A program made the translations under genes and the position numbers. 64,000 nucleotides of DNA from IMG/VR virus record IMGVR_UViG_3300028833_002293, positions 36,535-100,534 of that record; one strand, given 5' to 3'. The notes under the pieces are model-generated. The model searched no databases and was not told the origin of the DNA. It saw only the letters and a program-made list of their open reading frames with translations. This document shows positions 1 to 64,000 of the stretch, piece after piece. The number at the start of each line of letters is the position of its first letter. Within the stretch, counting starts at the first letter, position 1. This DNA is from a virus. Its lineage: Duplodnaviria > Heunggongvirae > Uroviricota > Caudoviricetes.

Positions 1-519
1 AGTGGATATAGAACACACATAGTGACAACTTTTTTTGACTCCTTGATACCAAATCTCAAAGCTTCTTCCTTTGTGTAGAACTTCATATCTTTGGTATTCT
101 TGGTAGATACTGTTACACCTCTACCATCCCAACTATCCCAGCTATTATAACCATAGTCATACGTGCGGCTGTTGGGATATGTGATACTTATCCTCAACTC
201 ATAGTAATACTCTGTTTCATCCTCAGAGATATTGAGTTTAGCCCATATGTTAGCATAGAAATTCTCTTTTATTTTTCTGACCATTGCGCAAGTAGTAGGG
301 GTAAGGCTCTCAAAGCATATGGCAAAATGCTGCTTAAAAATGCTTTCATCAAACGGAGTCTTATGATAGCCTTTACCCTTCCTTCTGTATACGGCAATCA
401 ATCCATATCCATACTCTATGTCACAAGCATAAAAGTGATTCTCTATGTATTGCCCGAATGATTGTTTGCAATAACAAGGTTTACATCTATCTGGAAATTG
501 TCTCTCCATTCTAGTTTCG

Positions 520-1032
520 TTAGCTTTCTGCATTCTCAGCAATAATTCTATCTCTAACCTCGTTAAGAACCTTACCTAGTAAGTTCTGTCCTTTCCAAGT
601 AGACTCATCATCAGTAATCTCATTAGTGTGAATTCCAGCACCCCATATGCGGTCAAATGGACTTGATTCACAGAAGCCCTTGCCCTTATATCTCTCGCCT
701 AGCAAAGCCTCTTGGAGTTTAGGACACTTGGTATACTTGAGATAGTTTGCTTCAAGCATTACTTCGTAACGCTTTTCATCCCAAACCTTATCGTCATAGT
801 TCTTAACCTCTCTACCCAATGCCTTTGCAACCTTTGGGTCTTTACCCTCGTTGATTATCCTCTCAGCGGTTTCTTCATCACCAAATGTCTTGGCTTTAAC
901 GAACATGAAATACTGCTCCGCATTGTGGAACTCGTACTCTTTGCCCTCATACTCAGCAGTAAAAATTGAAGGATACCAATTTGAAGGCCATCCACTCCAG
1001 AAAAATACGTGCTCGTCTGTAACTCTAATCAT
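520..1032 (-). CDS. NADAR / YbiA-like (DUF1768) domain protein
   Basis: 170 aa ORF; motifs FFWSG...SNW and HNAEQYFMFVKAK typical of the NADAR/YbiA family (ADP-ribose/NAD-related N-glycosidase superfamily). Confidence 0.5.
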   Translation of the reverse strand: MIRVTDEHVFFWSGWPSNWYPSIFTAEYEGKEYEFHNAEQYFMFVKAKTFGDEETAERIINEGKDPKVAKALGREVKNYDDKVWDEKRYEVMLEANYLKYTKCPKLQEALLGERYKGKGFCESSPFDRIWGAGIHTNEITDDESTWKGQNLLGKVLNEVRDRIIAENAES

Positions 1033-1406
1033 ATTTTTTGTATTTTTTTAGTTTTTCTATTAAATTTAAAATTATTAGCTTTCATTACGCCAATAAGTTC
1101 TGCCATTTCAGAAAACTTTGGTTTTCTAATAATGCTAATTTCATAGACATTTCTTGACCATGCGGTGAAGCCAATATTCAAGTGTTTTACTCCTTCAGTC
1201 ATAGAATCAAAAAAATGCCCTCCAAGGTTTATGGCTGCAATTACCCCAATGTTTACAGATTTATAATTAGGGGCACTCCCATCATCAGAAATTATTCCAT
1301 TTGCAATGAATATTATATAATTTCTTTGGTGTGTATTTCTACTAATATCTGGATATTCAGCCACTAATACATCACCATATTTTATGTTTGACAAATTTTT
1401 ATACAT
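1029..1406 (-). CDS. hypothetical protein (tandem paralog 1)
   Basis: 125 aa ORF; clear similarity to the adjacent ORF 1382..1738 (shared DYIIFIA and IRKPxFSEMxELI motifs). Confidence 0.5.
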   Translation of the reverse strand: MYKNLSNIKYGDVLVAEYPDISRNTHQRNYIIFIANGIISDDGSAPNYKSVNIGVIAAINLGGHFFDSMTEGVKHLNIGFTAWSRNVYEISIIRKPKFSEMAELIGVMKANNFKFNRKTKKIQKI

Positions 1407-1738
1407 TTTCTATTATATATGTAACCGTTTTCTTTTAGTCTATTAATTAATTCTGTCATTTCAGAAAAAGTCGGTTTTCTTATCGTACTTGTTTTATGTT
1501 TTTCTATGAAATATATTGTGTAGCCAATGGACAAATTAGTTCCAACTTCAAGAGTATTTGAAAGGTCTATCGAAGCCATAACTGGTATTGAATAGCAAAT
1601 ATAACCATTACCACTTGATATAGACGGTTTATAATCACTAGCAATGAAAATTATATAATCCCTTTTAAATTGATGCTGCTCATCATTGTTGTATTTCGCA
1701 ACTAAAATATCACCACGTTTTATATCAAATATTTCCAT
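1382..1738 (-). CDS. hypothetical protein (tandem paralog 2)
   Basis: 118 aa ORF paralogous to 1029..1406. Confidence 0.5.
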   Translation of the reverse strand: MEIFDIKRGDILVAKYNNDEQHQFKRDYIIFIASDYKPSISSGNGYICYSIPVMASIDLSNTLEVGTNLSIGYTIYFIEKHKTSTIRKPTFSEMTELINRLKENGYIYNRKCIKICQT

Positions 1739-2091
1739 TAAAATAGTTTTTCTATAAATTTGACCTTTCTAGCCCTTCTGTCGTAGTAGCGACCACTGTT
1801 TTTAAGTTTGTCTACTACAAACATTGCTTCTTGTGGAGAGGCTTTAATTAAATCTCGTGTATCAAAGTCAATTCTAAGCGCATGATTGGTATTAATTGCC
1901 TCACCTTTAACAAAATACAAGAAATGGCAACTTATATCCACGCTATATGAATCACTATCAATTGATTTAAAACAGCCAATAACAAGAGTTTTATTTTTAT
2001 CAGCTACTTTGAAAAAGTCACCATCTTTAAATTCTTTTTTAGCCTTAATGAACTTTTCTTTAGCTCTTCTGCTTATCTCTTCTACAGTCAT
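1738..2091 (-). CDS. hypothetical protein
   Basis: 117 aa ORF; promoter motif at 2105..2150 and hairpin terminator upstream of that. Confidence 0.5.
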   Translation of the reverse strand: MTVEEISRRAKEKFIKAKKEFKDGDFFKVADKNKTLVIGCFKSIDSDSYSVDISCHFLYFVKGEAINTNHALRIDFDTRDLIKASPQEAMFVVDKLKNSGRYYDRRARKVKFIEKLF

Positions 2092-2128
2092 ATTGTTGTA
2101 TGTTTAGTTTGTGCAAATATATAAAAAA

Positions 2129-2160
2129 ACGTGGAAGATAACAAATCCTCCACGTTAAAT
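2129..2160 (-). terminator. rho-independent-type terminator hairpin (minus strand) followed by a U-run, nested in a promoter cassette
   Basis: acgtggaagataacaaatcctccacgt inverted repeat; the minus strand then reads TTTTTTT. Confidence 0.55.
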
Positions 2161-2164
2161 TATA

Positions 2165-2395
2165 TTAAAAAAAGCGTTTCTTGAAAGAATCAAAAACTTC
2201 TACCCACGAAATTAGGAATAAGAGCAATGCTCTCCAACAATAAAGTAGAAAATGATATATGTTCACAATCGGAACAAATACTACTTTAACGTTTTCCTTT
2301 ATGAAAGGATTATAGCCTTCAGATAGCATGAGTAGAATTAATGCTATCATTGGAACAATGTAAAGCCAAAATACCCAAATCATTAATGTATTCAT
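2165..2395 (-). CDS. small hydrophobic membrane protein
   Basis: 76 aa ORF, very hydrophobic (two predicted TM segments); promoter motif at 2418..2460; terminator hairpin 2129..2160 immediately downstream. Confidence 0.45.
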   Translation of the reverse strand: MNTLMIWVFWLYIVPMIALILLMLSEGYNPFIKENVKVVFVPIVNIYHFLLYCWRALLLFLISWVEVFDSFKKRFF

Positions 2396-2579
2396 AGATT
2401 TTATTATTTAATATTACATCGCAAAGATATAAAAAAAAGATGAGATAAACAAATATCTATTGATAATTATTGTTAAAACAAGAATTATAAAAAAGATAAA
2501 ATATCATATAAGGTATACACTGATGAAAATGAATTGTATAAAGAATTGGATATTATATATAAAGAAAAACTGTAAGCAA

Positions 2580-3920
2580 TCAATGCTTACAGTTTTTTAT
2601 TAAATTAAGTATATATTCACACTTTTCTTTGTTTCCTAACATTTTCCCTTTATCATTTGATAGTTTAACACAATCTTGCCACTCACGGCTTTCAGTAATT
2701 CTAAATCCAGTGAGTTTTATTACAATATTGCTATATGGGAACTTCTTTACTTCAACTGGATAATTACCTCTTATAGTTTTTCCATCCTTTACCTCGTCTA
2801 TTGCCATTGGAGTACCTAGTGTTTCACACCAAAGATAACTTACGTCAGCGCATAAATGAGTTCCTATTCCCACTGAATCTTTCATTCGCCCATTGACCCA
2901 TTTGTGTAATTCTATAGCCTTGTCAATTGTAAGAGCATTTGAATACACGATTGCCTTTGTCGATGGGTCAATACCAAGAGAACGATACTTTTCAATAATC
3001 TTCTCAGTTTGTTCTTTCTCATCACCACTATCAACACGTAGGCCATCAAATGTTTTCGCAAGACGCTTAGACAAATTAGGGAAGAACATAACATCTGAGA
3101 AATTATCATAAAGGAAAATTCCGACATCACCGTTAAAACAGCGACTCCACTTATCCATTACTTGATAGTTACATTCAAACACGCCACTAACGCACTCTTC
3201 GGCAGATACAATCTGATGCGACATCGTGCCTATAACTCCAAGGTTAAATTCCTTTGCGAACCATACGTTAGATGTACCAACAAATTTACCTAATTTATCG
3301 GATTCTACAACTTGACCAACATTGCTACCTTTTCCGCTTTCAATGGCTTCTTGTGCTGCCTTTAAACCCCTAATAACCTCATGTTGAGCCTCGTATGAAA
3401 AGCGTCTACGAGTTCCCATGTCACTCCAACTAACACCATTTGCAATTAGTTTATTACCTTTAATAAAAGCCTCTTGAAAAACAGTATCCATATTAACCAA
3501 TTTCATATCACCATTGATAGTGTGCATCAACTCAGAAATGGTGGAGAGAATAGGCATTTCCCACATAATTGTAGAATACCACTTACCCTCAATCATGATT
3601 GAGAGATAACCCTCAAGGTCTTGGAAAATGTGAACCTCAGATGGGTTGAAACGGAAACCACGCAAGAAATTGTAATACCAATCTGGAAGGAAATAAATCT
3701 TGCTCTTCATGAACTCAATCTCTTCCTCAGTGATAACGACATCTTTCATACCGTCAATCTGCTCTTGTAGAAGCTTACCAAAACCCTCTGGATAGCGAGT
3801 ATGGTTACGGTCAAAGAAAGAATACCGTACCTCTGCACGAGGATAAGTGTGAAGAATGTAATACTGGCAAGTGTACGTGTAAAGGTCATTGTCAGTGAAA
3901 TGTGTAACAATTTGATTCAT
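2580..3920 (-). CDS. nicotinate/nicotinamide phosphoribosyltransferase family enzyme (PncB/NadV-like)
   Basis: 446 aa ORF; size and overall composition match the type-II PRTase NAPRTase/NAMPT family; paired in this window with a nicotinamidase, an NMN deamidase and a Nudix enzyme. Confidence 0.55.
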   Translation of the reverse strand: MNQIVTHFTDNDLYTYTCQYYILHTYPRAEVRYSFFDRNHTRYPEGFGKLLQEQIDGMKDVVITEEEIEFMKSKIYFLPDWYYNFLRGFRFNPSEVHIFQDLEGYLSIMIEGKWYSTIMWEMPILSTISELMHTINGDMKLVNMDTVFQEAFIKGNKLIANGVSWSDMGTRRRFSYEAQHEVIRGLKAAQEAIESGKGSNVGQVVESDKLGKFVGTSNVWFAKEFNLGVIGTMSHQIVSAEECVSGVFECNYQVMDKWSRCFNGDVGIFLYDNFSDVMFFPNLSKRLAKTFDGLRVDSGDEKEQTEKIIEKYRSLGIDPSTKAIVYSNALTIDKAIELHKWVNGRMKDSVGIGTHLCADVSYLWCETLGTPMAIDEVKDGKTIRGNYPVEVKKFPYSNIVIKLTGFRITESREWQDCVKLSNDKGKMLGNKEKCEYILNLIKNCKH

Positions 3921-3923
3921 ATA

Positions 3924-4367
3924 TTATTTCTCTTTTATTTTTTCTAAATTTATTACTGTTTTCTCTCCAATACGTAATGGCATTTGTTTTACAAGTTCTA
4001 GCCCTTCTAGACCAATAACTTGACCACGACCAAGCCTATCTTGAATATAGGCTATAACGTAATGTTTATTCTGACCGTGTTCAGCAACACCAATTATTTT
4101 GAAATCACCTGCATTTTTTCTTGCATCCTCTTCGTCTTGATAATGTAAGAAATTAGAATAGTATGGAACTTGACACTTGCCAGTAAAATGAACAAATGCA
4201 CCCTTATAGGATGAATAAGATTCACCCCAATCCTTAACCTTTACAATATCTCCCACACGAAATGGAAACAAAATTGTACCCCCATCACTATTAATATATT
4301 CAAATAGTTTAATATTCATATTCTTGTTGGGTATATGCCCTAGTAGTATCTTGCTCATAATCATCAA
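3924..4367 (-). CDS. hypothetical protein
   Basis: 147 aa ORF tightly packed downstream of the PRTase gene. Confidence 0.5.
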   Translation of the reverse strand: MMIMSKILLGHIPNKNMNIKLFEYINSDGGTILFPFRVGDIVKVKDWGESYSSYKGAFVHFTGKCQVPYYSNFLHYQDEEDARKNAGDFKIIGVAEHGQNKHYVIAYIQDRLGRGQVIGLEGLELVKQMPLRIGEKTVINLEKIKEK

Positions 4368-4674
4368 CCTCTTCTATATCATCGGCTGTTTCTCTAGTGC
4401 TGCTCCTACCATAGTAACTATTTGAATTGTTATAATAGGGGTTATATCTATCATGGGAGTTCTTAGAAAGCTCTCCCATGAAATAGAATGTCTCAGCACA
4501 AGAAACCATTAGGCATAGAACTAAGGCAATTCTGATTAAGCCTCTGAATAAATCTCTTCCCATTACCCAATAGCCATTAGCCAATCTTAATATCTTCATA
4601 ATTCTCGTGATACCACTTGTCGAATTCCTCGAACTCAGCGTCTGAGAACTCCTTACGTACTGCATCATACTCAA
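4309..4674 (-). CDS. hypothetical protein (N/Y-rich low-complexity tail)
   Basis: 121 aa ORF; overlaps neighbours at both ends, so the true start may be internal. Confidence 0.3.
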   Translation of the reverse strand: MSMMQYVRSSQTLSSRNSTSGITRIMKILRLANGYWVMGRDLFRGLIRIALVLCLMVSCAETFYFMGELSKNSHDRYNPYYNNSNSYYGRSSTRETADDIEEVDDYEQDTTRAYTQQEYEY

Positions 4675-5488
4675 TGTAATCGCAATACTTCACCTTAACG
4701 ATGACACGAGTGGAACTACCATTGCCACTGTAAAGAGGAATGATGGGACGTGCTACAATACCCTCCTCAAGCATTGTTGGGTCAGCAGCTCCCTCAAATT
4801 TGGTAGTGAAGCCCTTACGTACCATATCCTCAATGTCACGCAAGGTCATAACACCCAAGAAAGGAACTTGCTCAAGGCCAAGACACTTGCACATTGCATC
4901 ACGGTTCTCCTTTGGCAACCACCAACCTTGCCGTTTGATGTCGAACACACGGAATCCATTACCATTCTGAATGTAGCGAGAACCACACTTCTGAATACCA
5001 GTACCGAAATACTCACCGTAGATATAAACTGGAACCTCTTCAAGGGTTACACGATACATATCGGAACATAATGTTTCTGCTTTATTTCCATCGAGCCTAT
5101 AGTACTCTATTTTATTTGTTTCTTTGTCTTTTCTTGGAGTAAATCTAGCACTCTCTTTAGGGAACATTGCGCAAAGTTGTGGCTTGATGCGCTCACCAAT
5201 CTCTTGCAGCATTTCAAACTGTCCATGCTGAGAGCTTGCTTTATCAGTTTTGCCTTCAATTAAAATTTCTTGAGTTGATGGGAAAAAAGCAATTTTGCTA
5301 CAAGTTCCATCAATTTTGCTATATGCCTCCCAAGGACAATTGAAAAGGTAACTAGCCTCAATGTTTGAAAACTCGCCCAAGATTATTTTATTCTTGAACT
5401 TAAGCCACTTCTTGTTTGGACATTTACTACCATCAAATACATACCTTTTATACAAGGTGTTTATTTTTTGATAAACTTCTAGGCTCAT
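4577..5488 (-). CDS. ATP-dependent RNA ligase-like protein
   Basis: 303 aa ORF with nucleotidyltransferase motif I KIDGT (KxDG) near residue 60, as in T4 Rnl-type RNA ligases. Confidence 0.5.
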   Translation of the reverse strand: MSLEVYQKINTLYKRYVFDGSKCPNKKWLKFKNKIILGEFSNIEASYLFNCPWEAYSKIDGTCSKIAFFPSTQEILIEGKTDKASSQHGQFEMLQEIGERIKPQLCAMFPKESARFTPRKDKETNKIEYYRLDGNKAETLCSDMYRVTLEEVPVYIYGEYFGTGIQKCGSRYIQNGNGFRVFDIKRQGWWLPKENRDAMCKCLGLEQVPFLGVMTLRDIEDMVRKGFTTKFEGAADPTMLEEGIVARPIIPLYSGNGSSTRVIVKVKYCDYIEYDAVRKEFSDAEFEEFDKWYHENYEDIKIG

Positions 5489-5506
5489 AAATTTTATTTT
5501 TATTAA

Positions 5507-5710
5507 TTATTCTGTTTCTTCTCTCCACAAATTATTTTCCATTTTGTCGGAATAAGAAAATTCTATAATTTTGTCAATGTTATCACATTTAATTTTTTTC
5601 AGCACATCCAATTCAATTTCTCCATTATTGACGTCCTCAACAATAGACAGCAATGTTTTATATGGGGCTAATAAATTCCTAAGATGTGCTCCTAAAGTTT
5701 CTGTTGCCAT
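5507..5710 (-). CDS. hypothetical small protein
   Basis: 67 aa ORF downstream of a tRNA-like unit and promoter 6014..6052. Confidence 0.35.
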   Translation of the reverse strand: MATETLGAHLRNLLAPYKTLLSIVEDVNNGEIELDVLKKIKCDNIDKIIEFSYSDKMENNLWREETE

Positions 5711-5725
5711 TTTTTTATTATTTGT

Positions 5726-5808
5726 AGGACAATGTGGACTCGAACCACAGACCTCACCATACTAGTGTTTCCACGTTCTGCTGCGCTCTCCCAACTGAGC
5801 TATCGTCC
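5726..5808 (-). ncRNA. non-canonical tRNA-like element (acceptor, D-arm and T-arm present; anticodon region aberrant)
   Basis: reverse complement gives GGACGAT-A-GCTCAGTTGGGAGAGC...GTGGTTCGAGTCCAC-ATTGTCC; the interior does not fold as a normal anticodon arm; paralogous to the unit at 39745..39815. Confidence 0.4.
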
Positions 5809-6013
5809 TTAACGCAATCTTCATGCGGCTAGCGTTTCCTTCTTCCGCACTCATCCAAGTGATTGCTTGATAACCGACTGTTTTACAATCTCGGTCAAAC
5901 TAACTCCATTGCAAGCATCAATCTGTTCCGAAGTCGAGACTGTTATATCTTAGCAATGTCGTGTGGCAGGACTGCCCTCACCACGTCTTTCAGCTACCGT
6001 TTTGAAGCTTCAT

Positions 6014-6052
6014 GTTGCAAAGGTACGAAAAAATTTTCAAATACCCAAATAA
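6014..6052 (-). promoter_or_regulatory. Bacteroidota sigma-A-type promoter (-33 TTTG / -7 TAnnTTTG), variant copy
   Basis: plus: gttgcaaaggtacgaaaaaattttcaaatacccaaat; minus: ATTTGGG...(20 nt)...TACCTTTGCA. Confidence 0.5.
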
Positions 6053-6058
6053 TTTATG

Positions 6059-6691
6059 TTAAAATAGGTTAATATTGCAAAGTTTATATATTCCAATGCA
6101 CGAATAGATAAATGTAGCAATCAGAAGAATTCCCAATACTAATCCACCCCAAAAATAATAGATTAGCCCAAATATCATAAATAAGCCAATTATAACGCTT
6201 GCTGTGCCAAATACAAATTGATAATACAACAACGAATGTTTTATTGGATACTCTTTATCTTTGAAGTATTCTTTAGCATAATATCCAAGGGCTTTAGGTA
6301 CAGTCATTATAGACACCGATTTACTATGGTCATAGTTATTGTCGTGAATCATTCTACGTATAATCTGCACCCTTTTTATAAAATCACTATCAAAAGGTCT
6401 TATGGTAATGTCACCTACATAAGATAACTCATGTGTTCTTAATGCTGATATTTTTTCCCCTACGTCTAAACCATGCATTTTGAACAATGAACAGAATGAG
6501 CCAAATACTTTTTGATTTTTCAGTGCTTTATAAAAATCGAGAACAATGGGGTTATTGGTCTCGACACCTGAATTATGATAAACATTCAAAGTAGTCTCTC
6601 TAACTCCCAAAACCTCTTTTTCCACTTTTATTTTATTTGATATGGCTTGTTTACGTTTTCTTAACTTAACCTTTTTACTCTGTCTTGTCAT
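6059..6691 (-). CDS. hypothetical protein with C-terminal transmembrane anchor
   Basis: 210 aa ORF; hydrophobic C-terminus. Confidence 0.5.
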   Translation of the reverse strand: MTRQSKKVKLRKRKQAISNKIKVEKEVLGVRETTLNVYHNSGVETNNPIVLDFYKALKNQKVFGSFCSLFKMHGLDVGEKISALRTHELSYVGDITIRPFDSDFIKRVQIIRRMIHDNNYDHSKSVSIMTVPKALGYYAKEYFKDKEYPIKHSLLYYQFVFGTASVIIGLFMIFGLIYYFWGGLVLGILLIATFIYSCIGIYKLCNINLF

Positions 6692-6914
6692 TCTTCTTGA
6701 ATACGTCTTTGAAAGGCTTTACAATGCTTTTCCAACTGAATAGCCTATCAACTAATTTCTCACTGTCTAAGTCTATTACAAGACCCTCTAGTATTCCAAG
6801 TTTCTCTTTATATGTTGATGCCTCTTTTGAAACATCAACAAGGGTTGACTCCAACTGCTTGATTTTATTCTTCAAGCCATTGTACTCTGTCATCGGGATT
6901 TCTATCCTAGGCAT
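6675..6914 (-). CDS. hypothetical protein (coiled-coil-like)
   Basis: 79 aa ORF. Confidence 0.4.
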   Translation of the reverse strand: MPRIEIPMTEYNGLKNKIKQLESTLVDVSKEASTYKEKLGILEGLVIDLDSEKLVDRLFSWKSIVKPFKDVFKKNDKTE

Positions 6915-7489
6915 ACTCTTTCAGAATTTTCGATGAAGTTAGTAAACTTGTCAGCAGTATCTTGAGCGATTGCTGGACACAAATTCTTAATCACATGGAA
7001 ATTAACGTGAGGTAATCCCCTCAGTCCATCTTTTACAGAATCTTGGATGCAATAATCGTAGGCAATACCAGCGACATCAACATCAGTCACATTTAACTGC
7101 TCTTCACAGATTGTAATGAGCTTGTCACAAGATTTACCATTCTTGAAGATAGAATACTCTTCATGGTCTTCGTTTACGCCCTTTCTCAGAACAAGGTAAT
7201 CAGCCTTAATCTTGTTCAGTGCATCAAGAATTGGCTCATAGATAGCTGCACCTTTTGAATGCTGAACACAGTGAACTGGCCACATACCGCCATTATCCTT
7301 AAACGAACAGTGAGTGAACGGATGCCAGTCAACGGTAAGAATAATCTTATCATACACTGGACCATTTTCTATGATAAACTGAGCGAGTTTATCCATTGCT
7401 GCTGTTGCTCCATTAACAGCAAGCTTGCCACCTTCCAGGAAGTCGTATTGGCAATCAATCAGTAACAGTATTTTCGTCATTTGTTTCAC
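6902..7489 (-). CDS. pncA: nicotinamidase / isochorismatase-family hydrolase
   Basis: 195 aa; N-terminal LLLIDCQYDF and a catalytic Cys context typical of the PncA/isochorismatase fold. Confidence 0.6.
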   Translation of the reverse strand: MKQMTKILLLIDCQYDFLEGGKLAVNGATAAMDKLAQFIIENGPVYDKIILTVDWHPFTHCSFKDNGGMWPVHCVQHSKGAAIYEPILDALNKIKADYLVLRKGVNEDHEEYSIFKNGKSCDKLITICEEQLNVTDVDVAGIAYDYCIQDSVKDGLRGLPHVNFHVIKNLCPAIAQDTADKFTNFIENSERVCLG

Positions 7490-7874
7490 TTTTTATTTCT
7501 TCAGTTATTTCTTTTTTTACTTTCTTAGCACTAGCTTTCTTAGTACTTGCCTTTCTAGTACTTTTAGGTCTCTCTTCCTTGAGAGGAACATTTTTCACGT
7601 CTGATGGAAGTTCTTGGAAGAATGTATCAGTTTTGGGCATTTTTTCATTGATGTGCTGAACTGCATCGTTAAACTCCTTTTGCTCTTCCTCAGTCATTTC
7701 TCTAATCTCAGTCTTTTTCTGTTCCTCTAATTCCTTCAATTCTTTCAAAAACTGATGCTTAGATATATCATAGGTGACACAGCTATTATGGAATTTCTTC
7801 GCAAATAGCTCAGTGCAAGAACCTTCTGTTCTCTTTACACCCTTAAACGGACAATTCTTACATAATGTACCCAT
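7455..7874 (-). CDS. hypothetical Cys-containing / Lys-Glu-rich protein
   Basis: 139 aa ORF; promoter motif 7890..7925. Confidence 0.45.
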   Translation of the reverse strand: MGTLCKNCPFKGVKRTEGSCTELFAKKFHNSCVTYDISKHQFLKELKELEEQKKTEIREMTEEEQKEFNDAVQHINEKMPKTDTFFQELPSDVKNVPLKEERPKSTRKASTKKASAKKVKKEITEEIKSETNDENTVTD

Positions 7875-7997
7875 ATCTTATTATTTTTTCTGCAAAGATA
7901 CTAAAAATATTTTAAATATAAAAATATTATATAATATATTATATTTTATTAATATTATTTAATATATTATTATATATTACTTAAAGAACCTAATAGA

Positions 7998-9392
7998 TTA
8001 GACTGTTAGGCTCTTCAGTTTGTTCTCTACAATCTCAAATGCTTCATCCTTAGTCATGTTAGGATTCTCAAAGTAAGCATCTTTAACAGTTTCAAGGAGT
8101 ATTCCTATTGTTGGAGAAGGTTTGATTTTAAATTCTTTTATGATGTCATTCCCAGAAATTGGAAGTTTTACATTTGCAGCTTTCTCAGCATCTTCCATTT
8201 CCTCAATTCTATTAAGAATATCAAGAACTTGTCTCTTCTTCTTACCATAGGTACAGTGCAAGTTGTTTGCATTCATCAAGTCAACAGTTGTGCCAAGGTC
8301 TTCACCAGTGAGGTTAATGAACTTCCTAATCTTCTTATCTGGAGGCATCACACCATCAGCATAAGGCGCAAATCCCCTATGGAACTTAATGGCAGTCTCT
8401 ACCGCCTTAATAATATAGTTAGGGAACTTCATTGCCTTAAGGTCATCAGCAGCCACTTCAGCACTGAATTTGTCTGGATTAACGTCTCTCCTTCTGTCAG
8501 TAATGATTCTGCCAACGTCATGGAACAACGCAGCTAAACGGTTCTCAAGATACGGCTGCACAGTATCAACCACGTTCATGGTATGGTCGAAAGTAGATAC
8601 CATTGGATTCTTTGACTCAAACGCATAAGTTGTGTCGTAAATGTCTGGCATTACTCTATGCAGTATTCCACAGTAGTACATTTTGCGAATACCAATACTA
8701 GGCTTTTTACAAAGCAGTATCTTTGAGATTTCGTCACTGATACGCTCTTGAGAGATTATCTTGATTCGATGTGCATTTTTAACCATACCCAACCATGTAT
8801 TCTTCTCAATACCCCAACCAAATCTAGTTGAGAAACGTATAACACGCAGTATTCTCAATGGGTCATCGTTGAACGTAATGTCTGGGTCAGTCGGTGTCTT
8901 AATCACTTGGTTCACAAGGTCATCCAAACCGTTGTTATAATCGTGAATCTTCTCTGTGCTAATGTTGTAGTACAGAGAGTTGATTGTAAGGTCACGTCTC
9001 TTAGCATCCTCTTGAATCGTACCATACACTGTGTCTGGATTTCTGCTCTCCTTATGATACTGCTCCTTACGAGTCTGAACACACTCAATCTCAATGTCTT
9101 TCAGCTCATCGTTTTTATAAAGCTGAAATTTAGCAGTTCCATATGTCTCAAACACGACTGGATTAGTTCCTTGTATATAACACTGATGCTTCATTGCCAT
9201 GTAACTTGCAAAGAGCATCCCCCCATTTTTGATTTCAATAACGATGTCAACGTCTTTTATGGGTTCATTGAGTAACGCATCCCTCACAGCACCGCCACAA
9301 ATATATACTTTTCCTTCAAAATGAGTTCCTTTAATTGAAGACTGTATTAGTTTTAACAGCTTTTTTATTTTTTCATCCTTGAAAATTTCCAT
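7998..9392 (-). CDS. cca: CCA-adding tRNA nucleotidyltransferase with HD domain
   Basis: 464 aa; Pol-beta head motif GGAVRDALL...DVDIV plus an HD-domain (HDVGR) region, as in bacterial CCA-adding enzymes. Confidence 0.65.
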   Translation of the reverse strand: MEIFKDEKIKKLLKLIQSSIKGTHFEGKVYICGGAVRDALLNEPIKDVDIVIEIKNGGMLFASYMAMKHQCYIQGTNPVVFETYGTAKFQLYKNDELKDIEIECVQTRKEQYHKESRNPDTVYGTIQEDAKRRDLTINSLYYNISTEKIHDYNNGLDDLVNQVIKTPTDPDITFNDDPLRILRVIRFSTRFGWGIEKNTWLGMVKNAHRIKIISQERISDEISKILLCKKPSIGIRKMYYCGILHRVMPDIYDTTYAFESKNPMVSTFDHTMNVVDTVQPYLENRLAALFHDVGRIITDRRRDVNPDKFSAEVAADDLKAMKFPNYIIKAVETAIKFHRGFAPYADGVMPPDKKIRKFINLTGEDLGTTVDLMNANNLHCTYGKKKRQVLDILNRIEEMEDAEKAANVKLPISGNDIIKEFKIKPSPTIGILLETVKDAYFENPNMTKDEAFEIVENKLKSLTV

Positions 9393-9393
9393 T

Positions 9394-10353
9394 TTATTTA
9401 ATTAGTTGTAAAGGATTCATAAATTGGCATAGTTCATGCTCATAATAGAAAACTAAATCTGAGGGCTTTATTTCCATCCCACCTAGTAGCTTATACACTT
9501 GTGGCATATAAGTGACAGGAACGCCCTTTAAAATGCGTTTATGGGCATTTAAATAGTCTTCTTTCTCATATACAGTTAATATTGAGCTAGATGTAGCTAG
9601 TTTAAACTGCCTTGAATGAAGTTTAAATTTGCTTGCTTTATATTCTACGCCTTCAAAAATTTTTATTGGGTCAATTTCAAGTTTTTCAAATTCTTCCTCA
9701 CTACCGTTAAATTTTAATATGATTTCGTCAGCATTAAGAGAAAAATATTCTAATTTTGTGTGCATAATAAATGAAAATAAACTGCCACAGAATTCATTTG
9801 TAATCCATTTTTCAAGATTCATTGTTCTCTTTGGATTCATTTTACCAAAGATAACTTGTCTTATATATTTGGACTTCTTGATATAATCAAGGTCAGTGAA
9901 TTTTCCAATGAAATCCTCATATGTTTTGGTATCATACACAATGGATGGGTTAGCATATCTCAATGTTTGGAAATTTGCCTTTTTCATATCATATGATACA
10001 AACATACATCCATCTTGTTCGTTGGTATAGAGATTTCTATCACCGCATATCGGTTTTATGTCTTTAACATATTTGTTATCTGAAATAAACTCCTTATATG
10101 CATCTGAACTTGTCACTTTTGTGATAATATTATTCCTTACTTGATGATAATATTCAAGGAAGTTATTTGGCTTTCCTTCAAATCTTTCATCAATTAATGA
10201 CATAAGTTCATCATATGAAGTCTTAGCTCCATATTCCTCTTCAAGTAATTCCAATCTATCCTCAAAATAAGGATTTTGGAGAACTTGAATGGGTATATTC
10301 ATATCACTTACGAATCTTGCCCTTAATTGTTTTAATTCAGTTGATGTTTCCAT
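9394..10353 (-). CDS. hypothetical protein
   Basis: 319 aa ORF; promoter motif 10384..10425. Confidence 0.55.
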   Translation of the reverse strand: METSTELKQLRARFVSDMNIPIQVLQNPYFEDRLELLEEEYGAKTSYDELMSLIDERFEGKPNNFLEYYHQVRNNIITKVTSSDAYKEFISDNKYVKDIKPICGDRNLYTNEQDGCMFVSYDMKKANFQTLRYANPSIVYDTKTYEDFIGKFTDLDYIKKSKYIRQVIFGKMNPKRTMNLEKWITNEFCGSLFSFIMHTKLEYFSLNADEIILKFNGSEEEFEKLEIDPIKIFEGVEYKASKFKLHSRQFKLATSSSILTVYEKEDYLNAHKRILKGVPVTYMPQVYKLLGGMEIKPSDLVFYYEHELCQFMNPLQLIK

Positions 10354-10549
10354 TTTAATACATTTTTTTCTTTTTGCAAATATATGAAAAAAAGTTGAAT
10401 TGACAAAATATCAACCCAACTTTTAACTTTTTTTATGGTTCTTTTTACTCTTAAAAGAACCAATACCCAATAATGCGAATAAGGCATAAATACCTCCAAT
10501 TGTCCAACAAATTGGGCATAGTATCAAATTAACCATAATGTATTATTTT

Positions 10550-11317
10550 TCACCCATTATTGATTGAACATTCAAAAATGGATACAAGGTCATTTGGTTT
10601 CAGCTTTTCAACGAATCGTGGGAAAAAGTCATTTATCCACCTTTCCTCATTTCCATCGTCATCAACATCAACCCATCCATTCTTATCAGCATAGGCATAG
10701 TTCCAGTATGCTGTGCTATAGGTAACGTAAGCCTCCTTTGACTTGAAGTTCTCAAAGTATGCTTCCCTATCTTTCATTGAATTGTAAATGGTTTTCTCTT
10801 GGTCATTCTGTGGTTCTCTACCATCCACGACAAGTTCCCAAGCAGCTTCATATACCTCTTTGTTAGCACCATTCATTGCATTCCAATCAACGTCTTTAGC
10901 TAATGCACTATAAGATTCTGACCCATCTTTCAATTTCAATGGTATACAGAAATTGCGCCCTATCCTACAAGTGTTATATTTAACGTTAGGATTGTCTTCT
11001 GACAGTGCATCACCATCTTCATTGTAGTACATTCCGTCTGTAAGCTCTCTGTAGTACTCGAATGGTGTTAGCTTGCTAAGATTGTCTAAACGTGCTTGTA
11101 AGGCTTCTTTAAGCGTTGGTTGAAGCCCAATGGTATCTACGTTATCAAGCATCGTCTGAATGGCTTTAATTGCCGTATCTTGGTATTTCTTAGCGTTAAG
11201 GTATTTGTATTTGACGTATGGTTCTGACTTGTAATCAGAACCATACTTTTCTACTATTTGTTTTGGGTTCTCACCCACTACCATCAATGAATAAAATTTG
11301 CTATTTGTCTGTGCCAT
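10550..11317 (-). CDS. hypothetical acidic protein
   Basis: 255 aa ORF. Confidence 0.55.
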   Translation of the reverse strand: MAQTNSKFYSLMVVGENPKQIVEKYGSDYKSEPYVKYKYLNAKKYQDTAIKAIQTMLDNVDTIGLQPTLKEALQARLDNLSKLTPFEYYRELTDGMYYNEDGDALSEDNPNVKYNTCRIGRNFCIPLKLKDGSESYSALAKDVDWNAMNGANKEVYEAAWELVVDGREPQNDQEKTIYNSMKDREAYFENFKSKEAYVTYSTAYWNYAYADKNGWVDVDDDGNEERWINDFFPRFVEKLKPNDLVSIFECSINNG

Positions 11318-11319
11318 AA

Positions 11320-12810
11320 TTATCCATGTCCTTCTCCATTGTCGGTAGCTATAGCACCTCTTGTTGCATCTGCTACAGCACCTCTTAGTGTTGCTGGGTT
11401 GTAATATATCATGTCATCATTGTTAGCAGTAAAAGTGTTAACCAACTCAGCAGTAAGTCTATCAACCTCGTTTCTTATACCACGAACTGTTTCCTCATTT
11501 GGGTGAAGAACCTCATCATGGTCGATTACAGTAGTGTTAGTTGCACGTCTCATTGTACCATCGTCATAGATTTCGTAACGTCCTGGATTCCATGCAATTG
11601 GTGCGTCTAGTGCTTGTCTTACACCGTTATCTCTTCCATTGTTGTCTTCCTCTGCAAGCATTTCATCAATGAAATCTCTCTCTGCTTCATAATTGTTTCC
11701 CTCTTGAATGTTCTCTTCGTCTATAATTTCTTCATCTTCTTCCATTGTTTCATCATCAAATGGGTCATTGTATGTGAATTCATGCGCTTTCATTTTTTCA
11801 TTAAACGAATCAGCCACGTATTCATTTTCTTTAAGCATCTTCGAAAAATCAATTTTGAAAAAGGAAGAGGCTGCGTTATTAAAGTGGAAAAACTGAAACT
11901 TGTTTAAAGATTGGAAAAGAATGTCGTTAATTATGTTTTGACTAGAATTCTTAAATCTGCTATATACCCAGATATAAGGCTTCTTATTATTCTCTACAAT
12001 CTTGTTATAGATTTTATCCATAATCATTCTCTCTTCTGTTATATCCTTAATAACAGTATTATCCTTTGAAGCCCAAGTAGAATGTTTGAATGAGTTCATT
12101 CCAGGATATGCGAATGACGGACAGCTAGCAGTTACGACACAAGCGATATTATATTCTTTTAGAATCTTATCAATATCTTCTTCATTGTATTGCATTCTCT
12201 CATTTTCCCAATACATCTTTCTACCAACACGCTTCTCTTGCTCCATCCTCCATGTTCTGTCAAGAGATACACAACCACCAATACATAGGCAGTTAAACTT
12301 GTTCAGTTTGATAACTGAATAGTCTTGAACCGTTTTGATGTTACTGATGTCAATAAGAGCGTCTTCAAAATACTTAGGGTCATCGTTACCCCTCACAAAC
12401 AATACGTGTGTATTGTTGTCTGCTAGAACCTTATTAAACATTTCTAGCTTATCGTGATAGTATTTCAAATCCTTTTCGCCAAATCCATTGCAACCATCTA
12501 CTATAATAACAGTATCTGTGAGGCTGTAACCACAATTCATCATCTTTGGCATTTTTTTCAGTCTAGTAGGTCTAGGTGCATAGTGCGGTGCTGGACCACC
12601 AAATATTCCACCCCCACCGTTATGATTTTCTTCTTCCCTTTTCCTAGCTAGTCTCTCTTGTCTTTCAATCTCTTTGGGGTGTGTTTCAACCACATAGCTC
12701 TTTAAGTTGCGTAGACTGCCGACTACTGTCTTGATAAATCTATCAAAGTTTCCGTCAATGCTACCGCAAATTAAACAGTTTTTAGTTTTACCATAATCGT
12801 AAATTTTCAT
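11320..12810 (-). CDS. calcineurin-like metallophosphoesterase (possible polynucleotide 3'-phosphatase partner of the RNA ligase)
   Basis: 496 aa; GNDD motif (LFVRGNDDPKYF) and DGC...G metal-binding motifs of the calcineurin-like phosphoesterase fold; promoter 12850..12890. Confidence 0.55.
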   Translation of the reverse strand: MKIYDYGKTKNCLICGSIDGNFDRFIKTVVGSLRNLKSYVVETHPKEIERQERLARKREEENHNGGGGIFGGPAPHYAPRPTRLKKMPKMMNCGYSLTDTVIIVDGCNGFGEKDLKYYHDKLEMFNKVLADNNTHVLFVRGNDDPKYFEDALIDISNIKTVQDYSVIKLNKFNCLCIGGCVSLDRTWRMEQEKRVGRKMYWENERMQYNEEDIDKILKEYNIACVVTASCPSFAYPGMNSFKHSTWASKDNTVIKDITEERMIMDKIYNKIVENNKKPYIWVYSRFKNSSQNIINDILFQSLNKFQFFHFNNAASSFFKIDFSKMLKENEYVADSFNEKMKAHEFTYNDPFDDETMEEDEEIIDEENIQEGNNYEAERDFIDEMLAEEDNNGRDNGVRQALDAPIAWNPGRYEIYDDGTMRRATNTTVIDHDEVLHPNEETVRGIRNEVDRLTAELVNTFTANNDDMIYYNPATLRGAVADATRGAIATDNGEGHG

Positions 12811-12849
12811 CTTTGAGTTAGGTTTAAAATGTTTAACATAAATTTCCTT

Positions 12850-12890
12850 TTTGCAAAGATATGTTTTTTTTTCTTAAAAAACAAATAAAA
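12850..12890 (-). promoter_or_regulatory. Bacteroidota-type promoter upstream of the phosphoesterase gene
   Basis: ttgcaaagatatg...acaaat. Confidence 0.55.
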
Positions 12891-12947
12891 AGATAAAAAA
12901 AATGAGCGATGAAATAATTTTTTTATTCATCGCTCATTGGCGGTTAT

Positions 12948-15005
12948 TTAAGCTCTAGTAAGCTCGTACTCAAGAGCATCTTCTGTCTTGGTTACATCGC
13001 TTTCGACTACATACTTTCCGAAAATAGACTCTGTAGGCTTGATGTACTCATCCAAGTTGATGCCGCACTCTTTAGCAAGGTCTTTAGCTTGCTTTCTAAT
13101 CTTCAAGTCAGGTCTCTGACCAAGCAACTTGAGTGCTTCCATGTTCTTATTGCGGATGCAATTCTCAACAGCAGAACAATCAAAGTCGTTAACAACATTG
13201 ACATCAATGTTCTTCTTAGAGACAAGTGCCTCTACAACCCATACCTCGCTAGGATACTCACAAGCCACGTTAATAGCTGTATCGTTATTGAGGTCTTTAG
13301 CATTGAAGTCGAAAGTCTTACTTGACAGTATAGACTTAATCATACTTTTCAATAGAGTGTTGTCCTCCTTAGAGGTGCTAACCTCGTCACTACCACTCAG
13401 ATAAAGAAGTGACTCAAGAAGTGTCTCACCGAAACCATCCTCAATCTTAGAGTCAAAGCCCTCATAATTAACGATAGTGTCGAAAAGCTTGAACATCTTG
13501 TTGTTGATAGCTGAGAAGATAGGAACTCTCTGGTTGAACTCGTAGTTGACGTTAATCTTACCACGCTCCTTTTCAATTAGCTTGATTGCACCAATCTCAT
13601 CGTTCTCGTCAATGAGCTTATGAAGCAGAATAGATGGGTCAATTGCCTCACGGTTAAGGAAGTCATCTGTTGACATTCCAATTTTAGAGAAATAGCCGTC
13701 CCTTGTTATGTCTGCACCAAAAATGTCTTGCATTCTCACAAGAGACAATGTACCATATTGGTCTTTACGGTACTGCATCGCAATTAATGACTTGTCGTTA
13801 TTGATTGGGAGATTGAAATCCATGAACAAATAAATCTTGTTGCTGTTATCAATTCCATTGAAGTTATTAGCCTTAATGAAAGTTTTCTTAACAAAGTCAT
13901 TGAATGCTCTAGTGTTCAGAATGTTAAGAACCAAGCGTCCATCGTTTTCATATGCCACCGCATATGACTCTGGATTTTTCTTAACCATTTCCAAGATGTC
14001 TGTAATGTTCCATTTGAAACCCAAGTCTTTTGGGAGACGCATGAAGATGCTCATCTTGATACCGAACTTATCAAAAACGTTGTAGATACTCAGACTCTCA
14101 TTACCTTGAGTATAAGGACTAATCATACCATAGTTATGACAAGTCTGTGCCTCAACAATACCTTGACCACCCTCTACTGTAAAACCGATATGTGCGAATG
14201 CGTCAGTCTCCTTACGGCTGAAGTCGAACAAGAAGTATTGGTCACGGTTTGACTTACTTGTAACATAGTTCTTGAAATAGTTTTCTTCACGAGCGATACA
14301 CCATCCTGTACGCCCGTTACCACAAAGTTTATGGCTTGAATCGAATGAAGGGACATGAACGACCACACAAGGGCCTTCATTGAACACAACCTCACAGTCT
14401 TTTGTATTGTGCTCCATGTAAGCAAAAAGGTCTTCCTTACCCTCTTTCCAATCATAGGACTTATTCAAACAGTCCAAGATTGCTTGGTGAAGAGAATCAG
14501 CAGACTTGAGGGCAGAGCAAGTACTGTAGAACTTGTTCTTGATACCCATAGGCTTCTTATTAAATGCCTTAAAGACATCGTACCATTTTTTAATAGTTGG
14601 GCTTCCGTAAGCACCAAGAGGCGTGTATTCTCTTCCCAAGATAGTGTCAGTAAGAATTTTCCTCTGGTCGGTGTTGAAGCGTGAAATGATATTCTTAATA
14701 AACACAATACGGTCAACGCCTTCAATCTCTTTAAGTAACTGCGCAATACCACTTTTATTAGAGTATGACACTACGTTCCTTTTTTCGAGCTTACTAATTA
14801 AATTGCTGTTACCAACAATCCAATTGTGGATATGCTCAAGCTCTTCAAACGTCATAGACTGAGAGAAAATCATTCTAACAGCCCAAATCTGATAGTTTGA
14901 CTGGCCATCGAACATTTCACATACCTTAATAAACAATTTGTTAGTTTCTGGATTGATGCCATACTTATCAATCAAAGGCTGCATCTGTTTTTTGTTATAA
15001 GTCAT
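12948..15005 (-). CDS. large protein with C-terminal ankyrin repeats; shares a central domain with 15329..17809
   Basis: 685 aa; ankyrin-like repeats near the C-terminus; central region FLFDFSRKETDAFAHIGFT aligns with QYMIFDFSKLEDDKLSIVGFT of the next gene. Confidence 0.55.
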   Translation of the reverse strand: MTYNKKQMQPLIDKYGINPETNKLFIKVCEMFDGQSNYQIWAVRMIFSQSMTFEELEHIHNWIVGNSNLISKLEKRNVVSYSNKSGIAQLLKEIEGVDRIVFIKNIISRFNTDQRKILTDTILGREYTPLGAYGSPTIKKWYDVFKAFNKKPMGIKNKFYSTCSALKSADSLHQAILDCLNKSYDWKEGKEDLFAYMEHNTKDCEVVFNEGPCVVVHVPSFDSSHKLCGNGRTGWCIAREENYFKNYVTSKSNRDQYFLFDFSRKETDAFAHIGFTVEGGQGIVEAQTCHNYGMISPYTQGNESLSIYNVFDKFGIKMSIFMRLPKDLGFKWNITDILEMVKKNPESYAVAYENDGRLVLNILNTRAFNDFVKKTFIKANNFNGIDNSNKIYLFMDFNLPINNDKSLIAMQYRKDQYGTLSLVRMQDIFGADITRDGYFSKIGMSTDDFLNREAIDPSILLHKLIDENDEIGAIKLIEKERGKINVNYEFNQRVPIFSAINNKMFKLFDTIVNYEGFDSKIEDGFGETLLESLLYLSGSDEVSTSKEDNTLLKSMIKSILSSKTFDFNAKDLNNDTAINVACEYPSEVWVVEALVSKKNIDVNVVNDFDCSAVENCIRNKNMEALKLLGQRPDLKIRKQAKDLAKECGINLDEYIKPTESIFGKYVVESDVTKTEDALEYELTRA

Positions 15006-15098
15006 TGTTTATGAAATAATTTAAATTTGTTTCTTGTTTGTTTTGTGCAAAGATATATCTAATTTTTCTATCTGCCAAATTTTTTTAGTTAACAAAAC

Positions 15099-15323
15099 TT
15101 AAAAGAAAGAAAAAAATATCGTCCATGCGACAATAATCACTATCATCATAAGGAAAGATATGATTGCACCGTTCTTTGATTCATCTTCATTGAATGCAAT
15201 AACCCTAACTGCCTTACTGAATTTGTCATTGATAAAGAATACTGTAAAAGCAATTGCAATGAATAAGACAAATGTTTTCATTTTCTTAATTTTTAAAGTG
15301 TGGTGTGCTATATAACACACCAC
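15099..15323 (-). CDS. small membrane protein
   Basis: 74 aa hydrophobic ORF. Confidence 0.35.
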   Translation of the reverse strand: MVCYIAHHTLKIKKMKTFVLFIAIAFTVFFINDKFSKAVRVIAFNEDESKNGAIISFLMMIVIIVAWTIFFSFF

Positions 15324-15328
15324 TTATT

Positions 15329-17809
15329 TTAGAACGGAGGGTTTTCTAAGTCTATGGTATATCGACCAACTCTTCCACTGTTAACAGTAACATGACTTAC
15401 TACAAACGCCTCTTGCTCTTTCTTGGTCTTTATAACTGAGTCATAGATTGGGGCAATCCAAGCATGTTTCTCAGCTAGACTCTTAATTGTATCTTGCATT
15501 TCCTCGTCACCGAATCTTGCAAAGTAAGACACAATATAATTAGTTGTATCTCTTTTTTCGGACATATTTAGATTATCAAGCATCAAATACATAAGTTCCT
15601 TGATAAGAGCACCTGTTAAACCAGAATTATAGATATTACTAATAATTTTATGGTATATCATATTGAAATCAGTACCCTTCTTATTCTCACGTTTGATAAT
15701 TTCTTTGACAATAAGGTAATTACCCACGTACATAACATCATTACGATTCTTCAATGTCTCGTTATAGAAAGCCTCAATACGCTCTTCATTCGGTTTCTCC
15801 ATCACTGAGTTACGATACAACTGTCTGCTAGCTGTTTTGAGATTATTGAACGAACATTTCAAAATCTCTGCAATATAGCTAGAATCTATATACTCGTTGA
15901 GGTAATGACCATTGTCATATATAATGTTAAGATAGTCGAATGATAAGAAATCTACAACTGACTGATATATAGTGTGATAGATTGTTTCATGCTCAAAGTA
16001 ATCCATCATTGCCTTATGCAAGCAATTCTTTTCTTTCTTGATACAGTCCATCAACATGTTTACATTAAAACTAGTGAAAGCGTTTCTAACTTTCTTATTA
16101 ATGTCATCAGTTCTTCTGATAATATCATAAGGTACACCAAATTCAATCAGTTTGGAATCAAAATTGACATTGACGCTCATTGAGGTTTCATTGTACATAT
16201 AGTTGCAATAGTCTTCTTCTGAGTCACCGTTATAGATGATACCAAATATCAGTTTATTTGGGTCATACTGACTCATAGTGAAATCAGCAAAGATAATGTG
16301 TTGCTCTTCATAATCATCAGATGAAATGTTATCCATGTAAGCATCACCAAAGAAATACTTGATATTCTCGTCACGAACTGACAGCACAAGTCTGTCACCA
16401 TCATATTTGATAACATCGACATTATTCTTGTCCACACACTCATAGAGATAAGACATTAAATCCTCATAGCTCCACTTGTATTGCGGTTTATCATAATGCG
16501 CAACTAGAGTGATGTCAATGCCACAATTCTGGAGCACCTTGTAGATGCTGTTACTACCATCGAATCTTGCAAGGTATGACTTGAGCATAAGGGTATTCAT
16601 GTTGTTACCACCATTCATCAAGTTATCGTTGATGAAGTTGTGTGCCGAAGTGATACCCTTGTTGTATGTTGTGGTAAAACCTACAATAGATAGTTTATCA
16701 TCCTCAAGTTTTGAGAAGTCAAAAATCATATACTGTGTTGCCTTACCATGATTATATTCAATGTAATTATTCCAATATGTCTTATTCTTGGAAATACACC
16801 AGTTGGTTGTCTTACCCAATTGCTTGATGGTTTCGTAGTCTGCTACTTTAACAAGAACAACAAAATCGTTTTCATAGACCACCTCATAGTTGATACCATC
16901 TACATTCTTAATGAAATCCATGAATGACTCCTTACTCCAGTCAAAATGTACACTTGTGACGTGTCTCATTTGACGCATAAGCTCTTGATAGTTATCAATA
17001 GTTGATACCTTTCTAATGAAGTTGTTCTTCTTTGTGTCAGAAAGCTTAGAGAATCTTGCCAACGTATTCTTGTCAGTCTTTGACTGTTCGTTAGTTTTCA
17101 ATAGTTTTTTCTGTGCTGTATTGAATAAGTTGATGGCATCGTTAACTCGCTTCTCATTTCTGAGAATTGCCAACTCTTCCATAAGGTCGTTTACACTTTC
17201 TTGACTTGTATAAGCTGTGATAGTACCTTTTGACAAGTTTTTTGTCAACTGCTTATAATGCTCATTCCAAGTGAGGATGTTAAGAATAGTACGCATAGAG
17301 CAACCAGCCTTGAAATATAAATCCATAGCCCACTGGAAGAAGTATTTAGAACCTTCAGTATAGATGTAAATTCTCTTGACTCTAATATCATTAGTATTTA
17401 CACCATACTTTTCAGTAAGGCTTTTGACCATCTTGTTATTTTCCTTCAAGAATGATGCATAGTCTTTGTCAAACGAATTAGGAAGAAGTGTTATCTCGTT
17501 GAATAAACCATTATATCCCCTAAATCCGTCACAGCTTTTAGTTACCTCTAATAACCCATTATGAGTAACCTCATACAACATATCACGCATTTCAGTGGAA
17601 AGACTAGATAGTGTATGAATGCTATAGTTACCTTTGTTATACCAAGAACTAAAGATATACATTCGCTCTCCTATTTTTGAGTCAGGTTTTGTTTTGATGA
17701 CCTCACAAATGTCCCAGCCATGCTCTCCGCCTCTGACTAAGATTTTTCTAAGAGAGCAATCAGACACCCTCCATAGATGTCTGATTCCTCTTATATTAGT
17801 ACCTATCAT
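15329..17809 (-). CDS. large hypothetical protein (paralogous central domain with 12948..15005)
   Basis: 826 aa uninterrupted ORF. Confidence 0.6.
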   Translation of the reverse strand: MIGTNIRGIRHLWRVSDCSLRKILVRGGEHGWDICEVIKTKPDSKIGERMYIFSSWYNKGNYSIHTLSSLSTEMRDMLYEVTHNGLLEVTKSCDGFRGYNGLFNEITLLPNSFDKDYASFLKENNKMVKSLTEKYGVNTNDIRVKRIYIYTEGSKYFFQWAMDLYFKAGCSMRTILNILTWNEHYKQLTKNLSKGTITAYTSQESVNDLMEELAILRNEKRVNDAINLFNTAQKKLLKTNEQSKTDKNTLARFSKLSDTKKNNFIRKVSTIDNYQELMRQMRHVTSVHFDWSKESFMDFIKNVDGINYEVVYENDFVVLVKVADYETIKQLGKTTNWCISKNKTYWNNYIEYNHGKATQYMIFDFSKLEDDKLSIVGFTTTYNKGITSAHNFINDNLMNGGNNMNTLMLKSYLARFDGSNSIYKVLQNCGIDITLVAHYDKPQYKWSYEDLMSYLYECVDKNNVDVIKYDGDRLVLSVRDENIKYFFGDAYMDNISSDDYEEQHIIFADFTMSQYDPNKLIFGIIYNGDSEEDYCNYMYNETSMSVNVNFDSKLIEFGVPYDIIRRTDDINKKVRNAFTSFNVNMLMDCIKKEKNCLHKAMMDYFEHETIYHTIYQSVVDFLSFDYLNIIYDNGHYLNEYIDSSYIAEILKCSFNNLKTASRQLYRNSVMEKPNEERIEAFYNETLKNRNDVMYVGNYLIVKEIIKRENKKGTDFNMIYHKIISNIYNSGLTGALIKELMYLMLDNLNMSEKRDTTNYIVSYFARFGDEEMQDTIKSLAEKHAWIAPIYDSVIKTKKEQEAFVVSHVTVNSGRVGRYTIDLENPPF

Positions 17810-17818
17810 AACGTATTT

Positions 17819-19309
17819 TTAGAATTTAATTTCGTTACTAAATTTCTCTGTGATAGCCTTTTCAAATTCATCGAATTTGATGCTAGCCTTTTCACATAAG
17901 TCCTTTACGGCTTCAAGAACCTCTTCCTTGATTGCAAGTATATGAGAGTCATAACGATTGACGATATACTTGACAGACTCAAACTTGAGTTCATCTTCTT
18001 TCTTGGTTGCGGTAGTTGTTGTAGTGGTGCTACGTGTGGTCTGTGCGCCATATCCGTAGTAGCTTCTACGGTTGTTATCACCAAGGTCTTGGAGCATTTC
18101 TGTATCGTCAACAGCAACACGCTCGTATGTACCGTTATTGTTACGCCTGAACGAATTCTCAGTGCTAGAAGTCCAGCTGTTGCCTACATGCTTCAGCTTA
18201 TGCTCTGTGCAACCAATATTGTCGATAAGGTCAATACCCATACCGCAAGCTTGGTCCATATCCTCAACGATAATATACTCACTTGGTGAGTGTGCGTAGT
18301 AGCCGCCATTACCGAAATTCATACAGATAATATCTGTCTTCTCACGAATGTTCTTAACATCCGTGTAAGGCTCTGAGAAGAAACAACCCTTGGTAAGACC
18401 CCAACGGTCACAAACCTCTTTCATGTGTTTTGTGTAGAACTCGTAGCTAAACAGCTTCACTCCATTACAAGACCATGCAGCACGATAAAGGTCTGGAGAG
18501 TCATAACCAATCACGTAACCTACATCCTTGAACCAATCTAAGTCAAGTGCGTTAGAACCGTGACAGCCAGTTTCCTCATCCAAGAAGAAACAAGCCTTGA
18601 GTTTATCAAGATGGTCAAACATTGACAGACAGATGCAGACACCACTCTTATCATCAGCACCGATACCGATTGCTGCGCCACCATTTGCATCCACACTTAC
18701 CTTGTGATACCCCTCCTTAGTTCTCTCAGTTTTGAGGTCAAGAGGTACACCAGCGTAGATATATGGGTCTTGCTTGTCTTGCACTGTGTCCAAGTGTGAC
18801 GTTACACAAGGATAAAACTCACCTTCTGCAAGCTCACCCTTTGTGAGATATACGTTTCCGAAATCGTCAAACTCGTATTTGACACCATTTCTTCTTGCCC
18901 ATAAAATGATGAATGTCACCATGCGATACTCTTTCTTAGAATGAGTTGGCACAGCCATACAATCATACACGAAGCTTTTGTCCAAATAGAGCAACTGCAT
19001 ATCATCGTCTTTTGGGTCTTCAGGCAGTTCTACTTTCTTTTCCTCTTCGCTGGGCTTTGACTCATTTGAGTTAGCATTTGTTGCTGTGTTTACATCAGCA
19101 TTAGGGGTGTTTTCTGCACCCTTATTCTCTACATTCTCATTAGAGTCATTTTTCTGTTCTTTTTCAGCCTCACTAGGAATGTTTACATTTTCCTCATAAG
19201 GCGTGTTGGCAACAACATTGCCATTCTCAGTTAAATTCTTTGAGTCAGCCATTTCTATTATTGATTTAATAAGTTTCTGCAAAGATATAATTTTTTTTTG
19301 GTTAAACAA
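17819..19309 (-). CDS. putative metallopeptidase-like protein with low-complexity N- and C-terminal regions
   Basis: 496 aa; SHLDTVQD resembles the HxDVV metal-binding motif of the M20/M28 families; promoter 19278..19315. Confidence 0.35.
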   Translation of the reverse strand: MFNQKKIISLQKLIKSIIEMADSKNLTENGNVVANTPYEENVNIPSEAEKEQKNDSNENVENKGAENTPNADVNTATNANSNESKPSEEEKKVELPEDPKDDDMQLLYLDKSFVYDCMAVPTHSKKEYRMVTFIILWARRNGVKYEFDDFGNVYLTKGELAEGEFYPCVTSHLDTVQDKQDPYIYAGVPLDLKTERTKEGYHKVSVDANGGAAIGIGADDKSGVCICLSMFDHLDKLKACFFLDEETGCHGSNALDLDWFKDVGYVIGYDSPDLYRAAWSCNGVKLFSYEFYTKHMKEVCDRWGLTKGCFFSEPYTDVKNIREKTDIICMNFGNGGYYAHSPSEYIIVEDMDQACGMGIDLIDNIGCTEHKLKHVGNSWTSSTENSFRRNNNGTYERVAVDDTEMLQDLGDNNRRSYYGYGAQTTRSTTTTTTATKKEDELKFESVKYIVNRYDSHILAIKEEVLEAVKDLCEKASIKFDEFEKAITEKFSNEIKF

Positions 19310-19344
19310 ATAATTAATAAAAACTTTAACGTTTTTTAATCAAA

Positions 19345-19590
19345 TCACTCGATAATTGCACAAGTAGCCAACGGCAAATGTTTATCTTTCGGTGCTATTT
19401 GAATTCGTGTTTCTTTCCTTTTTCCTATTGTTATGTCCTTTTCATGACAATCTTTAGTTGCAACATTTACCCCAATTTTATAACCAAGTTCTCTAATTAG
19501 ACTAATCCTAAAATCAATCTCTTTAACATGGTCAATGAAATAATTTATATCCCTAATATCCCTAGATATGTCTTTAACTTTTTTACCCAT
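19345..19590 (-). CDS. hypothetical protein
   Basis: 81 aa ORF. Confidence 0.35.
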   Translation of the reverse strand: MGKKVKDISRDIRDINYFIDHVKEIDFRISLIRELGYKIGVNVATKDCHEKDITIGKRKETRIQIAPKDKHLPLATCAIIE

Positions 19591-19945
19591 TGTGTAATAC
19601 TGAGTTTAGAAGTATTTTCTTGTCTTGGGATGGGAGTTTAAACCATTTACTTGAGAAGCGAGACAATCCAAACTGATTCTTAATCCGTGTTTTGTCCGTA
19701 TTCGCTAATGCGTCATAAGTTCTAATCAATTCACCTTTAAGAAGAATGTTCCTTTGATGATAAGTCAATTTATTAAAAATATTTGACCAATCATTTGTAG
19801 GTAAATGATACCTTGCAAATATGTGTTTGTATTTGGAACTAGTATGCAACCTTTCAGTAACGGTCTTCTTGTCCCATCTGTCGCTTGCCCTTCGCTCTAT
19901 TGAGGCACGTGATAATATGTTATTGCTACTTTCATTTTCAGCCAT
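19583..19945 (-). CDS. hypothetical protein
   Basis: 120 aa ORF. Confidence 0.4.
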   Translation of the reverse strand: MAENESSNNILSRASIERRASDRWDKKTVTERLHTSSKYKHIFARYHLPTNDWSNIFNKLTYHQRNILLKGELIRTYDALANTDKTRIKNQFGLSRFSSKWFKLPSQDKKILLNSVLHNG

Positions 19946-20478
19946 TATGAATTTTTTCTTTTTAAAATATGGAAATAAAATGACTTTTCAACACCTTCCC
20001 ATGAACTCACTTGAGCCATCGACTTATAATAAGTGTACCAATCATTTTCATTAATCTCTGGGAAACTGACATCACCTTCCTTATCATCTTTCACTATTGT
20101 AAGCCTTAACTCGTCAACCAAATCGCTATCCATAAACTGGCGATATACCGTCTCACCACCAATCACGAAAAGCTCCTTATCTGAGAAGAAAGCTTCGCAC
20201 AAATCAATCACATCTTGAACGGAATGAACAATGTAAGCATTGTCAAAATCTTGACTAACACCGTATTCCTTGTCAGAGGTCAGGATTATATTAATCCTAT
20301 CCTTTAAAGGCTCACTATTGGGCAAACTCTCAAATGTCTTTCTTCCCATAATCACAACATTGTTTTTTGTCATTCTAGCAAAATTTGCAATGTCATTCTT
20401 AATGGTATAAAGCAATTTACCGTCTTTTCCCAATGCCCTTTTTTGGTTAATACACGCAATAATCTTAAACATAAACAA
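19945..20478 (-). CDS. folA: dihydrofolate reductase
   Basis: 177 aa; N-terminal IIACINQKRALGKDGKLLY...VIMGRKTFESLP matches the DHFR signature; promoter 20495..20514. Confidence 0.7.
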   Translation of the reverse strand: MFMFKIIACINQKRALGKDGKLLYTIKNDIANFARMTKNNVVIMGRKTFESLPNSEPLKDRINIILTSDKEYGVSQDFDNAYIVHSVQDVIDLCEAFFSDKELFVIGGETVYRQFMDSDLVDELRLTIVKDDKEGDVSFPEINENDWYTYYKSMAQVSSWEGVEKSFYFHILKRKNS

Positions 20479-20513
20479 AAAATTAATTACTTTGCTGCAA
20501 AGATATAAAAAAA

Positions 20514-20545
20514 CATGGAGGATTCAAAATCCCCCACGTTAAATT
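20514..20545 (-). terminator. second copy of the same terminator hairpin
   Basis: acatggaggattcaaaatcccccacgt imperfect inverted repeat followed on the minus strand by a T-run; homologous to 2129..2160. Confidence 0.45.
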
Positions 20546-20548
20546 ATG

Positions 20549-20842
20549 TTAATTATGCTCTAATAGTATGCTAAAAAAACAATTACTAATAATTTCTTGA
20601 ACTGCGTTATGGTATAAATATTTCCTACACTCATCAAGAAAAGGCTTTTCTTTACACAATTCTTGCGGTTTTTCACCTTTATAGATTACTTTCCACTCTG
20701 TTCCATCAAGTTTTTTACATTTTCCATATGGGTCAATATCTTTATAATAGTAAAGTGTTACAGTTTCTATTTTATAACCAAGTCTAGAAAGTAATTCATT
20801 ACATTGGTCATCTGAAAATTGTAAATTAATATATGTATTCAT
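20549..20842 (-). CDS. hypothetical protein
   Basis: 97 aa ORF. Confidence 0.4.
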   Translation of the reverse strand: MNTYINLQFSDDQCNELLSRLGYKIETVTLYYYKDIDPYGKCKKLDGTEWKVIYKGEKPQELCKEKPFLDECRKYLYHNAVQEIISNCFFSILLEHN

Positions 20843-20851
20843 TTGTAAAAA

Positions 20852-21523
20852 TTATTTCCTATGCCTAAAACTAATTTTTTTATCGAAACCATGTGATTCT
20901 ATGTGTTGGTCGTTTGTTCTTGTATCCTCAAACTCTTTATCTCTTAGTGAAGAAATATATTCGTATAAATTATTCCACATTTCTTTTGCATCAATGAATT
21001 TAGGAATATATGTGTTTTTCAATATAGGGTTTTCAACAACATTTATTGAATTTTTAGCGACTGAAACAGTGCCTCTATATCTAGTATACAGCACATCAGT
21101 GCAAATAGACAAAGGGCAATCACTTAATCTCTGTTCTTTACCAATTTTCTTTTTCTCGATTAGTTGCGGCTCTAAAATCACTTTATCATTATCATCAAGA
21201 TACCTCTCAACTTTAAAAAAATAATGATAATATCCGCTTTCCACAACAAAATAGAAAAATCTTCCTTCCATAACTGGAATCTTAATTCCATATCCCTTAA
21301 CTAATCTGCGTTTTATGTCATATGTCTTGTCTTTTTCTTTTTTGAAAATATTATCAAGACCATGACCAATATAAAAACAATTTATGTCGATAGGGAATGA
21401 TTTTCTCCTATCATATACAATTAATTCATCTATACCAAAATAATTTTGGATATAATCATAATAATCTTTTTCTCCACGTTTGCAAATAATTTTCATAACA
21501 AAAAAAAAATAAACGCTAGACAA
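20852..21523 (-). CDS. hypothetical protein
   Basis: 223 aa ORF. Confidence 0.5.
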   Translation of the reverse strand: MSSVYFFFVMKIICKRGEKDYYDYIQNYFGIDELIVYDRRKSFPIDINCFYIGHGLDNIFKKEKDKTYDIKRRLVKGYGIKIPVMEGRFFYFVVESGYYHYFFKVERYLDDNDKVILEPQLIEKKKIGKEQRLSDCPLSICTDVLYTRYRGTVSVAKNSINVVENPILKNTYIPKFIDAKEMWNNLYEYISSLRDKEFEDTRTNDQHIESHGFDKKISFRHRK

Positions 21524-21576
21524 TAATATTTGTAATTATCATCTAGCGTTGTTACTTACTAAACTGTTTTTTTAGT

Positions 21577-21756
21577 TTACTCTGCAACTGCACTGTCAGG
21601 TACAAGTGAATCAACTACAAGGCTGTCACCAGCAAGTGAGTCAACTACTGCAACACTGTCAGAGTCATTTGCATTCTGTTCTGATGCAGTCTGACCACCG
21701 CAAGCTGCAAATGTCATGGCAACGCTAGCCATAAACACGAATAAAATCTTTTTCAT
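21577..21756 (-). CDS. small putative lipoprotein with DSL repeats (below the ORF-track length cutoff; coordinates approximate)
   Basis: minus-strand reading MKKILFVFMASVAMTFAACGG... with a lipobox-like FAAC; preceded by promoter motif 21823..21858. Confidence 0.3.
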   Translation of the reverse strand: MKKILFVFMASVAMTFAACGGQTASEQNANDSDSVAVVDSLAGDSLVVDSLVPDSAVAE

Positions 21757-21858
21757 TTCTAATTTTTTTTAATTTTTAAAATTATTATTTAGTTTAAATA
21801 AATATCATATCCTCGTAATTTTTGCAAAGATATAAATATTTTTTTAGATTTCCAAATT

Positions 21859-22197
21859 TTACCACAAAAATTTTGCCTTAATGTAAAAATTCCACCACTG
21901 CACGCTCTCCTTGGTGAATTTTAAGAACTCTGAATACCAATATATGCGTATGAATGTGTTTCCTACATCAAGAACACCACATGCTTGAAGCGTATTGGTT
22001 AATGCAGCCAATTCCTCGTAGTCAGAAGGGTATGGATATGTACCCCTACTGCTATAGTTATAGTCCATGTAAATCATGTACTCGTCAAACAGCTTCTTTC
22101 TCTTGAGATAGCGAAGCCATTTTTTGTAAACAGTACTAACAGATTTTGGCTGGTTCTTTCTAGTAGAACTGTTGAGCAAGCTTACAATCTTTTTCAT
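21859..22197 (-). CDS. hypothetical protein
   Basis: 112 aa ORF. Confidence 0.45.
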   Translation of the reverse strand: MKKIVSLLNSSTRKNQPKSVSTVYKKWLRYLKRKKLFDEYMIYMDYNYSSRGTYPYPSDYEELAALTNTLQACGVLDVGNTFIRIYWYSEFLKFTKESVQWWNFYIKAKFLW

Positions 22198-22208
22198 AAC
22201 CGCTATGA

Positions 22209-22823
22209 TTAAACGTCCTCGTCTTCATCCAACAAACGCAACTGAAGAGAAATCTCTTCAATGCGAGTCTTGTGGTTGAAAGCCCACTCGTAGTTGTCAA
22301 TGTCCTTAATCTTGACCCACTTAATCTCGCCTACCTCTGCACCCTCATTCTTCTCTTTTGAGAACTTGAAATCAGTTGTAACGTGGTCTTCAATCTTAGC
22401 ACCAAAACGGAAAGTAACGTTCTGTCTATTGGCTGTTACTGGGTTATCTTCATAATTGATAAATATAAGACTTTCAATAGGAATATGAACACCAGTTTCC
22501 TCAAAACACTCACGGACTGCGCACTCCTTAGTGGTTTCGTCATAATCGAGATAACCGCAAGGACAATTCCACATTCCCCTAAAGTCAGCAGCCTCTAAAC
22601 CACGCTCTGATGCTAGGACACACCAATCGCCATCTTCGTCCTTACAAAACGCAAACAATGCTGTTGCCATAGAACGGCTAAACCATCCAATGAAACACTT
22701 GTTAATCACCTCCAAGAACGGTTCATCGTCAATACCAGCGACACCGATGTTGGCACAGAGGTTTTTGATTTCCTCAATAAGTTTATTCATGTCCAAACAA
22801 GGACGATTTGTCATTTTCTCCAT
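22209..22823 (-). CDS. Nudix hydrolase
   Basis: 204 aa; Nudix box GX5EX7REVCEETG is present (AVRECFEETGVHI). Confidence 0.6.
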   Translation of the reverse strand: MEKMTNRPCLDMNKLIEEIKNLCANIGVAGIDDEPFLEVINKCFIGWFSRSMATALFAFCKDEDGDWCVLASERGLEAADFRGMWNCPCGYLDYDETTKECAVRECFEETGVHIPIESLIFINYEDNPVTANRQNVTFRFGAKIEDHVTTDFKFSKEKNEGAEVGEIKWVKIKDIDNYEWAFNHKTRIEEISLQLRLLDEDEDV

Positions 22824-23356
22824 GCTTTTTTACTGAATTTATTTTTTTCGTAACTTTTGTCATACCAAGGTTGGTCTTCGCAATATGAGTAATGCTTACC
22901 ACTTGATACTTTATTTGTTGTTCTATATAGTTTTTTACTTAGTTTTCGTGAAAGAACTACTTTAGGGTGTTTTTTATCATAGAACTCTTTAAATTCTTGA
23001 GTCCAACGTACATTAGTAATACGGTACATACCTATAAGATTTTTCAACCCAAGAGACATATATTGTATAGTAGCTTTAGCACCATCTTCACCCTTATTGA
23101 AACCATATATTATACTACATATGTTTTTAGCGGTGAATACTGTCTTTTCATCTACCTTATAGTCACATAAGGTATATGTATATGTATAAGATGTATGTAG
23201 CATAAAATAGCCACTGTTTTCATTACAACGCCTTTGCTTTCTAAATAGCTCGGATTGATGCGTCACATAGGTGGATACATCTTTAATCCATGCGCCATAC
23301 AGCTTTTTATCTATTAGGTATTCTACCCATTCTAAATATAGTTCTGGATATTTCAT
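22811..23356 (-). CDS. hypothetical protein
   Basis: 181 aa ORF. Confidence 0.5.
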   Translation of the reverse strand: MKYPELYLEWVEYLIDKKLYGAWIKDVSTYVTHQSELFRKQRRCNENSGYFMLHTSYTYTYTLCDYKVDEKTVFTAKNICSIIYGFNKGEDGAKATIQYMSLGLKNLIGMYRITNVRWTQEFKEFYDKKHPKVVLSRKLSKKLYRTTNKVSSGKHYSYCEDQPWYDKSYEKNKFSKKAWRK

Positions 23357-23829
23357 TTCCTAAACAAATTAAAGAATCTATCTATAACTTTATCGTATAA
23401 ACTCTTTCTCAACTCACTGCTACCAATATATTTGGAGTGTATTTCGCTTGATTTAGTTCCATACAACCTTGCTGCCATTTCATGATTAATTCTTGCGCAT
23501 TCCATTTTACAATAGAAATCTTCACATCTATCTTGCCACCAATGCCATGTACCGTTTACTTGTGCGTCAATTGCTTTGCATACACATTGTATTCTGTCAT
23601 AGGTTGTAATATCTACCAAATAATCCCTACTATATCCATTATGTATTAATTCAAATATCCTATCCATATAACGTTTAAATAAACGTTTTTCCTTCAGATA
23701 GCAATACCATTCCTTACATAAATTACATTTTTTATCTCCCTTAAAATAAAGACTATTTGCGAATAATATTCGTATTTTATCTTCTTCATTGGGAATCATG
23801 TAAATTCTTCCAACCCGTTTTGACTGCAT
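23353..23829 (-). CDS. hypothetical Cys-rich protein
   Basis: 158 aa ORF; promoter 23843..23880. Confidence 0.5.
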   Translation of the reverse strand: MQSKRVGRIYMIPNEEDKIRILFANSLYFKGDKKCNLCKEWYCYLKEKRLFKRYMDRIFELIHNGYSRDYLVDITTYDRIQCVCKAIDAQVNGTWHWWQDRCEDFYCKMECARINHEMAARLYGTKSSEIHSKYIGSSELRKSLYDKVIDRFFNLFRK

Positions 23830-24063
23830 ACACTAATATTTGTGCAAAGATACTAAAAATTTTTCAAATACCCAAAAATTCTATGTTAAAAAACAATAAA
23901 AGTTGGTGTTTTACTCGACACCAACCTTGTTTTTAATAAATTCTGTATGCATATCTGTAATATCTATCATCATAGCATTGCGCATATTTATGAAAATACC
24001 ACTTTGCTGCTTTCTTAGCCATTTTTGCAATTGTCTTCATAATAAATTTCCCTTTCTTTAAAC

Positions 24064-24447
24064 TTACTTACTAATTTTTTCTATATTAAATCCCCTATTT
24101 TCAAGAGTTAAATTCAAAAGCATAAGATACTTCTTATACTGATTGTCATTAAGAATGTAATGCATATACTTTATATTCTTTTTAATAGCGTTTGCAACAA
24201 TAGTGTTACGACTTTCCTCAGTTTCCATTACTGATGCAAACATCATGTCATTCTCAAATTCTGAAATAACATCGCCATACATCTCCATTTGGTCTTTTGA
24301 CATATCCAATGTACACGCAAGCCTACGATGATTAATCTTCAATTCATACCTTTCAGTTTCAGCCATCTTTGTAGCCTCATTCTCTTCAGCAAATGAATAC
24401 ACACTCATGGTGAACATCATCACCAACATTAAAAATACTTTCTTCAT
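24064..24447 (-). CDS. secreted hypothetical protein (signal peptide)
   Basis: 127 aa; N-terminal hydrophobic signal MKKVFLMLVMMFTMSVYSFA; promoter 24752..24793. Confidence 0.5.
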   Translation of the reverse strand: MKKVFLMLVMMFTMSVYSFAEENEATKMAETERYELKINHRRLACTLDMSKDQMEMYGDVISEFENDMMFASVMETEESRNTIVANAIKKNIKYMHYILNDNQYKKYLMLLNLTLENRGFNIEKISK

Positions 24448-24907
24448 AATAAATTTCCCTTTCTTTAATTTTTTTTTGTTATTACTTACTTCATTTTTTT
24501 ATTGGGGAAATAATCGGCACACTTACTTCCAAAAACTTAAAGCCGATAACCCCCAATGTTACACTTACTTTAACTAATTATTTCCCAAAGCCGTTGCCGC
24601 ACAACACCACCCAAAAACTACTCACTTCACTTAATATATATCACATCATACCATTTATTTAATTAATTTATATACATAATTTCTTTAAAAACACACTAAA
24701 TTTGATTTACGTCAATTCGTGGTGTGTGCGAACACATCAGTTGTTTTCAACGATGCAAAGATATGAAAAATATGCCTAATACACAAAAAATGGGTAATAA
24801 AAATTCAATTTACCCCTTTAAAATTGATACAAATCATCTTATGCATAGTGATAATACATATATATAATAAAGGAGTAACCTTGTTGATTACTCCTTATTA
24901 TATACTA

Positions 24908-25867
24908 TTACTGTTCTACCTTTGTCCAATTATACTTACCTAAGTAATAATCTCCCGTACCCATCCATACATCATAACCACTACTACCACTTGGTACTGT
25001 TAATGTACCACTTGTCTTTATATCTAGGAATACATTACTTTCTATTGTAGGTGCTGTGGTAGCATTACATACTATACTTGTAAGACTAGCACAACCAGCG
25101 AAAGCACTACCACCAATACTTGTAACACTATTACTAATAATTACACTTGTTAAACTTGTGCAACCAGCGAAAGCTTGATAGCCAATAGATGGTGTAGAAT
25201 CACCAATAATTACTGTTTCAAGATTAGTCCAAACACCTCTAAAAGAAGAATTTATATCACATTTTGCATTGTAATTTAGAGTCTTTAATGCATCATGGCC
25301 AAAACAATAGAAAGCTTGCTTACCTATGTTTGTAACACTATCTGGTATGGTTATACTTATTAAACCACTACAACTTTGGAAAGCACTACTACCAATACTT
25401 GTAACACTATTAGGTATAACTATACTTGTAAGATTATTACAATTTTGGAATGCACTATTACCAATGCTTGTAATACTATTTGGTATAATAATCTCTATCA
25501 AATTGGATGAATTAAACACAAGCGCATTATTACCTAATTTGGTTTCATCATATAACTCATATTTAACTGTATGAACACCAATTGTATCAAATCTGTACCC
25601 AGTCACAAGTCCATCTAACATAACGCCGTCTATCTCCATTGACTTGAATACGTTATTTTCATAGCTTGTTCTTAATGGCGTTTGGGTGCTTGTATCTGTC
25701 ACATTATACTTTGCAACAACCCTTGTCTCTTCAGGTTCACTTGGATTATAGTATACAGTTGTAGTGGCATCCTTACACACTGATACATTAGGCTTAATAA
25801 AGTTAGCAGTGTCTGCTGTATAAGCTTCATACTGACTTGTTGTTTCAAATAATTTAAGATATTTCAT
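24908..25867 (-). CDS. BspA-type leucine-rich-repeat surface protein (possible receptor-binding or cell-surface protein)
   Basis: 319 aa; repeated IPNSVTSIGxxAFQxCxxLTSI units typical of Bacteroidota BspA LRRs. Confidence 0.55.
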   Translation of the reverse strand: MKYLKLFETTSQYEAYTADTANFIKPNVSVCKDATTTVYYNPSEPEETRVVAKYNVTDTSTQTPLRTSYENNVFKSMEIDGVMLDGLVTGYRFDTIGVHTVKYELYDETKLGNNALVFNSSNLIEIIIPNSITSIGNSAFQNCNNLTSIVIPNSVTSIGSSAFQSCSGLISITIPDSVTNIGKQAFYCFGHDALKTLNYNAKCDINSSFRGVWTNLETVIIGDSTPSIGYQAFAGCTSLTSVIISNSVTSIGGSAFAGCASLTSIVCNATTAPTIESNVFLDIKTSGTLTVPSGSSGYDVWMGTGDYYLGKYNWTKVEQ

Positions 25868-25952
25868 AATTTATTACTGTTTTAGTAATAAATATCAAAT
25901 AGGGAATAAAAAAATGAGGAACTGTATTGAAACAATTCCTCATTATTTTTTT

Positions 25953-27239
25953 TTAATACCAAATTATTGATTTATCTTGTACCCAATCTGGGAATTTAGT
26001 ATAAACCTCTTGAATTGGTGTTCTTTCGCTACACCATTGGAAGCTAGTGCTAACACAAATTTTCTCTGGAGCTTCTCCAGTTTCAACAGCGAGTGTAATT
26101 ACGTTATCACCATTTTTTACAATTACAGGAATTGACTTAACGGCTTCTGCTCCGTCAATATTCCAATTTGCATCGCCCAATATTACTTTATAGCTAACTG
26201 GTGGACGTGATACGATTCCAGTGTTGACCATAGTGTTAGTAGACACATTGAACATATTATGTACCTCTTTTCCACCAACTGTAAGTGGTAGAGTTCCACC
26301 AGCTGCTTGTAGGGTGATATATGCTACAAGTTTATTTGCGCCCAAGTCTCCAATCCACTCATTAGCAACCTTTGCGTCAAATACAACGTCATTGTAGTCA
26401 AAGTCAGATGTGCTTCCACCAAGGTCTTCTGCAATAATTCTTACAGCACCTTCCATATTGAACTTAGCTGGACTAATCTTCACAATCCAATCGTTGAAGA
26501 CCCAATCCCTAGTCACATCCATATTAACGTTTGCATCTTGACCTACTGGATGGTATCCAACAATGTCAAATCCAACATAGTATGCGCCATCAATCTCAAG
26601 GATGATATAGTCATAGTAGTAATTACTAGAAGAGGTGTTGTGATAACCAAATTGGTCTGCAACCTCACCGCTACCCATATCAACCATCAACGTAGTGCCA
26701 ATGAACTTCTCGTGTGTAACATCATCAGTGTACTCAGTAGTGTTATTAGCATTGTTAAAGTTATTAACGTGCTCATAACTGTTGGTATTGAAATTCCAAG
26801 CTAGCAATTGATTCATAACGCCACTAGGATAAACATGAGTGCCATTTCCATCTACAGAATACTGAGTGCCTTGATGAACTTGCTGAACCCAATAATTCTC
26901 CCAAGGTATATTTTCAATATGAGTTGCACCTTCACGGACTTTAGAGAACTCAGCAACAACCTTTTCCTTTTCAGCTTCTGTCACGTTAACTGGCCTCTCC
27001 CACTGCTGATACCACATATTTCCGTTAACATTGTGGCCTCTAGTCTTGTTTTGTGAAAAATCAAACAAAACAATAGATTCATTGAATCCCCAATCTTGGT
27101 TCTTGTCTATCTTACCAAAAGTATTGGTGAATTCAGCCTTAAACTTTGCATCTGCTGCCTCTTGATAACTTAAATCATTATCGTGCCCACAAGCAGCAAA
27201 CGATAACACGGCAAATAGCCCTAAAATTAATTTCTTCAT
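25953..27239 (-). CDS. lipoprotein, function unknown
   Basis: 428 aa; signal peptide with lipobox (LSFAAC). Confidence 0.55.
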   Translation of the reverse strand: MKKLILGLFAVLSFAACGHDNDLSYQEAADAKFKAEFTNTFGKIDKNQDWGFNESIVLFDFSQNKTRGHNVNGNMWYQQWERPVNVTEAEKEKVVAEFSKVREGATHIENIPWENYWVQQVHQGTQYSVDGNGTHVYPSGVMNQLLAWNFNTNSYEHVNNFNNANNTTEYTDDVTHEKFIGTTLMVDMGSGEVADQFGYHNTSSSNYYYDYIILEIDGAYYVGFDIVGYHPVGQDANVNMDVTRDWVFNDWIVKISPAKFNMEGAVRIIAEDLGGSTSDFDYNDVVFDAKVANEWIGDLGANKLVAYITLQAAGGTLPLTVGGKEVHNMFNVSTNTMVNTGIVSRPPVSYKVILGDANWNIDGAEAVKSIPVIVKNGDNVITLAVETGEAPEKICVSTSFQWCSERTPIQEVYTKFPDWVQDKSIIWY

Positions 27240-27259
27240 TGTGTTAATATCCTTTTAAT

Positions 27260-27496
27260 TTAATTATTATTAGTCTTTTTCCTTAATAGTTGCCATGCAC
27301 TAACTCCAGTGTTCTTGTAGAAATTAAGGTCAGTGACCTTATCCATGACAAAGGCAATAGCCATGTCTATAAAAAACACAAGAATTGTAAAAAAAAGCAA
27401 TAGATAACTCGGAGCACCTATTCCTACTGTATATCCAAACAATGCCGCTAGAACCAATGCAATTGGCATTAACAATTTAACTATTATTTTTCGCAT
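27260..27496 (-). CDS. small membrane protein (holin-like size)
   Basis: 78 aa; two hydrophobic segments. Confidence 0.4.
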   Translation of the reverse strand: MRKIIVKLLMPIALVLAALFGYTVGIGAPSYLLLFFTILVFFIDMAIAFVMDKVTDLNFYKNTGVSAWQLLRKKTNNN

Positions 27497-27777
27497 ATTC
27501 TATACCATATTCAAAAAACTTTTGGCACAATTCTGCCACTTGATTTTGTGTCATTAATGATGACTCACCAAGCAAAGCTATTCTTAGCTTTCTACGGAAA
27601 AATTCTTGTTTTTCTTTAGTCATCATAACATTCCCTCCTTATTTTAATAGGTTAATTTTTCTAAGAACTCATCGTCATCTTCTTCCTTCACATATATCCC
27701 CATGTCATAAATACATCGTTTACGTAAGTCTCTTGCTTCGCATCTACTGTAGATGCTACACCTTTCATCGCATGGAA

Positions 27778-28077
27778 TCATTGCATATCGTCTTTTAGTG
27801 TGTTATTTTCTAAATCTCTAGATTCTTTGCGTATTTTTTTAACCTTTTTATGAGAATCCCAATGTTTCCAAGAATCACGCCAAGGTTTAGAGGTTTTCTT
27901 ATACAGTTTAACTTTAGATTCTGGGTCTTCATCCAATTCTTTCCAATTCTTTGCACCCCTATACCCACTAGGGGCATTTTCATCTTTAACTCTCCAATAA
28001 TAGAGATTACGATTTATCCTAGAAACATACTTTAAATAAGCAGTCCAAAGCCTATAAGCCTTTCCTCTTTTATCCAT
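27778..28077 (-). CDS. hypothetical basic protein
   Basis: 99 aa ORF. Confidence 0.35.
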   Translation of the reverse strand: MDKRGKAYRLWTAYLKYVSRINRNLYYWRVKDENAPSGYRGAKNWKELDEDPESKVKLYKKTSKPWRDSWKHWDSHKKVKKIRKESRDLENNTLKDDMQ

Positions 28078-28103
28078 AAATATAAATAGTTTTCAATTAC
28101 GAA

Positions 28104-28313
28104 TTATTGCCAATATGGTTTGCTTGATTTATAACGGAATGTCTTTAAATGGTGTGTACCATCATCTAGTTTTACACCACCATCATCAATTGGTCTTCCG
28201 TTCTTTATCCATTCCTCATAAGTGAATGGACGCCAGTACTCAGCAAATATATCTCCATTACACCACATATTGAAGCTATATTTCTGGTATTCTTCTTCGT
28301 ATGGTCTATTCAT
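28104..28313 (-). CDS. hypothetical small protein
   Basis: 69 aa ORF. Confidence 0.3.
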   Translation of the reverse strand: MNRPYEEEYQKYSFNMWCNGDIFAEYWRPFTYEEWIKNGRPIDDGGVKLDDGTHHLKTFRYKSSKPYWQ

Positions 28314-28329
28314 ATTCCTTAAATTTTAG

Positions 28330-28418
28330 TGGCAGAGGTGGGATTCAAACCCACAACACCATTTCTGGTGACTCGCTTAGGAGGCGAGGACGGTCATTCA
28401 ATTACGTTTTACTCTGTC
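28330..28418 (-). tRNA. class-II (long variable arm) tRNA with apparent anticodon CCU (non-canonical; A-C mismatch in acceptor stem)
   Basis: reverse complement: GACAGAG..ACG/CGT D-stem..CTCGC-CTCCTAA-GCGAG anticodon arm..CACCA-GAAA-TGGTG variable arm..GTGGG-TTTGAAT-CCCAC..CTCTGCC-A. Confidence 0.45.
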
Positions 28419-28473
28419 AAATAAATAAAAAGGCTTACCAACCATTCTCCTAATTGATAAGCCTTCTAAATGT

Positions 28474-29061
28474 TTAGCGTCTGCCAATGCTTCCAAGACT
28501 GAAGCGACTGTGCATAACAGTTGATGCATCATCAGTCTCTGGAACATTCTTCCAAGGCTCATCGACCTTGCGAACAAAGCGTCCGTTAGCGGCACGTCTT
28601 ACAACCTCTTGCTCGAACTGCTGCATTGCACGATAGTTATTCTCGGCAACTTGCTCAAGGCTTGGACGTGGAGCGAAGCGAGGACAATCTCTACGAACCT
28701 CTGGTCTACCACACTCACACTGTCTTGGTTGTACACAACCGTTAAGCAGTTCAGTAACCACACAAAGCAAAACTGCTGAAGCAATCTGAAGCTCTGGAGT
28801 ACTGTCAATCAAGTAGACATCCTTAGTCCTTACGTCAAACGCAAGTACTGCGTGTGCTCCACTACGTGCATCATTACTGATTGCACGTGCCTCATCGATA
28901 GTGAGCTTGTACTCACGGTCAGCGTTAGGAGTGGTTGCGCACTCTACATGATTCTCAGAGAGGTGATAGATTACGAGACGGAGATTTGACTTATCGCTGC
29001 ACTGTGACAGAATTTCAGCCATAGGGCTGTTGTCAGAATGAAGTCTTACGTAATTCCACAT
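28474..29061 (-). CDS. hypothetical protein encoded in a GC-rich island
   Basis: 195 aa ORF; local GC visibly higher (~50%) than the flanks (~33%), suggesting foreign origin. Confidence 0.5.
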   Translation of the reverse strand: MWNYVRLHSDNSPMAEILSQCSDKSNLRLVIYHLSENHVECATTPNADREYKLTIDEARAISNDARSGAHAVLAFDVRTKDVYLIDSTPELQIASAVLLCVVTELLNGCVQPRQCECGRPEVRRDCPRFAPRPSLEQVAENNYRAMQQFEQEVVRRAANGRFVRKVDEPWKNVPETDDASTVMHSRFSLGSIGRR

Positions 29062-29159
29062 AAAGTCTCTTGTTTTTAAATTAATACTGTTAAGAAAATT
29101 AGATGGGCAGTCGTTTGGCGGCTACCCACCTTTAGATTAGAGGTTTGCTATTCCGCTAA

Positions 29160-29507
29160 TTACTCAGCATCAGCAGCATCCTCGTCATCACCACCGAAGA
29201 ACTCATCATAAGTTGCCTGAGCAATCTTCAGCTCTACACCAAGAGTGTAAAGACGAGTCTTAGCTTCCTGAAGGTCAGCAGCCCACTTATTGGGGTTCCA
29301 ACCCTTTACACCAGGACGCAGACTATCTGTGGTGTCTGGAGCGAAGTCAGTCAGACCCTGAATCTGCATTTCCACGTTGGTCTTCTCAATCTTGAGCTTG
29401 TGGATGATTTCCTCTTGGGCAATCTTTGCCTGAGTGTTAATCTGTGAAGCACGTGCTACAAGAGCCTTAGAGTCATTCTGACTCATCATCTGTAAAAACT
29501 TTCCCAT
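29160..29507 (-). CDS. hypothetical protein
   Basis: 115 aa ORF; promoter 29593..29630. Confidence 0.5.
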   Translation of the reverse strand: MGKFLQMMSQNDSKALVARASQINTQAKIAQEEIIHKLKIEKTNVEMQIQGLTDFAPDTTDSLRPGVKGWNPNKWAADLQEAKTRLYTLGVELKIAQATYDEFFGGDDEDAADAE

Positions 29508-29592
29508 TGTTGTTTAAGTTTAAAGGTTTATAAAAAGTTAATTGTGAATATTGTTTCGCAACTTGCGTTGCTTTGTTTGTTTCTTAATTACA

Positions 29593-29630
29593 GTGCAAAG
29601 ATATAAAAAATTTTTGAGACTTCCAAATTT
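29593..29630 (-). promoter_or_regulatory. Bacteroidota-type promoter (full consensus copy)
   Basis: gtgcaaagatataaaaaatttttgagacttccaaat. Confidence 0.6.
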
Positions 29631-29662
29631 TTGCACGTTAAAAACTGTTAATAGTTAGGCGT

Positions 29663-30274
29663 TTACCTTAATATAAGTAATTTCCTTTTATAATTGATGG
29701 AAACACCACCCAAACCATTCAAAACGTTCATTCCAAGTAGCAAAGGCGCATCTGGATTCTCCATTACTAAGCAATCTACGTTCTTTACAGAGGTATCACC
29801 GATTGAAACTTGAGCAATCTTAATCATGAAGCACTTTGTCGTGTCACCATTGGCGATTGTGCATTCAGATACTTGCGCTGTACTATCGGATATTAGTTTC
29901 TGCTTTTTCAAGAACTCATACTCTATGATGGAGATAGACATCGTTGAAGCTCCAGTGTCCAATGTCATTTTCATCGGAATTCCGTTGACGTTAGCACCAA
30001 CCAAGTAGCAATCACCATCTTGTTCTAGTTTAACAGCGTACTCAAATTCCTTAACTTGTTTCCACTCCACACTATCATTTTTGGTTGGTGTATGTGTACT
30101 ATCAACTTTAGGTTTAACGATTTCCACACTGTCTTCATCAATGCCTAGAGCCTTTGCTTCTAAAACGTTGTACGCTCGTGGAAATAACACTGAGAATAGC
30201 CAAATGAACCCAACTACCACGATGATTGTGAGTATTAGCTTTGTCAAACAACTAGATAATGTTATCTTTTTCAT
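29663..30274 (-). CDS. membrane-anchored retropepsin-like aspartic protease
   Basis: 203 aa; N-terminal TM helix and a DTGAS active-site motif (LDTGASTMSI). Confidence 0.45.
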   Translation of the reverse strand: MKKITLSSCLTKLILTIIVVVGFIWLFSVLFPRAYNVLEAKALGIDEDSVEIVKPKVDSTHTPTKNDSVEWKQVKEFEYAVKLEQDGDCYLVGANVNGIPMKMTLDTGASTMSISIIEYEFLKKQKLISDSTAQVSECTIANGDTTKCFMIKIAQVSIGDTSVKNVDCLVMENPDAPLLLGMNVLNGLGGVSINYKRKLLILR

Positions 30275-30277
30275 ATT

Positions 30278-31264
30278 TTATTTGGTAAAAATTTCAAAAG
30301 CATCATCTACTAGCTTGTCAACCATATCTATTTGATAAGTTGCTAACGCACTCCTAAACATTCTGCCACTCATTGTACGTCTGCCTTTCCTCTTCTTTCC
30401 ACCACTAGAAACGGTTTTAACAATCTCTTTCTTTTTTGGCGGCTTCAAGTGTTCAGCTTCAGTTGCATATCCAATGTGTGTAAACCCTAGGAATGAGCCG
30501 TTCTTCTCAATCTTGCAAATCTCAACATGATTAGCACCGTATTTGAACTCTCCAGTACGAACTTTAATCTGCTTAACGTATCTCACTGATTGGTCTTTAA
30601 GACTCATACCAACTGCAAACATTGCATCAAAGAAATTAGTAAGCTTTTTGCTTCCACTAAGACTGTTCTGTGTTAATGGTGAGCCTAAATTTCGTTTTGG
30701 AGTATGAGACAAAACAAGAATGCTAGCTCCATACTTCTTTTTAATTTCACATAGATTCTTCATCAGCTTACCAGCGGTAGTCGCTGTGTCTTTCATATTA
30801 ACAAGCCAACTCAAGTTATCTACAATTAATATCTTAGAGTTATACTTGATAATATTAGCTTCAATAGCCTCTATGATTACTTCATCAAACGCTTTCTTAG
30901 AATACTCGCAATAATCTCTTACCTTATCACTATCAAGTTCGACCCTAATAAATTTGTCGTTAAAGTTGAACGTTTCCTTAGTCTTTTCATCTGTGTACCT
31001 AAGTTCAAACTGTTTTTTACTTAACTCAAAGTCATAATAAAGAATGGTATCGTCACCTTTTAGCTTTTCAGCAATAGAATTGCCAATCTGTACGGCAAGG
31101 ATACTCTTACCGACATTGGCATCTGCGAAGAGGCAGCAAACCTCATTCTCAAACCAAAACTCTTTCCAGAGTTTATTAGGATTCTTCTGCGTCTTTGCTT
31201 CCTCAATGGCTTGATTGGCAGTCATTGCGCTGAAGATGTCTGTAAGTGAAGGTTTGTTTGCCAT
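30278..31264 (-). CDS. RecA-superfamily ATPase (AAA_25 / DnaB-C-terminal-like)
   Basis: 328 aa; Walker A ADANVGKS, Walker B ILIVDNL, followed by SHTPK. Confidence 0.5.
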   Translation of the reverse strand: MANKPSLTDIFSAMTANQAIEEAKTQKNPNKLWKEFWFENEVCCLFADANVGKSILAVQIGNSIAEKLKGDDTILYYDFELSKKQFELRYTDEKTKETFNFNDKFIRVELDSDKVRDYCEYSKKAFDEVIIEAIEANIIKYNSKILIVDNLSWLVNMKDTATTAGKLMKNLCEIKKKYGASILVLSHTPKRNLGSPLTQNSLSGSKKLTNFFDAMFAVGMSLKDQSVRYVKQIKVRTGEFKYGANHVEICKIEKNGSFLGFTHIGYATEAEHLKPPKKKEIVKTVSSGGKKRKGRRTMSGRMFRSALATYQIDMVDKLVDDAFEIFTK

Positions 31265-31297
31265 TATATAAAAAAGTTAAATGATTTCTAAAAAAAA

Positions 31298-31378
31298 AAT
31301 GTGAACCCCCTCAAGGAATCGAACCTCGTTATTACAGCACCACGCCAAATGTCCTACCATTAGACGAAAGGGGTATGG
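31298..31378 (-). ncRNA. tRNA-like element (acceptor, D-arm and T-arm fold; anticodon stem does not pair) - possible pseudo-tRNA
   Basis: reverse complement: ACCCCTT-TC-GTCTAATGGTAGGAC...CGAGG-TTCGATT-CCTTG-AGGGGGT. Confidence 0.3.
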
Positions 31379-31577
31379 ACGAGAAATGATTTTGCTAGCG
31401 TTGCTCACTTCTCGCAAAAGCAACAGTTGTACTCAACCAACGAGACGGTTTAAAACACCCCAACAGAGCCATATTCCGACAACCCGCTCAGTTGCTATAA
31501 GACCAACCACTCTACAAGCTTACGTGCCCACCATTGCACGTTGAAAAAGGAAAGCTTGCTCACCCTTTAGAATTACA

Positions 31578-32414
31578 TCATCGTCTAACGTTCCACATCT
31601 GATTGGTGCTGCCACCACCGACAAGGACATCAATATTAGCACCTTGTTTTTCTGCAATGGTCTCAATCCACTTCAAGCTAATAAAATCAGCTGCGCTCAA
31701 ATGCATTTCCTCCATATATGCCTTATCAGCCTTTGCTCTCTGACGTTCAGCCTTTTCACGCGCCATTTGAACCTCTGCCTCGCGGTCTTGCGTCTGTTTT
31801 GCTTGCACAGCCTTGGCAGTCTTGTTCATTTCCTCAAGCTGCTCCTTATTAGGAAGCGCCTTACCAATGGTGACTTGCTTTATAATTACTGGAAATTCCT
31901 TCTCCTTTGACAACTTCGCCACATAATCTTGCATTTGTTTCAAAACCTTTGCATCAATATCATTCAAAATTGCACGGTTGGACATAAGGTCAAAAGGACT
32001 ATGCTGAGAAATATGGTCTCTAACTAGGTTGCAATAATAGTTATAAAGGTTTGTGTCAAACCAAGCAGTACCATAATTCTGCAAAAGAATAGGAGACTTG
32101 CCCTTAATAATCTGAGTGATGATAATCGTATGAAAATCAAGTGGAGTATTGTCATCGGAGAACAAGTCATCCATATCCACTTGGTGTTTAAAAGGCACAA
32201 TCTTAAACGTCTCGGTGTCAGTTGACCACCAAATCCATTCCAAACCCGTCTCTACTGGCTTCTCTTGTACACCACCATGACCCAAGAACCAAGGCTTGTC
32301 AATCAAGACGGTTTCCTCGTCAGCATCAACTGTGGTGCAACCAATACACGATGTCATCGTCAAACTCAACATTGCTACGAGAGCAATCGAAAACATTGCT
32401 AAAATTTTCTTCAT
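31578..32414 (-). CDS. lipoprotein, function unknown
   Basis: 278 aa; signal peptide plus Cys lipobox (LTMTSC). Confidence 0.5.
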   Translation of the reverse strand: MKKILAMFSIALVAMLSLTMTSCIGCTTVDADEETVLIDKPWFLGHGGVQEKPVETGLEWIWWSTDTETFKIVPFKHQVDMDDLFSDDNTPLDFHTIIITQIIKGKSPILLQNYGTAWFDTNLYNYYCNLVRDHISQHSPFDLMSNRAILNDIDAKVLKQMQDYVAKLSKEKEFPVIIKQVTIGKALPNKEQLEEMNKTAKAVQAKQTQDREAEVQMAREKAERQRAKADKAYMEEMHLSAADFISLKWIETIAEKQGANIDVLVGGGSTNQMWNVRR

Positions 32415-32456
32415 AATTTTTTATTCTTTAAATTAAAAGTTAAATAGTTCGATTTG

Positions 32457-32771
32457 TTAATAGAAAATACCTACCTCTACCTCAAGGGAAGACAAAGTAT
32501 TTGCGGTTACAAGCTCCTTATCAATGATGTTGATTTTTGCGTAGCCACAGTCACCGCCCTTAATGTAGATGCTACCATCTTTCTTACGCTTGACACTTTC
32601 ATTTTCCCAATCCTTGCGGTCTTCCTCGTCATCGAAATTGTAATCCTCAAGAATCTTTTCGTAAACTTTCTCTACTACAGCCTTGGCTGTCTCCTTACTG
32701 TCACAAGGGATGACATCAGTACTTACATCATAGTCATCGCTGTCGAAAAACATTGTTTCTACTACAATCAT
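32457..32771 (-). CDS. hypothetical acidic protein
   Basis: 104 aa ORF; promoter 32819..32855. Confidence 0.45.
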   Translation of the reverse strand: MIVVETMFFDSDDYDVSTDVIPCDSKETAKAVVEKVYEKILEDYNFDDEEDRKDWENESVKRKKDGSIYIKGGDCGYAKINIIDKELVTANTLSSLEVEVGIFY

Positions 32772-32860
32772 TGTTTTTTATTATTTAAAGTTAATACTAT
32801 GTTGTTCTCAAATTCGATGCAAAGATATGAAAAATAATTGAAATACCCAAATTATTAATG

Positions 32861-33244
32861 TTAATCTTTCTTAATGGGGCAAACTTTTGGCTTATCCTCT
32901 GTGATGGTATCAACAACCCATTGGATAAAATCATCTTGAATTTTTGCCGCATCAGTAGGATTAAGACCGTATCCACCACTTCCAGTTAACGCACCCCAAC
33001 CACGAACCATAATGAGGATTCCGCTGACATAAAGCCTATCTTTATCAACATTAATATCAGCCTTATCGTATTTTTCAGCTATCTCACCATTAAGCAAACC
33101 AACGATGTGATTCATGTGTGTTTGAGCCTTATCTCCAAATGCAGTAAAAGTTTTAATTCCGTTACTACTATATGCATATATGTTAAAGTCCGCAATTCTA
33201 AACGGTGGCGCATATACATCTTTAAATGTCAATTTCTCTTTCAT
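32861..33244 (-). CDS. hypothetical protein (start trimmed to an internal Met because the ORF's 5' part reads through a tRNA)
   Basis: ORF 32861..33307 begins with GSNPSS, i.e. translation of a tRNA T-arm; second Met at 33244. Confidence 0.45.
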   Translation of the reverse strand: MKEKLTFKDVYAPPFRIADFNIYAYSSNGIKTFTAFGDKAQTHMNHIVGLLNGEIAEKYDKADINVDKDRLYVSGILIMVRGWGALTGSGGYGLNPTDAAKIQDDFIQWVVDTITEDKPKVCPIKKD

Positions 33245-33247
33245 AGT

Positions 33248-33323
33248 TGCAGAGGATGGATTCGAACCAACGACCTCCCTCGTTATGAACAAGGGCGAGC
33301 TGACCAAAACTGCTCTACTCTGC
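33248..33323 (-). tRNA. tRNA with CAU anticodon (Met/Ile2-type), slightly irregular stems
   Basis: reverse complement: GCAGAGT..GAGCAGTTTTGGTCAGCTC..CCTTG-TTCATAA-CGAGG..GTTGG-TTCGAAT-CCATC-CTCTGC-A. Confidence 0.5.
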
Positions 33324-33746
33324 GGACGCTATCTGTTTATTACGTCTATTATAGCAAAGACCTAAGTACTTAGAATGAAATCGAACTTTCAAAAGGCAAT
33401 GGCCTGTCACCTAATGACTCAGATTCCATCGTGGACCAGGTAGGGCTTGAACCTACGTGTAACCAATTACGGTTTCAACTGCTTATGAGGCAGAGCCGAT
33501 ACAAGTCCAAATTGCCAAAGGAACTTTCAGATTAATTCTATCGTATATGCCGTGCTTTACGCCTAGTCTCAACACATTTAAGCCATAATCTCACCGTTTA
33601 TGTCACACATACGAATCCTATGTTAGACTCTCTTTGGCTATGATTTTATTCAATAGTAGTCTTCATCATCATGAAGGCCTATCATAATTTATTTTTTTAG
33701 TTTCGTGATGCAAAGATACGAAAAAAAATTGAGATTACCAAATATT

Positions 33747-34184
33747 TTAAAGTTTTTTAAGCTTTAAATAAAAAAATAGCCCAACCCCCAGTATAATTGA
33801 CAACATGCATACTAATACAATAGTAGCTAAGATACCAAGTAATGTCATGGATAGTTTAAGAAGGTTACTAATAAAACCGTTAAAGTCTTTTTCAAATTCT
33901 TTTTGTTCGGCTTCTTTCTTCGCTTTTTCTGCTGCTTCCTCTCTTTTCTTTATCTCTTTCCTAATGGAGTCATTTTTGGAATTACTTATTGGAATTAGGT
34001 TAAGTTCATCTACCTTAAATCCTAATTGAACCTTGTGTTCATCATTGAAGATAAGGTATTCTGTTCCATCTTTATCTTTAACCTTATTTCCTTTAAGCCA
34101 AAAGGTATCACCATAAGCCAATAAAGAAAATGACACCACAATTGTTATGAATACAATAGTCCAAAATTTTCTAACAGTAATCAT
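33747..34184 (-). CDS. membrane protein with coiled-coil / Lys-Glu-rich segment
   Basis: 145 aa; N- and C-terminal TM segments. Confidence 0.45.
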   Translation of the reverse strand: MITVRKFWTIVFITIVVSFSLLAYGDTFWLKGNKVKDKDGTEYLIFNDEHKVQLGFKVDELNLIPISNSKNDSIRKEIKKREEAAEKAKKEAEQKEFEKDFNGFISNLLKLSMTLLGILATIVLVCMLSIILGVGLFFYLKLKKL

Positions 34185-34222
34185 ATTGGCAAAAAATTAT
34201 TCTAGTAGAAATAAAAAACCAC

Positions 34223-34594
34223 TTAGTAACTCATGCGTGAGGGAATACATCCCCTCACACCCCCTCTTGGGTCTTCAACATCACCATCATACCTTGGTAT
34301 AATATGAATGTGGCAGTGCATCACGGTTTGTCCAGCACTCTTACCACAATTAACACCAATGTTATAACCACTTGGATGATACTTATCATCAAGTATTCCT
34401 TTAACGTGGTCAACTGCGCCAACAAGAGCACCCAATTCCACTTGGTTTAAATCAAAATAAGTTTCACAATGTCTTTTGGGAATTAATAGGGCATGCCCTT
34501 CCGAGACTGGATAACCATCTAAAATAGCCACCCATAAAGAATCTTGATAGACTATTCTATCTTCTTTGATGCCACAAAATACACAACCTTCCAT
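34223..34594 (-). CDS. HIT-family nucleotide hydrolase
   Basis: 123 aa; histidine-triad motif HCHIHIIP. Confidence 0.65.
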   Translation of the reverse strand: MEGCVFCGIKEDRIVYQDSLWVAILDGYPVSEGHALLIPKRHCETYFDLNQVELGALVGAVDHVKGILDDKYHPSGYNIGVNCGKSAGQTVMHCHIHIIPRYDGDVEDPRGGVRGCIPSRMSY

Positions 34595-35094
34595 TATTCT
34601 TCTACGGTTATACGTTTAATCTCACCAATTGCAATGTCCAAAGCCTCATTGATAGCTGTTTCTATGTTCTGACCTCGCAACCCATCAACATTGATTTTGC
34701 TATATTTGAAATCAACTTTTTTGTCGGTTAATGTAGCCACACAAATCCAAACCGTATTATCTGGGTCTTCATCAGCCGCCATAGGTGGAACTACGTTACC
34801 CACAACAGCCACACAAACGTCCACATTAAGCTTATAAATACCGTTGAGAGCCATTTGGCAAGCTGCTTGGGAACTAACAAGCCCATTGTTTTTAAACACG
34901 TTGTGAGAGACTTCTAGCATTTTCTCCATGTGGTCTGCATCGACTGTAACAATTGTACCACCATAAACGGTTGAAAGACCACACATGCTTGAGATTGATG
35001 CACCAAGCAAACCACTAGTGCAATGCTCAACAGTTCCGATGGTTAGACCAGCGTTCAGAAGCTCTAATCCTAATACTTTTAATTTATCCCTCAT
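34594..35094 (-). CDS. CinA C-terminal domain protein (PncC-type NMN deamidase)
   Basis: 166 aa; LTIGTVEHCTSGLLGASIS matches the CinA/PncC signature. Confidence 0.55.
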   Translation of the reverse strand: MRDKLKVLGLELLNAGLTIGTVEHCTSGLLGASISSMCGLSTVYGGTIVTVDADHMEKMLEVSHNVFKNNGLVSSQAACQMALNGIYKLNVDVCVAVVGNVVPPMAADEDPDNTVWICVATLTDKKVDFKYSKINVDGLRGQNIETAINEALDIAIGEIKRITVEE

Positions 35095-35476
35095 TTTTTA
35101 TTTCCATTTTTTTACCATACAATTCCATCTGTACTTTCAACATCCTTTTGTTGATGTCTTGACGCTGTTTTCTTAATTCATCTATAACATGGTTATATGC
35201 CTCTTCTTTATTGAGATATATCTTAGTGTAACCACAATCATATACGGTAGACTTAAGTATGTTAACACCACGATTATAATATCCACCGTCAAAATATATT
35301 GTGTGGAATATATTTTCTTGGCATCTTCCCAATTTATCAACTAATGTGAGGTCTAATGAATTGTCATTATAGCGACTTATAGATACTTTACCCCTTTTAG
35401 CTTTTATGGTATTACCTTTAACTTCATAGTAATCTATGATTTGTCCTTCCATTTGTTTTAAATCATCAAATGTCAT
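35084..35476 (-). CDS. hypothetical protein
   Basis: 130 aa ORF; promoter 35504..35542. Confidence 0.5.
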   Translation of the reverse strand: MTFDDLKQMEGQIIDYYEVKGNTIKAKRGKVSISRYNDNSLDLTLVDKLGRCQENIFHTIYFDGGYYNRGVNILKSTVYDCGYTKIYLNKEEAYNHVIDELRKQRQDINKRMLKVQMELYGKKMEIKNEG

Positions 35477-35569
35477 TACCTAATAATTTTATAATTTCAC
35501 TTTTTGCAAATATATAAAAAAAAATTGAACCAACCAAATAATTGATTCAATCTTAAACTTATTTAACAG

Positions 35570-36124
35570 TTAGTAGTTTACATTTTGCTTGCAAATAAAC
35601 ATAGGCAAATCTAATTTTTTAAAACATTGATTAACAGTTAAAATTAAAATGTCTCTAAGTTCATTTTCAAACCAAAATTTCATTATATTTTCTTCTTGCT
35701 CATGTGATGCGCCCAAATTTTTCCAATATTTGGTTTTGTGTATTTTATTTATATTGTAATAATGATTGCTACCGTCATATAAATCATCGCCTAAAGAAAT
35801 TACTTTATTCTCATCTATTTTGAAATAAAATGATATGAACGATTGCCTATAATTTTTATCACTTAAAACTGTTTTCGTGTTTATTAAAAATGCTTTTTTC
35901 CATTTAAACAGTTTAAAAGGTTCAACAACATATTCGTTATAATATAAATAATAATAGGGGTTGCTTATTATACAATTAATGCGGTCTAAAAATTTAAATA
36001 CCAAAGGAGCTATAGGACTTAATGGGATAAACAAAAGATAATCCCCAGATACAAAATCCACATAGTCAGCCCCGTAAATTAGTTTACTTTTATTTTCAGT
36101 GTATAATTCTGTAAAATTTTCCAT
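35570..36124 (-). CDS. hypothetical protein
   Basis: 184 aa ORF. Confidence 0.5.
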   Translation of the reverse strand: MENFTELYTENKSKLIYGADYVDFVSGDYLLFIPLSPIAPLVFKFLDRINCIISNPYYYLYYNEYVVEPFKLFKWKKAFLINTKTVLSDKNYRQSFISFYFKIDENKVISLGDDLYDGSNHYYNINKIHKTKYWKNLGASHEQEENIMKFWFENELRDILILTVNQCFKKLDLPMFICKQNVNY

Positions 36125-36322
36125 GTGTTATAACTTGAGACGATAATTGGTAATAATATATAATAGGTTTACCTGTACCAACCTTAAAGGTATCCTCTTA
36201 TCCATCAAGGAACTAGGGCAAGGGACTAATCCTCGCACCGCATTACTGCTTGTCTGCCATTTCTTACGTGGCTTGCGCTGTCTAACACATTTAAATCCTC
36301 AATATGAGAATACCAGCCGTAG

Positions 36323-36413
36323 TGAGCGTAGTAGGATTCGAACCCACGGTGAACTTTCTCAAGCCCATGCTAGTTTTAGGGACTAGTGCTTTAAACCACT
36401 CAGCCATACGCCC
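36323..36413 (-). tRNA. class-II tRNA with CUA anticodon - candidate amber (UAG) suppressor
   Basis: reverse complement: GGGCGTA/TACGCTC acceptor (one G-U) + A73; anticodon arm CTAGT-CCCTAAA-ACTAG, so anticodon CTA; ~20-nt variable region; T-arm GTGGG-TTCGAAT-CCTAC. Confidence 0.5.
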
Positions 36414-36421
36414 ATTATCTA

Positions 36422-36736
36422 TTATTCTGAAAGTCTTTTCAACTTATTGTTCAAAACAAGCAGCATACCTTCAGCAAGAAGCTTTTCATCTGTATGTCTC
36501 TGGATTGCCTCTTTCAACCTCTCTATTGCCACTTTCTTGGCTTCTTCTTCACTCTCATACACAAGTTGCCCATTAACGAGATAATCACCGTTCTCAAGGT
36601 CGGTTCTACCGATTTTGAACTTGGGTCTAGTTTTACCATCGTTAATAGGTTCTTTGACTACTTTTGATTCTATGACATCGTAGCCATTTATGTATATGGC
36701 AGTATCGCCAACATTTAAACTTGCTGCTTTTTTCAT
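36422..36736 (-). CDS. hypothetical protein
   Basis: 104 aa ORF; promoter 36739..36775. Confidence 0.5.
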   Translation of the reverse strand: MKKAASLNVGDTAIYINGYDVIESKVVKEPINDGKTRPKFKIGRTDLENGDYLVNGQLVYESEEEAKKVAIERLKEAIQRHTDEKLLAEGMLLVLNNKLKRLSE

Positions 36737-36738
36737 AT

Positions 36739-36775
36739 TGCAAAGATACGAAAAAAAGTTGAATTATCCAAATTT
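36739..36775 (-). promoter_or_regulatory. Bacteroidota-type promoter (full consensus copy)
   Basis: ttgcaaagatacgaaaaaaagttgaattatccaaat. Confidence 0.6.
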
Positions 36776-36787
36776 TTTAGGAATTTT

Positions 36788-37567
36788 TTACAATTCAATA
36801 TGTAATTCTTCTAATCTTTTCTCTCTTATCTTAGTGAAAATCTTCTCAGCATCACTTTTAGACATTTTATTTGGAATCTTAAAAAGCCAACCATGAGCAT
36901 AATAATCTCTAGTCTTACAATTTTCTTTATCCCAAATTCTATCAGTATGTGTATAATGAACTTTTATATCATTTTCTACAAGTTCCCAGTTACTGTTTTT
37001 TAATAATGCTATTTTTTCTTTTTCATATAATGGTGCTGTTTTTCTTCTAGCAGTCCATCTACCATCTTCGTTCTGGTCAAACCCATATGTCTTATCACAA
37101 CTCAGTGAGCCATAGAACACATATTTAATATCAGTGCCACATAAACAAGCGTTGATGAACTCACTCATTTCAGTAAGCACATCTTCTTTTATATAAGTCT
37201 TTTTACTTCTTTTGACCAAATATAAAATGTTCTTATGTGGGTATTTACTAGTATTGTCATCATGCCTAATTCCACTGTAAGAGCAGTCATAATTTCTTAT
37301 TGGGAACAAACTTCTTAATGCTCTAAATATGGTAGGCGCAACAGCGCAATCAAACCTACGTGATATTTGACACCACACAACATCCCACCAGAATACCTCT
37401 TTGATAGGCTCTTTATTCCACCAAGGATGATACATGCTATGATATTTAGAATAGGCAGTAACCTTACTTATCATTGAGCATATTTTATTCTCATGCTTGG
37501 TAAGCTTTTTAGTATATTTATGTTGCGTCTCTCCAATCCAAGGCGCATTTCTCCAAAATCCACTCAT
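36788..37567 (-). CDS. hypothetical protein
   Basis: 259 aa ORF. Confidence 0.55.
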   Translation of the reverse strand: MSGFWRNAPWIGETQHKYTKKLTKHENKICSMISKVTAYSKYHSMYHPWWNKEPIKEVFWWDVVWCQISRRFDCAVAPTIFRALRSLFPIRNYDCSYSGIRHDDNTSKYPHKNILYLVKRSKKTYIKEDVLTEMSEFINACLCGTDIKYVFYGSLSCDKTYGFDQNEDGRWTARRKTAPLYEKEKIALLKNSNWELVENDIKVHYTHTDRIWDKENCKTRDYYAHGWLFKIPNKMSKSDAEKIFTKIREKRLEELHIEL

Positions 37568-37775
37568 AATCTAAATTAATTTAAAAATACTAAGGCTACC
37601 CTCCATATTTCTTTGTCTCTGGTAGTCATGGCGTACTCTTCTGCTAACATTTGTACCATTATATCTACTGTCGCTACTTCTTGCAAGTGTAGTGGTAGCA
37701 GTCTCCCTTTCGCCTTAGTATTTATTGTGAAAAAAAGCACTATAAGCAAGAGCCTACAGTGCTTTTTATATTCTA

Positions 37776-38075
37776 TCAATCTTCGGTAACAATATCTAGA
37801 TTCTTGAATAGCTCTTCGTGACCGTGTACTGCAATTGCAGTAATTTTATTATCTAAATCTGGTTCCATAAAAACAGAGTAGTCGATACCTAGAAGCTCAA
37901 GTCTTCTTTTCCACTGTTTTACATCAGCCCTCAAGTAAATAAGATATTCGTTCTCCCATTGGCGGCTATATTTGTGCTCAAGCATCCATTGTGCTACAGC
38001 ATGACCTCCTTGTACACAACCATACACTGGTTTTAATGTCTTGTCAATTAAGACATAAAGCTTATTTTTAATCAT
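37776..38075 (-). CDS. hypothetical protein
   Basis: 99 aa ORF. Confidence 0.45.
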   Translation of the reverse strand: MIKNKLYVLIDKTLKPVYGCVQGGHAVAQWMLEHKYSRQWENEYLIYLRADVKQWKRRLELLGIDYSVFMEPDLDNKITAIAVHGHEELFKNLDIVTED

Positions 38076-38379
38076 TTTCAGTTGAAGTATATTTGTTATA
38101 AATGTTAATCACTGCGTTTTTAAACGCTGGGATAGCATAACTATCAGTCATATCACCGCCACTTACGCCCCAGCGACCACTATATAACATTTTATAACAA
38201 CGGTTTCTTACTTCTTCCTCAAGATACTTGTCTCGCTCTTCACCCTCAATACGATGCTTAAAAATGTAATAAGCAACATAATCTTCGTGAGAATGTTCGC
38301 AATCAGCTTTAATGTACTCCTTAAACTTAAGATACTGTTCTCTAGTGGTGGCTTCGTTTGTAAAAATTTTCTTTTCCAT
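38068..38379 (-). CDS. hypothetical protein
   Basis: 103 aa ORF. Confidence 0.45.
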   Translation of the reverse strand: MEKKIFTNEATTREQYLKFKEYIKADCEHSHEDYVAYYIFKHRIEGEERDKYLEEEVRNRCYKMLYSGRWGVSGGDMTDSYAIPAFKNAVINIYNKYTSTEND

Positions 38380-38687
38380 ATGATATATTTTTTAATTTGT
38401 TTATTATTATTAATGAATTTAAAATACTTCACTTATATTTCCCATCCAAACTAAAATATATCAGGACCACGAATTAGTTTCAGCTACCAAAACTCGCTAG
38501 AAACCTACCAAAAACTGTTTTTTCTCATAATGATAATTAATTTAAATTTGTTATTAAAAAACGGAAGCTTTTTTTCTAGAATAAATGATTATAAGTCAAG
38601 TCCTATAGAAATTTGCTGTTAGCTTCCTTGAAATGAAAATAAGGAGATTTCTCTCCACTCCTAAATTTAATATCTACGTTTTTTTGT

Positions 38688-38759
38688 TGCGGAAAATGGG
38701 AGTCGAACCCACTGTTTTTTGCTTATGAGACAAACGTGTAAGCCGTTTCACTCTTCCGC
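38688..38759 (-). tRNA. tRNA-Met/Ile2 (anticodon CAU)
   Basis: reverse complement: GCGGAAG-AG-GTG..CAC-G-TTTGT-CTCATAA-GCAAA..GTGGG-TTCGACT-CCCAT-TTTCCGC-A. Confidence 0.6.
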
Positions 38760-39063
38760 AATGTTAAAAAACCTACGGAGGTACTTTCTGGGAATCTGGC
38801 ATTCTCAACCGCCAAGGCTTTTTTTATCCACGAGGGGCTTGACATTGAGTGCTTCACTACACCATAAGAGTATTACTAAGTGTGTACCCTTGAGCCTAGA
38901 TGCGATTGCTCACATCCTTAGTCGCTGTTAATTCAGTTAACGCTACTCCACGCTTGTACCTCTACTCCTACATCGTAAGTTTATTGTTTAAGGTTTTGGA
39001 AACTGGTAGAGCCACACTACGAAACTCTCTACCTACTCATCGTAGCATTATTCCAAACCTTAG

Positions 39064-39136
39064 TGGAGACGGAGAGACTCGAACTCTCTAATATACCTTG
39101 CAAAAGTATCAGTTTAGCCTGTTAGCCTACGTCCCC
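39064..39136 (-). tRNA. tRNA-Ala (anticodon UGC); D-arm irregular
   Basis: reverse complement: GGGGACG..ATACT-TTTGCAA-GGTAT..GAGAG-TTCGAGT-CTCTC-CGTCTCC-A. Confidence 0.5.
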
Positions 39137-39272
39137 AGTGTAAAAATTGTTAGTTTTTTATACAGAACTAACAAACTGCATAGAGTTCTCAGCTTATTCG
39201 TCTTTGGTGTGCTCACTTTGAACCTCTTTTGTTAGTCAGAAGGAATTGAACCTTCATTACAACCATTTGACC

Positions 39273-39626
39273 TTAAAGAACTTCTACTACTTTTCCGTAG
39301 ATTTGGTTTCTACCTACCCATCCATTCATATGACCATGATTGTTACCAATTAGGTACTCACTATCATTTTTAATGGCATGGATTAAATGCAAATAATGAT
39401 GACCCCTCACCTTACAAAGAACAATGTTTTTTTTCTCAAGCTTAGTGCCATCTTTCACTGGCTCACAAATTACTGCTTGCCTCGATTTCAAGATAGGTGT
39501 CATAGAATTACCAATTCCAATCACCTTGCATGTCTCACCTGCTCTCAGATGGTTGCATGTCTCTTGGTTTTCAAAACCACTATAAGTAAAATCTCTCATA
39601 ATTAAAATTGTTAAGCGGTGGAGCAT
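39273..39626 (-). CDS. hypothetical protein
   Basis: 117 aa ORF embedded in the RNA-rich region. Confidence 0.45.
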   Translation of the reverse strand: MLHRLTILIMRDFTYSGFENQETCNHLRAGETCKVIGIGNSMTPILKSRQAVICEPVKDGTKLEKKNIVLCKVRGHHYLHLIHAIKNDSEYLIGNNHGHMNGWVGRNQIYGKVVEVL

Positions 39627-39744
39627 AGGAGAATCGAACTCCAGAGGTCAAAACAAATACACCTCACGTATGGTCTTCTTATGCACAAAACCGACCAGCA
39701 AGTCACCACCCAACGTGTTTTTATGCCCCATAGATTTTACTTAC

Positions 39745-40000
39745 TTGCAGGGACTGACGGACTCGAACCGCCATCGTTTATTAACAGTTAAAGGCACACT
39801 CTGTTCCGAAGTCGAGACTGCGTTATTCCTTAAATCGCAACAAATTACTCTTACCATTAAGCTAAATCCCTATATAAATACAAAAGACTGAGAATTTTGT
39901 CTTATTGTTGATGCCATTCTACAACGGTTGGACGTTGCTCTTCACACGCTACCTTACGATAGACGTAGACACCATGCACGGACGGTCTTGTGAAGACCAC
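39745..40000 (-). ncRNA. LSU (23S) rRNA-like fragment, domain IV region (equivalent to E. coli ~1880-2070), containing a tRNA-like T-arm and a 22-nt repeat
   Basis: minus strand reads ...CTGCACCGTAAGGTTTAA...TCGTAAGGTAGCG...GAATGGC...CAGTCTCGACTTCGGAACAGAGTGTGCCTTTAACT, colinear with 23S H67-H71 and the GACGGAAAGACCCCGUGAACCUUUACU segment. Confidence 0.4.
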
Positions 40001-40964
40001 CAAGAAACTTACTAGTTTAAACCTTACGGTGCAGCATCATAGCTTTCAGTTCTTCGCCAAGCTCTTGCGGATTCGTAGGATGCCTCCTACTGACTCAGAC
40101 GAGTACTTTTACACGCTCATTGATTTCCTTGCGAGTCCTCAATGTCTCAATATTGCATGAGAATAAGTGCATTTTAGCTGCCTAGTGTCGCACACTTTCG
40201 CTTTGAGTTATATTATCATTTTTGAAATCCTAATTCAAACCTTATTTGTGCAACGATTATGGAAGACGAGGTGCGACTGATAGCATTCGTACCTTTTGAG
40301 CACGACCCACTAAATCGCCTCCCTGTGAAAGCTCACCACAAGCAACTCACTATCACGTACTATCAGCTCCTATGAGTTCTTACGTCTTTCAACGTAAGAC
40401 TAGTACACAACTGAACCCAACACGCCAACTGGTGATTATTGCATCGAGTTCCGCATGGTAATCTTTTGTGTCACCACTCATCCAAAGACGTACCTTGCCC
40501 TTGGAAGCCTACACCAATGGTGTTACCCACAGCGTAGACCGTACCATGCGCTTTTCCGTGAAATGCCTTGAGAGCTTCGGCTCTCCAAACATCCGCAATG
40601 CCTAACCGTAACAAACAGCATCACGTTTATCCCATCACTGGATTATCCTTCCATCTGGCCACGAAAGCTGGCCATTAGCCTATGCCTTTTGCAAGACATT
40701 TCCTCTTGGAATCAGCTTATTCTTTTGGGTATTATTTCCATTTTGGATTATTATAATCAGTAAAGTGCTTCCTCTTACGAGGTGGGTCTCTATCCCAAGC
40801 TCCGATTCTTTACACCATCATAGAATACCTTCCCCAATTCATTTTTTTCTAGTACACGTTCTCTAGAATTATGGCTTCCGAAGTCACCATAGTTATGGAT
40901 TGTTTAACCACATAAAACCCACTTTTACCGTTGTCTACGGCACGAAAAGGCATTTAATGTTGGT

Positions 40965-41100
40965 AAGAGTAGATTTGCACTACTGAAGCCTCCTAAGAGA
41001 CACATCAAGCACGAACTTGATGCCCATTTGTCTACATCACCATCACTGGTGTTCTCCTCTGGTACTTACCAAAAGGTGGTTTTTTACTTTGTCCACCGCA
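40965..41100 (+). repeat. LSU rRNA-like segment (E. coli ~2240-2320 equivalent), copy 1 of a ~135-bp direct repeat
   Basis: plus strand reads CCTCCTAAGAGA..AAGCACGAAC..ACATCA..GGT, compared with CCUCCUAAAGAGUAACGGAGGAGCACGAAGGUUGG...GACAUCAGGAGGUUAG; second copy at 41440..41570. Confidence 0.35.
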
Positions 41101-41439
41101 AAAACTCTTTGCGTTAAGAATTAACGTATTGTTGATGAGGATTTTTCGAGTCAACAAATCATTCTAGACTAACTTGAAGACCTACCCACAGCTTCCTAGA
41201 CATTTTGCGCATTGTTCTAGTAAACACTAGCCTCATCACTACCGTTTTAGCTGCGAGATTCAATATTATTGCAGTATTGCAAAGGCTGATTCATTTTACA
41301 GAACCAATTTAATGGTAAAGGACATCTGCTATATTTCGTACAGTTGTATGTTTGTCGCAACCTCACTTTCCTCGCCAACCTTTACTGCCGATTGCACATG
41401 AACGTTTATACTGCTTAGTTGGTAGAGCTAGATTTGCAC

Positions 41440-41570
41440 TAGCGAAGACTCCGAAGAGCCACATCAAGCACGAACTTGATGCCCATTTGTCTACATCAAC
41501 CTAAAAGGTTGTTCTCCTCTGGTATCTACCAAAAGGTGGTTTTTTAACTTGTCCACCACAAGAATTGTTG
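41440..41570 (+). repeat. LSU rRNA-like segment, copy 2 of the direct repeat
   Basis: ~85% identical to 40965..41100. Confidence 0.35.
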
Positions 41571-41652
41571 CGGGAGTTGGATTCGAACCAACACAATGCG
41601 AGTTCCGTCTCAAGGTTATGAGCCTTGCATGTTACCATTACACTATCCCACA
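41568..41652 (-). tRNA. tRNA with CAU anticodon and an 18-nt variable region (class-II-like body)
   Basis: reverse complement: TGTGGGA-TA-GTGT-AATGGTA-ACAT-G-CAAGG-CTCATAA-CCTTG-(18 nt)-GTTGG-TTCGAAT-CCAAC-TCCCGCA-A; promoter 41757..41795 upstream. Confidence 0.5.
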
Positions 41653-41756
41653 ATATTATGTATCTAAGTCGGAAACTATATTTTTTTCGCGTTTTAGATT
41701 TACAGTCTAATGAAAAGTTAATTAATTGCTGTAAGTTTCCTTTATTAGTTTCAACT

Positions 41757-41795
41757 TTGCAAAGATATGAAAAATATTTTTAATATCCAAAATTT
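41757..41795 (-). promoter_or_regulatory. Bacteroidota-type promoter driving a tRNA transcription unit
   Basis: ttgcaaagatatgaaaaatatttttaatatccaaaat; the 5' leader contains the GGAAACTTACAGCAA motif; tRNA at 41568..41652. Confidence 0.6.
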
Positions 41796-42065
41796 TTAGG
41801 AAGTTTTTTCAATCTTTTTGAAGAATTCATCCAACTTATAAATTTCTGAAAGTATATTGGAGTATTCCTCTACAGAAAGAACAAGTTCTTCCTTACCATT
41901 TTCAATATTGGATGCTTGCAATTTTAGTTTTTCAACCAATGCAACCTTTAATGCTTCACGATACTTAACACTAACAATCTTCTGGGCTTCTTGCTTCTCA
42001 TAGCCAGCTTCACAAAGATTCTTATATAGCTCGTTTCTAAATTCTTTTTCTAAAATCTTACTCAT
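41796..42065 (-). CDS. hypothetical protein
   Basis: 89 aa ORF; promoter 42087..42125. Confidence 0.5.
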   Translation of the reverse strand: MSKILEKEFRNELYKNLCEAGYEKQEAQKIVSVKYREALKVALVEKLKLQASNIENGKEELVLSVEEYSNILSEIYKLDEFFKKIEKTS

Positions 42066-42167
42066 TGTTTATCCTTTCGTTTAACAGTGCAAAGATATAG
42101 AAAATTTTCGAGATTTCCAAATATTGGAAGAACTTTTTTGTTAAAAGATGTTAACTGATTGATTATC

Positions 42168-42255
42168 AGTAACTTAGTGGAGCTAGAGGGAGTCGAACCC
42201 TCGTGCAAACAACCATTCCATAAGAAATTATACAAGCTTCCCCAAAGTGTTCGAA
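42168..42255 (-). ncRNA. tRNA-like element (canonical T-arm GAGGG-TTCGACT-CCCTC; acceptor pairing unclear)
   Basis: T-arm and adjacent 3' strand present; the 5' strand could not be paired cleanly. Confidence 0.25.
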
Positions 42256-42571
42256 AACACCGCCTTTGAGACCACCTCATTTTGTGAAAACGAGGAAAAC
42301 TAGGGGGGATGACTGGGAGTCACCGATTCCACCATTCAGTTTTGAGAAAACCGAAAAAACAAAATGCTAGGTTGTTCTGTTCCTAAGAGCCTAGCCTCTC
42401 GGCTCACTTACGCTGCAATAGCGTACTCGTAAGCAGGAGAATTAACATTCTCGCCAGTTATAGTTTTTGCTATTTTGGGTGTATGCCCACCGCTTGTTTC
42501 TTACCAAACGCATTGCTGTCAAATCCATTATAGCCCCATACGTTTCAAATGCTCAAAGAACTCTTTTAATG

Positions 42572-42645
42572 TGGTGATGGAGTGACTCGAACACCCAACC
42601 TATTGAATATCAGTCAATTGCGCTGACCAGTTGCGCCACATCACC
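42572..42645 (-). tRNA. tRNA-Ile (anticodon GAU)
   Basis: reverse complement: GGTGATG-TG-GCGC-AACTGGTCA-GCGC-A-ATTGA-CTGATAT-TCAAT-AGGTT-GGGTG-TTCGAGT-CACTC-CATCACC-A; clean cloverleaf. Confidence 0.7.
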
Positions 42646-42679
42646 ATTTTATTTATAAATATTGTTTCATGTTAAAAAG

Positions 42680-42750
42680 TACGGAAACGTTTTAATACAT
42701 TAAGTTGCTCTAGCCAACTGAGCTACAAGGAGCATAAAACTCCTCGATGG
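42680..42750 (-). ncRNA. split / permuted tRNA-like pair: T-arm plus acceptor 3' strand lies immediately upstream of an acceptor 5' strand plus D-arm
   Basis: minus strand: GGGTTCGAATCCCAT-CGAGGAG-TTTTAT-GCTCCTTG-TAGCTCAGTTGGCTAGAGCA; the two acceptor strands can pair (with two G-U). Confidence 0.3.
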
Positions 42751-43083
42751 GATTCGAACCCATGACCTACTACTTACAAGGCTTATTAAAAAACTATTGC
42801 TGTCTGTTTCCTTAGCGCTTGAGGTCGGATTTGCACCTTCTGTCTCTGTCTCCATCTTTCGATTTTGTACCAGCGTTTATACTACTTAACACTTCTCAAG
42901 CATGTTTCGCCTACTGTACTCATGTGATAACTTGAAAATGTATCACAACAAGCCATCGCAGACTTGTCTTGCATTAACGTAGTTAAGACCAATATACGGC
43001 ATTCTTGACCTAAAGTATGCTTACGAACACGTTATATATATACTGTTTATCATGCCATAAAACCTCTAACGTGTAAAAGGTTA

Positions 43084-43206
43084 TTTTTCTGCGTATCTGA
43101 ATATCATTCCACAATGATGGCATATAAATACCTCACCATTTTCATCAATAGCATTTGAAATGTCAATTTTTACATCACCACCACATTTTACGCATTTAAC
43201 TTCCAT
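43084..43206 (-). CDS. small zinc-ribbon protein (below ORF-track cutoff; coordinates approximate)
   Basis: minus reading MEVKCVKCGGDVKIDISNAIDENGEVFICHHCGMIF..., two CxxC pairs; promoter 43229..43268 upstream. Confidence 0.3.
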
Positions 43207-43228
43207 ATCGTTATTTTTTTTTTTACTC

Positions 43229-43268
43229 TGCAAAGATATGAAAAAAAATTGGAATATCCAAATTCTTT
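43229..43268 (-). promoter_or_regulatory. Bacteroidota-type promoter
   Basis: ctgcaaagatatgaaaaaaaattggaatatccaaat; exactly 20 nt between the TTTG and the TAtcTTTG on the minus strand. Confidence 0.6.
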
Positions 43269-43288
43269 AACACTCTTTAAGAAAAAAG

Positions 43289-43359
43289 TAGGGTATGACG
43301 GAATCGAACCGCCCTTCTTAGGATGTAAGCCTAATGTCCTTCCGATGAACGAATACCCT
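43289..43359 (-). tRNA. tRNA-Val (anticodon UAC)
   Basis: reverse complement: AGGGTAT-TC-GTTC..GGAC-A-TTAGG-CTTACAT-CCTAA..GGCGG-TTCGATT-CCGTC-ATACCCT-A. Confidence 0.6.
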
Positions 43360-43691
43360 AGTTTGGCACGAACATTTTGCCATATACACATATAGAATCT
43401 TTATGTTAAGCGAAACAACCGTAGTTGAAAAGGGGCTTGCACCCTTATCCTTCCCAGATGCTATACAGGAATGCTTTATTTTCTACCTTGAGTATTGCTA
43501 GACAAACTCAGTGCCTTTTCTTGTATCAGTTATGGTCTATTACAGACCTACCTTGCCCTTATACTTGTAAGCAAACCAACCGATAACTCCACCCAAAATG
43601 AATTCAATCATAGTTGTAATATTTTTAAAAGATTAGACAATTAATTTGATGTTGCAAAGATATAAAAAATATTTTTAATTTCCAAATAAAA

Positions 43692-44357
43692 TTACCATCT
43701 TTCTAACTTTTTAACAATCTCTTCTTTTTCCATTTGAGCATTGAACTTGTCTTGTATCAATTCAGCTTGAATCTCATTCTCAAGTTCATCGTAATCATCT
43801 TCGTTGTATTGCTCATGTAAGCCATACTTTTTCTTACGAGGTCTTTTACATGTTGGCTCGTCACACTTTATAGCGTTTTTGCCATCACCCCAGCGGAACT
43901 GTAGCCAACCCTCGTATTCTCCGTAATCGAATACATAGCCTTTTGGAATTTCATCGTCACCCCTAAAGTATTCATCAAGCATTCTCAATGATACCTCTTG
44001 TGACCTCCAAGGATAATTCATATTGGAGTGACCATATACTCCGTCATGCCCAATTTTAATGATTCTACTTCTCTCAAAGTCTAAAACCATGTATCCCCAG
44101 AACCTATCTTGGACATCAAATATCCATTCTTTAGTGTGCCACTTATCTCTTGGAATTTCTTCTTGGTGTGGTCTTGGAGTATCAGCGTAAACCTCTTCAA
44201 TCAGTTTAACCTCTTCCTTCCACTCTTCCTCAGTGTCAAACTCAGTCTCAGTATGGATATACTCATGTAGGTTATACAAGCCAGTCATTTTTTTATCTGA
44301 CAATGATTTACCCCACATTGAGAATATGACCATATATCGTTTTGTATGCTTCTTCAT
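43692..44357 (-). CDS. hypothetical protein
   Basis: 221 aa ORF. Confidence 0.55.
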   Translation of the reverse strand: MKKHTKRYMVIFSMWGKSLSDKKMTGLYNLHEYIHTETEFDTEEEWKEEVKLIEEVYADTPRPHQEEIPRDKWHTKEWIFDVQDRFWGYMVLDFERSRIIKIGHDGVYGHSNMNYPWRSQEVSLRMLDEYFRGDDEIPKGYVFDYGEYEGWLQFRWGDGKNAIKCDEPTCKRPRKKKYGLHEQYNEDDYDELENEIQAELIQDKFNAQMEKEEIVKKLERW

Positions 44358-44971
44358 GTTTCTTTTCTTTTTCTGAAAGATGTCTTTAAGTCAAATCCAT
44401 GAGACAATATCTTACCCTCATTGGTTTGTGTCTTAATGCCATCAACAGAACCAAACAAGTCTATGAAAAGAGTATTCTTAAACTCTTTCAAGTAATCTTT
44501 CTTATAGCCATAAACCTCTAAAGATGCGATAAGGTTTGAAAGCAACCTCTCAAGGTCTTTAACAAGGTGGTCTTCAATACCATTACCTATTAAATCCCAA
44601 GGTCTTGTTTCGTGGCCTATTGATGTGCCATTAAGTTGCGTTAAATATGTAATCTCATAGTACCCACCAATAATGCCAATGATATGTTTGCGCCTTATAC
44701 CAACTTCATCATATACCTTTTTTGCTTTTATATGACTAACATCTTTATAGTAATAGAATCCAAGAGGTGAAATACATTTAGCATAACGCCCACTTTTACC
44801 AGTGTAGCACACTACCCTAGAATCGTCCTTAATAACTTTCTCACCTTTGGTGAAAGATGTTCTTGCACTATTAATTCCGATTCCTTTCCTATCTTTATCT
44901 TCAACTTTCGCAACAATCACGTCACATTTGCTGAATAGGATTTTCCTCTTTTCTCTTATTTTAACAGCCAT
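44354..44971 (-). CDS. hypothetical protein
   Basis: 205 aa ORF. Confidence 0.55.
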   Translation of the reverse strand: MAVKIREKRKILFSKCDVIVAKVEDKDRKGIGINSARTSFTKGEKVIKDDSRVVCYTGKSGRYAKCISPLGFYYYKDVSHIKAKKVYDEVGIRRKHIIGIIGGYYEITYLTQLNGTSIGHETRPWDLIGNGIEDHLVKDLERLLSNLIASLEVYGYKKDYLKEFKNTLFIDLFGSVDGIKTQTNEGKILSHGFDLKTSFRKRKET

Positions 44972-45186
44972 TAGTCAACAAAACTTTCAAAATAATTTTT
45001 TACAACCTTAAACGGCCAAAAAAATACCAATCCAGCTATAAACAAAACTGCCATTGGTTCTTCGCTGCCTTCGTTTAGCTCTTTCACTAATTCATATTCT
45101 AGCTTGTATTCATCGTACCACCATATGAATGTCAGTATAATACCAACAAAGAAATATCCTATTACAATAAAATAACAAATGTCCAT
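44971..45186 (-). CDS. small membrane protein
   Basis: 71 aa hydrophobic ORF. Confidence 0.4.
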   Translation of the reverse strand: MDICYFIVIGYFFVGIILTFIWWYDEYKLEYELVKELNEGSEEPMAVLFIAGLVFFWPFKVVKNYFESFVD

Positions 45187-45283
45187 AACAATAAAGTAGG
45201 CTTCCTCTACCTATCACGTCACCTAAAGTTTTCTCTGCAAGCAGTCGCAAGTGGTGTTTTCCTTTAACTCGATGAGGATTATC

Positions 45284-45355
45284 GCAGGCACAGCAGGAAT
45301 CGGACCCACATCTGAGGTTTTGGAGACCCCCATTCTAACCATTAAACTATGCGCC
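45284..45355 (-). tRNA. tRNA-Trp (anticodon CCA)
   Basis: reverse complement: AGGCGCA..GGGGT-CTCCAAA-ACCTC..GTGGG-TCCGATT-CCTGC-TGTGCCT-G. Confidence 0.55.
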
Positions 45356-46088
45356 TATTTATGTATTCTAGCAAATATTTTTTAGATGTTGGCAAATTAT
45401 AGTGTTCACACCACCTTCTTATACCATTATCTGAAACATTATATTTTTTTCCAACTTTTACGAAACTCTTTAATTCTTTGAAATCGTTGATAAGTGTTTC
45501 TTTTGATGGGTGCGTGTTTTCAAATCTTTTTTCAGCAAAATCACTAATAGAGGCTATAGAGCTTTTATTATCGCATTTTTTTACTTTCTCTTTTTTAACT
45601 TTCTCTTTTTTTACATATTTTGTGCTATTTTCCCTATTAGCATTTTTACCAGCATATGTATCAGTTAGTGAATGACAATTAGGGCATAATAACTGGATAT
45701 TCTCTAATCTATTATCATTATGTACCCCATTAACATGGTGTATCTGTAATGGTATAGGAACTCCTTCCCATTCAGTCCTTTTACAGCCTTCACATCTATA
45801 CTTTTTTATCCCTTCTTCTATTAATCTCTTCTTTAACTTTGTTGCGTCTTTGTATGTACTATCCTTCACTAGAATGTCTTTTGTTTCAATCCTAGGATGA
45901 TAGCTACACATTGTTTTTCTTTTGTAAGTGAATTTTAATTCAACTCCTAGTTCTTGCGCTAGTTGTTTAATCTCTTTGTAGTCTTCTCCACCTACGTTTT
46001 CAATTCCCATTTTATGACAAAGGTCTAACATATTAACACATTTGTCAGCATTTTCAATAAGTTTGTCAATTGCGTATTCCCGTTTCAT
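45342..46088 (-). CDS. HNH homing endonuclease
   Basis: 248 aa; HNH motif IHHVNGVHNDNRLENIQLLCPNCH. Confidence 0.6.
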   Translation of the reverse strand: MKREYAIDKLIENADKCVNMLDLCHKMGIENVGGEDYKEIKQLAQELGVELKFTYKRKTMCSYHPRIETKDILVKDSTYKDATKLKKRLIEEGIKKYRCEGCKRTEWEGVPIPLQIHHVNGVHNDNRLENIQLLCPNCHSLTDTYAGKNANRENSTKYVKKEKVKKEKVKKCDNKSSIASISDFAEKRFENTHPSKETLINDFKELKSFVKVGKKYNVSDNGIRRWCEHYNLPTSKKYLLEYINRRIV

Positions 46089-46234
46089 ATCTATATTCTT
46101 TTAATATAAATATCACGTAAATTGCAAAAATCGAACTTATTTGGAAATTTATTTTTGGTTCAACTTTCTTTAAAAAACCTAGCCGCTACTGTCTGTAAAC
46201 AGTATTTCTTTTCCCTTATTTATTTACTGACATA

Positions 46235-46945
46235 TTACTTATCTTCTACGTACATACCACAATATTGAGGTTTACCCAATTCAACCCATTCATCGTGAGT
46301 CATAATGTGATATGTCTTGTGCTTTGGTTGTTTCTTGTCACCAACACTACTAATATCTCTTGTCTTAGAGTCAACAGACTTTATGATGTCTGGTATTCTA
46401 TAGCTTCCCGCCATCTGTTTAATCAAAGACGCATAGTTATTTGTGAAATAATACTCAGAGCATGTTATCCACAATGGAGTTTTAGACTCACCACGTAGAA
46501 TCTCTACGCAATCTGGAATATTACAATGATATGGATTCTTAGCAATACCAACAATTGATATGTCTGGTCTGTTGTATTCTGTCATCAAAGCGTTTGCAAG
46601 ACGCATACCAATTCCAAGAGTTCTGTCCTTTCCATTTTCAGATAGCCAAACGAATCCATCAACAATGATTGTATCGACATCATCTAAATCTAGCATCTTC
46701 AAACATTGCATAATGCATGGAAGTTCACGCTTATACAATTCTCCTGGTTTATACTCCGCATCAATGGTTTCCCTTTTACTAGTGACGAAATATTTTACTT
46801 TCGTGTCTGCCCAACTTTCAAATACACCGCCAACAGTATATGAATATCCATCGTAATAGTACGTATCAAATGCAACAATCATGCTAATATTTTTTCTATA
46901 TCCTTTTTCAGCCCATAAAAGTTCCTCTTTAATGGTAAAGGACAA
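46235..46945 (-). CDS. endonuclease V-like (inosine-specific endonuclease family) protein
   Basis: 236 aa; DTIIVDGF...GIGMRLA resembles the EndoV core (VDGxG...HPRRxGxAsHxG). Confidence 0.35.
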   Translation of the reverse strand: MSFTIKEELLWAEKGYRKNISMIVAFDTYYYDGYSYTVGGVFESWADTKVKYFVTSKRETIDAEYKPGELYKRELPCIMQCLKMLDLDDVDTIIVDGFVWLSENGKDRTLGIGMRLANALMTEYNRPDISIVGIAKNPYHCNIPDCVEILRGESKTPLWITCSEYYFTNNYASLIKQMAGSYRIPDIIKSVDSKTRDISSVGDKKQPKHKTYHIMTHDEWVELGKPQYCGMYVEDK

Positions 46946-47045
46946 TGGTCAAGAACTTCACCAATCTCCGAAAGTTCCTCTTTCGTGAGTTCAATGATGT
47001 CGTATTTATCGTTTAACGTATCGTGAGCAATAGACATAATTACGT

Positions 47046-47318
47046 TTATTGAAGGTAGCCGTGTTCAATTAAATATTTCTCACCCTTTTTAGTACAACGA
47101 TACACAGTTTTAACAACTTCGCCATGTCTGCACTTTTTCAAAGGCTTAGTAAGCTTCTCGATTATATAATCATCCTTTATCAACACCTCAATTGAATAAG
47201 AAATACCATAATCAGAAATAGTTTTCAAATAAGGTAATGCACTTATCTCACCATACGACATTGGCACAGCATGAATGCTAGCCAATATTTTTTCTGTTAC
47301 CTCTAACATAGTTACCAA
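47046..47318 (-). CDS. hypothetical protein
   Basis: 90 aa ORF. Confidence 0.4.
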   Translation of the reverse strand: MVTMLEVTEKILASIHAVPMSYGEISALPYLKTISDYGISYSIEVLIKDDYIIEKLTKPLKKCRHGEVVKTVYRCTKKGEKYLIEHGYLQ

Positions 47319-47668
47319 GAAAATTTGATTTTATACTTATCGCCACAGAAAGGGTAAAGAGGACAACACCACTGATTTATATCAATATCAATATTGAACC
47401 CAAGGCTACGAAATTCTGTCTGTAAAAGCTCTCTAATGTCACGTTCTTTGTGACCGTAAACCCTATACCTTCTTGGCACTTTAATCCAAACGTATCTACT
47501 AGAGTAGTCTGAATCTATGGCTTTCTTAATCTCGCCCTCATAGACGAGTTTAAGCCAACCAATCAGCTTACCGCAATCAAGCAATAGTTGCTCCCCTTGC
47601 GATTTCTTGCTTAACTCAGCTAAGTATTTTGCGGAATCCGAATTAAAACTTCTATTTTCCATGTTCAC
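47312..47668 (-). CDS. hypothetical protein
   Basis: 118 aa ORF; promoter 47685..47720. Confidence 0.5.
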   Translation of the reverse strand: MNMENRSFNSDSAKYLAELSKKSQGEQLLLDCGKLIGWLKLVYEGEIKKAIDSDYSSRYVWIKVPRRYRVYGHKERDIRELLQTEFRSLGFNIDIDINQWCCPLYPFCGDKYKIKFSW

Positions 47669-47753
47669 ATATTTTTATATATGTTGCAAAGATACGAAAA
47701 AAATCTGAGACTACCAAATTCTTTAACGTTTTTTGTGATTTTAGTACATCCTT

Positions 47754-48032
47754 TTATTGTGCTTCTGGATTTCTTATAATTAACTTCGTATATTTATTAA
47801 TTGATTCATCACGACATTCGTCATACGTAGGATATAAATCATCTTCCATAATAATTTTTATACGCTTAGAATAATCTTTATATTTAACTTGGCATTTGTA
47901 TGCTGGTTTTTCTTTAACTATAATTGTGTCTATTAATTCAACTTCTTTTATATAATTATAGTCACATAGCCAATATAGATGAGATTTATCGTAATACTTA
48001 AAATTTACTGTAATCGTTTTTGATTGTTCCAT
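47754..48032 (-). CDS. hypothetical protein
   Basis: 92 aa ORF. Confidence 0.4.
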   Translation of the reverse strand: MEQSKTITVNFKYYDKSHLYWLCDYNYIKEVELIDTIIVKEKPAYKCQVKYKDYSKRIKIIMEDDLYPTYDECRDESINKYTKLIIRNPEAQ

Positions 48033-48113
48033 ATGATAAGAATTTTATAGTTATGTGTTAACAGTTAACTACCGTTTTTCCAATTTCATATTTCATAACA
48101 TTCTTTTTTTTTG

Positions 48114-48199
48114 TACACCGTATTGGAATCGAACCAATGTCACTGAACAAAACAGTACAGATTAAAAGTCTGTTGCATAATCCACTCTGCCAACAGTGC
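48114..48199 (-). tRNA. tRNA with UUU anticodon (Lys-type) and an 18-nt variable region
   Basis: reverse complement: GCACTGT..ACAGA-CTTTTAA-TCTGT-(18 nt)-ATTGG-TTCGATT-CCAAT-ACGGTGT-A. Confidence 0.45.
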
Positions 48200-48209
48200 A
48201 TATGAGTTG

Positions 48210-48300
48210 TGCTTCCACAGGGAGTCGAACCTTGCTTTTCGGTTTAAAAGACCGAAGTAATCCGTCTGTCTCCAGGCACTTACCGATATACGATGGAAGC
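48210..48300 (-). tRNA. tRNA with UUU anticodon carrying a ~17-nt insertion in the D region
   Basis: reverse complement: GCTTCCA...TTCGGT-CTTTTAA-ACCGAA..CAAGG-TTCGACT-CCCTG-TGGAAGC-A. Confidence 0.4.
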
Positions 48301-48306
48301 GTATCG

Positions 48307-48380
48307 TGCGCCTAGAGGGATTCGAACCCTCGACCCCATGATTAAAAGTCATGTGCATCTACCAACTGAGCTATAGGCGC
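48307..48380 (-). tRNA. tRNA-Lys (anticodon UUU), copy 1 of a tandem duplicate
   Basis: reverse complement: GCGCCTA-TA-GCTCAGTTGGTAGA..CATGA-CTTTTAA-TCATG-GGGTC-GAGGG-TTCGAAT-CCCTC-TAGGCGC-A. Confidence 0.65.
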
Positions 48381-48399
48381 ATTGCTTATTAAAAATTTG

Positions 48400-48473
48400 T
48401 GCGCCCAGAGGGATTCGAACCCTCGACCCCATGATTAAAAGTCATGTGCATCTACCAACTGAGCTATGAGCGC
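48400..48473 (-). tRNA. tRNA-Lys (anticodon UUU), copy 2 of a tandem duplicate
   Basis: near-identical to 48307..48380; acceptor changed to GCGCTCA/TGGGCGC. Confidence 0.65.
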
Positions 48474-48495
48474 ATAAAACCAAAGTACTCCTAAA

Positions 48496-48567
48496 GGGAT
48501 TCGAACCCTTAACCCTCGGCTTAAGAGGCCGCAGCTCTACCGTTAAGCTATAGGAGCATTTCTATAT
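48496..48567 (-). tRNA. tRNA-Lys (anticodon CUU)
   Basis: reverse complement: GCTCCTA-TA-GCTT-AACGGTA-GAGC..CGGC-CTCTTAA-GCCG..AAGGG-TTCGAAT-CCCTT-TAGGAGT-A. Confidence 0.55.
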
Positions 48568-48658
48568 CTTATCCATAACGCTCCTAGCCCAATTATGTTG
48601 GTCGCTAACAGAGCGTTACATCTGCTTACGTTTTATGCATTTAATCTTTCTCATATGC

Positions 48659-49024
48659 TTATTCTTTTTTATTTCGTTTGTTACTTATTTCGATTATTTG
48701 TTTTTTAAATTCTTCAAGTGATTGGCATTTTTCGAGGTAAAAATCTTTGTTATTGTTATTCACAATATCATCAATCTCTTTCAAAACCTCTTCATCGGAT
48801 GCTTCACCTTTATCATTCATTTCCTCTAATACAACAACGTATTGATAGAGTTTATGGAAATCACGTGGTTTTAGAAGTTTATAAACGTCATCACCAATTT
48901 TAACAAAATTTCCTGTGTCACATGTACATATTAGGTTGACGTTATACTCACGTGCAATGTCTAGATGCCAAGGAGAATAAGAACCAGTTCCACTCGGTTT
49001 AAATTCAATACCTAATTTCTCCAT
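48659..49024 (-). CDS. hypothetical protein
   Basis: 121 aa ORF. Confidence 0.5.
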   Translation of the reverse strand: MEKLGIEFKPSGTGSYSPWHLDIAREYNVNLICTCDTGNFVKIGDDVYKLLKPRDFHKLYQYVVVLEEMNDKGEASDEEVLKEIDDIVNNNNKDFYLEKCQSLEEFKKQIIEISNKRNKKE

Positions 49025-49269
49025 TAAACAATCTTGATTAGGGTATCATTATCATTTGCCCTTCTAATCCACCTCATAAGAAGCAGACCCTTTTCTGTTG
49101 GCTTAAACGCAGCAGTCTCTCCGACATCTTTTTTGTCGCTCAAGTCAATCTCAAGCTGATACTTATTACCATCAACACTAGTGATGTGGTATACTGCAAT
49201 TCCTCCAGCCATGATGTACTGCAACTGGGCAATACCCTTTACCAATGGCTTAATATCCTCTACAATCAT
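49024..49269 (-). CDS. hypothetical protein
   Basis: 81 aa ORF. Confidence 0.4.
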   Translation of the reverse strand: MIVEDIKPLVKGIAQLQYIMAGGIAVYHITSVDGNKYQLEIDLSDKKDVGETAAFKPTEKGLLLMRWIRRANDNDTLIKIV

Positions 49270-49649
49270 ACTATCTTATGTTTTTTTCTGTCTAATTTAA
49301 ATTTATATTCTTTTAAGTCTTTTAGGAATGATTCTTTAATTCCTAATTCTTTCATGTCGAATTCTTTTTGCTTCCTCTTGAACACCTTGTAATCTACATA
49401 AACCATGCCAAAGCTAACTATAGCCATGATAATATCAAATGCGCCATCAATGTCTGCCAAACAAGCAAGTCCATTAAATACAAGACCAATTGCCATCAAC
49501 GCCCATCCCATTAAGACTTTCTTTCTATCTGACTTCCAACTAAGTGCTATACCTACATAGATGTCAACGAATCCTATTGTCCAAAGAATCCACCAAACTG
49601 TACTCATAACATTAAACTTATTAAATATGTTAGAATTCCACTCTCCCAA
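49266..49649 (-). CDS. membrane protein
   Basis: 127 aa; multiple hydrophobic segments. Confidence 0.45.
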   Translation of the reverse strand: MGEWNSNIFNKFNVMSTVWWILWTIGFVDIYVGIALSWKSDRKKVLMGWALMAIGLVFNGLACLADIDGAFDIIMAIVSFGMVYVDYKVFKRKQKEFDMKELGIKESFLKDLKEYKFKLDRKKHKIV

Positions 49650-49796
49650 ATGATTGACATATATTTCTTATGCCAAGTTACACTCCGTCAAGTTTATCCA
49701 ATTTATTTTCTACTCTCCTATATACGCAGAAGAGAAGCCCAGTCAATAATACTTCTGTCATACTCTACCTCCTTGTTTTAATGAAATTAGTTTAAT

Positions 49797-49878
49797 GCGG
49801 AGGGCACTGGAGTCAAACCAGATTCGCTTTTACGCGAACGAAGCAAATTAGCAGTTTGTCCCTATCATCGTCAAGGTT
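49797..49878 (-). tRNA. class-II tRNA, probably tRNA-Ser (anticodon GCU)
   Basis: reverse complement: GGAGGGT..CAAA-CTGCTAA-TTTG..variable hairpin TTCGC-GTAAAAG-GCGAA..TCTGG-TTTGACT-CCAG..GCCCTCC-G. Confidence 0.45.
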
Positions 49879-49887
49879 TACCCTCCT

Positions 49888-49954
49888 TTTACAAGTGGCG
49901 ATAGAGGAGTATGATTCCCCAACCTCTTGAATATGAGTCAAGTGCTCTGCCAAT
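49888..49954 (-). tRNA. tRNA-Met/Ile2-type (anticodon CAU) with non-canonical T-loop ATCATAC
   Basis: reverse complement: GGTGATA-TA-GCTC-AATTGGCA-GAGC-A-CTTGA-CTCATAT-TCAAG..GGGGA-ATCATAC-TCCTC-TATCGCC-A. Confidence 0.5.
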
Positions 49955-50095
49955 TGAGCTATATCACCATCTATTAAAATACCTACATTCCACTATCTCG
50001 TACAACTGTAATGCTTGCCTTGATTGTGTGATACAAATACATTCGTTGCCTACGATTACTTCTCTAGGTGGTTGTTCCTAGCGTTTCCTTCAGTA

Positions 50096-50389
50096 TTATA
50101 GCGTTCTATTAAATTCTATACTTTTAATATTCACTCTTTCCAATGTCACATAAAGATTTTCCTTATGTAAATGACTTGGTGAACTGATTACCCATCTATG
50201 TTGTTCAATAACCAAATCAACAGTATCATCGTTAAATGTTGCTTTGATTACTTTGTCATCAGCAAATGAATGGCTTAACAAATTCCACCTATTATAGAAT
50301 TCTCCATTAATTTCTACAGATTTAAATAAATCAATTCGATAAGTTTCATTGACTCTTTTTTTCCAATCATTCCAAAACTTCTTTGTCAT
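50096..50389 (-). CDS. hypothetical protein
   Basis: 97 aa ORF. Confidence 0.45.
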   Translation of the reverse strand: MTKKFWNDWKKRVNETYRIDLFKSVEINGEFYNRWNLLSHSFADDKVIKATFNDDTVDLVIEQHRWVISSPSHLHKENLYVTLERVNIKSIEFNRTL

Positions 50390-50418
50390 TTCATAATAAC
50401 CGCCACCAACTATATTTG

Positions 50419-50850
50419 TTACTCCCCTAATGTTGGAAGGGATGCTTTTCGTATCATTGTTGGTAATAACTCGTTACAAGATACAAATCCTAATTTACCA
50501 TAAAACTTTTTTAAATCTTTTACGGTTTTATGAGAATCGTCATAATGTCCTCTAGGCATTGGATGGCATAAAAGATAAAGATTATAGTCTTTATATACCC
50601 TAATCACCTCTTTCAGTAGTTCTGTTGCTACACCCCAACCGCAATATTCTCTGTCAGTTTCAACTCTGACGATTTTGGCCAGTTTGTTTCCGTTACATAA
50701 ACATTTATACCTATCAAATTCTATGTTTTCGGTATCAACAATAACTTTACCTAAATGTGTTCTGTTTTTAGCATCATATGCATGAAAGCATGTAGTCCCA
50801 CCGACACCAAACCATTCAATTTTAAATAAATTACTCCTATCTTCTAGCAT
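50419..50850 (-). CDS. hypothetical protein
   Basis: 143 aa ORF. Confidence 0.5.
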   Translation of the reverse strand: MLEDRSNLFKIEWFGVGGTTCFHAYDAKNRTHLGKVIVDTENIEFDRYKCLCNGNKLAKIVRVETDREYCGWGVATELLKEVIRVYKDYNLYLLCHPMPRGHYDDSHKTVKDLKKFYGKLGFVSCNELLPTMIRKASLPTLGE

Positions 50851-50856
50851 AACATT

Positions 50857-51273
50857 TCATTGATTAATACTACTCAATATATGTTCTTTCCAGTAATTAC
50901 GTCTTGTACTATTTTTGTTTTTAGATTTAAAAGTGTCTAGTTGACTATCACAGTTAGGGCATATCATCCTTAAATTTTCTCTTTTGTTGTTTGACGCATC
51001 ACCATCAATATGGTCTAATACGAACACTAACGGTTTACCATTATGTTCTGGTTTACATCCGCATATTGCGCACATATTATTTTGTTCTTTCATAAATTCA
51101 TCTTTAAAATTTTTTGGGGTATAATTTCCTTTACAATATTTCTCATTGTGCTCCAAAAAATCTTTGTAAGATTCTTTATGCCTATATTCAGCAGAACATT
51201 GAAATGAACAATAAACTTTGTTTTCTCTTGTTGTTTCGAATTCTTTATTACAATTTATACATTTTTTAATCAT
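50857..51273 (-). CDS. HNH homing endonuclease (paralog of 55348..55962)
   Basis: 138 aa; the segment FVLDHIDGDASNNKRENLRMICPNCDSQLDTFKSKN is almost identical to the C-terminal half of 55348..55962. Confidence 0.6.
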   Translation of the reverse strand: MIKKCINCNKEFETTRENKVYCSFQCSAEYRHKESYKDFLEHNEKYCKGNYTPKNFKDEFMKEQNNMCAICGCKPEHNGKPLVFVLDHIDGDASNNKRENLRMICPNCDSQLDTFKSKNKNSTRRNYWKEHILSSINQ

Positions 51274-51274
51274 G

Positions 51275-51365
51275 CGGAGGTAGAGGGATTCGAACCCCCA
51301 TGCCGACTCATCACCGACCTACTTGTTTTCAAGACAAGCCTCTTCACCAGTTTGAGTATACCTCC
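51275..51365 (-). tRNA. tRNA-Ser (anticodon UGA), class II
   Basis: reverse complement: GGAGGTA-TA-CTC..GAG-G-CTTGT-CTTGAAA-ACAAG-long variable arm-GGGGG-TTCGAAT-CCCTC-TACCTCC-G. Confidence 0.6.
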
Positions 51366-59479: not shown

Positions 59480-59562
59480 GCTCTAACCCTACTGAGCTAC
59501 CGCCACATATAGATAATAAATGGTGTGGCGGACAGGATTCGAACCTGTGACCCCTAGCATAG
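59480..59562 (-). ncRNA. permuted or split tRNA arrangement: 3' half (T-arm plus CCGCCAC-ACCA) lies 14 nt upstream of its complementary 5' half (GTGGCGG plus D-arm)
   Basis: minus strand: ...ACAGG-TTCGAAT-CCTGT-CCGCCAC-ACCA-TTTATTATCTATAT-GTGGCGG-TA-GCTC-AGTAGGGTTA-GAGC-AC...; acceptor strands are perfectly complementary and a CCA is encoded. Confidence 0.35.
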
Positions 59563-59605
59563 CGTGCTTTTTAAACGATGTACTTTGCTGTACGTTTCCA
59601 CCTTG

Positions 59606-59676
59606 AGAGGGTAAAGGGAATCGAACCCTTGTATGAAGATTGGAAGTCTCCCGCACTACCACTGTGCTATACCCTC
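59606..59676 (-). tRNA. tRNA-Gly (anticodon UCC)
   Basis: reverse complement: GAGGGTA-TA-GCAC-AGTGGTA-GTGC-G-GGAGA-CTTCCAA-TCTTC-ATAC-AAGGG-TTCGATT-CCCTT-TACCCTC. Confidence 0.6.
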
Positions 59677-59919
59677 AATGATGAACTAACTTCGTGATAC
59701 CATTTACACTACAAGTATGAAAAGAACGCAATCCTCGGCAAAAAGTACGAGAAACAATGGTATCTGGTTTGGTATTAGTCCGTGAGCTGTTTACCTTTCG
59801 CAGCAACCGTTTACCTAATCATTTTAGAAAATTAAGGAGAATGTAGACAAAACTTATGATTGGTAAACTTGCGGTTTTATTTAACGTAAACCACCGCCAA
59901 CGCATATTTCTCCCAAATT

Positions 59920-60933
59920 TTACTGAAGTACCTTAACTATTGCTAGACGATTGAGCTGCACGCCAATACCTTTCCAACTATTGACTCTTACACCACGTTT
60001 TGTCAAGTAATTAGCTACCACTTCTGCACGACTTTCAGAAATCATCTGATTAAATTCAGGCGTACCTTCTGGAGAAGCAGTACCAATAACGTCTACAATA
60101 ATGTCTTGTCCGATTGAATTCAATATTGTTTTAGCATTGTCAGATAAATCTGCCTTACCTTGTTCAAACTCTACAGTCCAATCATTTTTATTAATAGTTA
60201 CTTCAGTTTTTTTTTCCACTGTAGGTTTTCTATCCATACATTCCTTAAGGTCTGACTTAAGTTGGTCTATCCTTCCTCTTTGATATTCAATTTCAGAATT
60301 CATTAGTCCAATGTCATATGTCTTAAAGTGATGTGTGCCATTACTGTTTTTAAAATGGTAAACATAAGTTGCCATTAAACTGACAAGTGCATTATGGTTA
60401 TTAAACTGAATGCGGCCATCATCATTCCTAAGAAGCCAATAAATTGCTGGAGTAATTACCAATGAATGAATCTTCTTCTTGCCAAAATTGAATGCTAGGT
60501 CTGAACCTGTTTTAAGTGAAATATTATTCCTTCCACCATCAAAGGCACTATGCCATCCTAATCCACCGACTGTGGACACTTCGAAAGACCTAGGTCTGCC
60601 AATATAACCTCCAATAATGTTCGAAATGTTAAGCACACCATTCACACCAATATTGGCATTCTTGAACGCAGTTCTAGCATTTCCCACATGATTATCACTG
60701 AGAGATGTTAAAAACTCAAGCTGAGTGCCAAATACTGGAGTAATTCCCTTGCTAAACGCAAAACCAAAAGTGGTGTTCATTGGGAATACATTGTCAAAAT
60801 CAAGAGGTGTGGTCACACCAAATGTTCCACTAACGCTAAGATTATCAAGCGCATTGCTATTTTCAGTAGCAATCTGTGCATTTGCACTTACAATGGCACT
60901 AAACAGTGCCAACATCAAAAAAATTTTCTTCAT
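59920..60933 (-). CDS. OmpA-family outer-membrane protein (signal peptide, beta-barrel, C-terminal OmpA peptidoglycan-binding domain)
   Basis: 337 aa; N-terminal signal MKKIFLMLALFSAIVSANA; C-terminal segment (TASPEGTPEFNQMISESRAEVVANYLTKRGV) matches the OmpA_C signature. Confidence 0.55.
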   Translation of the reverse strand: MKKIFLMLALFSAIVSANAQIATENSNALDNLSVSGTFGVTTPLDFDNVFPMNTTFGFAFSKGITPVFGTQLEFLTSLSDNHVGNARTAFKNANIGVNGVLNISNIIGGYIGRPRSFEVSTVGGLGWHSAFDGGRNNISLKTGSDLAFNFGKKKIHSLVITPAIYWLLRNDDGRIQFNNHNALVSLMATYVYHFKNSNGTHHFKTYDIGLMNSEIEYQRGRIDQLKSDLKECMDRKPTVEKKTEVTINKNDWTVEFEQGKADLSDNAKTILNSIGQDIIVDVIGTASPEGTPEFNQMISESRAEVVANYLTKRGVRVNSWKGIGVQLNRLAIVKVLQ

Positions 60934-61103
60934 AACTTTTATTTAATATTATTTAGAATTAATTAGTCATAAAAAATAAGGGAACTATGTTTTGATAGAA
61001 TCGAACTACCTATTTTTTATTTCACAGATAAAAAAATTAACCAAATAAAACTTGCTGTAAGTTCCCGCATATATACTATTTCTTGCAGATTGTATATTCT
61101 AAT

Positions 61104-61418
61104 TTAGAACGGCAAATCATCTACACTTGGAAGTTTTTTGAATTTCCATTTATATATATAAGTTTTTACACCATCTTTCTTCACCATATGAAAAGTCGGT
61201 ATTCTCACGTCATAACCCTTTCTCTCGAATGTTCTCACAACTAGTTCAAATGCCTCATAGCAATATGGATGCTGTGAAGTTTCAATCTCTAAATCGAGTT
61301 CATCGCCAGGGTCTTTAATATCGTATTCATCTAGACTTTCAATAATCTCCTTTATGAAGAAATGACAGTATCTAGGAAAATCGACATCTTCTTTTGTTAT
61401 CTTCTTATATTCACCCAT
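61104..61418 (-). CDS. hypothetical protein
   Basis: 104 aa ORF. Confidence 0.45.
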   Translation of the reverse strand: MGEYKKITKEDVDFPRYCHFFIKEIIESLDEYDIKDPGDELDLEIETSQHPYCYEAFELVVRTFERKGYDVRIPTFHMVKKDGVKTYIYKWKFKKLPSVDDLPF

Positions 61419-61843
61419 AACATTGCCTTTAAAAAACGGATACTTTTGTTTAATAGACCAATACCTACGAATAGGTGCTTAAACCATTTTATTAGGTTTA
61501 GCTTGGATTCGAACCAAGAAATTGTAACAAAGTCACATTGCTGTTAGTATCCTTGAGTTAACTATATCAACTATCACGTTTGGACTGCTACTAGAGACCT
61601 TACCCCCATCCATACCTCTCTAGGAAGATAACCTAGCACATTCTTTCAATTTCCATGACCCCACAGTTTATTGGACTTACGTGGCACGATTATTTGATAT
61701 ATAGTTGATGGTGTGGGATTCGAACCCACGTTGCCGATAGGCTGCGTTCCTACAGAAATTATTCACCTATCCATAGGATTCACTACTCTCTAGTTTCTTT
61801 TAGTACCGCCTTGCGCAATCCAGCTTACTGAACCATCAATTTG

Positions 61844-61916
61844 TCGAGAATGTTGGATTTGAACCACTCCCCATCACCCCAGATGACGTATGCTACCCGT
61901 TTACACTACATTCTCG
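61844..61916 (-). tRNA. tRNA, anticodon uncertain (possibly GGG, Pro-type); canonical acceptor stem and T-arm
   Basis: reverse complement: CGAGAAT...GTGG-TTCAAAT-CCAAC-ATTCTCG-A. Confidence 0.4.
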
Positions 61917-61929
61917 ATTTTCGGAAACA

Positions 61930-62000
61930 TTTTTTATTTTTTACATTGCTCTACCAACTGAGCTACAACGAGCTATTGCCCATTGAAGAGACTCGAACTC
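61930..62000 (-). ncRNA. third instance of a T-arm/acceptor-3' segment immediately upstream of a tRNA 5' half (GCTCGTT plus D-arm)
   Basis: minus strand: AAGAG-TTCGAGT-CTCTT-CAATGGG-C-AATA-GCTCGTT-GTA-GCTC-AGTTGGTA-GAGC-AATG. Confidence 0.25.
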
Positions 62001-62214
62001 TTGACCTACGGATTACAAATCATAATAAAAACGTTTGCATTGCTGTATGTTTCCTTTTATGTTTTATGAGACTGTTTTGGCTCTATGCTTTCTGTTCTAT
62101 CACGTTCCAATACGTAATCCCTAAGAAGGGTTAGGCTTAACGAATTATTCTTTTACATTTCATTCGCCCTCTTGCTACTATAGCAAGACTGTGATTACTC
62201 ACCGTTCAGTCTCA

Positions 62215-62285
62215 TTGAGCAAGCCTATGGAATTGAACCATTCTCGCCCTCGGTTGAGGACAGTGCTACCGTTACACCAAAGCCG
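62215..62285 (-). ncRNA. mini tRNA-like element (acceptor-like end, D-arm, one hairpin, TTCAATT T-loop; no anticodon arm)
   Basis: reverse complement: GCGGCTT-TG-GTGT-AACGG..GTCCTC-AACC-GAGGGC..ATGG-TTCAATT-CCAT. Confidence 0.25.
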
Positions 62286-62299
62286 CATTTCATTTCTGT

Positions 62300-62338
62300 T
62301 TTGCAAAGATATATAAAATATTTCTTATTTCCAAATTT
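62300..62338 (-). promoter_or_regulatory. Bacteroidota-type promoter in the tRNA array
   Basis: ttgcaaagatatataaaatatttcttatttccaaat. Confidence 0.55.
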
Positions 62339-62479
62339 TTTAGAATTTTTTTTATTAAAATCCCATTTCTTCTTTTTGGGCGAAGTGTTGGTAATGCTCC
62401 AACGTCTTGAGTGCCACAAACTCACATTCTGCTTTTGAACTAACTACGCCATATTAAAAAAATCGGAATCTATTTTTTT

Positions 62480-62551
62480 TCGGAATTGTTGGATTCGAAC
62501 CAACGTCTCAAAATTATCAGTTTTGCATCTTAACCACTTGATTAAATTTCG
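62480..62551 (-). tRNA. tRNA-Ile (anticodon GAU), second copy; one A-C mismatch in acceptor
   Basis: reverse complement: CGAAATT-TA-ATC..GAT-G-CAAAA-CTGATAA-TTTTG-AGAC-GTTGG-TTCGAAT-CCAAC-AATTCCG-A. Confidence 0.5.
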
Positions 62552-62581
62552 TAAATTATCTTGCTGTTAGATTCCTTGTAG

Positions 62582-62653
62582 TTGCTAGGGTAGGACTCTG
62601 ACCTACAATCTCTTGGTAAAATCCAAGGCTTTGTGTAATTAAGCTACCTAGCA
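62582..62653 (-). tRNA. tRNA-Lys-like (UUU) with irregular anticodon-loop length and non-canonical T-loop
   Basis: reverse complement: TGCTAGG-TA-GCTT-AATTACACA-AAGC-C-CTTGG-ATTTTA(C)-CCAAG..GTAGG-TCAGAGT-CCTAC-CCTAGCA-A. Confidence 0.4.
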
Positions 62654-62744
62654 AAAATGCCAACACTCTAGAATTCTTGCATTATTACCTCTATAGTCTT
62701 ATGCTACTCTTAGAGAGGTTGTCTAAAGACTTGTACTAGCTTGT

Positions 62745-63368
62745 CGGAGAGGAGGGATTCGAACCCCCTGCATTTCTTATGTACTAGATTTCTTGCCACA
62801 CTATGTTACCATAGCCAAACTTAACAATAACGTATATACGAGGCACATGTCCCCATGCATCCAACCGATGATGCGTTAAATTTGTTGTGGTCTGGAATAC
62901 ATCTTTACCATATTGAAATTCTTCGAAGTTAATGTTCAGTAATTCCTATCATCTGTTTCATCTGATACGTCTACTTAAAATTAGATAGATATGTACATTA
63001 AATTTCAACTTAGGCATTCTTATCAGATACGTCTGAATAGAATGTGAGGGTATTCAATATATTTCCCTCATATCTCCTCTATACTCTCTACACGTTTATG
63101 AGAATCTTTCATTATCCATCTTCTTCCATTTTACTGATGGCTCTTCTCAATTTAGCACGGTATTATCCTTCCTTATTGTTTCAGATGCAGTTTACGTTTG
63201 CTGCAAGCCATTAAAGCCGTATTCCACTTTCGCCTATAGGCTACTAAGGGTCTTCAATTTTAACTAGGACTTCCACCGTTTTAGGGAGATTCTCATATGG
63301 GATTTCTCGCCATATGATGCAAATTCCTTACAGTCTAGCGCCCATCCACCATCTGAGCAGCTCTCCGA
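62745..63368 (-). ncRNA. ~620-nt mosaic RNA module, copy 2: termini CGGAGAG...CTCTCCG with a D-arm-like 5' end and a T-arm at the 3' end
   Basis: same five conserved blocks and GNRA hairpin CTATG-GTAA-CATAG as 54736..55311. Confidence 0.4.
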
Positions 63369-63590
63369 TTTTAAAGCATAGGTTTCTCAACCACAATCCT
63401 TTCGAATTGACCACAGTGGTGAACTGTGTATGCTTTAGTGCTTATTTAATTTTTCTATTTCTTTATTTATCGTCATAACAACACGGATATGGGCATTTTA
63501 CCCTTAGTATCCTATCACGCCCATCACAAGGGTTACAAGAGCATGCGTCACAACGTTTTTTCCATCTTTCATTATATTCATCCATAGCAC

Positions 63591-63989
63591 TCATTTAAAT
63601 TTACCTAGCCTTATACCTTCAACAAGGTAATTGTAAATTATTTCCCAATCTGTTTCGGCTTCAAATCCGAATTTGTCATCAATACCTACATTGAAATATG
63701 TCTTTTCATCAAAGCAAGATAGACTTGTGTTCTCAGTTTCAGTGTTGACATTTACAAAATCGAATCTTATGCCATTCTCCTTAAAGTATTCAAAATACTC
63801 ATTAATGACGTTGTTATAGGTTGATGTCCAGAGTATCAATGAAATCTGCTGCGAATGAGCCATGATGTCCAAAGCCTCTTTAGCATAAGGATACCACTTG
63901 TGCTCTTCCTTATCATAGTAGCAAGCCTCAAATACAGTGTCATGAATATCTACAAGCACATATATTTTTTCCCAATTGCGCTCTTTCAT
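63591..63989 (-). CDS. hypothetical protein
   Basis: 132 aa ORF. Confidence 0.45.
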   Translation of the reverse strand: MKERNWEKIYVLVDIHDTVFEACYYDKEEHKWYPYAKEALDIMAHSQQISLILWTSTYNNVINEYFEYFKENGIRFDFVNVNTETENTSLSCFDEKTYFNVGIDDKFGFEAETDWEIIYNYLVEGIRLGKFK

Positions 63990-64000
63990 TCGTTTGAACG

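Follow-up and report, generated by a model that had tools for sequence, protein, structure and literature searches.

In the window (the whole 64,000-nt stretch of DNA that was analysed), the interval 38688-62653 represents the RNA island of a very large, uncultivated phage. The overall explanation that we favour, with moderate confidence, is an island combining the phage's own tRNA supply with conserved mimic RNAs, GOLLD punctuation and group-I-like introns. An earlier note, made from the letters alone, had read the interval as a phage tRNA gene array that buffers against the anticodon nuclease PrrC and whose odd units are all deviant tRNAs. The array stands, the PrrC buffering has no direct support, and the reading of all odd units as deviant tRNAs is not supported. 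Most of the "aberrant tRNAs" appear purpose-built rather than decayed and are mostly separate, conserved RNA classes; only a few of the odd units resemble decayed tRNAs and look like true pseudogenes.

tRNA genes, their predicted expression and codon demand

The Rfam tRNA model RF00005 matched 29 units in the interval, all on the minus strand (28 at or above the gathering score, plus 62582-62653 at 40.4 bits), and ARAGORN recovered 25 of them at default settings, in agreement with the array of ~30 minus-strand tRNAs first proposed (Table 1). About 27 of the 29 are decoding-competent, and the whole window holds 33 matches when an intron-split tRNA-Tyr is included. Strict T-arm hairpins, defined as a 5-bp stem with a TTCRANN loop, numbered 40 on the minus strand (35 within the interval) and 7 on the plus strand, against ~3.8 in shuffled sequence used as the chance control. 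The array exceeds the interval at both ends, with tRNAs at 31303, 33246 and 36322 and tRNA-Tyr at 62743-63367, and is co-oriented with the tmRNA, GOLLD RNA, HNH endonuclease genes and small ORFs; the extension, the tmRNA and the GOLLD RNA had been overlooked. The phage assignment is borne out by the CCA-adding enzyme, RNA ligase, HNH endonucleases and further genes of phage type encoded in the window, and by close relatives, viral contigs from IMG/VR that measure as much as 413 kb. The host probably belongs to the Bacteroidota, and the complete genome is likely several hundred kb, of which 64 kb is seen here; any partner proteins (Ro60, SmpB, synthetases, uL1) may be encoded in the remainder.

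The earlier inventory of isoacceptors required revision. Lys(UUU), counted five or six times, is represented by three genes, or four with the Lys-like unit at 62581-62653; no Ser(GCU) gene turned up, and the reading of one probably stems from the long-arm Asn(GUU) at 51684, which is Ser-like; Pro(UGG) at 61843 and His(GUG) at 62378 had been omitted, and Asn(GUU) occurs twice. The structural oddities it listed are real: the T-loops ATCATAC, TGCAATT, ATCGTGC and TCAGAGT and the 12-19-nt variable regions (18, 18, 19 and 12 nt in Met, Lys, Asn and Asp) are all present in the ARAGORN structures. The 110-nt unit at 52000-52109 exists as well; in relatives it is conserved at 87 nt, a 30-nt insertion having been gained here. 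The Lys-like unit at 62581-62653 had no blastn match in relatives, and the unit at 39616-39729 likewise showed no conservation. tRNA-Met at 49895 and Gly-GCC at 59150 are paralogs with 74% identity (direct repeat D12).

Judged by sequence, the long-arm tRNAs are one phage-specific scaffold with swapped anticodons (Asn GUU, Lys UUU and amber CUA). Its members are mutual closest relatives (64-69%) and have the D-arm UGGnnGAGUGGnUUAA in common, and the scaffold reappears in diverged relatives with the same and other anticodons, Trp CCA among them. The CUA-bearing member would, by its anticodon, be an amber suppressor.

The promoters ascribed to individual units found support in a search for the Bacteroidota-type pattern TTTG-N17-21-TAnnTTTG, which returned 27 sites against 3.45 expected, 26 of them on the minus strand and 10 within the interval. 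Host RNA polymerase might produce multi-gene precursor transcripts, from which RNase P and RNase Z would excise the tRNAs. None of the tRNA genes encodes CCA in the ARAGORN structures, and the genes for the CCA-adding enzyme and the RNA ligase are located upstream; the phage CCA-adding enzyme might then supply the CCA. Such a tRNA set could serve as the phage's own supply for a Lys/Ile/Asn-rich, AT-biased proteome and could confer partial independence from the loss of host tRNAs. No amino acid is used more often in the window ORFs than Lys (9.6%; AAA 770 versus AAG 503), and AUA makes up 2.1% of their codons, a usage consistent with the codon-demand argument when phage codons alone are counted. 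Buffering against PrrC gained no direct support: the Lys tRNAs have anticodon loops of the canonical form CUUUUAA, the window shows no anticodon nuclease, and the literature offers the idea a general precedent only (PMC10264068, PMC11464382).

Table 1. RNA features and HNH genes of the island, in order of position; all lie on the minus strand.
Feature	Position	Basis or remark
tRNA-Met(CAU)	38686..38760	RF00005 47.5 bits; ARAGORN relaxed threshold
tRNA-Ala(UGC)	39063..39136	RF00005 51 bits; ARAGORN
tRNA-like unit directly 3' of GOLLD	39747..39871	RF00005 39.4 bits with 60-nt insert
GOLLD RNA	39885..40674	3' domain 39885-40323; 5' domain to ~40674
Cloverleaf-like unit, copy A	40959..41072	direct repeat D10/D14
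Cloverleaf-like unit, copy B	41418..41532	direct repeat D10/D14
tRNA-Met(CAU), 18-nt variable region	41567..41652	RF00005 61.3 bits
Bracketed tRNA-Tyr anticodon-arm mimic	41671..41740	cargo hairpin UUAGA-CUGUAAA-UCUAA
tmRNA	42175..42537	RF00023 76.9 bits, gathering score 47
tRNA-Ile(GAU)	42571..42645	RF00005 69.8 bits
Bracketed Y-RNA-like unit 1	42683..42811	RF02553 37.5 bits, below gathering score 69
tRNA-Val(UAC)	43288..43359	RF00005 52.5 bits
tRNA-Trp(CCA)	45284..45356	RF00005 55 bits
HNH endonuclease gene abutting tRNA-Trp	45342..46088	PF01844 E=2.2e-5
Lys cluster	48113..48557	RF00005 55.7-67.6 bits; ARAGORN structures
Long-arm Lys(UUU), 18-nt variable region	48113-48199	Lys cluster
Weak tRNA-like unit	48209-48300	Lys cluster; 99% conserved in relative L003
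Lys(UUU)	48306-48380	Lys cluster
Lys(UUU)	48399-48473	Lys cluster
Lys(CUU)	48485-48557	Lys cluster
tRNA-Met(CAU), T-loop AUCAUAC	49895..49968	RF00005 60.4 bits
HNH_3 endonuclease gene	50857..51273	PF13392 E=3.2e-5
Dense tRNA block	51274..52551	RF00005 46.6-78.1 bits; ARAGORN structures
Ser(UGA)	51274-51365	dense block
Ala(UGC)	51467-51542	dense block
Long-arm Asn(GUU), 19-nt variable region	51684-51772	dense block
Asn(GUU)	51779-51853	dense block
Non-canonical acceptor/T-arm unit	52000-52109	dense block
Asp(GUC), 12-nt variable region	52130-52210	dense block
Thr(UGU)	52220-52293	dense block
Phe(GAA)	52477-52551	dense block
tRNA-Arg(ACG)	54214..54289	RF00005 54.5 bits
Bracketed 23S rRNA L1-stalk mimic unit	54298..54517	mimic at 54337-54416
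Decayed intron-containing tRNA-Arg(UCU) pseudogene	54728..55330	intact 3' exon; intron-like body 54773-55289
HNH_3 endonuclease gene	55348..55962	PF13392 E=3.6e-5
tRNA-Arg(UCU), T-loop UGCAAUU	56033..56107	RF00005 61.3 bits
tRNA-Leu(UAG)	58309..58388	RF00005 58.1 bits
Bracketed Y-RNA-like unit 4	58584..58733	direct sequence reading
tRNA-Met(CAU)	58739..58813	RF00005 67.6 bits
tRNA-like unit, expanded anticodon/variable region	59029..59142	ARAGORN intron mode; fold; 96% conserved in L001
tRNA-Gly(GCC), T-loop AUCGUGC	59150..59223	RF00005 61.8 bits
Bracketed Y-RNA-like unit 2	59454..59599	RF02553 35.3 bits
tRNA-Gly(UCC)	59605..59676	RF00005 71.3 bits
Bracketed D-armless His(GUG)-like unit	60980..61066	bracket GGGAAC/GUUCCC; RF00005 only 20.6 bits
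Bracketed T-arm and closed acceptor unit	61438..61552	bracket GGAUAC/GUAUCC; lacks D-arm consensus
Acceptor stem and T-arm around ~95-nt non-tRNA body	61700..61839	fold; 92% conserved in L002
tRNA-Pro(UGG), weak	61843..61916	RF00005 33.5 bits
Bracketed Y-RNA-like unit 3	61923..62054	RF02553 33.3 bits
tRNA-His(GUG), T-loop AGCAUUA	62378..62449	RF00005 42 bits
Bracketed tRNA-Ile(GAU) 62480-62551	62465..62575	GGAAUC/GAUUCC and U-run; RF00005 65.4 bits
Lys-like unit, 6-nt anticodon loop, T-loop UCAGAGU	62581..62653	RF00005 40.4 bits
tRNA-Tyr(GUA), intron-split	62743..63367	ARAGORN intron mode; outside 38688-62653

Bracketed small RNAs

Ten small RNAs are enclosed by a bracket, GGAAAC-NN-ACAGCAA ... 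GUUUCC, usually followed by a U-run; ten copies were observed against 0.5 expected. The bracket forms a covarying 6-bp terminal helix adjoining the invariant ACAGCAA, and its five helix variants are all compensatory, each with one perfect partner at most 260 nt away. Pattern matches with full cargo occurred in 12 of 15 viral cases (contigs of 240-413 kb) versus 0 of 41 bacterial ones. Among the cargoes, Y-RNA-like unit 1 consists of a T-arm, a closed 7-bp acceptor stem and a D-arm, and unit 4 has a T-arm, the closed acceptor CCUCUUG/CAAGAGG and a class-II-like D-arm. The alignment of this Y-like family has 11 covarying pairs out of 24, a count that, like the other covariation data here, derives from 3-10 mutually related sequences and for which the counting tool's own controls warn of inflated apparent support. 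The Tyr-arm mimic lies directly downstream of a promoter (41791-41760), and its loop is identical in L007, on a covarying stem, and reads CUGCUAA in L006. The L1-stalk mimic matches RF02541 positions 2131-2210 (53 bits versus a gathering score of 50; E=2.2e-15), and its best blastn match to annotated E. coli 23S genes is 83% over 71 nt; helix 78 shows compensatory changes in L007, and the mimic was found on three further IMG/VR contigs.

The bracketed cargoes include copies of translation-apparatus parts, namely anticodon-less permuted tRNA bodies, the tRNA-Tyr anticodon arm alone and the 23S L1 stalk. They might be decoys or sponges that engage the proteins binding to the copied parts, with the bracket helix possibly acting both as terminator and as stabilising end-clamp.

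Introns, homing endonucleases and decayed copies

In tRNA-Tyr(GUA), exon 1 (63367-63330) and exon 2 (62791-62743) are separated by a 538-nt insert (63329-62792), and the spliced product is a canonical tRNA of 87 nt. An intron-less allele at L001 5244-5330 indicates presence/absence alleles. The insert is bounded by U at -1 and G at its 3' end, guide and exon covary (UGU/GCA, UCU/GGA, CAU/GUG), and its core folds into a P2-P9 topology with 95.8% pairing versus 35-50% with slid partners. The catalytic-core helices are uninformative because they are invariant among the five insert copies, and the Rfam group I model gave no match to the insert, searches of 551 and 801 nt included. The alleles, boundaries, guide and fold suggest a mobile, group-I-like insert that is predicted to be self-splicing.

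The tRNA-Arg(UCU) pseudogene retains an intact 3' exon and an intron-like body (54773-55289), and its 5' exon is missing the D-arm as well as the anticodon 5' strand. The two HNH_3 genes are paralogs (direct repeat D5). A family of anticodon-loop introns together with homing endonucleases is probably the source of the few real pseudogenes.

tmRNA, GOLLD RNA and known phage RNA islands

The tmRNA tag, GENVNSPAYEYAIAA, is kept at the peptide level in five relatives (L003-L007), and ARAGORN made no tmRNA call at 42175-42537 in default or relaxed runs. The GOLLD RNA, a cage RNA, covers the entire RF02032 model (1-416 of 416; 85 bits, E=7.7e-21, below the gathering score of 150), with 25 compensatory pairs of 112 among six sequences, to be read with the same caution; its 5' domain is 77% conserved in L005-L007 (z=-4.8). 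The unit directly 3' of it keeps an acceptor stem, D-arm and T-arm and carries a ~55-nt branched insert in place of the anticodon arm. It is conserved in L003-L007 with covarying acceptor and T stems, and the apparent anticodon varies among these relatives. Copy A of the cloverleaf-like units has an 8-bp closing stem, four hairpins and the loop UGCAAAU; a 10-copy alignment of these units contains 19 covarying pairs out of 37, again subject to the inflation noted above. Such GOLLD-flanking tRNA-like units might serve as RNase P/Z punctuation, cutting GOLLD free of a transcript led by tRNA-Met.

The literature searched held no match for the long-arm scaffold, the bracket family or the L1-stalk mimic. 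A tRNA array with tmRNA in a huge phage is an already known kind of arrangement, and GOLLD is typically found in phage tRNA islands (PMC12286853). The GOLLD RNA described here sits downstream of tRNA-Met, like the published GOLLD env-38 (PMC12286853).

The tRNA array and the genes around it

The large minus-strand tRNA array that the earlier note had described at 38688-62653 (the interval) was confirmed by ARAGORN, by the Rfam tRNA model RF00005 and by an independent count of T-arm hairpins. ARAGORN called 28 tRNAs in the whole window, all 28 on the minus strand and 25 within the interval. Rfam gave 28 RF00005 matches at or above the gathering score in the interval, and a permissive search added a 29th at 62582-62653 (40.4 bits); the 29 range from 33.5 to 78.1 bits, the gathering score being 29 bits, and two of them (39748-39871 and 62582-62653) have no usable 7-nt anticodon loop. 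T-arm hairpins numbered 40 on the minus strand (35 in the interval) and seven on the plus strand, compared with about 3.8 in shuffled sequence. Strict hairpins of this type also occur outside the called tRNAs at 5749, 33456, 39255 and 46140 on the minus strand; RF00005 scores 27.6 bits at 33432-33508, and the intron mode of ARAGORN makes a call at 5724-5809. An ARAGORN run at an 80% threshold with introns gave 139 calls, largely noise, and was set aside. The array reaches past both ends of the interval, to 31303 and 63367. The definition of Tran et al. (2016, PMC4758250) asks of a tRNA array unit at least 20 tRNA genes and a density of at least 2/kb; the 29 in the interval suffice in number and fall short in density, at 1.2/kb over 23,966 bp with protein genes and other RNAs interspersed. 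Dozens of tRNAs are common in huge phages (Al-Shayeb et al. 2020, PMC7162821), and the array is confirmed as one of this known kind.

Several structural details of the earlier reading reappeared in the ARAGORN folds, among them the T-loops ATCATAC, TGCAATT, ATCGTGC and TCAGAGT and the 12-19-nt variable regions of the Asp, Met and Lys tRNAs, which are found in Asn tRNAs as well. The tRNA-like unit at 52000-52109 is real and non-canonical. The list of isoacceptors survived in part: on the minus strand there are three Lys(UUU) genes instead of five or six, no Ser(GCU) and two Asn(GUU), and Pro(UGG) and His(GUG) had been left out. The proposed buffering against the nuclease PrrC has no direct support in the window. 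The odd units, which had been taken for aberrant tRNAs, are mostly conserved, structured, non-decoding RNAs of several classes. That the array meets a codon demand is plausible; Lys accounts for 9.6% of codons and AUA for 2.1%. No tRNA gene encodes CCA in the ARAGORN structures, which fits the CCA-adding enzyme of the phage.

ORFs of at least 100 aa cover 38% of the interval versus 80% of the first 30 kb. We rejected an alternative code, because reading TAG or TGA as sense lifts the coverage of the interval merely to 44-45%; the large gaps are thus non-coding and the region is RNA-rich under the standard code. The pattern TTTG-N17-21-TAnnTTTG is the Bacteroidota promoter consensus. It was found 27 times in comparison with 3.45 expected, 26 times on the minus strand, and the 10 sites within the interval agree with the earlier claim that units have their own promoters. 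Single-sequence folding z-scores did not separate RNAs from ORFs (an ORF control had z=-3.85) and were kept solely as a detail of one domain of the GOLLD RNA. Two gaps were rejected as RNAs: 53385-53720, which resembled a conserved RNA, proved to be a 42-aa ORF plus a terminator, and 58814-59028 is coding. Both small ORFs are conserved on the minus strand, one at 53507-53635 (42 aa) with in-frame indels among relatives and the terminator behind it, the other at 58804-59007 (67 aa) with strongly 3-periodic substitutions (p=1e-5).

Two other minus-strand elements were noticed in the array. A conserved non-coding element of about 325 nt at ~57885-58215 is GC-richer (47%), has no 3-periodicity and no Rfam match, and its long closing helix covaries in comparison with the related IMG/VR viral contigs L001 and L002, from AAGUAGUUAGG/CCUAACUAUUU to AGAUAACUGAA/UUCAGUUAUUU; it is possibly a structured RNA, or the long leader of a 340-aa ORF. 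A mini unit of about 62 nt at ~59385-59447 has an acceptor-like stem UCGGGAG/ACUCCCGA and a T-arm GCGG-UUCGACU-CCGU, with a short hairpin replacing the D- and anticodon arms; the enclosing gap is 98% conserved in L001 and L002.

The RNA ligase and the CCA-adding enzyme are encoded in the same area as a NAD-salvage-like gene set (see the table), which possibly has an anti-defence role. The 256-aa ORF at 52614-53384 (minus strand), between tRNA-Phe and a small ORF, has weak matches to DUF723, a treble-clef zinc finger and CapR homology, and may be a further nuclease-like or mobile gene of the array.

Features located in the window and variants of the bracket helix
Feature	Position	Details
NAD-salvage-like set: NAPRTase, isochorismatase-like (nicotinamidase-like), CinA, NUDIX, NADAR, HIT	520-7489, 22209-22823, 34223-35094	minus strand
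RNA ligase	4577-5488	
CCA-adding enzyme	7998-9392	
BspA-type LRR proteins, ankyrin proteins		in window
HNH endonucleases		three, all inside the array
Long-arm tRNAs	Asn(GUU) 51684; Lys(UUU) 48113; amber suppressor 36322	3-bp D-stem, GAGUGG-type D-loop, long variable arm
tmRNA	42175-42537	RF00023, 76.9 bits vs gathering score 47, model 1-374; overlooked by the earlier note
Promoter	41791-41760	no later consensus match until the ORF at 39626
Cloverleaf-like units, ~115 nt	41532-41418, 41072-40959	
tRNA-like unit, 125 nt	39871-39747	downstream of GOLLD
Bracketed permuted tRNA bodies	42811-42683, 58733-58584, 59599-59454, 62054-61923	
Bracketed tRNA-Ile(GAU)	62575-62465	genuine tRNA
Bracketed D-armless His-like unit	61066-60980	
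Bracketed T-arm/closed-acceptor variant	61552-61438	
Bracketed short unit	38627-38563	just outside the interval
Bracketed hairpin	41740-41671	identical to the tRNA-Tyr anticodon arm
Bracketed ~220-nt unit	54517-54298	with L1-stalk mimic
Bracket helix variants		GGAAAC/GUUUCC; GGAAGC/GCUUCC; GGAUAC/GUAUCC; GGAAUC/GAUUCC; GGGAAC/GUUCCC

The bracketed RNAs and their cargoes

The motif GGAWAC-NN-ACAGCA has 10 minus-strand copies between 38614 and 62575, compared with 0.5 expected in the whole window. In every copy the first six bases find a single perfect reverse complement within 260 nt, followed in seven of the ten by a U-run. The two strands form a terminal helix, the bracket, around a small RNA, which we call the cargo. 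Searching for a 20-base bracket-plus-cargo pattern, we found 15 viral stretches; 12 of them, on contigs of 240-413 kb, contain the cargo in full. The 41 pattern matches in bacterial genomes are close to chance (about 34, estimated), and none has the cargo. Within the limits of an exact-pattern search, the module is therefore confined to a single phage clade.

The permuted tRNA bodies (Y-like units) are built of a T-arm, a loop-closed 7-8-bp acceptor stem and a D-arm on a long A/U stem without an anticodon loop. The CUGUAAA loop of the tRNA-Tyr anticodon-arm hairpin is also found in L007, on a covarying stem. The core of the L1-stalk mimic, 54337-54416, corresponds to positions 2131-2210 of the bacterial LSU rRNA model RF02541, helices 76-78, at 53 bits (gathering score 50; E=2.2e-15), and the copy in L001 reaches 63 bits. 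Its best match among annotated E. coli 23S genes is 83% over 71 nt (blastn). The mimic was found on three further IMG/VR contigs, two of them about 410 kb long. Such a near-perfect copy might point to a specific partner: uL1, the tRNA elbow or a stalk-targeting enzyme.

We tentatively propose that this clade of ~400-kb phages might use a modular cassette for displaying copies of the translation machinery as protein decoys or sponges, next to a re-anticodoned long-arm tRNA scaffold whose charging perhaps does not follow the anticodon. The cassette would consist of the covarying terminal helix, the invariant ACAGCAA and usually the U-run, and it would express a free-standing anticodon-less tRNA body, a lone anticodon arm and a ribosomal L1 stalk. 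The decoys would be aimed at proteins of the host (or the phage) whose role is binding, modification or cleavage of the copied parts. We infer the decoy or sponge role from what the cargoes imitate. The bracket family, with 10 copies here and at least 12 related contigs, could offer a sequence-defined handle on non-decoding tRNA-like RNAs in infection.

The closed-acceptor units could also be permuted tRNA genes, in which the 3' half precedes the 5' half. Their transcripts would be cut by RNase Z and RNase P in the closing loop and tailed at the new 3' end by the phage CCA-adding enzyme to give a two-piece, possibly aminoacylatable, tRNA-like molecule, with the long A/U stem and the bracket keeping the pieces together. 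The closing loops start with N73-C-A/U-A (ACAA, ACUA, ACCA), resembling the 3' trailers of the genuine tRNAs of the phage, and the window has genes for both a CCA-adding enzyme and an RNA ligase. However, a product having no anticodon loop would be unable to decode, and we found no phage precedent for permuted tRNA genes in the literature. We consider this origin doubtful.

It is unlikely that most of the odd units are functionless, decaying pseudogenes or fragments left in a fast-evolving array by tandem duplication, homing endonucleases and intron mobility. Decay does occur in the array: the tRNA-Arg(UCU) copy at 54728-55330, with a perfect 3' exon and a lost D-arm, is a pseudogene, a T-arm remnant lies at 55316-55348, and 62581-62653 and 39616-39729 have no homolog in the relatives. 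The three HNH genes and a family of mobile inserts also fit this reading. Most odd units, on the other hand, are kept in diverged relatives with their pairing held by compensatory changes. Covarying pairs amount to 19/37 in the cloverleaf units, 11/24 over eight aligned copies of the Y-like units (T and acceptor stems included) and 12/25 in the unit adjacent to GOLLD; the L1 mimic has compensatory changes in helix 78. The bracket helix itself covaries in five variants, and the module recurs on 12 large viral contigs.

Three of the four Y-like units match the model of YrlA (RF02553) over its full length with 33.3-37.5 bits (E=7e-5 to 1e-3), and the YrlA module order of T-arm, acceptor-like stem-loop and D-arm on a long stem is present in all eight aligned copies. 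YrlA-like RNAs are known in phages, and YrlA of M. smegmatis, which is cut by RNase P and CCA-tailed, has a similar acceptor stem (PMC4201824). Genuine YrlA would bind Ro60 (Rsr) and tether it to an exoribonuclease for the decay of structured RNA. The matches, however, fall well short of the gathering score (69) and are due solely to the tRNA-like module. The motif GNCGAAN0-1G, which binds Ro60 and defines YrlA (Chen et al. 2014, PMC4201824), was seen by eye in none of the eight aligned copies, and no TROVE (Ro60) domain was matched in the ~50 ORFs scanned in the 64-kb window. Instead, the units carry the invariant GGAAAC..ACAGCAA / GUUUCC element, which they share with units of unrelated, non-tRNA cargo. 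The Y-like units are therefore YrlA-like in architecture only; we rejected their membership on score and Ro60 motif and regard a genuine YrlA function as very unlikely.

GOLLD, tmRNA and unusual tRNA genes

The tRNA-Met and the cloverleaf units behind the promoter at 41791-41760 lead to GOLLD, a phage RNA of unknown function that assembles into a 14-mer cage (Kretsch et al. 2025, PMC12286853). Like the tmRNA, it had been overlooked by the earlier note. The full order is the bracketed hairpin unit, tRNA-Met, the two cloverleaf units, GOLLD and the 125-nt tRNA-like unit. The sequence at 39885-40323 matches the GOLLD model RF02032 over its whole length (1-416) with 85 bits (E=7.7e-21), below the gathering score of 150, and thus represents a divergent GOLLD subgroup. 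In this 3' domain, 25 of the 112 predicted pairs are compensatory among six sequences including five homologs, and the helices coincide with the structure line of the model. Conservation extends ~350 nt further upstream, to ~40674, giving a total of ~790 nt; the 5' domain folds with z=-4.8, by the single-sequence method that did not distinguish RNAs from ORFs.

An 8-bp stem closes each cloverleaf unit, and the loop of its terminal hairpin, UGCAAAU, is similar to the variant T-loop of tRNA-Arg(UCU); two copies are present in each of four relatives. The downstream unit retains an acceptor stem, a D-arm and a T-arm, with covariation in the acceptor and T stems; a branched insert takes the place of the anticodon arm, and the apparent anticodon is not conserved. 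These tRNA-like elements beside GOLLD might serve as RNase P/Z punctuation that frees it, and their arrangement in a single promoter-to-ORF unit suggests how the cage RNA could leave its precursor. Between the cloverleaf units and GOLLD there are two further conserved, ORF-free minus-strand stretches, 40675-40950, common to L003 alone (96%), and 41110-41410, common to L003 and L006 (93%).

The tmRNA has an acceptor stem of 5' GGGGCUA with 3' UAGCUCC, giving G3.U70. Its tag, GENVNSPAYEYAIAA, is followed by a stop codon, ends in the hydrophobic ...AA tail expected of such a frame, and is kept at the peptide level in five relatives. Pfam identified no SmpB among the ~50 ORFs scanned in the 64-kb window. 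A Bacteroidota host is suggested by both the promoter consensus and the style of the tag. A separate 114-nt RNA at 39616-39729 on the minus strand combines an 8-bp acceptor stem (with G3.U70) and a T-arm with a non-tRNA body of 80 nt; it has ACC encoded and matches the tmRNA model weakly (17 bits).

The long-arm tRNAs are mutually closest (64-69% identity), the canonical Asn and Lys genes and the phage tRNA-Ser genes being more distant. Relatives carry the same long-arm Asn version with covarying arm stems, and also Trp, Thr, Val, Arg and CUA versions. Judged by sequence, these tRNAs are one scaffold with swapped anticodons. Their discriminators fit the amino acid of the anticodon, G73 for Asn and A73 for Lys. 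A73 is an identity element for LeuRS. Because SerRS recognises the long arm and G73 regardless of the anticodon (reviewed in PMC7609411), mischarging of the long-arm tRNAs is conceivable. Allo-tRNAs are class-II-like tRNAs with non-Ser anticodons and 8/4 or 9/3 acceptor/T helices (Mukai et al. 2017, reviewed in PMC7609411). The long-arm tRNAs resemble them in joining a long variable arm to class-I amino acid anticodons and in the G73 of the Asn version, but their discriminators match their own anticodon's amino acid and their helices are 7/5 in ARAGORN; with 7/5 helices they are therefore not allo-tRNAs. Asn, Lys, Trp and amber anticodons on a feature read by SerRS, together with A73, could let the rules of tRNA identity be tested in a natural setting and might open a way to phage-driven recoding. 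It is highly improbable that the array is codon compensation alone, with its structural oddities due to neutral drift in a redundant set: Lys, Ile and Asn are among the most-used amino acids and have duplicated tRNAs, and dozens of tRNAs are common in huge phages (PMC7162821), but this would explain neither the conserved non-decoding RNAs (L1 mimic, anticodon-arm hairpin, anticodon-less bodies, cloverleaf units) nor the single long-arm scaffold with several anticodons across diverged relatives.

The amber-suppressor tRNA(CUA) at 36322-36413 (minus strand, 92 nt, discriminator A), on the long-arm scaffold, has orthologs in L003, L004 and L007. TAG stops end only 2 of the 60 ORFs of at least 100 aa, and TAG recoding does not lengthen the window ORFs. 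The minus-strand genes for tRNA-Met(CAU), 49895-49968, and tRNA-Gly(GCC), 59150-59223, are 74% identical paralogs with an odd T-arm in common (AUCAUAC / AUCGUGC), so that a switch of anticodon on one scaffold is seen here a second time. Among the odd units there is an excess of GUN-type anticodon loops (Tyr, His, Asn, Asp), all on the minus strand (41671-41740, 60980-61066, 39747-39871, 51684-51772, 52130-52210, 62378-62449 and 62743-63367). The oddities comprise the Tyr intron, the Tyr anticodon-arm hairpin, the D-armless His-like unit, an odd His T-loop, the long-arm Asn, a CUGUUAA unit and an Asp with a 12-nt variable region. Linking this bias to queuosine enzymes or anticodon-specific nucleases would be pure conjecture.

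An element of ~540 nt, present in two copies in the window, splits tRNA genes. At 62743-63367 the flanks of the insert form tRNA-Tyr(GUA), the exons, when joined, give a canonical 87-nt tRNA, and the gene is uninterrupted in L001. In relatives, inserts also split tRNA-Arg(UCU) and tRNA-Met(CAU). These inserts are probably group I introns, according to a hand-assigned fold in which the invariant core blocks pair in group I order (P3-P4-P5-P6-P7-P3'-P8-P7'-P9). They share with known anticodon-loop group I introns the insertion after U (the 5' exon ends in U in the Tyr, Arg and Met genes), the terminal G and a short guide pairing with the last exon bases via a U.G wobble; the predicted P3-P9 order, with a P3/P8 pseudoknot and a GNRA-capped P9, would be a further likeness. 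The guide, 3 nt long and preceded by a conserved AAUU, covaries with the exon (Tyr UGU/GCA, Arg UCU/GGA, Met CAU/GUG). In a curated core alignment of five copies, 95.8% of cells pair versus 35-50% with slid partners, the fold being derived from the same sequences; P2 and P6 have double changes, and P3, P4, P7 and P8 are invariant. The core strings GUGUAGAGA and GGUAAAGA presumably also resemble those of the known introns. The inserts differ in being longer, at 461-623 nt, in residing in phage tRNAs (Tyr, Arg, Met) with presence or absence among close phages, and in the silence of the Rfam group I model RF00028, which had no match at E<=10 on two insert copies (searches of 801 and 551 nt). We found no report of group I-like introns in phage tRNA genes in the literature. 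The split tRNA-Tyr and its intron-less allele could be a clean system for intron mobility in such genes. Another copy, in a tRNA-Trp-like gene at 8126-8684 of L002, does not follow the U(-1)/guide rule and has no splice junction giving a 7-nt anticodon loop; this insertion may be defective or ectopic.

Comparison with known phage RNAs and the ribosomal L1 stalk

Among 50,697 annotated phage records, DNA similarity found by megablast and blastn was tRNA-sized at most. Relatives were found among IMG/VR viral contigs, several of ~410 kb, and the window proteins recur in JGI and ENA metagenome assemblies. With such large relatives and no closer match among annotated phages, the virus is an uncultivated, very large phage. 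Co-oriented tRNA genes by the dozen are likewise known from huge phages (PMC7162821) and the Lak megaphages of Prevotella (PMC6784885), together with a phage tmRNA, enzymes for the repair and maturation of tRNAs and a suppressor tRNA. Lak phages also have a gut-type Bacteroidota host, as the promoter consensus suggests here, and one window tRNA matches Lak phage records at 89.5% over ~55 nt. The headline is thus ordinary, since tRNA arrays, tmRNAs and GOLLD of huge phages are already on record. What differs is the density of conserved non-decoding tRNA-like RNAs, which is not described for those phages (PMC7162821, PMC6784885). Out of the ordinary are the bracket family, the long-arm scaffold and GOLLD in a single promoter-to-ORF unit; the literature searched had no record of the bracket family, of a phage L1-stalk mimic or of the long-arm scaffold.

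Published GOLLD RNAs are neighbours of tRNA islands; the one whose structure was solved lies downstream of tRNA-Met, and GOLLD linkers sometimes contain tRNAs (PMC12286853). The RNA described here is alike in its size of ~800 nt, in its conserved 3' and variable 5' domains and in its site downstream of tRNA-Met, flanked by tRNA and tRNA-like genes, and the linker tRNAs have a counterpart in L003 at 12319-12390 (RF00005, 48 bits). It differs in the two cloverleaf units upstream and the insert-bearing tRNA-like unit downstream, which are unmentioned in PMC12286853.

The L1-binding site in the L11-operon mRNA mimics the L1 stalk of 23S rRNA. That site is a minimal mimic, whereas the phage copy reproduces all three helices. 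Over 80 nt, it agrees with the 23S rRNA stalk at almost every conserved consensus position; unlike the ribosomal stalk, it is free-standing, phage-encoded and placed inside a bracket module.

What the first reader, a model, noticed from the sequence alone, without database searches (positions are those of the whole stretch)
59480..59562. Inverted-order tRNA halves: a 3' half with encoded CCA lies 14 nt upstream of its matching 5' half (permuted or split tRNA gene?)
On the minus strand a T-arm plus acceptor 3' strand plus ACCA (ACAGG-TTCGAAT-CCTGT-CCGCCAC-ACCA) comes first. A 14-nt AT spacer follows. Then comes a perfectly complementary acceptor 5' strand with a canonical D-arm (GTGGCGG-TA-GCTC-AGTAGGGTTA-GAGC). 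The same architecture recurs at 42680..42750 and 61930..62000. A fourth case has halves 1.3 kb apart: the 5' half at 56113..56142 (GCATCCG plus D-arm) and the T-arm plus CGGATGT at 54737..54775. An HNH endonuclease gene and tRNA-Arg(UCU) lie between them. Circularly permuted tRNA genes are known only in a few eukaryotes and archaea. Alternatively these are scars of repeated recombination at tRNA genes, such as tandem deletions or integrase target duplications.
Basis: seen in the sequence. Interest (0 to 1): 0.65.

Follow-up and report, generated by a model that had tools for sequence, protein, structure and literature searches.

The report
Clamped, circularly permuted tRNA mimic
A giant-phage tRNA cluster encodes small RNAs that are whole tRNAs with their ends swapped: the amino-acid end is capped by a loop and the true ends pair in a conserved handle, so this is a conserved tRNA look-alike, not a broken gene, within a larger family not found in Rfam or the papers searched.

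Summary
At 59454-59599 (minus strand) a T arm and acceptor 3' strand (+ACCA) come before a perfectly complementary acceptor 5' strand and D arm. The same layout occurs at 42683-42811 and 61923-62054, and also at 58584-58733. It is neither chance nor decay. Twenty-six distinct orthologues in metagenomic phage contigs keep the arrangement with compensatory changes. Joining the halves in silico gives a canonical cloverleaf in 14 of 14 units. So these are true circular permutations of whole tRNAs, broken inside the anticodon stem.

The RNA's own 5' and 3' ends pair in a conserved 6-8 bp clamp next to an invariant ACAGCAA. This is the topology of bacterial YrlA (Y RNA-like) tRNA mimics, which Rfam matches below threshold. 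The Ro60-binding motif is absent, and no TROVE gene was found among the 40 larger window ORFs scanned.

The same clamp also encloses anticodon-type hairpins, an ordinary tRNA and a 23S L1-stalk copy. The encoded CCA is not conserved (4 of 26). Acceptor identity and the "anticodon" both vary. The best reading is a tRNA-mimic RNA on a protein-binding handle, not a decoding tRNA.

The fourth case is different. It is a tRNA-Arg gene broken by an intervening element and an HNH cassette, and it is intact in a relative.

The parts
59454..59599 (-). Whole unit A (146 nt): clamp, ACAGCAA, linker helix, anticodon-type side hairpin, T arm, capped acceptor hairpin, D arm, clamp.
   Evidence: The covariance model built from its orthologues scores it at 165.5 bits. 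The Rfam YrlA match is 59452-59572, 35.3 bits, below the gathering score of 69.
59592..59599 (-). Clamp 5' strand GGAAACGT. It pairs with 59454-59461.
   Evidence: Variants in other units (GGGAAC, GGAAGC, GAAAAC, GGAATC, GGATAC, GGAGTC) are all compensated on the 3' strand.
59585..59591 (-). ACAGCAA, an almost invariant unpaired motif directly after the clamp. Inferred to be a recognition site.
   Evidence: 12 matches against 2.2 expected. ACAGCAA in 91 of 112 full-length family members found without using the motif as a filter.
59557..59567 (-). Side hairpin GC-ACGCTAT-GC. It corresponds to tRNA positions 30-40 (anticodon loop plus 2 bp). This copy has an aberrant loop.
   Evidence: the loop is AUUCCAA in 16 of 26 orthologues, including the nearest relatives; the 2-bp stem covaries; U33 in 73 of 86, A37 in 68 of 86, A38 in 78 of 86.
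59532..59548 (-). T arm ACAGG-TTCGAAT-CCTGT.
   Evidence: 99.8% of cells paired; 4 of 5 pairs covary.
59525..59531 (-). Acceptor 3' strand CCGCCAC.
   Evidence: 7 of 7 pairs covary across the family.
59507..59524 (-). Capping loop: A73, CCA and 14 nt. Only C74 is conserved.
   Evidence: ACCA in 4 of 26 orthologues, C74 in 26 of 26.
59500..59506 (-). Acceptor 5' strand GTGGCGG.
59480..59497 (-). D arm GCTC-AGTAGGGTTA-GAGC, preceded by T8 A9 at 59498-59499.
   Evidence: nt 8-9 are TA in 24 of 27 modules.
59476..59478 (-). CTA, tRNA positions 27-29. It pairs with TAG at 59554-59556. The permutation break lies just after it.
   Evidence: the 3-bp helix covaries, e.g. UAC/GUA in L006.
59454..59461 (-). 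Clamp 3' strand ACGTTTCC.
42683..42811 (-). Unit B (129 nt): permuted Thr(UGU)-like tRNA with a 7-nt acceptor cap.
   Evidence: R1 77.7 bits. Rfam YrlA 37.5 bits.
61923..62054 (-). Unit C (132 nt): permuted Thr(UGU)-like tRNA with a 6-nt acceptor cap.
   Evidence: R1 85.4 bits. Rfam YrlA 33.3 bits.
58584..58733 (-). Permuted class-II-like body with a long variable arm and no anticodon loop; its anticodon stem runs on into the handle.
   Evidence: R1 53.4 bits, full length.
61438..61552 (-). Unit E (115 nt): degenerate relative (clamp GGATAC/GTATCC, T arm, capped hairpin, altered D region).
   Evidence: Parser and fold only; it did not reach the R1 cutoff.

Best explanation
The locus encodes a conserved ~146-nt phage small RNA that is a circular permutation of a complete tRNA. 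It lies on the same strand as the whole tRNA array and starts 5 nt after the end of tRNA-Gly(UCC).

It is predicted to fold as an entire tRNA cloverleaf, with these features:
- a T arm and a D arm with the loop sequences that form the tRNA elbow (TTCGAAT; GG in the D loop);
- U8 and A9;
- a 7-bp acceptor stem;
- an anticodon-type hairpin.

The acceptor end is closed by a loop. The molecule's real 5' and 3' ends leave the anticodon stem between positions 29 and 30. They pair with each other as a 6-8 bp clamp next to an invariant single-stranded ACAGCAA.

This is the architecture of bacterial YrlA / Y RNA-like tRNA mimics. Here it sits on a different handle. That handle is shared by a family of at least 150 phage RNA units whose cargo also includes bare anticodon-type hairpins, ordinary tRNAs and a copy of the 23S L1 stalk.

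Shown: the sequence anatomy, its conservation and covariation, and the modular family.

Inferred:
1. The unit is co-transcribed with the tRNA array and released from the transcript.
2. The handle is a sequence-specific binding or processing site for a protein not yet identified.
3. The tRNA-shaped body engages proteins that recognise tRNA. In long-loop units such as this one (7-bp stem, N73, C74) that could include RNase P cleavage of the cap and CCA repair by the phage's own CCA-adding enzyme, as documented for Mycobacterium smegmatis YrlA.
4. It does not decode. The likeliest role is decoy or adaptor for tRNA-binding host or phage factors, such as tRNA-targeting defence nucleases.
For: - Anatomy.
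- Above chance: strict scan finds 3 true sites against 0.04 expected.
- Orthologues, 7 sequences: 99.1% of cells paired, 4 of 7 acceptor pairs compensated, 0 of 500 shuffles reach the covariation score, slid controls 29-45% paired.
- Orthologues, 26 distinct sequences with the same arrangement.
- Covariance model R1: 130 distinct matches, 93.8% paired, 32 of 33 pairs with changes on both sides; it hits window units A, B, C and D full length.
- Re-joining in silico gives canonical tRNAs in 14 of 14 units and in 39 of 45 under a looser automatic test that tried 40 junctions per unit.
- Clamp: 97 of 154 ACAGCAR sites have the exact complement of the upstream 6-mer 45-260 nt downstream, against 7 in the control.
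- Rfam YrlA matches all three sites over the full model.
- Against a decoding role: CCA in 4 of 26; 1:72 pair varies (G:C, C:G, A:U, G-U); N73 is A, U or G; the side-loop triplet varies (UCC, UUC, UAC and others).
- Ordinary tRNA-Gly(UCC) and tRNA-Thr(UGU) are present as well.
- Same clamp on other cargo; L1 stalk at 53 bits, E 4e-15.
- CCA-adding enzyme and an RNA ligase are encoded in the window.
- Phage-restricted as far as tested: one pattern hit in 185,579 species genomes, and it looks like chance.
Against: - No expression or end-mapping data exist. Transcription, release and any cleavage are inferred.
- No binding protein was identified.
- The Rfam YrlA scores (33-37 bits) are far below the gathering score of 69, and most of that score comes from tRNA-like parts. 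The YrlA model also gives false hits on tandem tRNAs, seen here at 48327-48445.
- Anticodon-loop hallmarks (U33, A37, A38) are conserved in 79-91% of the 86 family members that have a 7-nt side loop. A decoy aimed only at the tRNA elbow would not need them. This leaves room for real anticodon-related function or for maturation.
- Alignment A2 was assembled by a parser that required pairing, and A3 is fitted to the model. Their percent-paired values are inflated. The diversity of pair types is not.
- Only 64 kb of the genome was available; related contigs reach 100-412 kb.
Confidence: 0.68

Rival explanations
1. It is a genuine circularly permuted tRNA gene. After transcription the handle is removed and the ends at positions 29 and 30 are joined, for instance by nick sealing with the phage RNA ligase. 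The acceptor cap is opened by RNase P and 3' trimming or CCA addition. The product is a functional or two-piece decoding tRNA.
For: - Re-joining gives a complete canonical cloverleaf in 14 of 14 units.
- Anticodon-loop hallmarks are conserved across the family.
- Unit A has a 7-bp acceptor stem with N73-C74 and, in this copy, ACCA.
- An RNA ligase (PF09414) and a CCA-adding enzyme are encoded in the window.
- A break inside a helix would leave a nick in duplex RNA, the substrate class of Rnl2-type ligases (my own knowledge; the ligase subtype was not established here).
Against: - No bulge-helix-bulge motif, and no splicing-endonuclease domain in the 40 ORFs scanned.
- CCA is not conserved. Identity pairs 1:72 and 2:71, N73 and the 'anticodon' vary among close orthologues.
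- B and C units cap the acceptor with 5-8 nt and often start with C1 or U1.
- Normal tRNAs with the same anticodons are present.
- The window copy lacks U33 (ACGCUAU).
- The same handle encloses cargo that cannot become a tRNA.
- Unit D has no anticodon loop at all.
Confidence: 0.1
2. It is a bona fide Y RNA (YrlA family). It would be bound through its terminal stem by a Ro60/Rsr (TROVE) protein encoded elsewhere in the phage or host genome, and would act as a gate or tether for an RNA-degradation or repair machine.
For: - Full-model Rfam YrlA matches at all three sites.
- Identical domain order.
- YrlA RNAs are reported in phages, with several Y RNAs per locus, next to RNA-repair genes (PMC4201824, PMC7790460).
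- RNA ligase and CCA-adding enzyme are in the window.
Against: - Scores are half the gathering threshold.
- By inspection, the defining 5'-strand motif GNCGAAN0-1G is absent. A different motif (GGAAAC-NN-ACAGCAA) is conserved instead.
- No TROVE domain in the 40 ORFs scanned in the window (all those of 150 aa or more), nor in the genes called over about 10 kb beyond its left end.
- YrlA lacks the anticodon-type hairpin retained here.
Confidence: 0.12
3. It is a recombination scar: the remains of two tandem tRNA genes (3' part of one, 5' part of the next) left by deletions or homing-endonuclease activity, with no function.
For: - The array is rich in HNH genes and rearranged tRNA genes.
- Tandem duplication followed by trimming is the standard route to a circular permutation.
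- The long caps (15-22 nt) resemble inter-tRNA spacers, such as those between the tandem tRNA-Lys genes.
- The fourth case is indeed a disrupted gene.
Against: - Twenty-six distinct orthologues keep the exact arrangement, with compensatory changes in every helix and highly conserved linkers.
- The two acceptor strands pair with each other, which adjacent unrelated tRNAs would not.
- The unit is bounded by a covarying clamp.
Confidence: 0.02
4. It is the tRNA-like domain of a two-piece (permuted) tmRNA.
For: A CCA-bearing acceptor piece upstream of the 5' acceptor strand is the layout of permuted ssrA genes. There is a weak local Rfam hit to tmRNA_permuted (20 bits).
Against: - The hit covers only the T arm and acceptor, and is far below the gathering score of 47.
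- There is a full D arm.
- No mRNA-like domain or tag reading frame fits in 146 nt.
- ARAGORN finds no tmRNA here.
- A standard one-piece tmRNA is present at 42175-42537 (76.9 bits).
Confidence: 0.01

Closest known systems
YrlA / bacterial Y RNA-like tRNA mimics (Rfam RF02553; Chen et al. 2014, PMC4201824)
   Same: The 5' and 3' ends pair as a terminal stem. The internal module runs T arm, then a loop-closed acceptor stem, then D arm. Examples occur in phages. A YrlA with a 7-bp 'acceptor' (M. smegmatis) is cut by RNase P and receives CCA. Rfam matches all three window sites over the full model.
   Different: - Scores are 33-37 bits against a gathering score of 69.
- By inspection, the Ro60-binding motif GNCGAAN0-1G is absent and GGAAAC-NN-ACAGCAA takes its place.
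- No TROVE gene in the ORFs scanned.
- An anticodon-type hairpin is retained, so the RNA is a whole permuted tRNA rather than a top half.
- It sits inside a phage tRNA array.
- The handle is shared with non-tRNA cargo.
Circularly permuted tRNA genes of Cyanidioschyzon merolae and other algae, and of the archaeon Thermofilum
   Same: The 3' half is encoded upstream of the 5' half. A short linker joins the acceptor strands. Leader and trailer pair with each other. Re-joining restores a cloverleaf.
   Different: - The break lies inside the anticodon stem (29/30; 31/32 in one subtype).
- No bulge-helix-bulge motif and no splicing endonuclease.
- Identity elements and anticodon are not conserved among orthologues.
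- Many copies have caps too short to look like processing linkers.
- The context is a virus of bacteria.
Two-piece (permuted) tmRNA genes (Rfam RF04321)
   Same: A permuted tRNA-like domain, with the CCA-side strand upstream of the 5' acceptor strand.
   Different: No mRNA-like domain or tag. A complete D arm and an anticodon-type hairpin are present. A normal tmRNA exists in the same window.
Split tRNA genes of Nanoarchaeum equitans (from my own knowledge)
   Same: The tRNA parts are held together by complementary flanking sequences.
   Different: Here both parts lie on one transcript in reversed order. The flanks are a conserved motif shared with unrelated cargo. Nothing indicates trans-splicing.

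Membership tests
YrlA (RF02553) | Terminal stem formed by the 5' and 3' ends, enclosing T arm, loop-closed acceptor stem and D arm in that order | tested here: met
YrlA (RF02553) | Score at or above the Rfam gathering threshold (69 bits) | tested here: not met
   37.5, 35.3 and 33.3 bits.
YrlA (RF02553) | Ro60-binding motif GNCGAAN0-1G on the 5' strand of the stem (PMC4201824) | tested here: not met
   Checked by reading the units printed (no dedicated pattern search): none of the window units or site-A orthologues shows the motif. GGAAAC-NN-ACAGCAA is conserved instead.
YrlA (RF02553) | Encoded next to a Ro60/Rsr (TROVE-domain) gene | tested here: not met
   No TROVE hit in the 40 window ORFs scanned against Pfam (all those of 150 aa or more), nor in the genes called over about 10 kb beyond the window start. 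The rest of the genome was not available.
YrlA (RF02553) | Bound by Rsr; carries tRNA-type modifications | not testable with these tools
   Needs immunoprecipitation and modification mapping.
Circularly permuted tRNA gene (algal/archaeal type) | 3' half upstream of 5' half; re-joined sequence is a canonical tRNA | tested here: met
   ARAGORN at default threshold of 14 re-joined units. 39 of 45 were called in the looser automatic test, which tried 40 junctions per unit.
Circularly permuted tRNA gene (algal/archaeal type) | Bulge-helix-bulge motif formed by leader and trailer at the junction | tested here: not met
   Judged by inspection of the fold and alignment; no dedicated motif search was run. 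The ends form a 6-8 bp clamp, followed by an asymmetric loop (15 nt against 5 nt in unit A) and a 4-5 bp helix. No 3-4-3 bulge-helix-bulge is visible.
Circularly permuted tRNA gene (algal/archaeal type) | tRNA splicing endonuclease available | tested here: inconclusive
   None among the 40 window ORFs scanned. The whole genome and the host were not available.
Circularly permuted tRNA gene (algal/archaeal type) | Conserved anticodon and aminoacylation identity, as expected of a decoder | tested here: not met
   Side-loop triplets UCC, UUC, UAC, UAG, UGG, CGG and GCU; pair 1:72 is G:C, C:G, A:U or G-U; N73 is A, U or G; all among 26 orthologues.
Circularly permuted tRNA gene (algal/archaeal type) | Circular or re-joined RNA intermediate and a mature tRNA | not testable with these tools
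   Needs RNA-seq or RT-PCR across the 59476-59567 junction.
Two-piece tmRNA (RF04321) | Gathering score of 47 bits; mRNA-like domain with a tag reading frame | tested here: not met
   20 bits, local to the T arm and acceptor. ARAGORN finds no tmRNA here.
tRNA pseudogene / recombination scar | An intact tRNA at the same place in related genomes | tested here: not met
All 26 site-A orthologues are permuted.

The most novel reading that the evidence does not exclude
These would be the first circularly permuted tRNA genes found outside eukaryotes and archaea, matured by a new pathway. A phage endonuclease would recognise the conserved GGAAAC..ACAGCAA handle and excise it. The resulting nick in the anticodon stem (positions 29/30) would be sealed by the phage RNA ligase. 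RNase P and the phage CCA-adding enzyme would open the capped acceptor end. The products would be phage-specific tRNAs whose precursors are invisible to host tRNA-targeting defences.
Probability: 0.08. Interest if true: 0.92.

Novelty: new variant of a known kind. Interest (0 to 1): 0.72.

Why it matters
Phage tRNA arrays are usually read as codon-usage or anti-defence tRNA supplies. Here the array also carries conserved RNAs that copy the shape of a whole tRNA but cannot be ordinary tRNAs. They are mounted on a common handle that also displays anticodon-type hairpins and a copy of the ribosomal L1 stalk.

This points to a modular set of RNA mimics of the translation apparatus in very large phages. 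It extends the Y RNA-like tRNA-mimic idea beyond Ro60 systems. It also gives a testable entry point, the invariant ACAGCAA clamp, for finding the protein partner.

There is a practical point for annotation too. tRNA finders miss these units, and a YrlA model reports them only below threshold.

Tried and rejected
- GenBank phages: blastn, megablast and tblastn found no relatives beyond tRNA-Gly hits.
- Search for a Ro60/TROVE partner or other RNA-binding candidate: Pfam on 40 ORFs, PHROGs, NCBIfam and PDB sequence searches on the orphan large ORFs. All were uninformative.
- Walking off the window ends with the look-up of encoding contigs gave only about 10 kb on the left and nothing relevant.
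- One pattern scan of 185,579 species genomes gave a single hit that looks like chance.
- Literature searches for permuted tRNAs in phages, tRNA-like RNAs of huge phages, RNA decoys and L1-stalk mimics found no description of this family.
- Self-cleaving ribozyme next to tRNAs (HDV-like, hammerhead, twister, hatchet), considered by eye and rejected: no Rfam hit at E<=1, and the 5' strand pairs with the very 3' end, which does not fit the HDV-like topology.
- Other readings of the clamp, considered and rejected: a CRISPR-repeat mimic, integron attC or MITE inverted repeats (the units are strand-specific and the helix shows compensatory changes), and a kink-turn.
- Group I intron assignment for the 538-nt element in tRNA-Tyr: not confirmed by Rfam.
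- A permissive ARAGORN enumeration gave many spurious calls and was replaced by the defined-junction test.

Full report
OBSERVATION. The window carries 28 ARAGORN tRNAs, all on the minus strand between 31.3 and 62.6 kb. At the flagged place the minus strand reads as follows:
- T arm ACAGG-TTCGAAT-CCTGT (59548-59532);
- CCGCCAC (59531-59525);
- ACCA plus 14 AT-rich nt (59524-59507);
- GTGGCGG (59506-59500);
- TA;
- D arm GCTC-AGTAGGGTTA-GAGC (59497-59480).

The two 7-mers are perfectly complementary. The same order recurs at 42683-42811 and 61923-62054. I found two further copies: 58584-58733 and a degenerate one at 61438-61552. A strict scan that ignores all flanking motifs finds exactly these three sites on the minus strand plus one AT-rich artefact. 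The expectation is 0.04 per shuffled window.

THE UNIT IS LARGER THAN THE FLAGGED STRETCH. Each site is bounded by GGAAAC-NN-ACAGCAA on the 5' side and by the complementary NN-GTTTCC on the 3' side, 70-150 nt downstream. In the window plus the first 23 related loci, 97 of 154 ACAGCAR sites have the exact complement of the 6-mer at -8 lying 45-260 nt downstream, against 7 in an upstream control. Every variant of the 5' strand (GGGAAC, GGAAGC, GAAAAC, GGAATC, GGATAC, GGAGTC) is matched by its complement. The RNA's own ends therefore pair as a 6-8 bp clamp, and the flagged site belongs to a 146-nt unit, 59454-59599. MFE folding recovers the clamp, T arm, capped acceptor hairpin and D arm.

RELATIVES. 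GenBank phages hold nothing similar. Pattern scans of IMG/VR and JGI metagenomes returned many contigs, several of 200-412 kb. Twenty-six distinct orthologues of the flagged unit were recovered. In the eight whose upstream flank was examined, a tRNA-type 3' end lies 2-5 nt upstream; it is tRNA-Gly(UCC) in the window and in L007.
- Seven-sequence alignment: 99.1% of cells paired, four of seven acceptor pairs show compensatory changes, no shuffle reaches the covariation score, and slid controls pair at 29-45%.
- Covariance model built from those seven: it finds 130 distinct matches in the held loci, and window units A, C, B and D score 165.5, 85.4, 77.7 and 53.4 bits over the full model. On that alignment 93.8% of cells pair and 32 of 33 pairs change on both sides.
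- Caveats: that alignment is fitted to the model, and the spliced alignment A2 was assembled by a parser that required pairing. The diversity of pair types is the meaningful part, not the percentage paired.
- The tandem tRNA-Lys genes give only a partial hit without the clamp (48349-48443). This is the false-positive class noted by the YrlA authors.

WHAT IT IS. YrlA RNAs are tRNA mimics. Their ends form a stem, and the internal module runs T arm, loop-closed acceptor stem, D arm. They occur in phages, and the M. smegmatis YrlA, with a 7-bp stem, is cut by RNase P and receives CCA in vivo (PMC4201824). The topology is therefore a known one.

The units here go further. Just upstream of the variable region sits a 2-bp hairpin with a 7-nt loop. 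The 3 nt on either side of the core pair with each other. Joining [acceptor 5' strand..D arm..N26..3 nt] to [that hairpin..T arm..acceptor 3' strand] gives a canonical cloverleaf, which ARAGORN calls at default settings in 14 of 14 units:
- Gly(UCC), Glu(UUC) or Val(UAC) for site-A orthologues;
- Thr(UGU) for units B and C;
- Gly(UCC) for another subtype.

A looser automatic version, which tried 40 junctions per unit and accepted any call, succeeds for 39 of 45. These are therefore true circular permutations of whole tRNAs. The break lies in the 5' strand of the anticodon stem (29/30; 31/32 in one subtype). Across 112 full-length family members, 86 have a 7-nt side loop, with U33 in 73, A37 in 68 and A38 in 78. 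Unit D is the exception. It has a class-II-like body with no anticodon loop, and its anticodon stem runs straight into the handle.

WHY NOT A DECODING tRNA.
Only C74 is invariant.
- Pair 1:72 is G:C, C:G, A:U or G-U. N73 is A, U or G. The loop triplet varies. The window's own loop (ACGCUAU) lacks U33, while its nearest relatives have AUUCCAA.
- Units B and C cap the acceptor with 5-8 nt and begin with C1.
- Ordinary tRNA-Gly(UCC) and tRNA-Thr(UGU) are present.
- No bulge-helix-bulge is visible at the junction, and no splicing-endonuclease domain was found.
- Above all, the same clamp encloses cargo that is not a permuted tRNA. Examples are anticodon-type hairpins (41671-41740, 38563-38627), an ordinary tRNA-Ile (62465-62575), an unassigned 139-nt RNA (54553-54691), and a 220-nt unit containing a copy of the 23S L1 stalk (54337-54416; 53 bits, E 4e-15).

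In all, 152 distinct clamp units were seen in 51 held sequences. One pattern scan of 185,579 species genomes gave a single hit that looks like chance.

WHY NOT A PLAIN YrlA. By inspection, the Ro60-binding motif GNCGAAN0-1G is absent, and a different motif is conserved. No TROVE domain occurs in the 40 window ORFs scanned, nor in the genes called over about 10 kb beyond the left end. A Ro-like partner elsewhere in the genome cannot be excluded.

MECHANISM (INFERRED). The units lie on the tRNA strand. Of 96 units, 37 have a T-loop-like motif within the 30 nt upstream, so they appear to start just after a tRNA. They are probably co-transcribed with the array and released from the precursor. The strict sequence conservation of the clamp and ACAGCAA, on top of the pairing, argues for sequence-specific recognition by a protein, whether for binding or for processing. 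The tRNA-shaped body should attract tRNA-recognising proteins. For long-cap units such as the flagged one (7-bp stem, N73-C74, 15-22 nt cap), RNase P cleavage and CCA repair by the phage's CCA-adding enzyme (7998-9392) are plausible by analogy with M. smegmatis YrlA. I favour a decoy or adaptor role towards tRNA-binding factors. The window also encodes an RNA ligase and NAD-salvage or ADP-ribose-related enzymes (NADAR, NAPRTase, Nudix, CinA), consistent with a counter-defence neighbourhood. That link is circumstantial.

THE FOURTH CASE. The closest relative, L007, carries an intact tRNA-Arg(UCU) at the corresponding place (L007 5091-5165). In the window:
- Only its positions 1-26 remain at 56142-56116.
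- Next come a different, complete tRNA-Arg(UCU) (56033-56107), an HNH gene (55348-55962) and a second copy of the T arm.
- The 3' part of the old gene, from anticodon-loop position 37, lies at 54781-54737 behind a ~550-nt conserved element.

A 538-nt copy of that element interrupts a tRNA-Tyr(GUA) at 62743-63367. ARAGORN calls the Tyr gene once an intron is allowed. Rfam does not recognise the element as a group I intron.

VERDICT. I rate it a new variant of a known kind. The wider clamp family, with its L1-stalk and anticodon-hairpin cargo, matched no Rfam family (apart from the sub-threshold YrlA hits) and appeared in none of the papers searched.

Noticed in passing
window 54298-54517 (-), core 54337-54416: A clamp unit whose cargo is a copy of the 23S rRNA L1 stalk (Rfam LSU model positions 2131-2210; 53 bits, at or above the gathering score of 50; E 4e-15). 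It may be a decoy for ribosomal protein uL1 or a binder of tRNA elbows.
   Followed up: partly
window 62743-63367 (-): tRNA-Tyr(GUA) interrupted after anticodon position 35 by a 538-nt intervening sequence (63329-62792). The spliced exons give a canonical 87-nt tRNA, and ARAGORN finds the gene only with its intron option. By eye the element has group-I-like core sequences, but Rfam gives no match. Copies occur in at least 7 related contigs.
   Followed up: partly
A tRNA-Arg(UCU) gene is broken into positions 1-26 and positions 37 onward. Between them lie a replacement tRNA-Arg(UCU), an HNH gene, a duplicated T arm and a ~550-nt copy of the intervening element seen in tRNA-Tyr. The gene is intact in relative L007 (5091-5165).
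   Followed up: yes
window 41671-41740, 38563-38627, 60980-61066, 54553-54691, 62465-62575 (-): Further clamp units with other cargo: an anticodon-arm-like hairpin (loop CUGUAAA), short hairpins, a conserved 139-nt RNA of unknown kind, and an ordinary tRNA-Ile(GAU) enclosed by the clamp.
   Followed up: partly
window 59557-59567 (-): The anticodon-type loop of this copy reads ACGCUAU. The nearest relatives (L106, L120, L124) have an identical acceptor cap but read AUUCCAA. That is five of seven positions replaced within an otherwise highly conserved RNA. The loop is the most variable part of the family.
   Followed up: partly
window 39885-40323 (-): GOLLD-like large RNA: full-model Rfam match at 85 bits, below the gathering score of 150. 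It lies inside the tRNA array and is conserved at 78-81% in L004 and L015.
   Followed up: no
window 42175-42537 (-): One-piece tmRNA (Rfam 76.9 bits, above the gathering score of 47). ARAGORN does not call it.
   Followed up: no
window 36322-36413 (-): A 92-nt tRNA with anticodon CUA, labelled Pyl by ARAGORN. It is a likely amber suppressor, hinting at stop-codon recoding in this phage.
   Followed up: no
window 59389-59446 (-): Directly downstream of unit A lies a 58-nt element with a 7-bp terminal stem (TCGGGAG/CTCCCGA) and a T-arm-like hairpin but no anticodon arm. It is conserved in L019, L007 and L021. The fold z-score is weak (-0.8).
   Followed up: partly
window 520-9392 (-): A cluster of RNA-repair and NAD-related genes: NADAR (520-1032), NAPRTase (2580-3920), RNA ligase PF09414 (4577-5488) and CCA-adding enzyme (7998-9392). 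Nudix (22209-22823) and CinA (34594-35094) lie further on. Several large neighbouring ORFs (11320-12810, 15329-17809, 25953-27239) match no family with a useful annotation.
   Followed up: partly
window 48327-48445 (-): Tandem tRNA-Lys genes give partial hits to the YrlA model and to my model R1 (T arm of one gene plus D arm of the next). This is the false-positive type to exclude when searching for such RNAs.
   Followed up: yes
window 59920-60933 (-): A gene with an OmpA-like C-terminal domain sits inside the RNA array next to unit A. It is conserved at that position in at least 10 related contigs.
   Followed up: no
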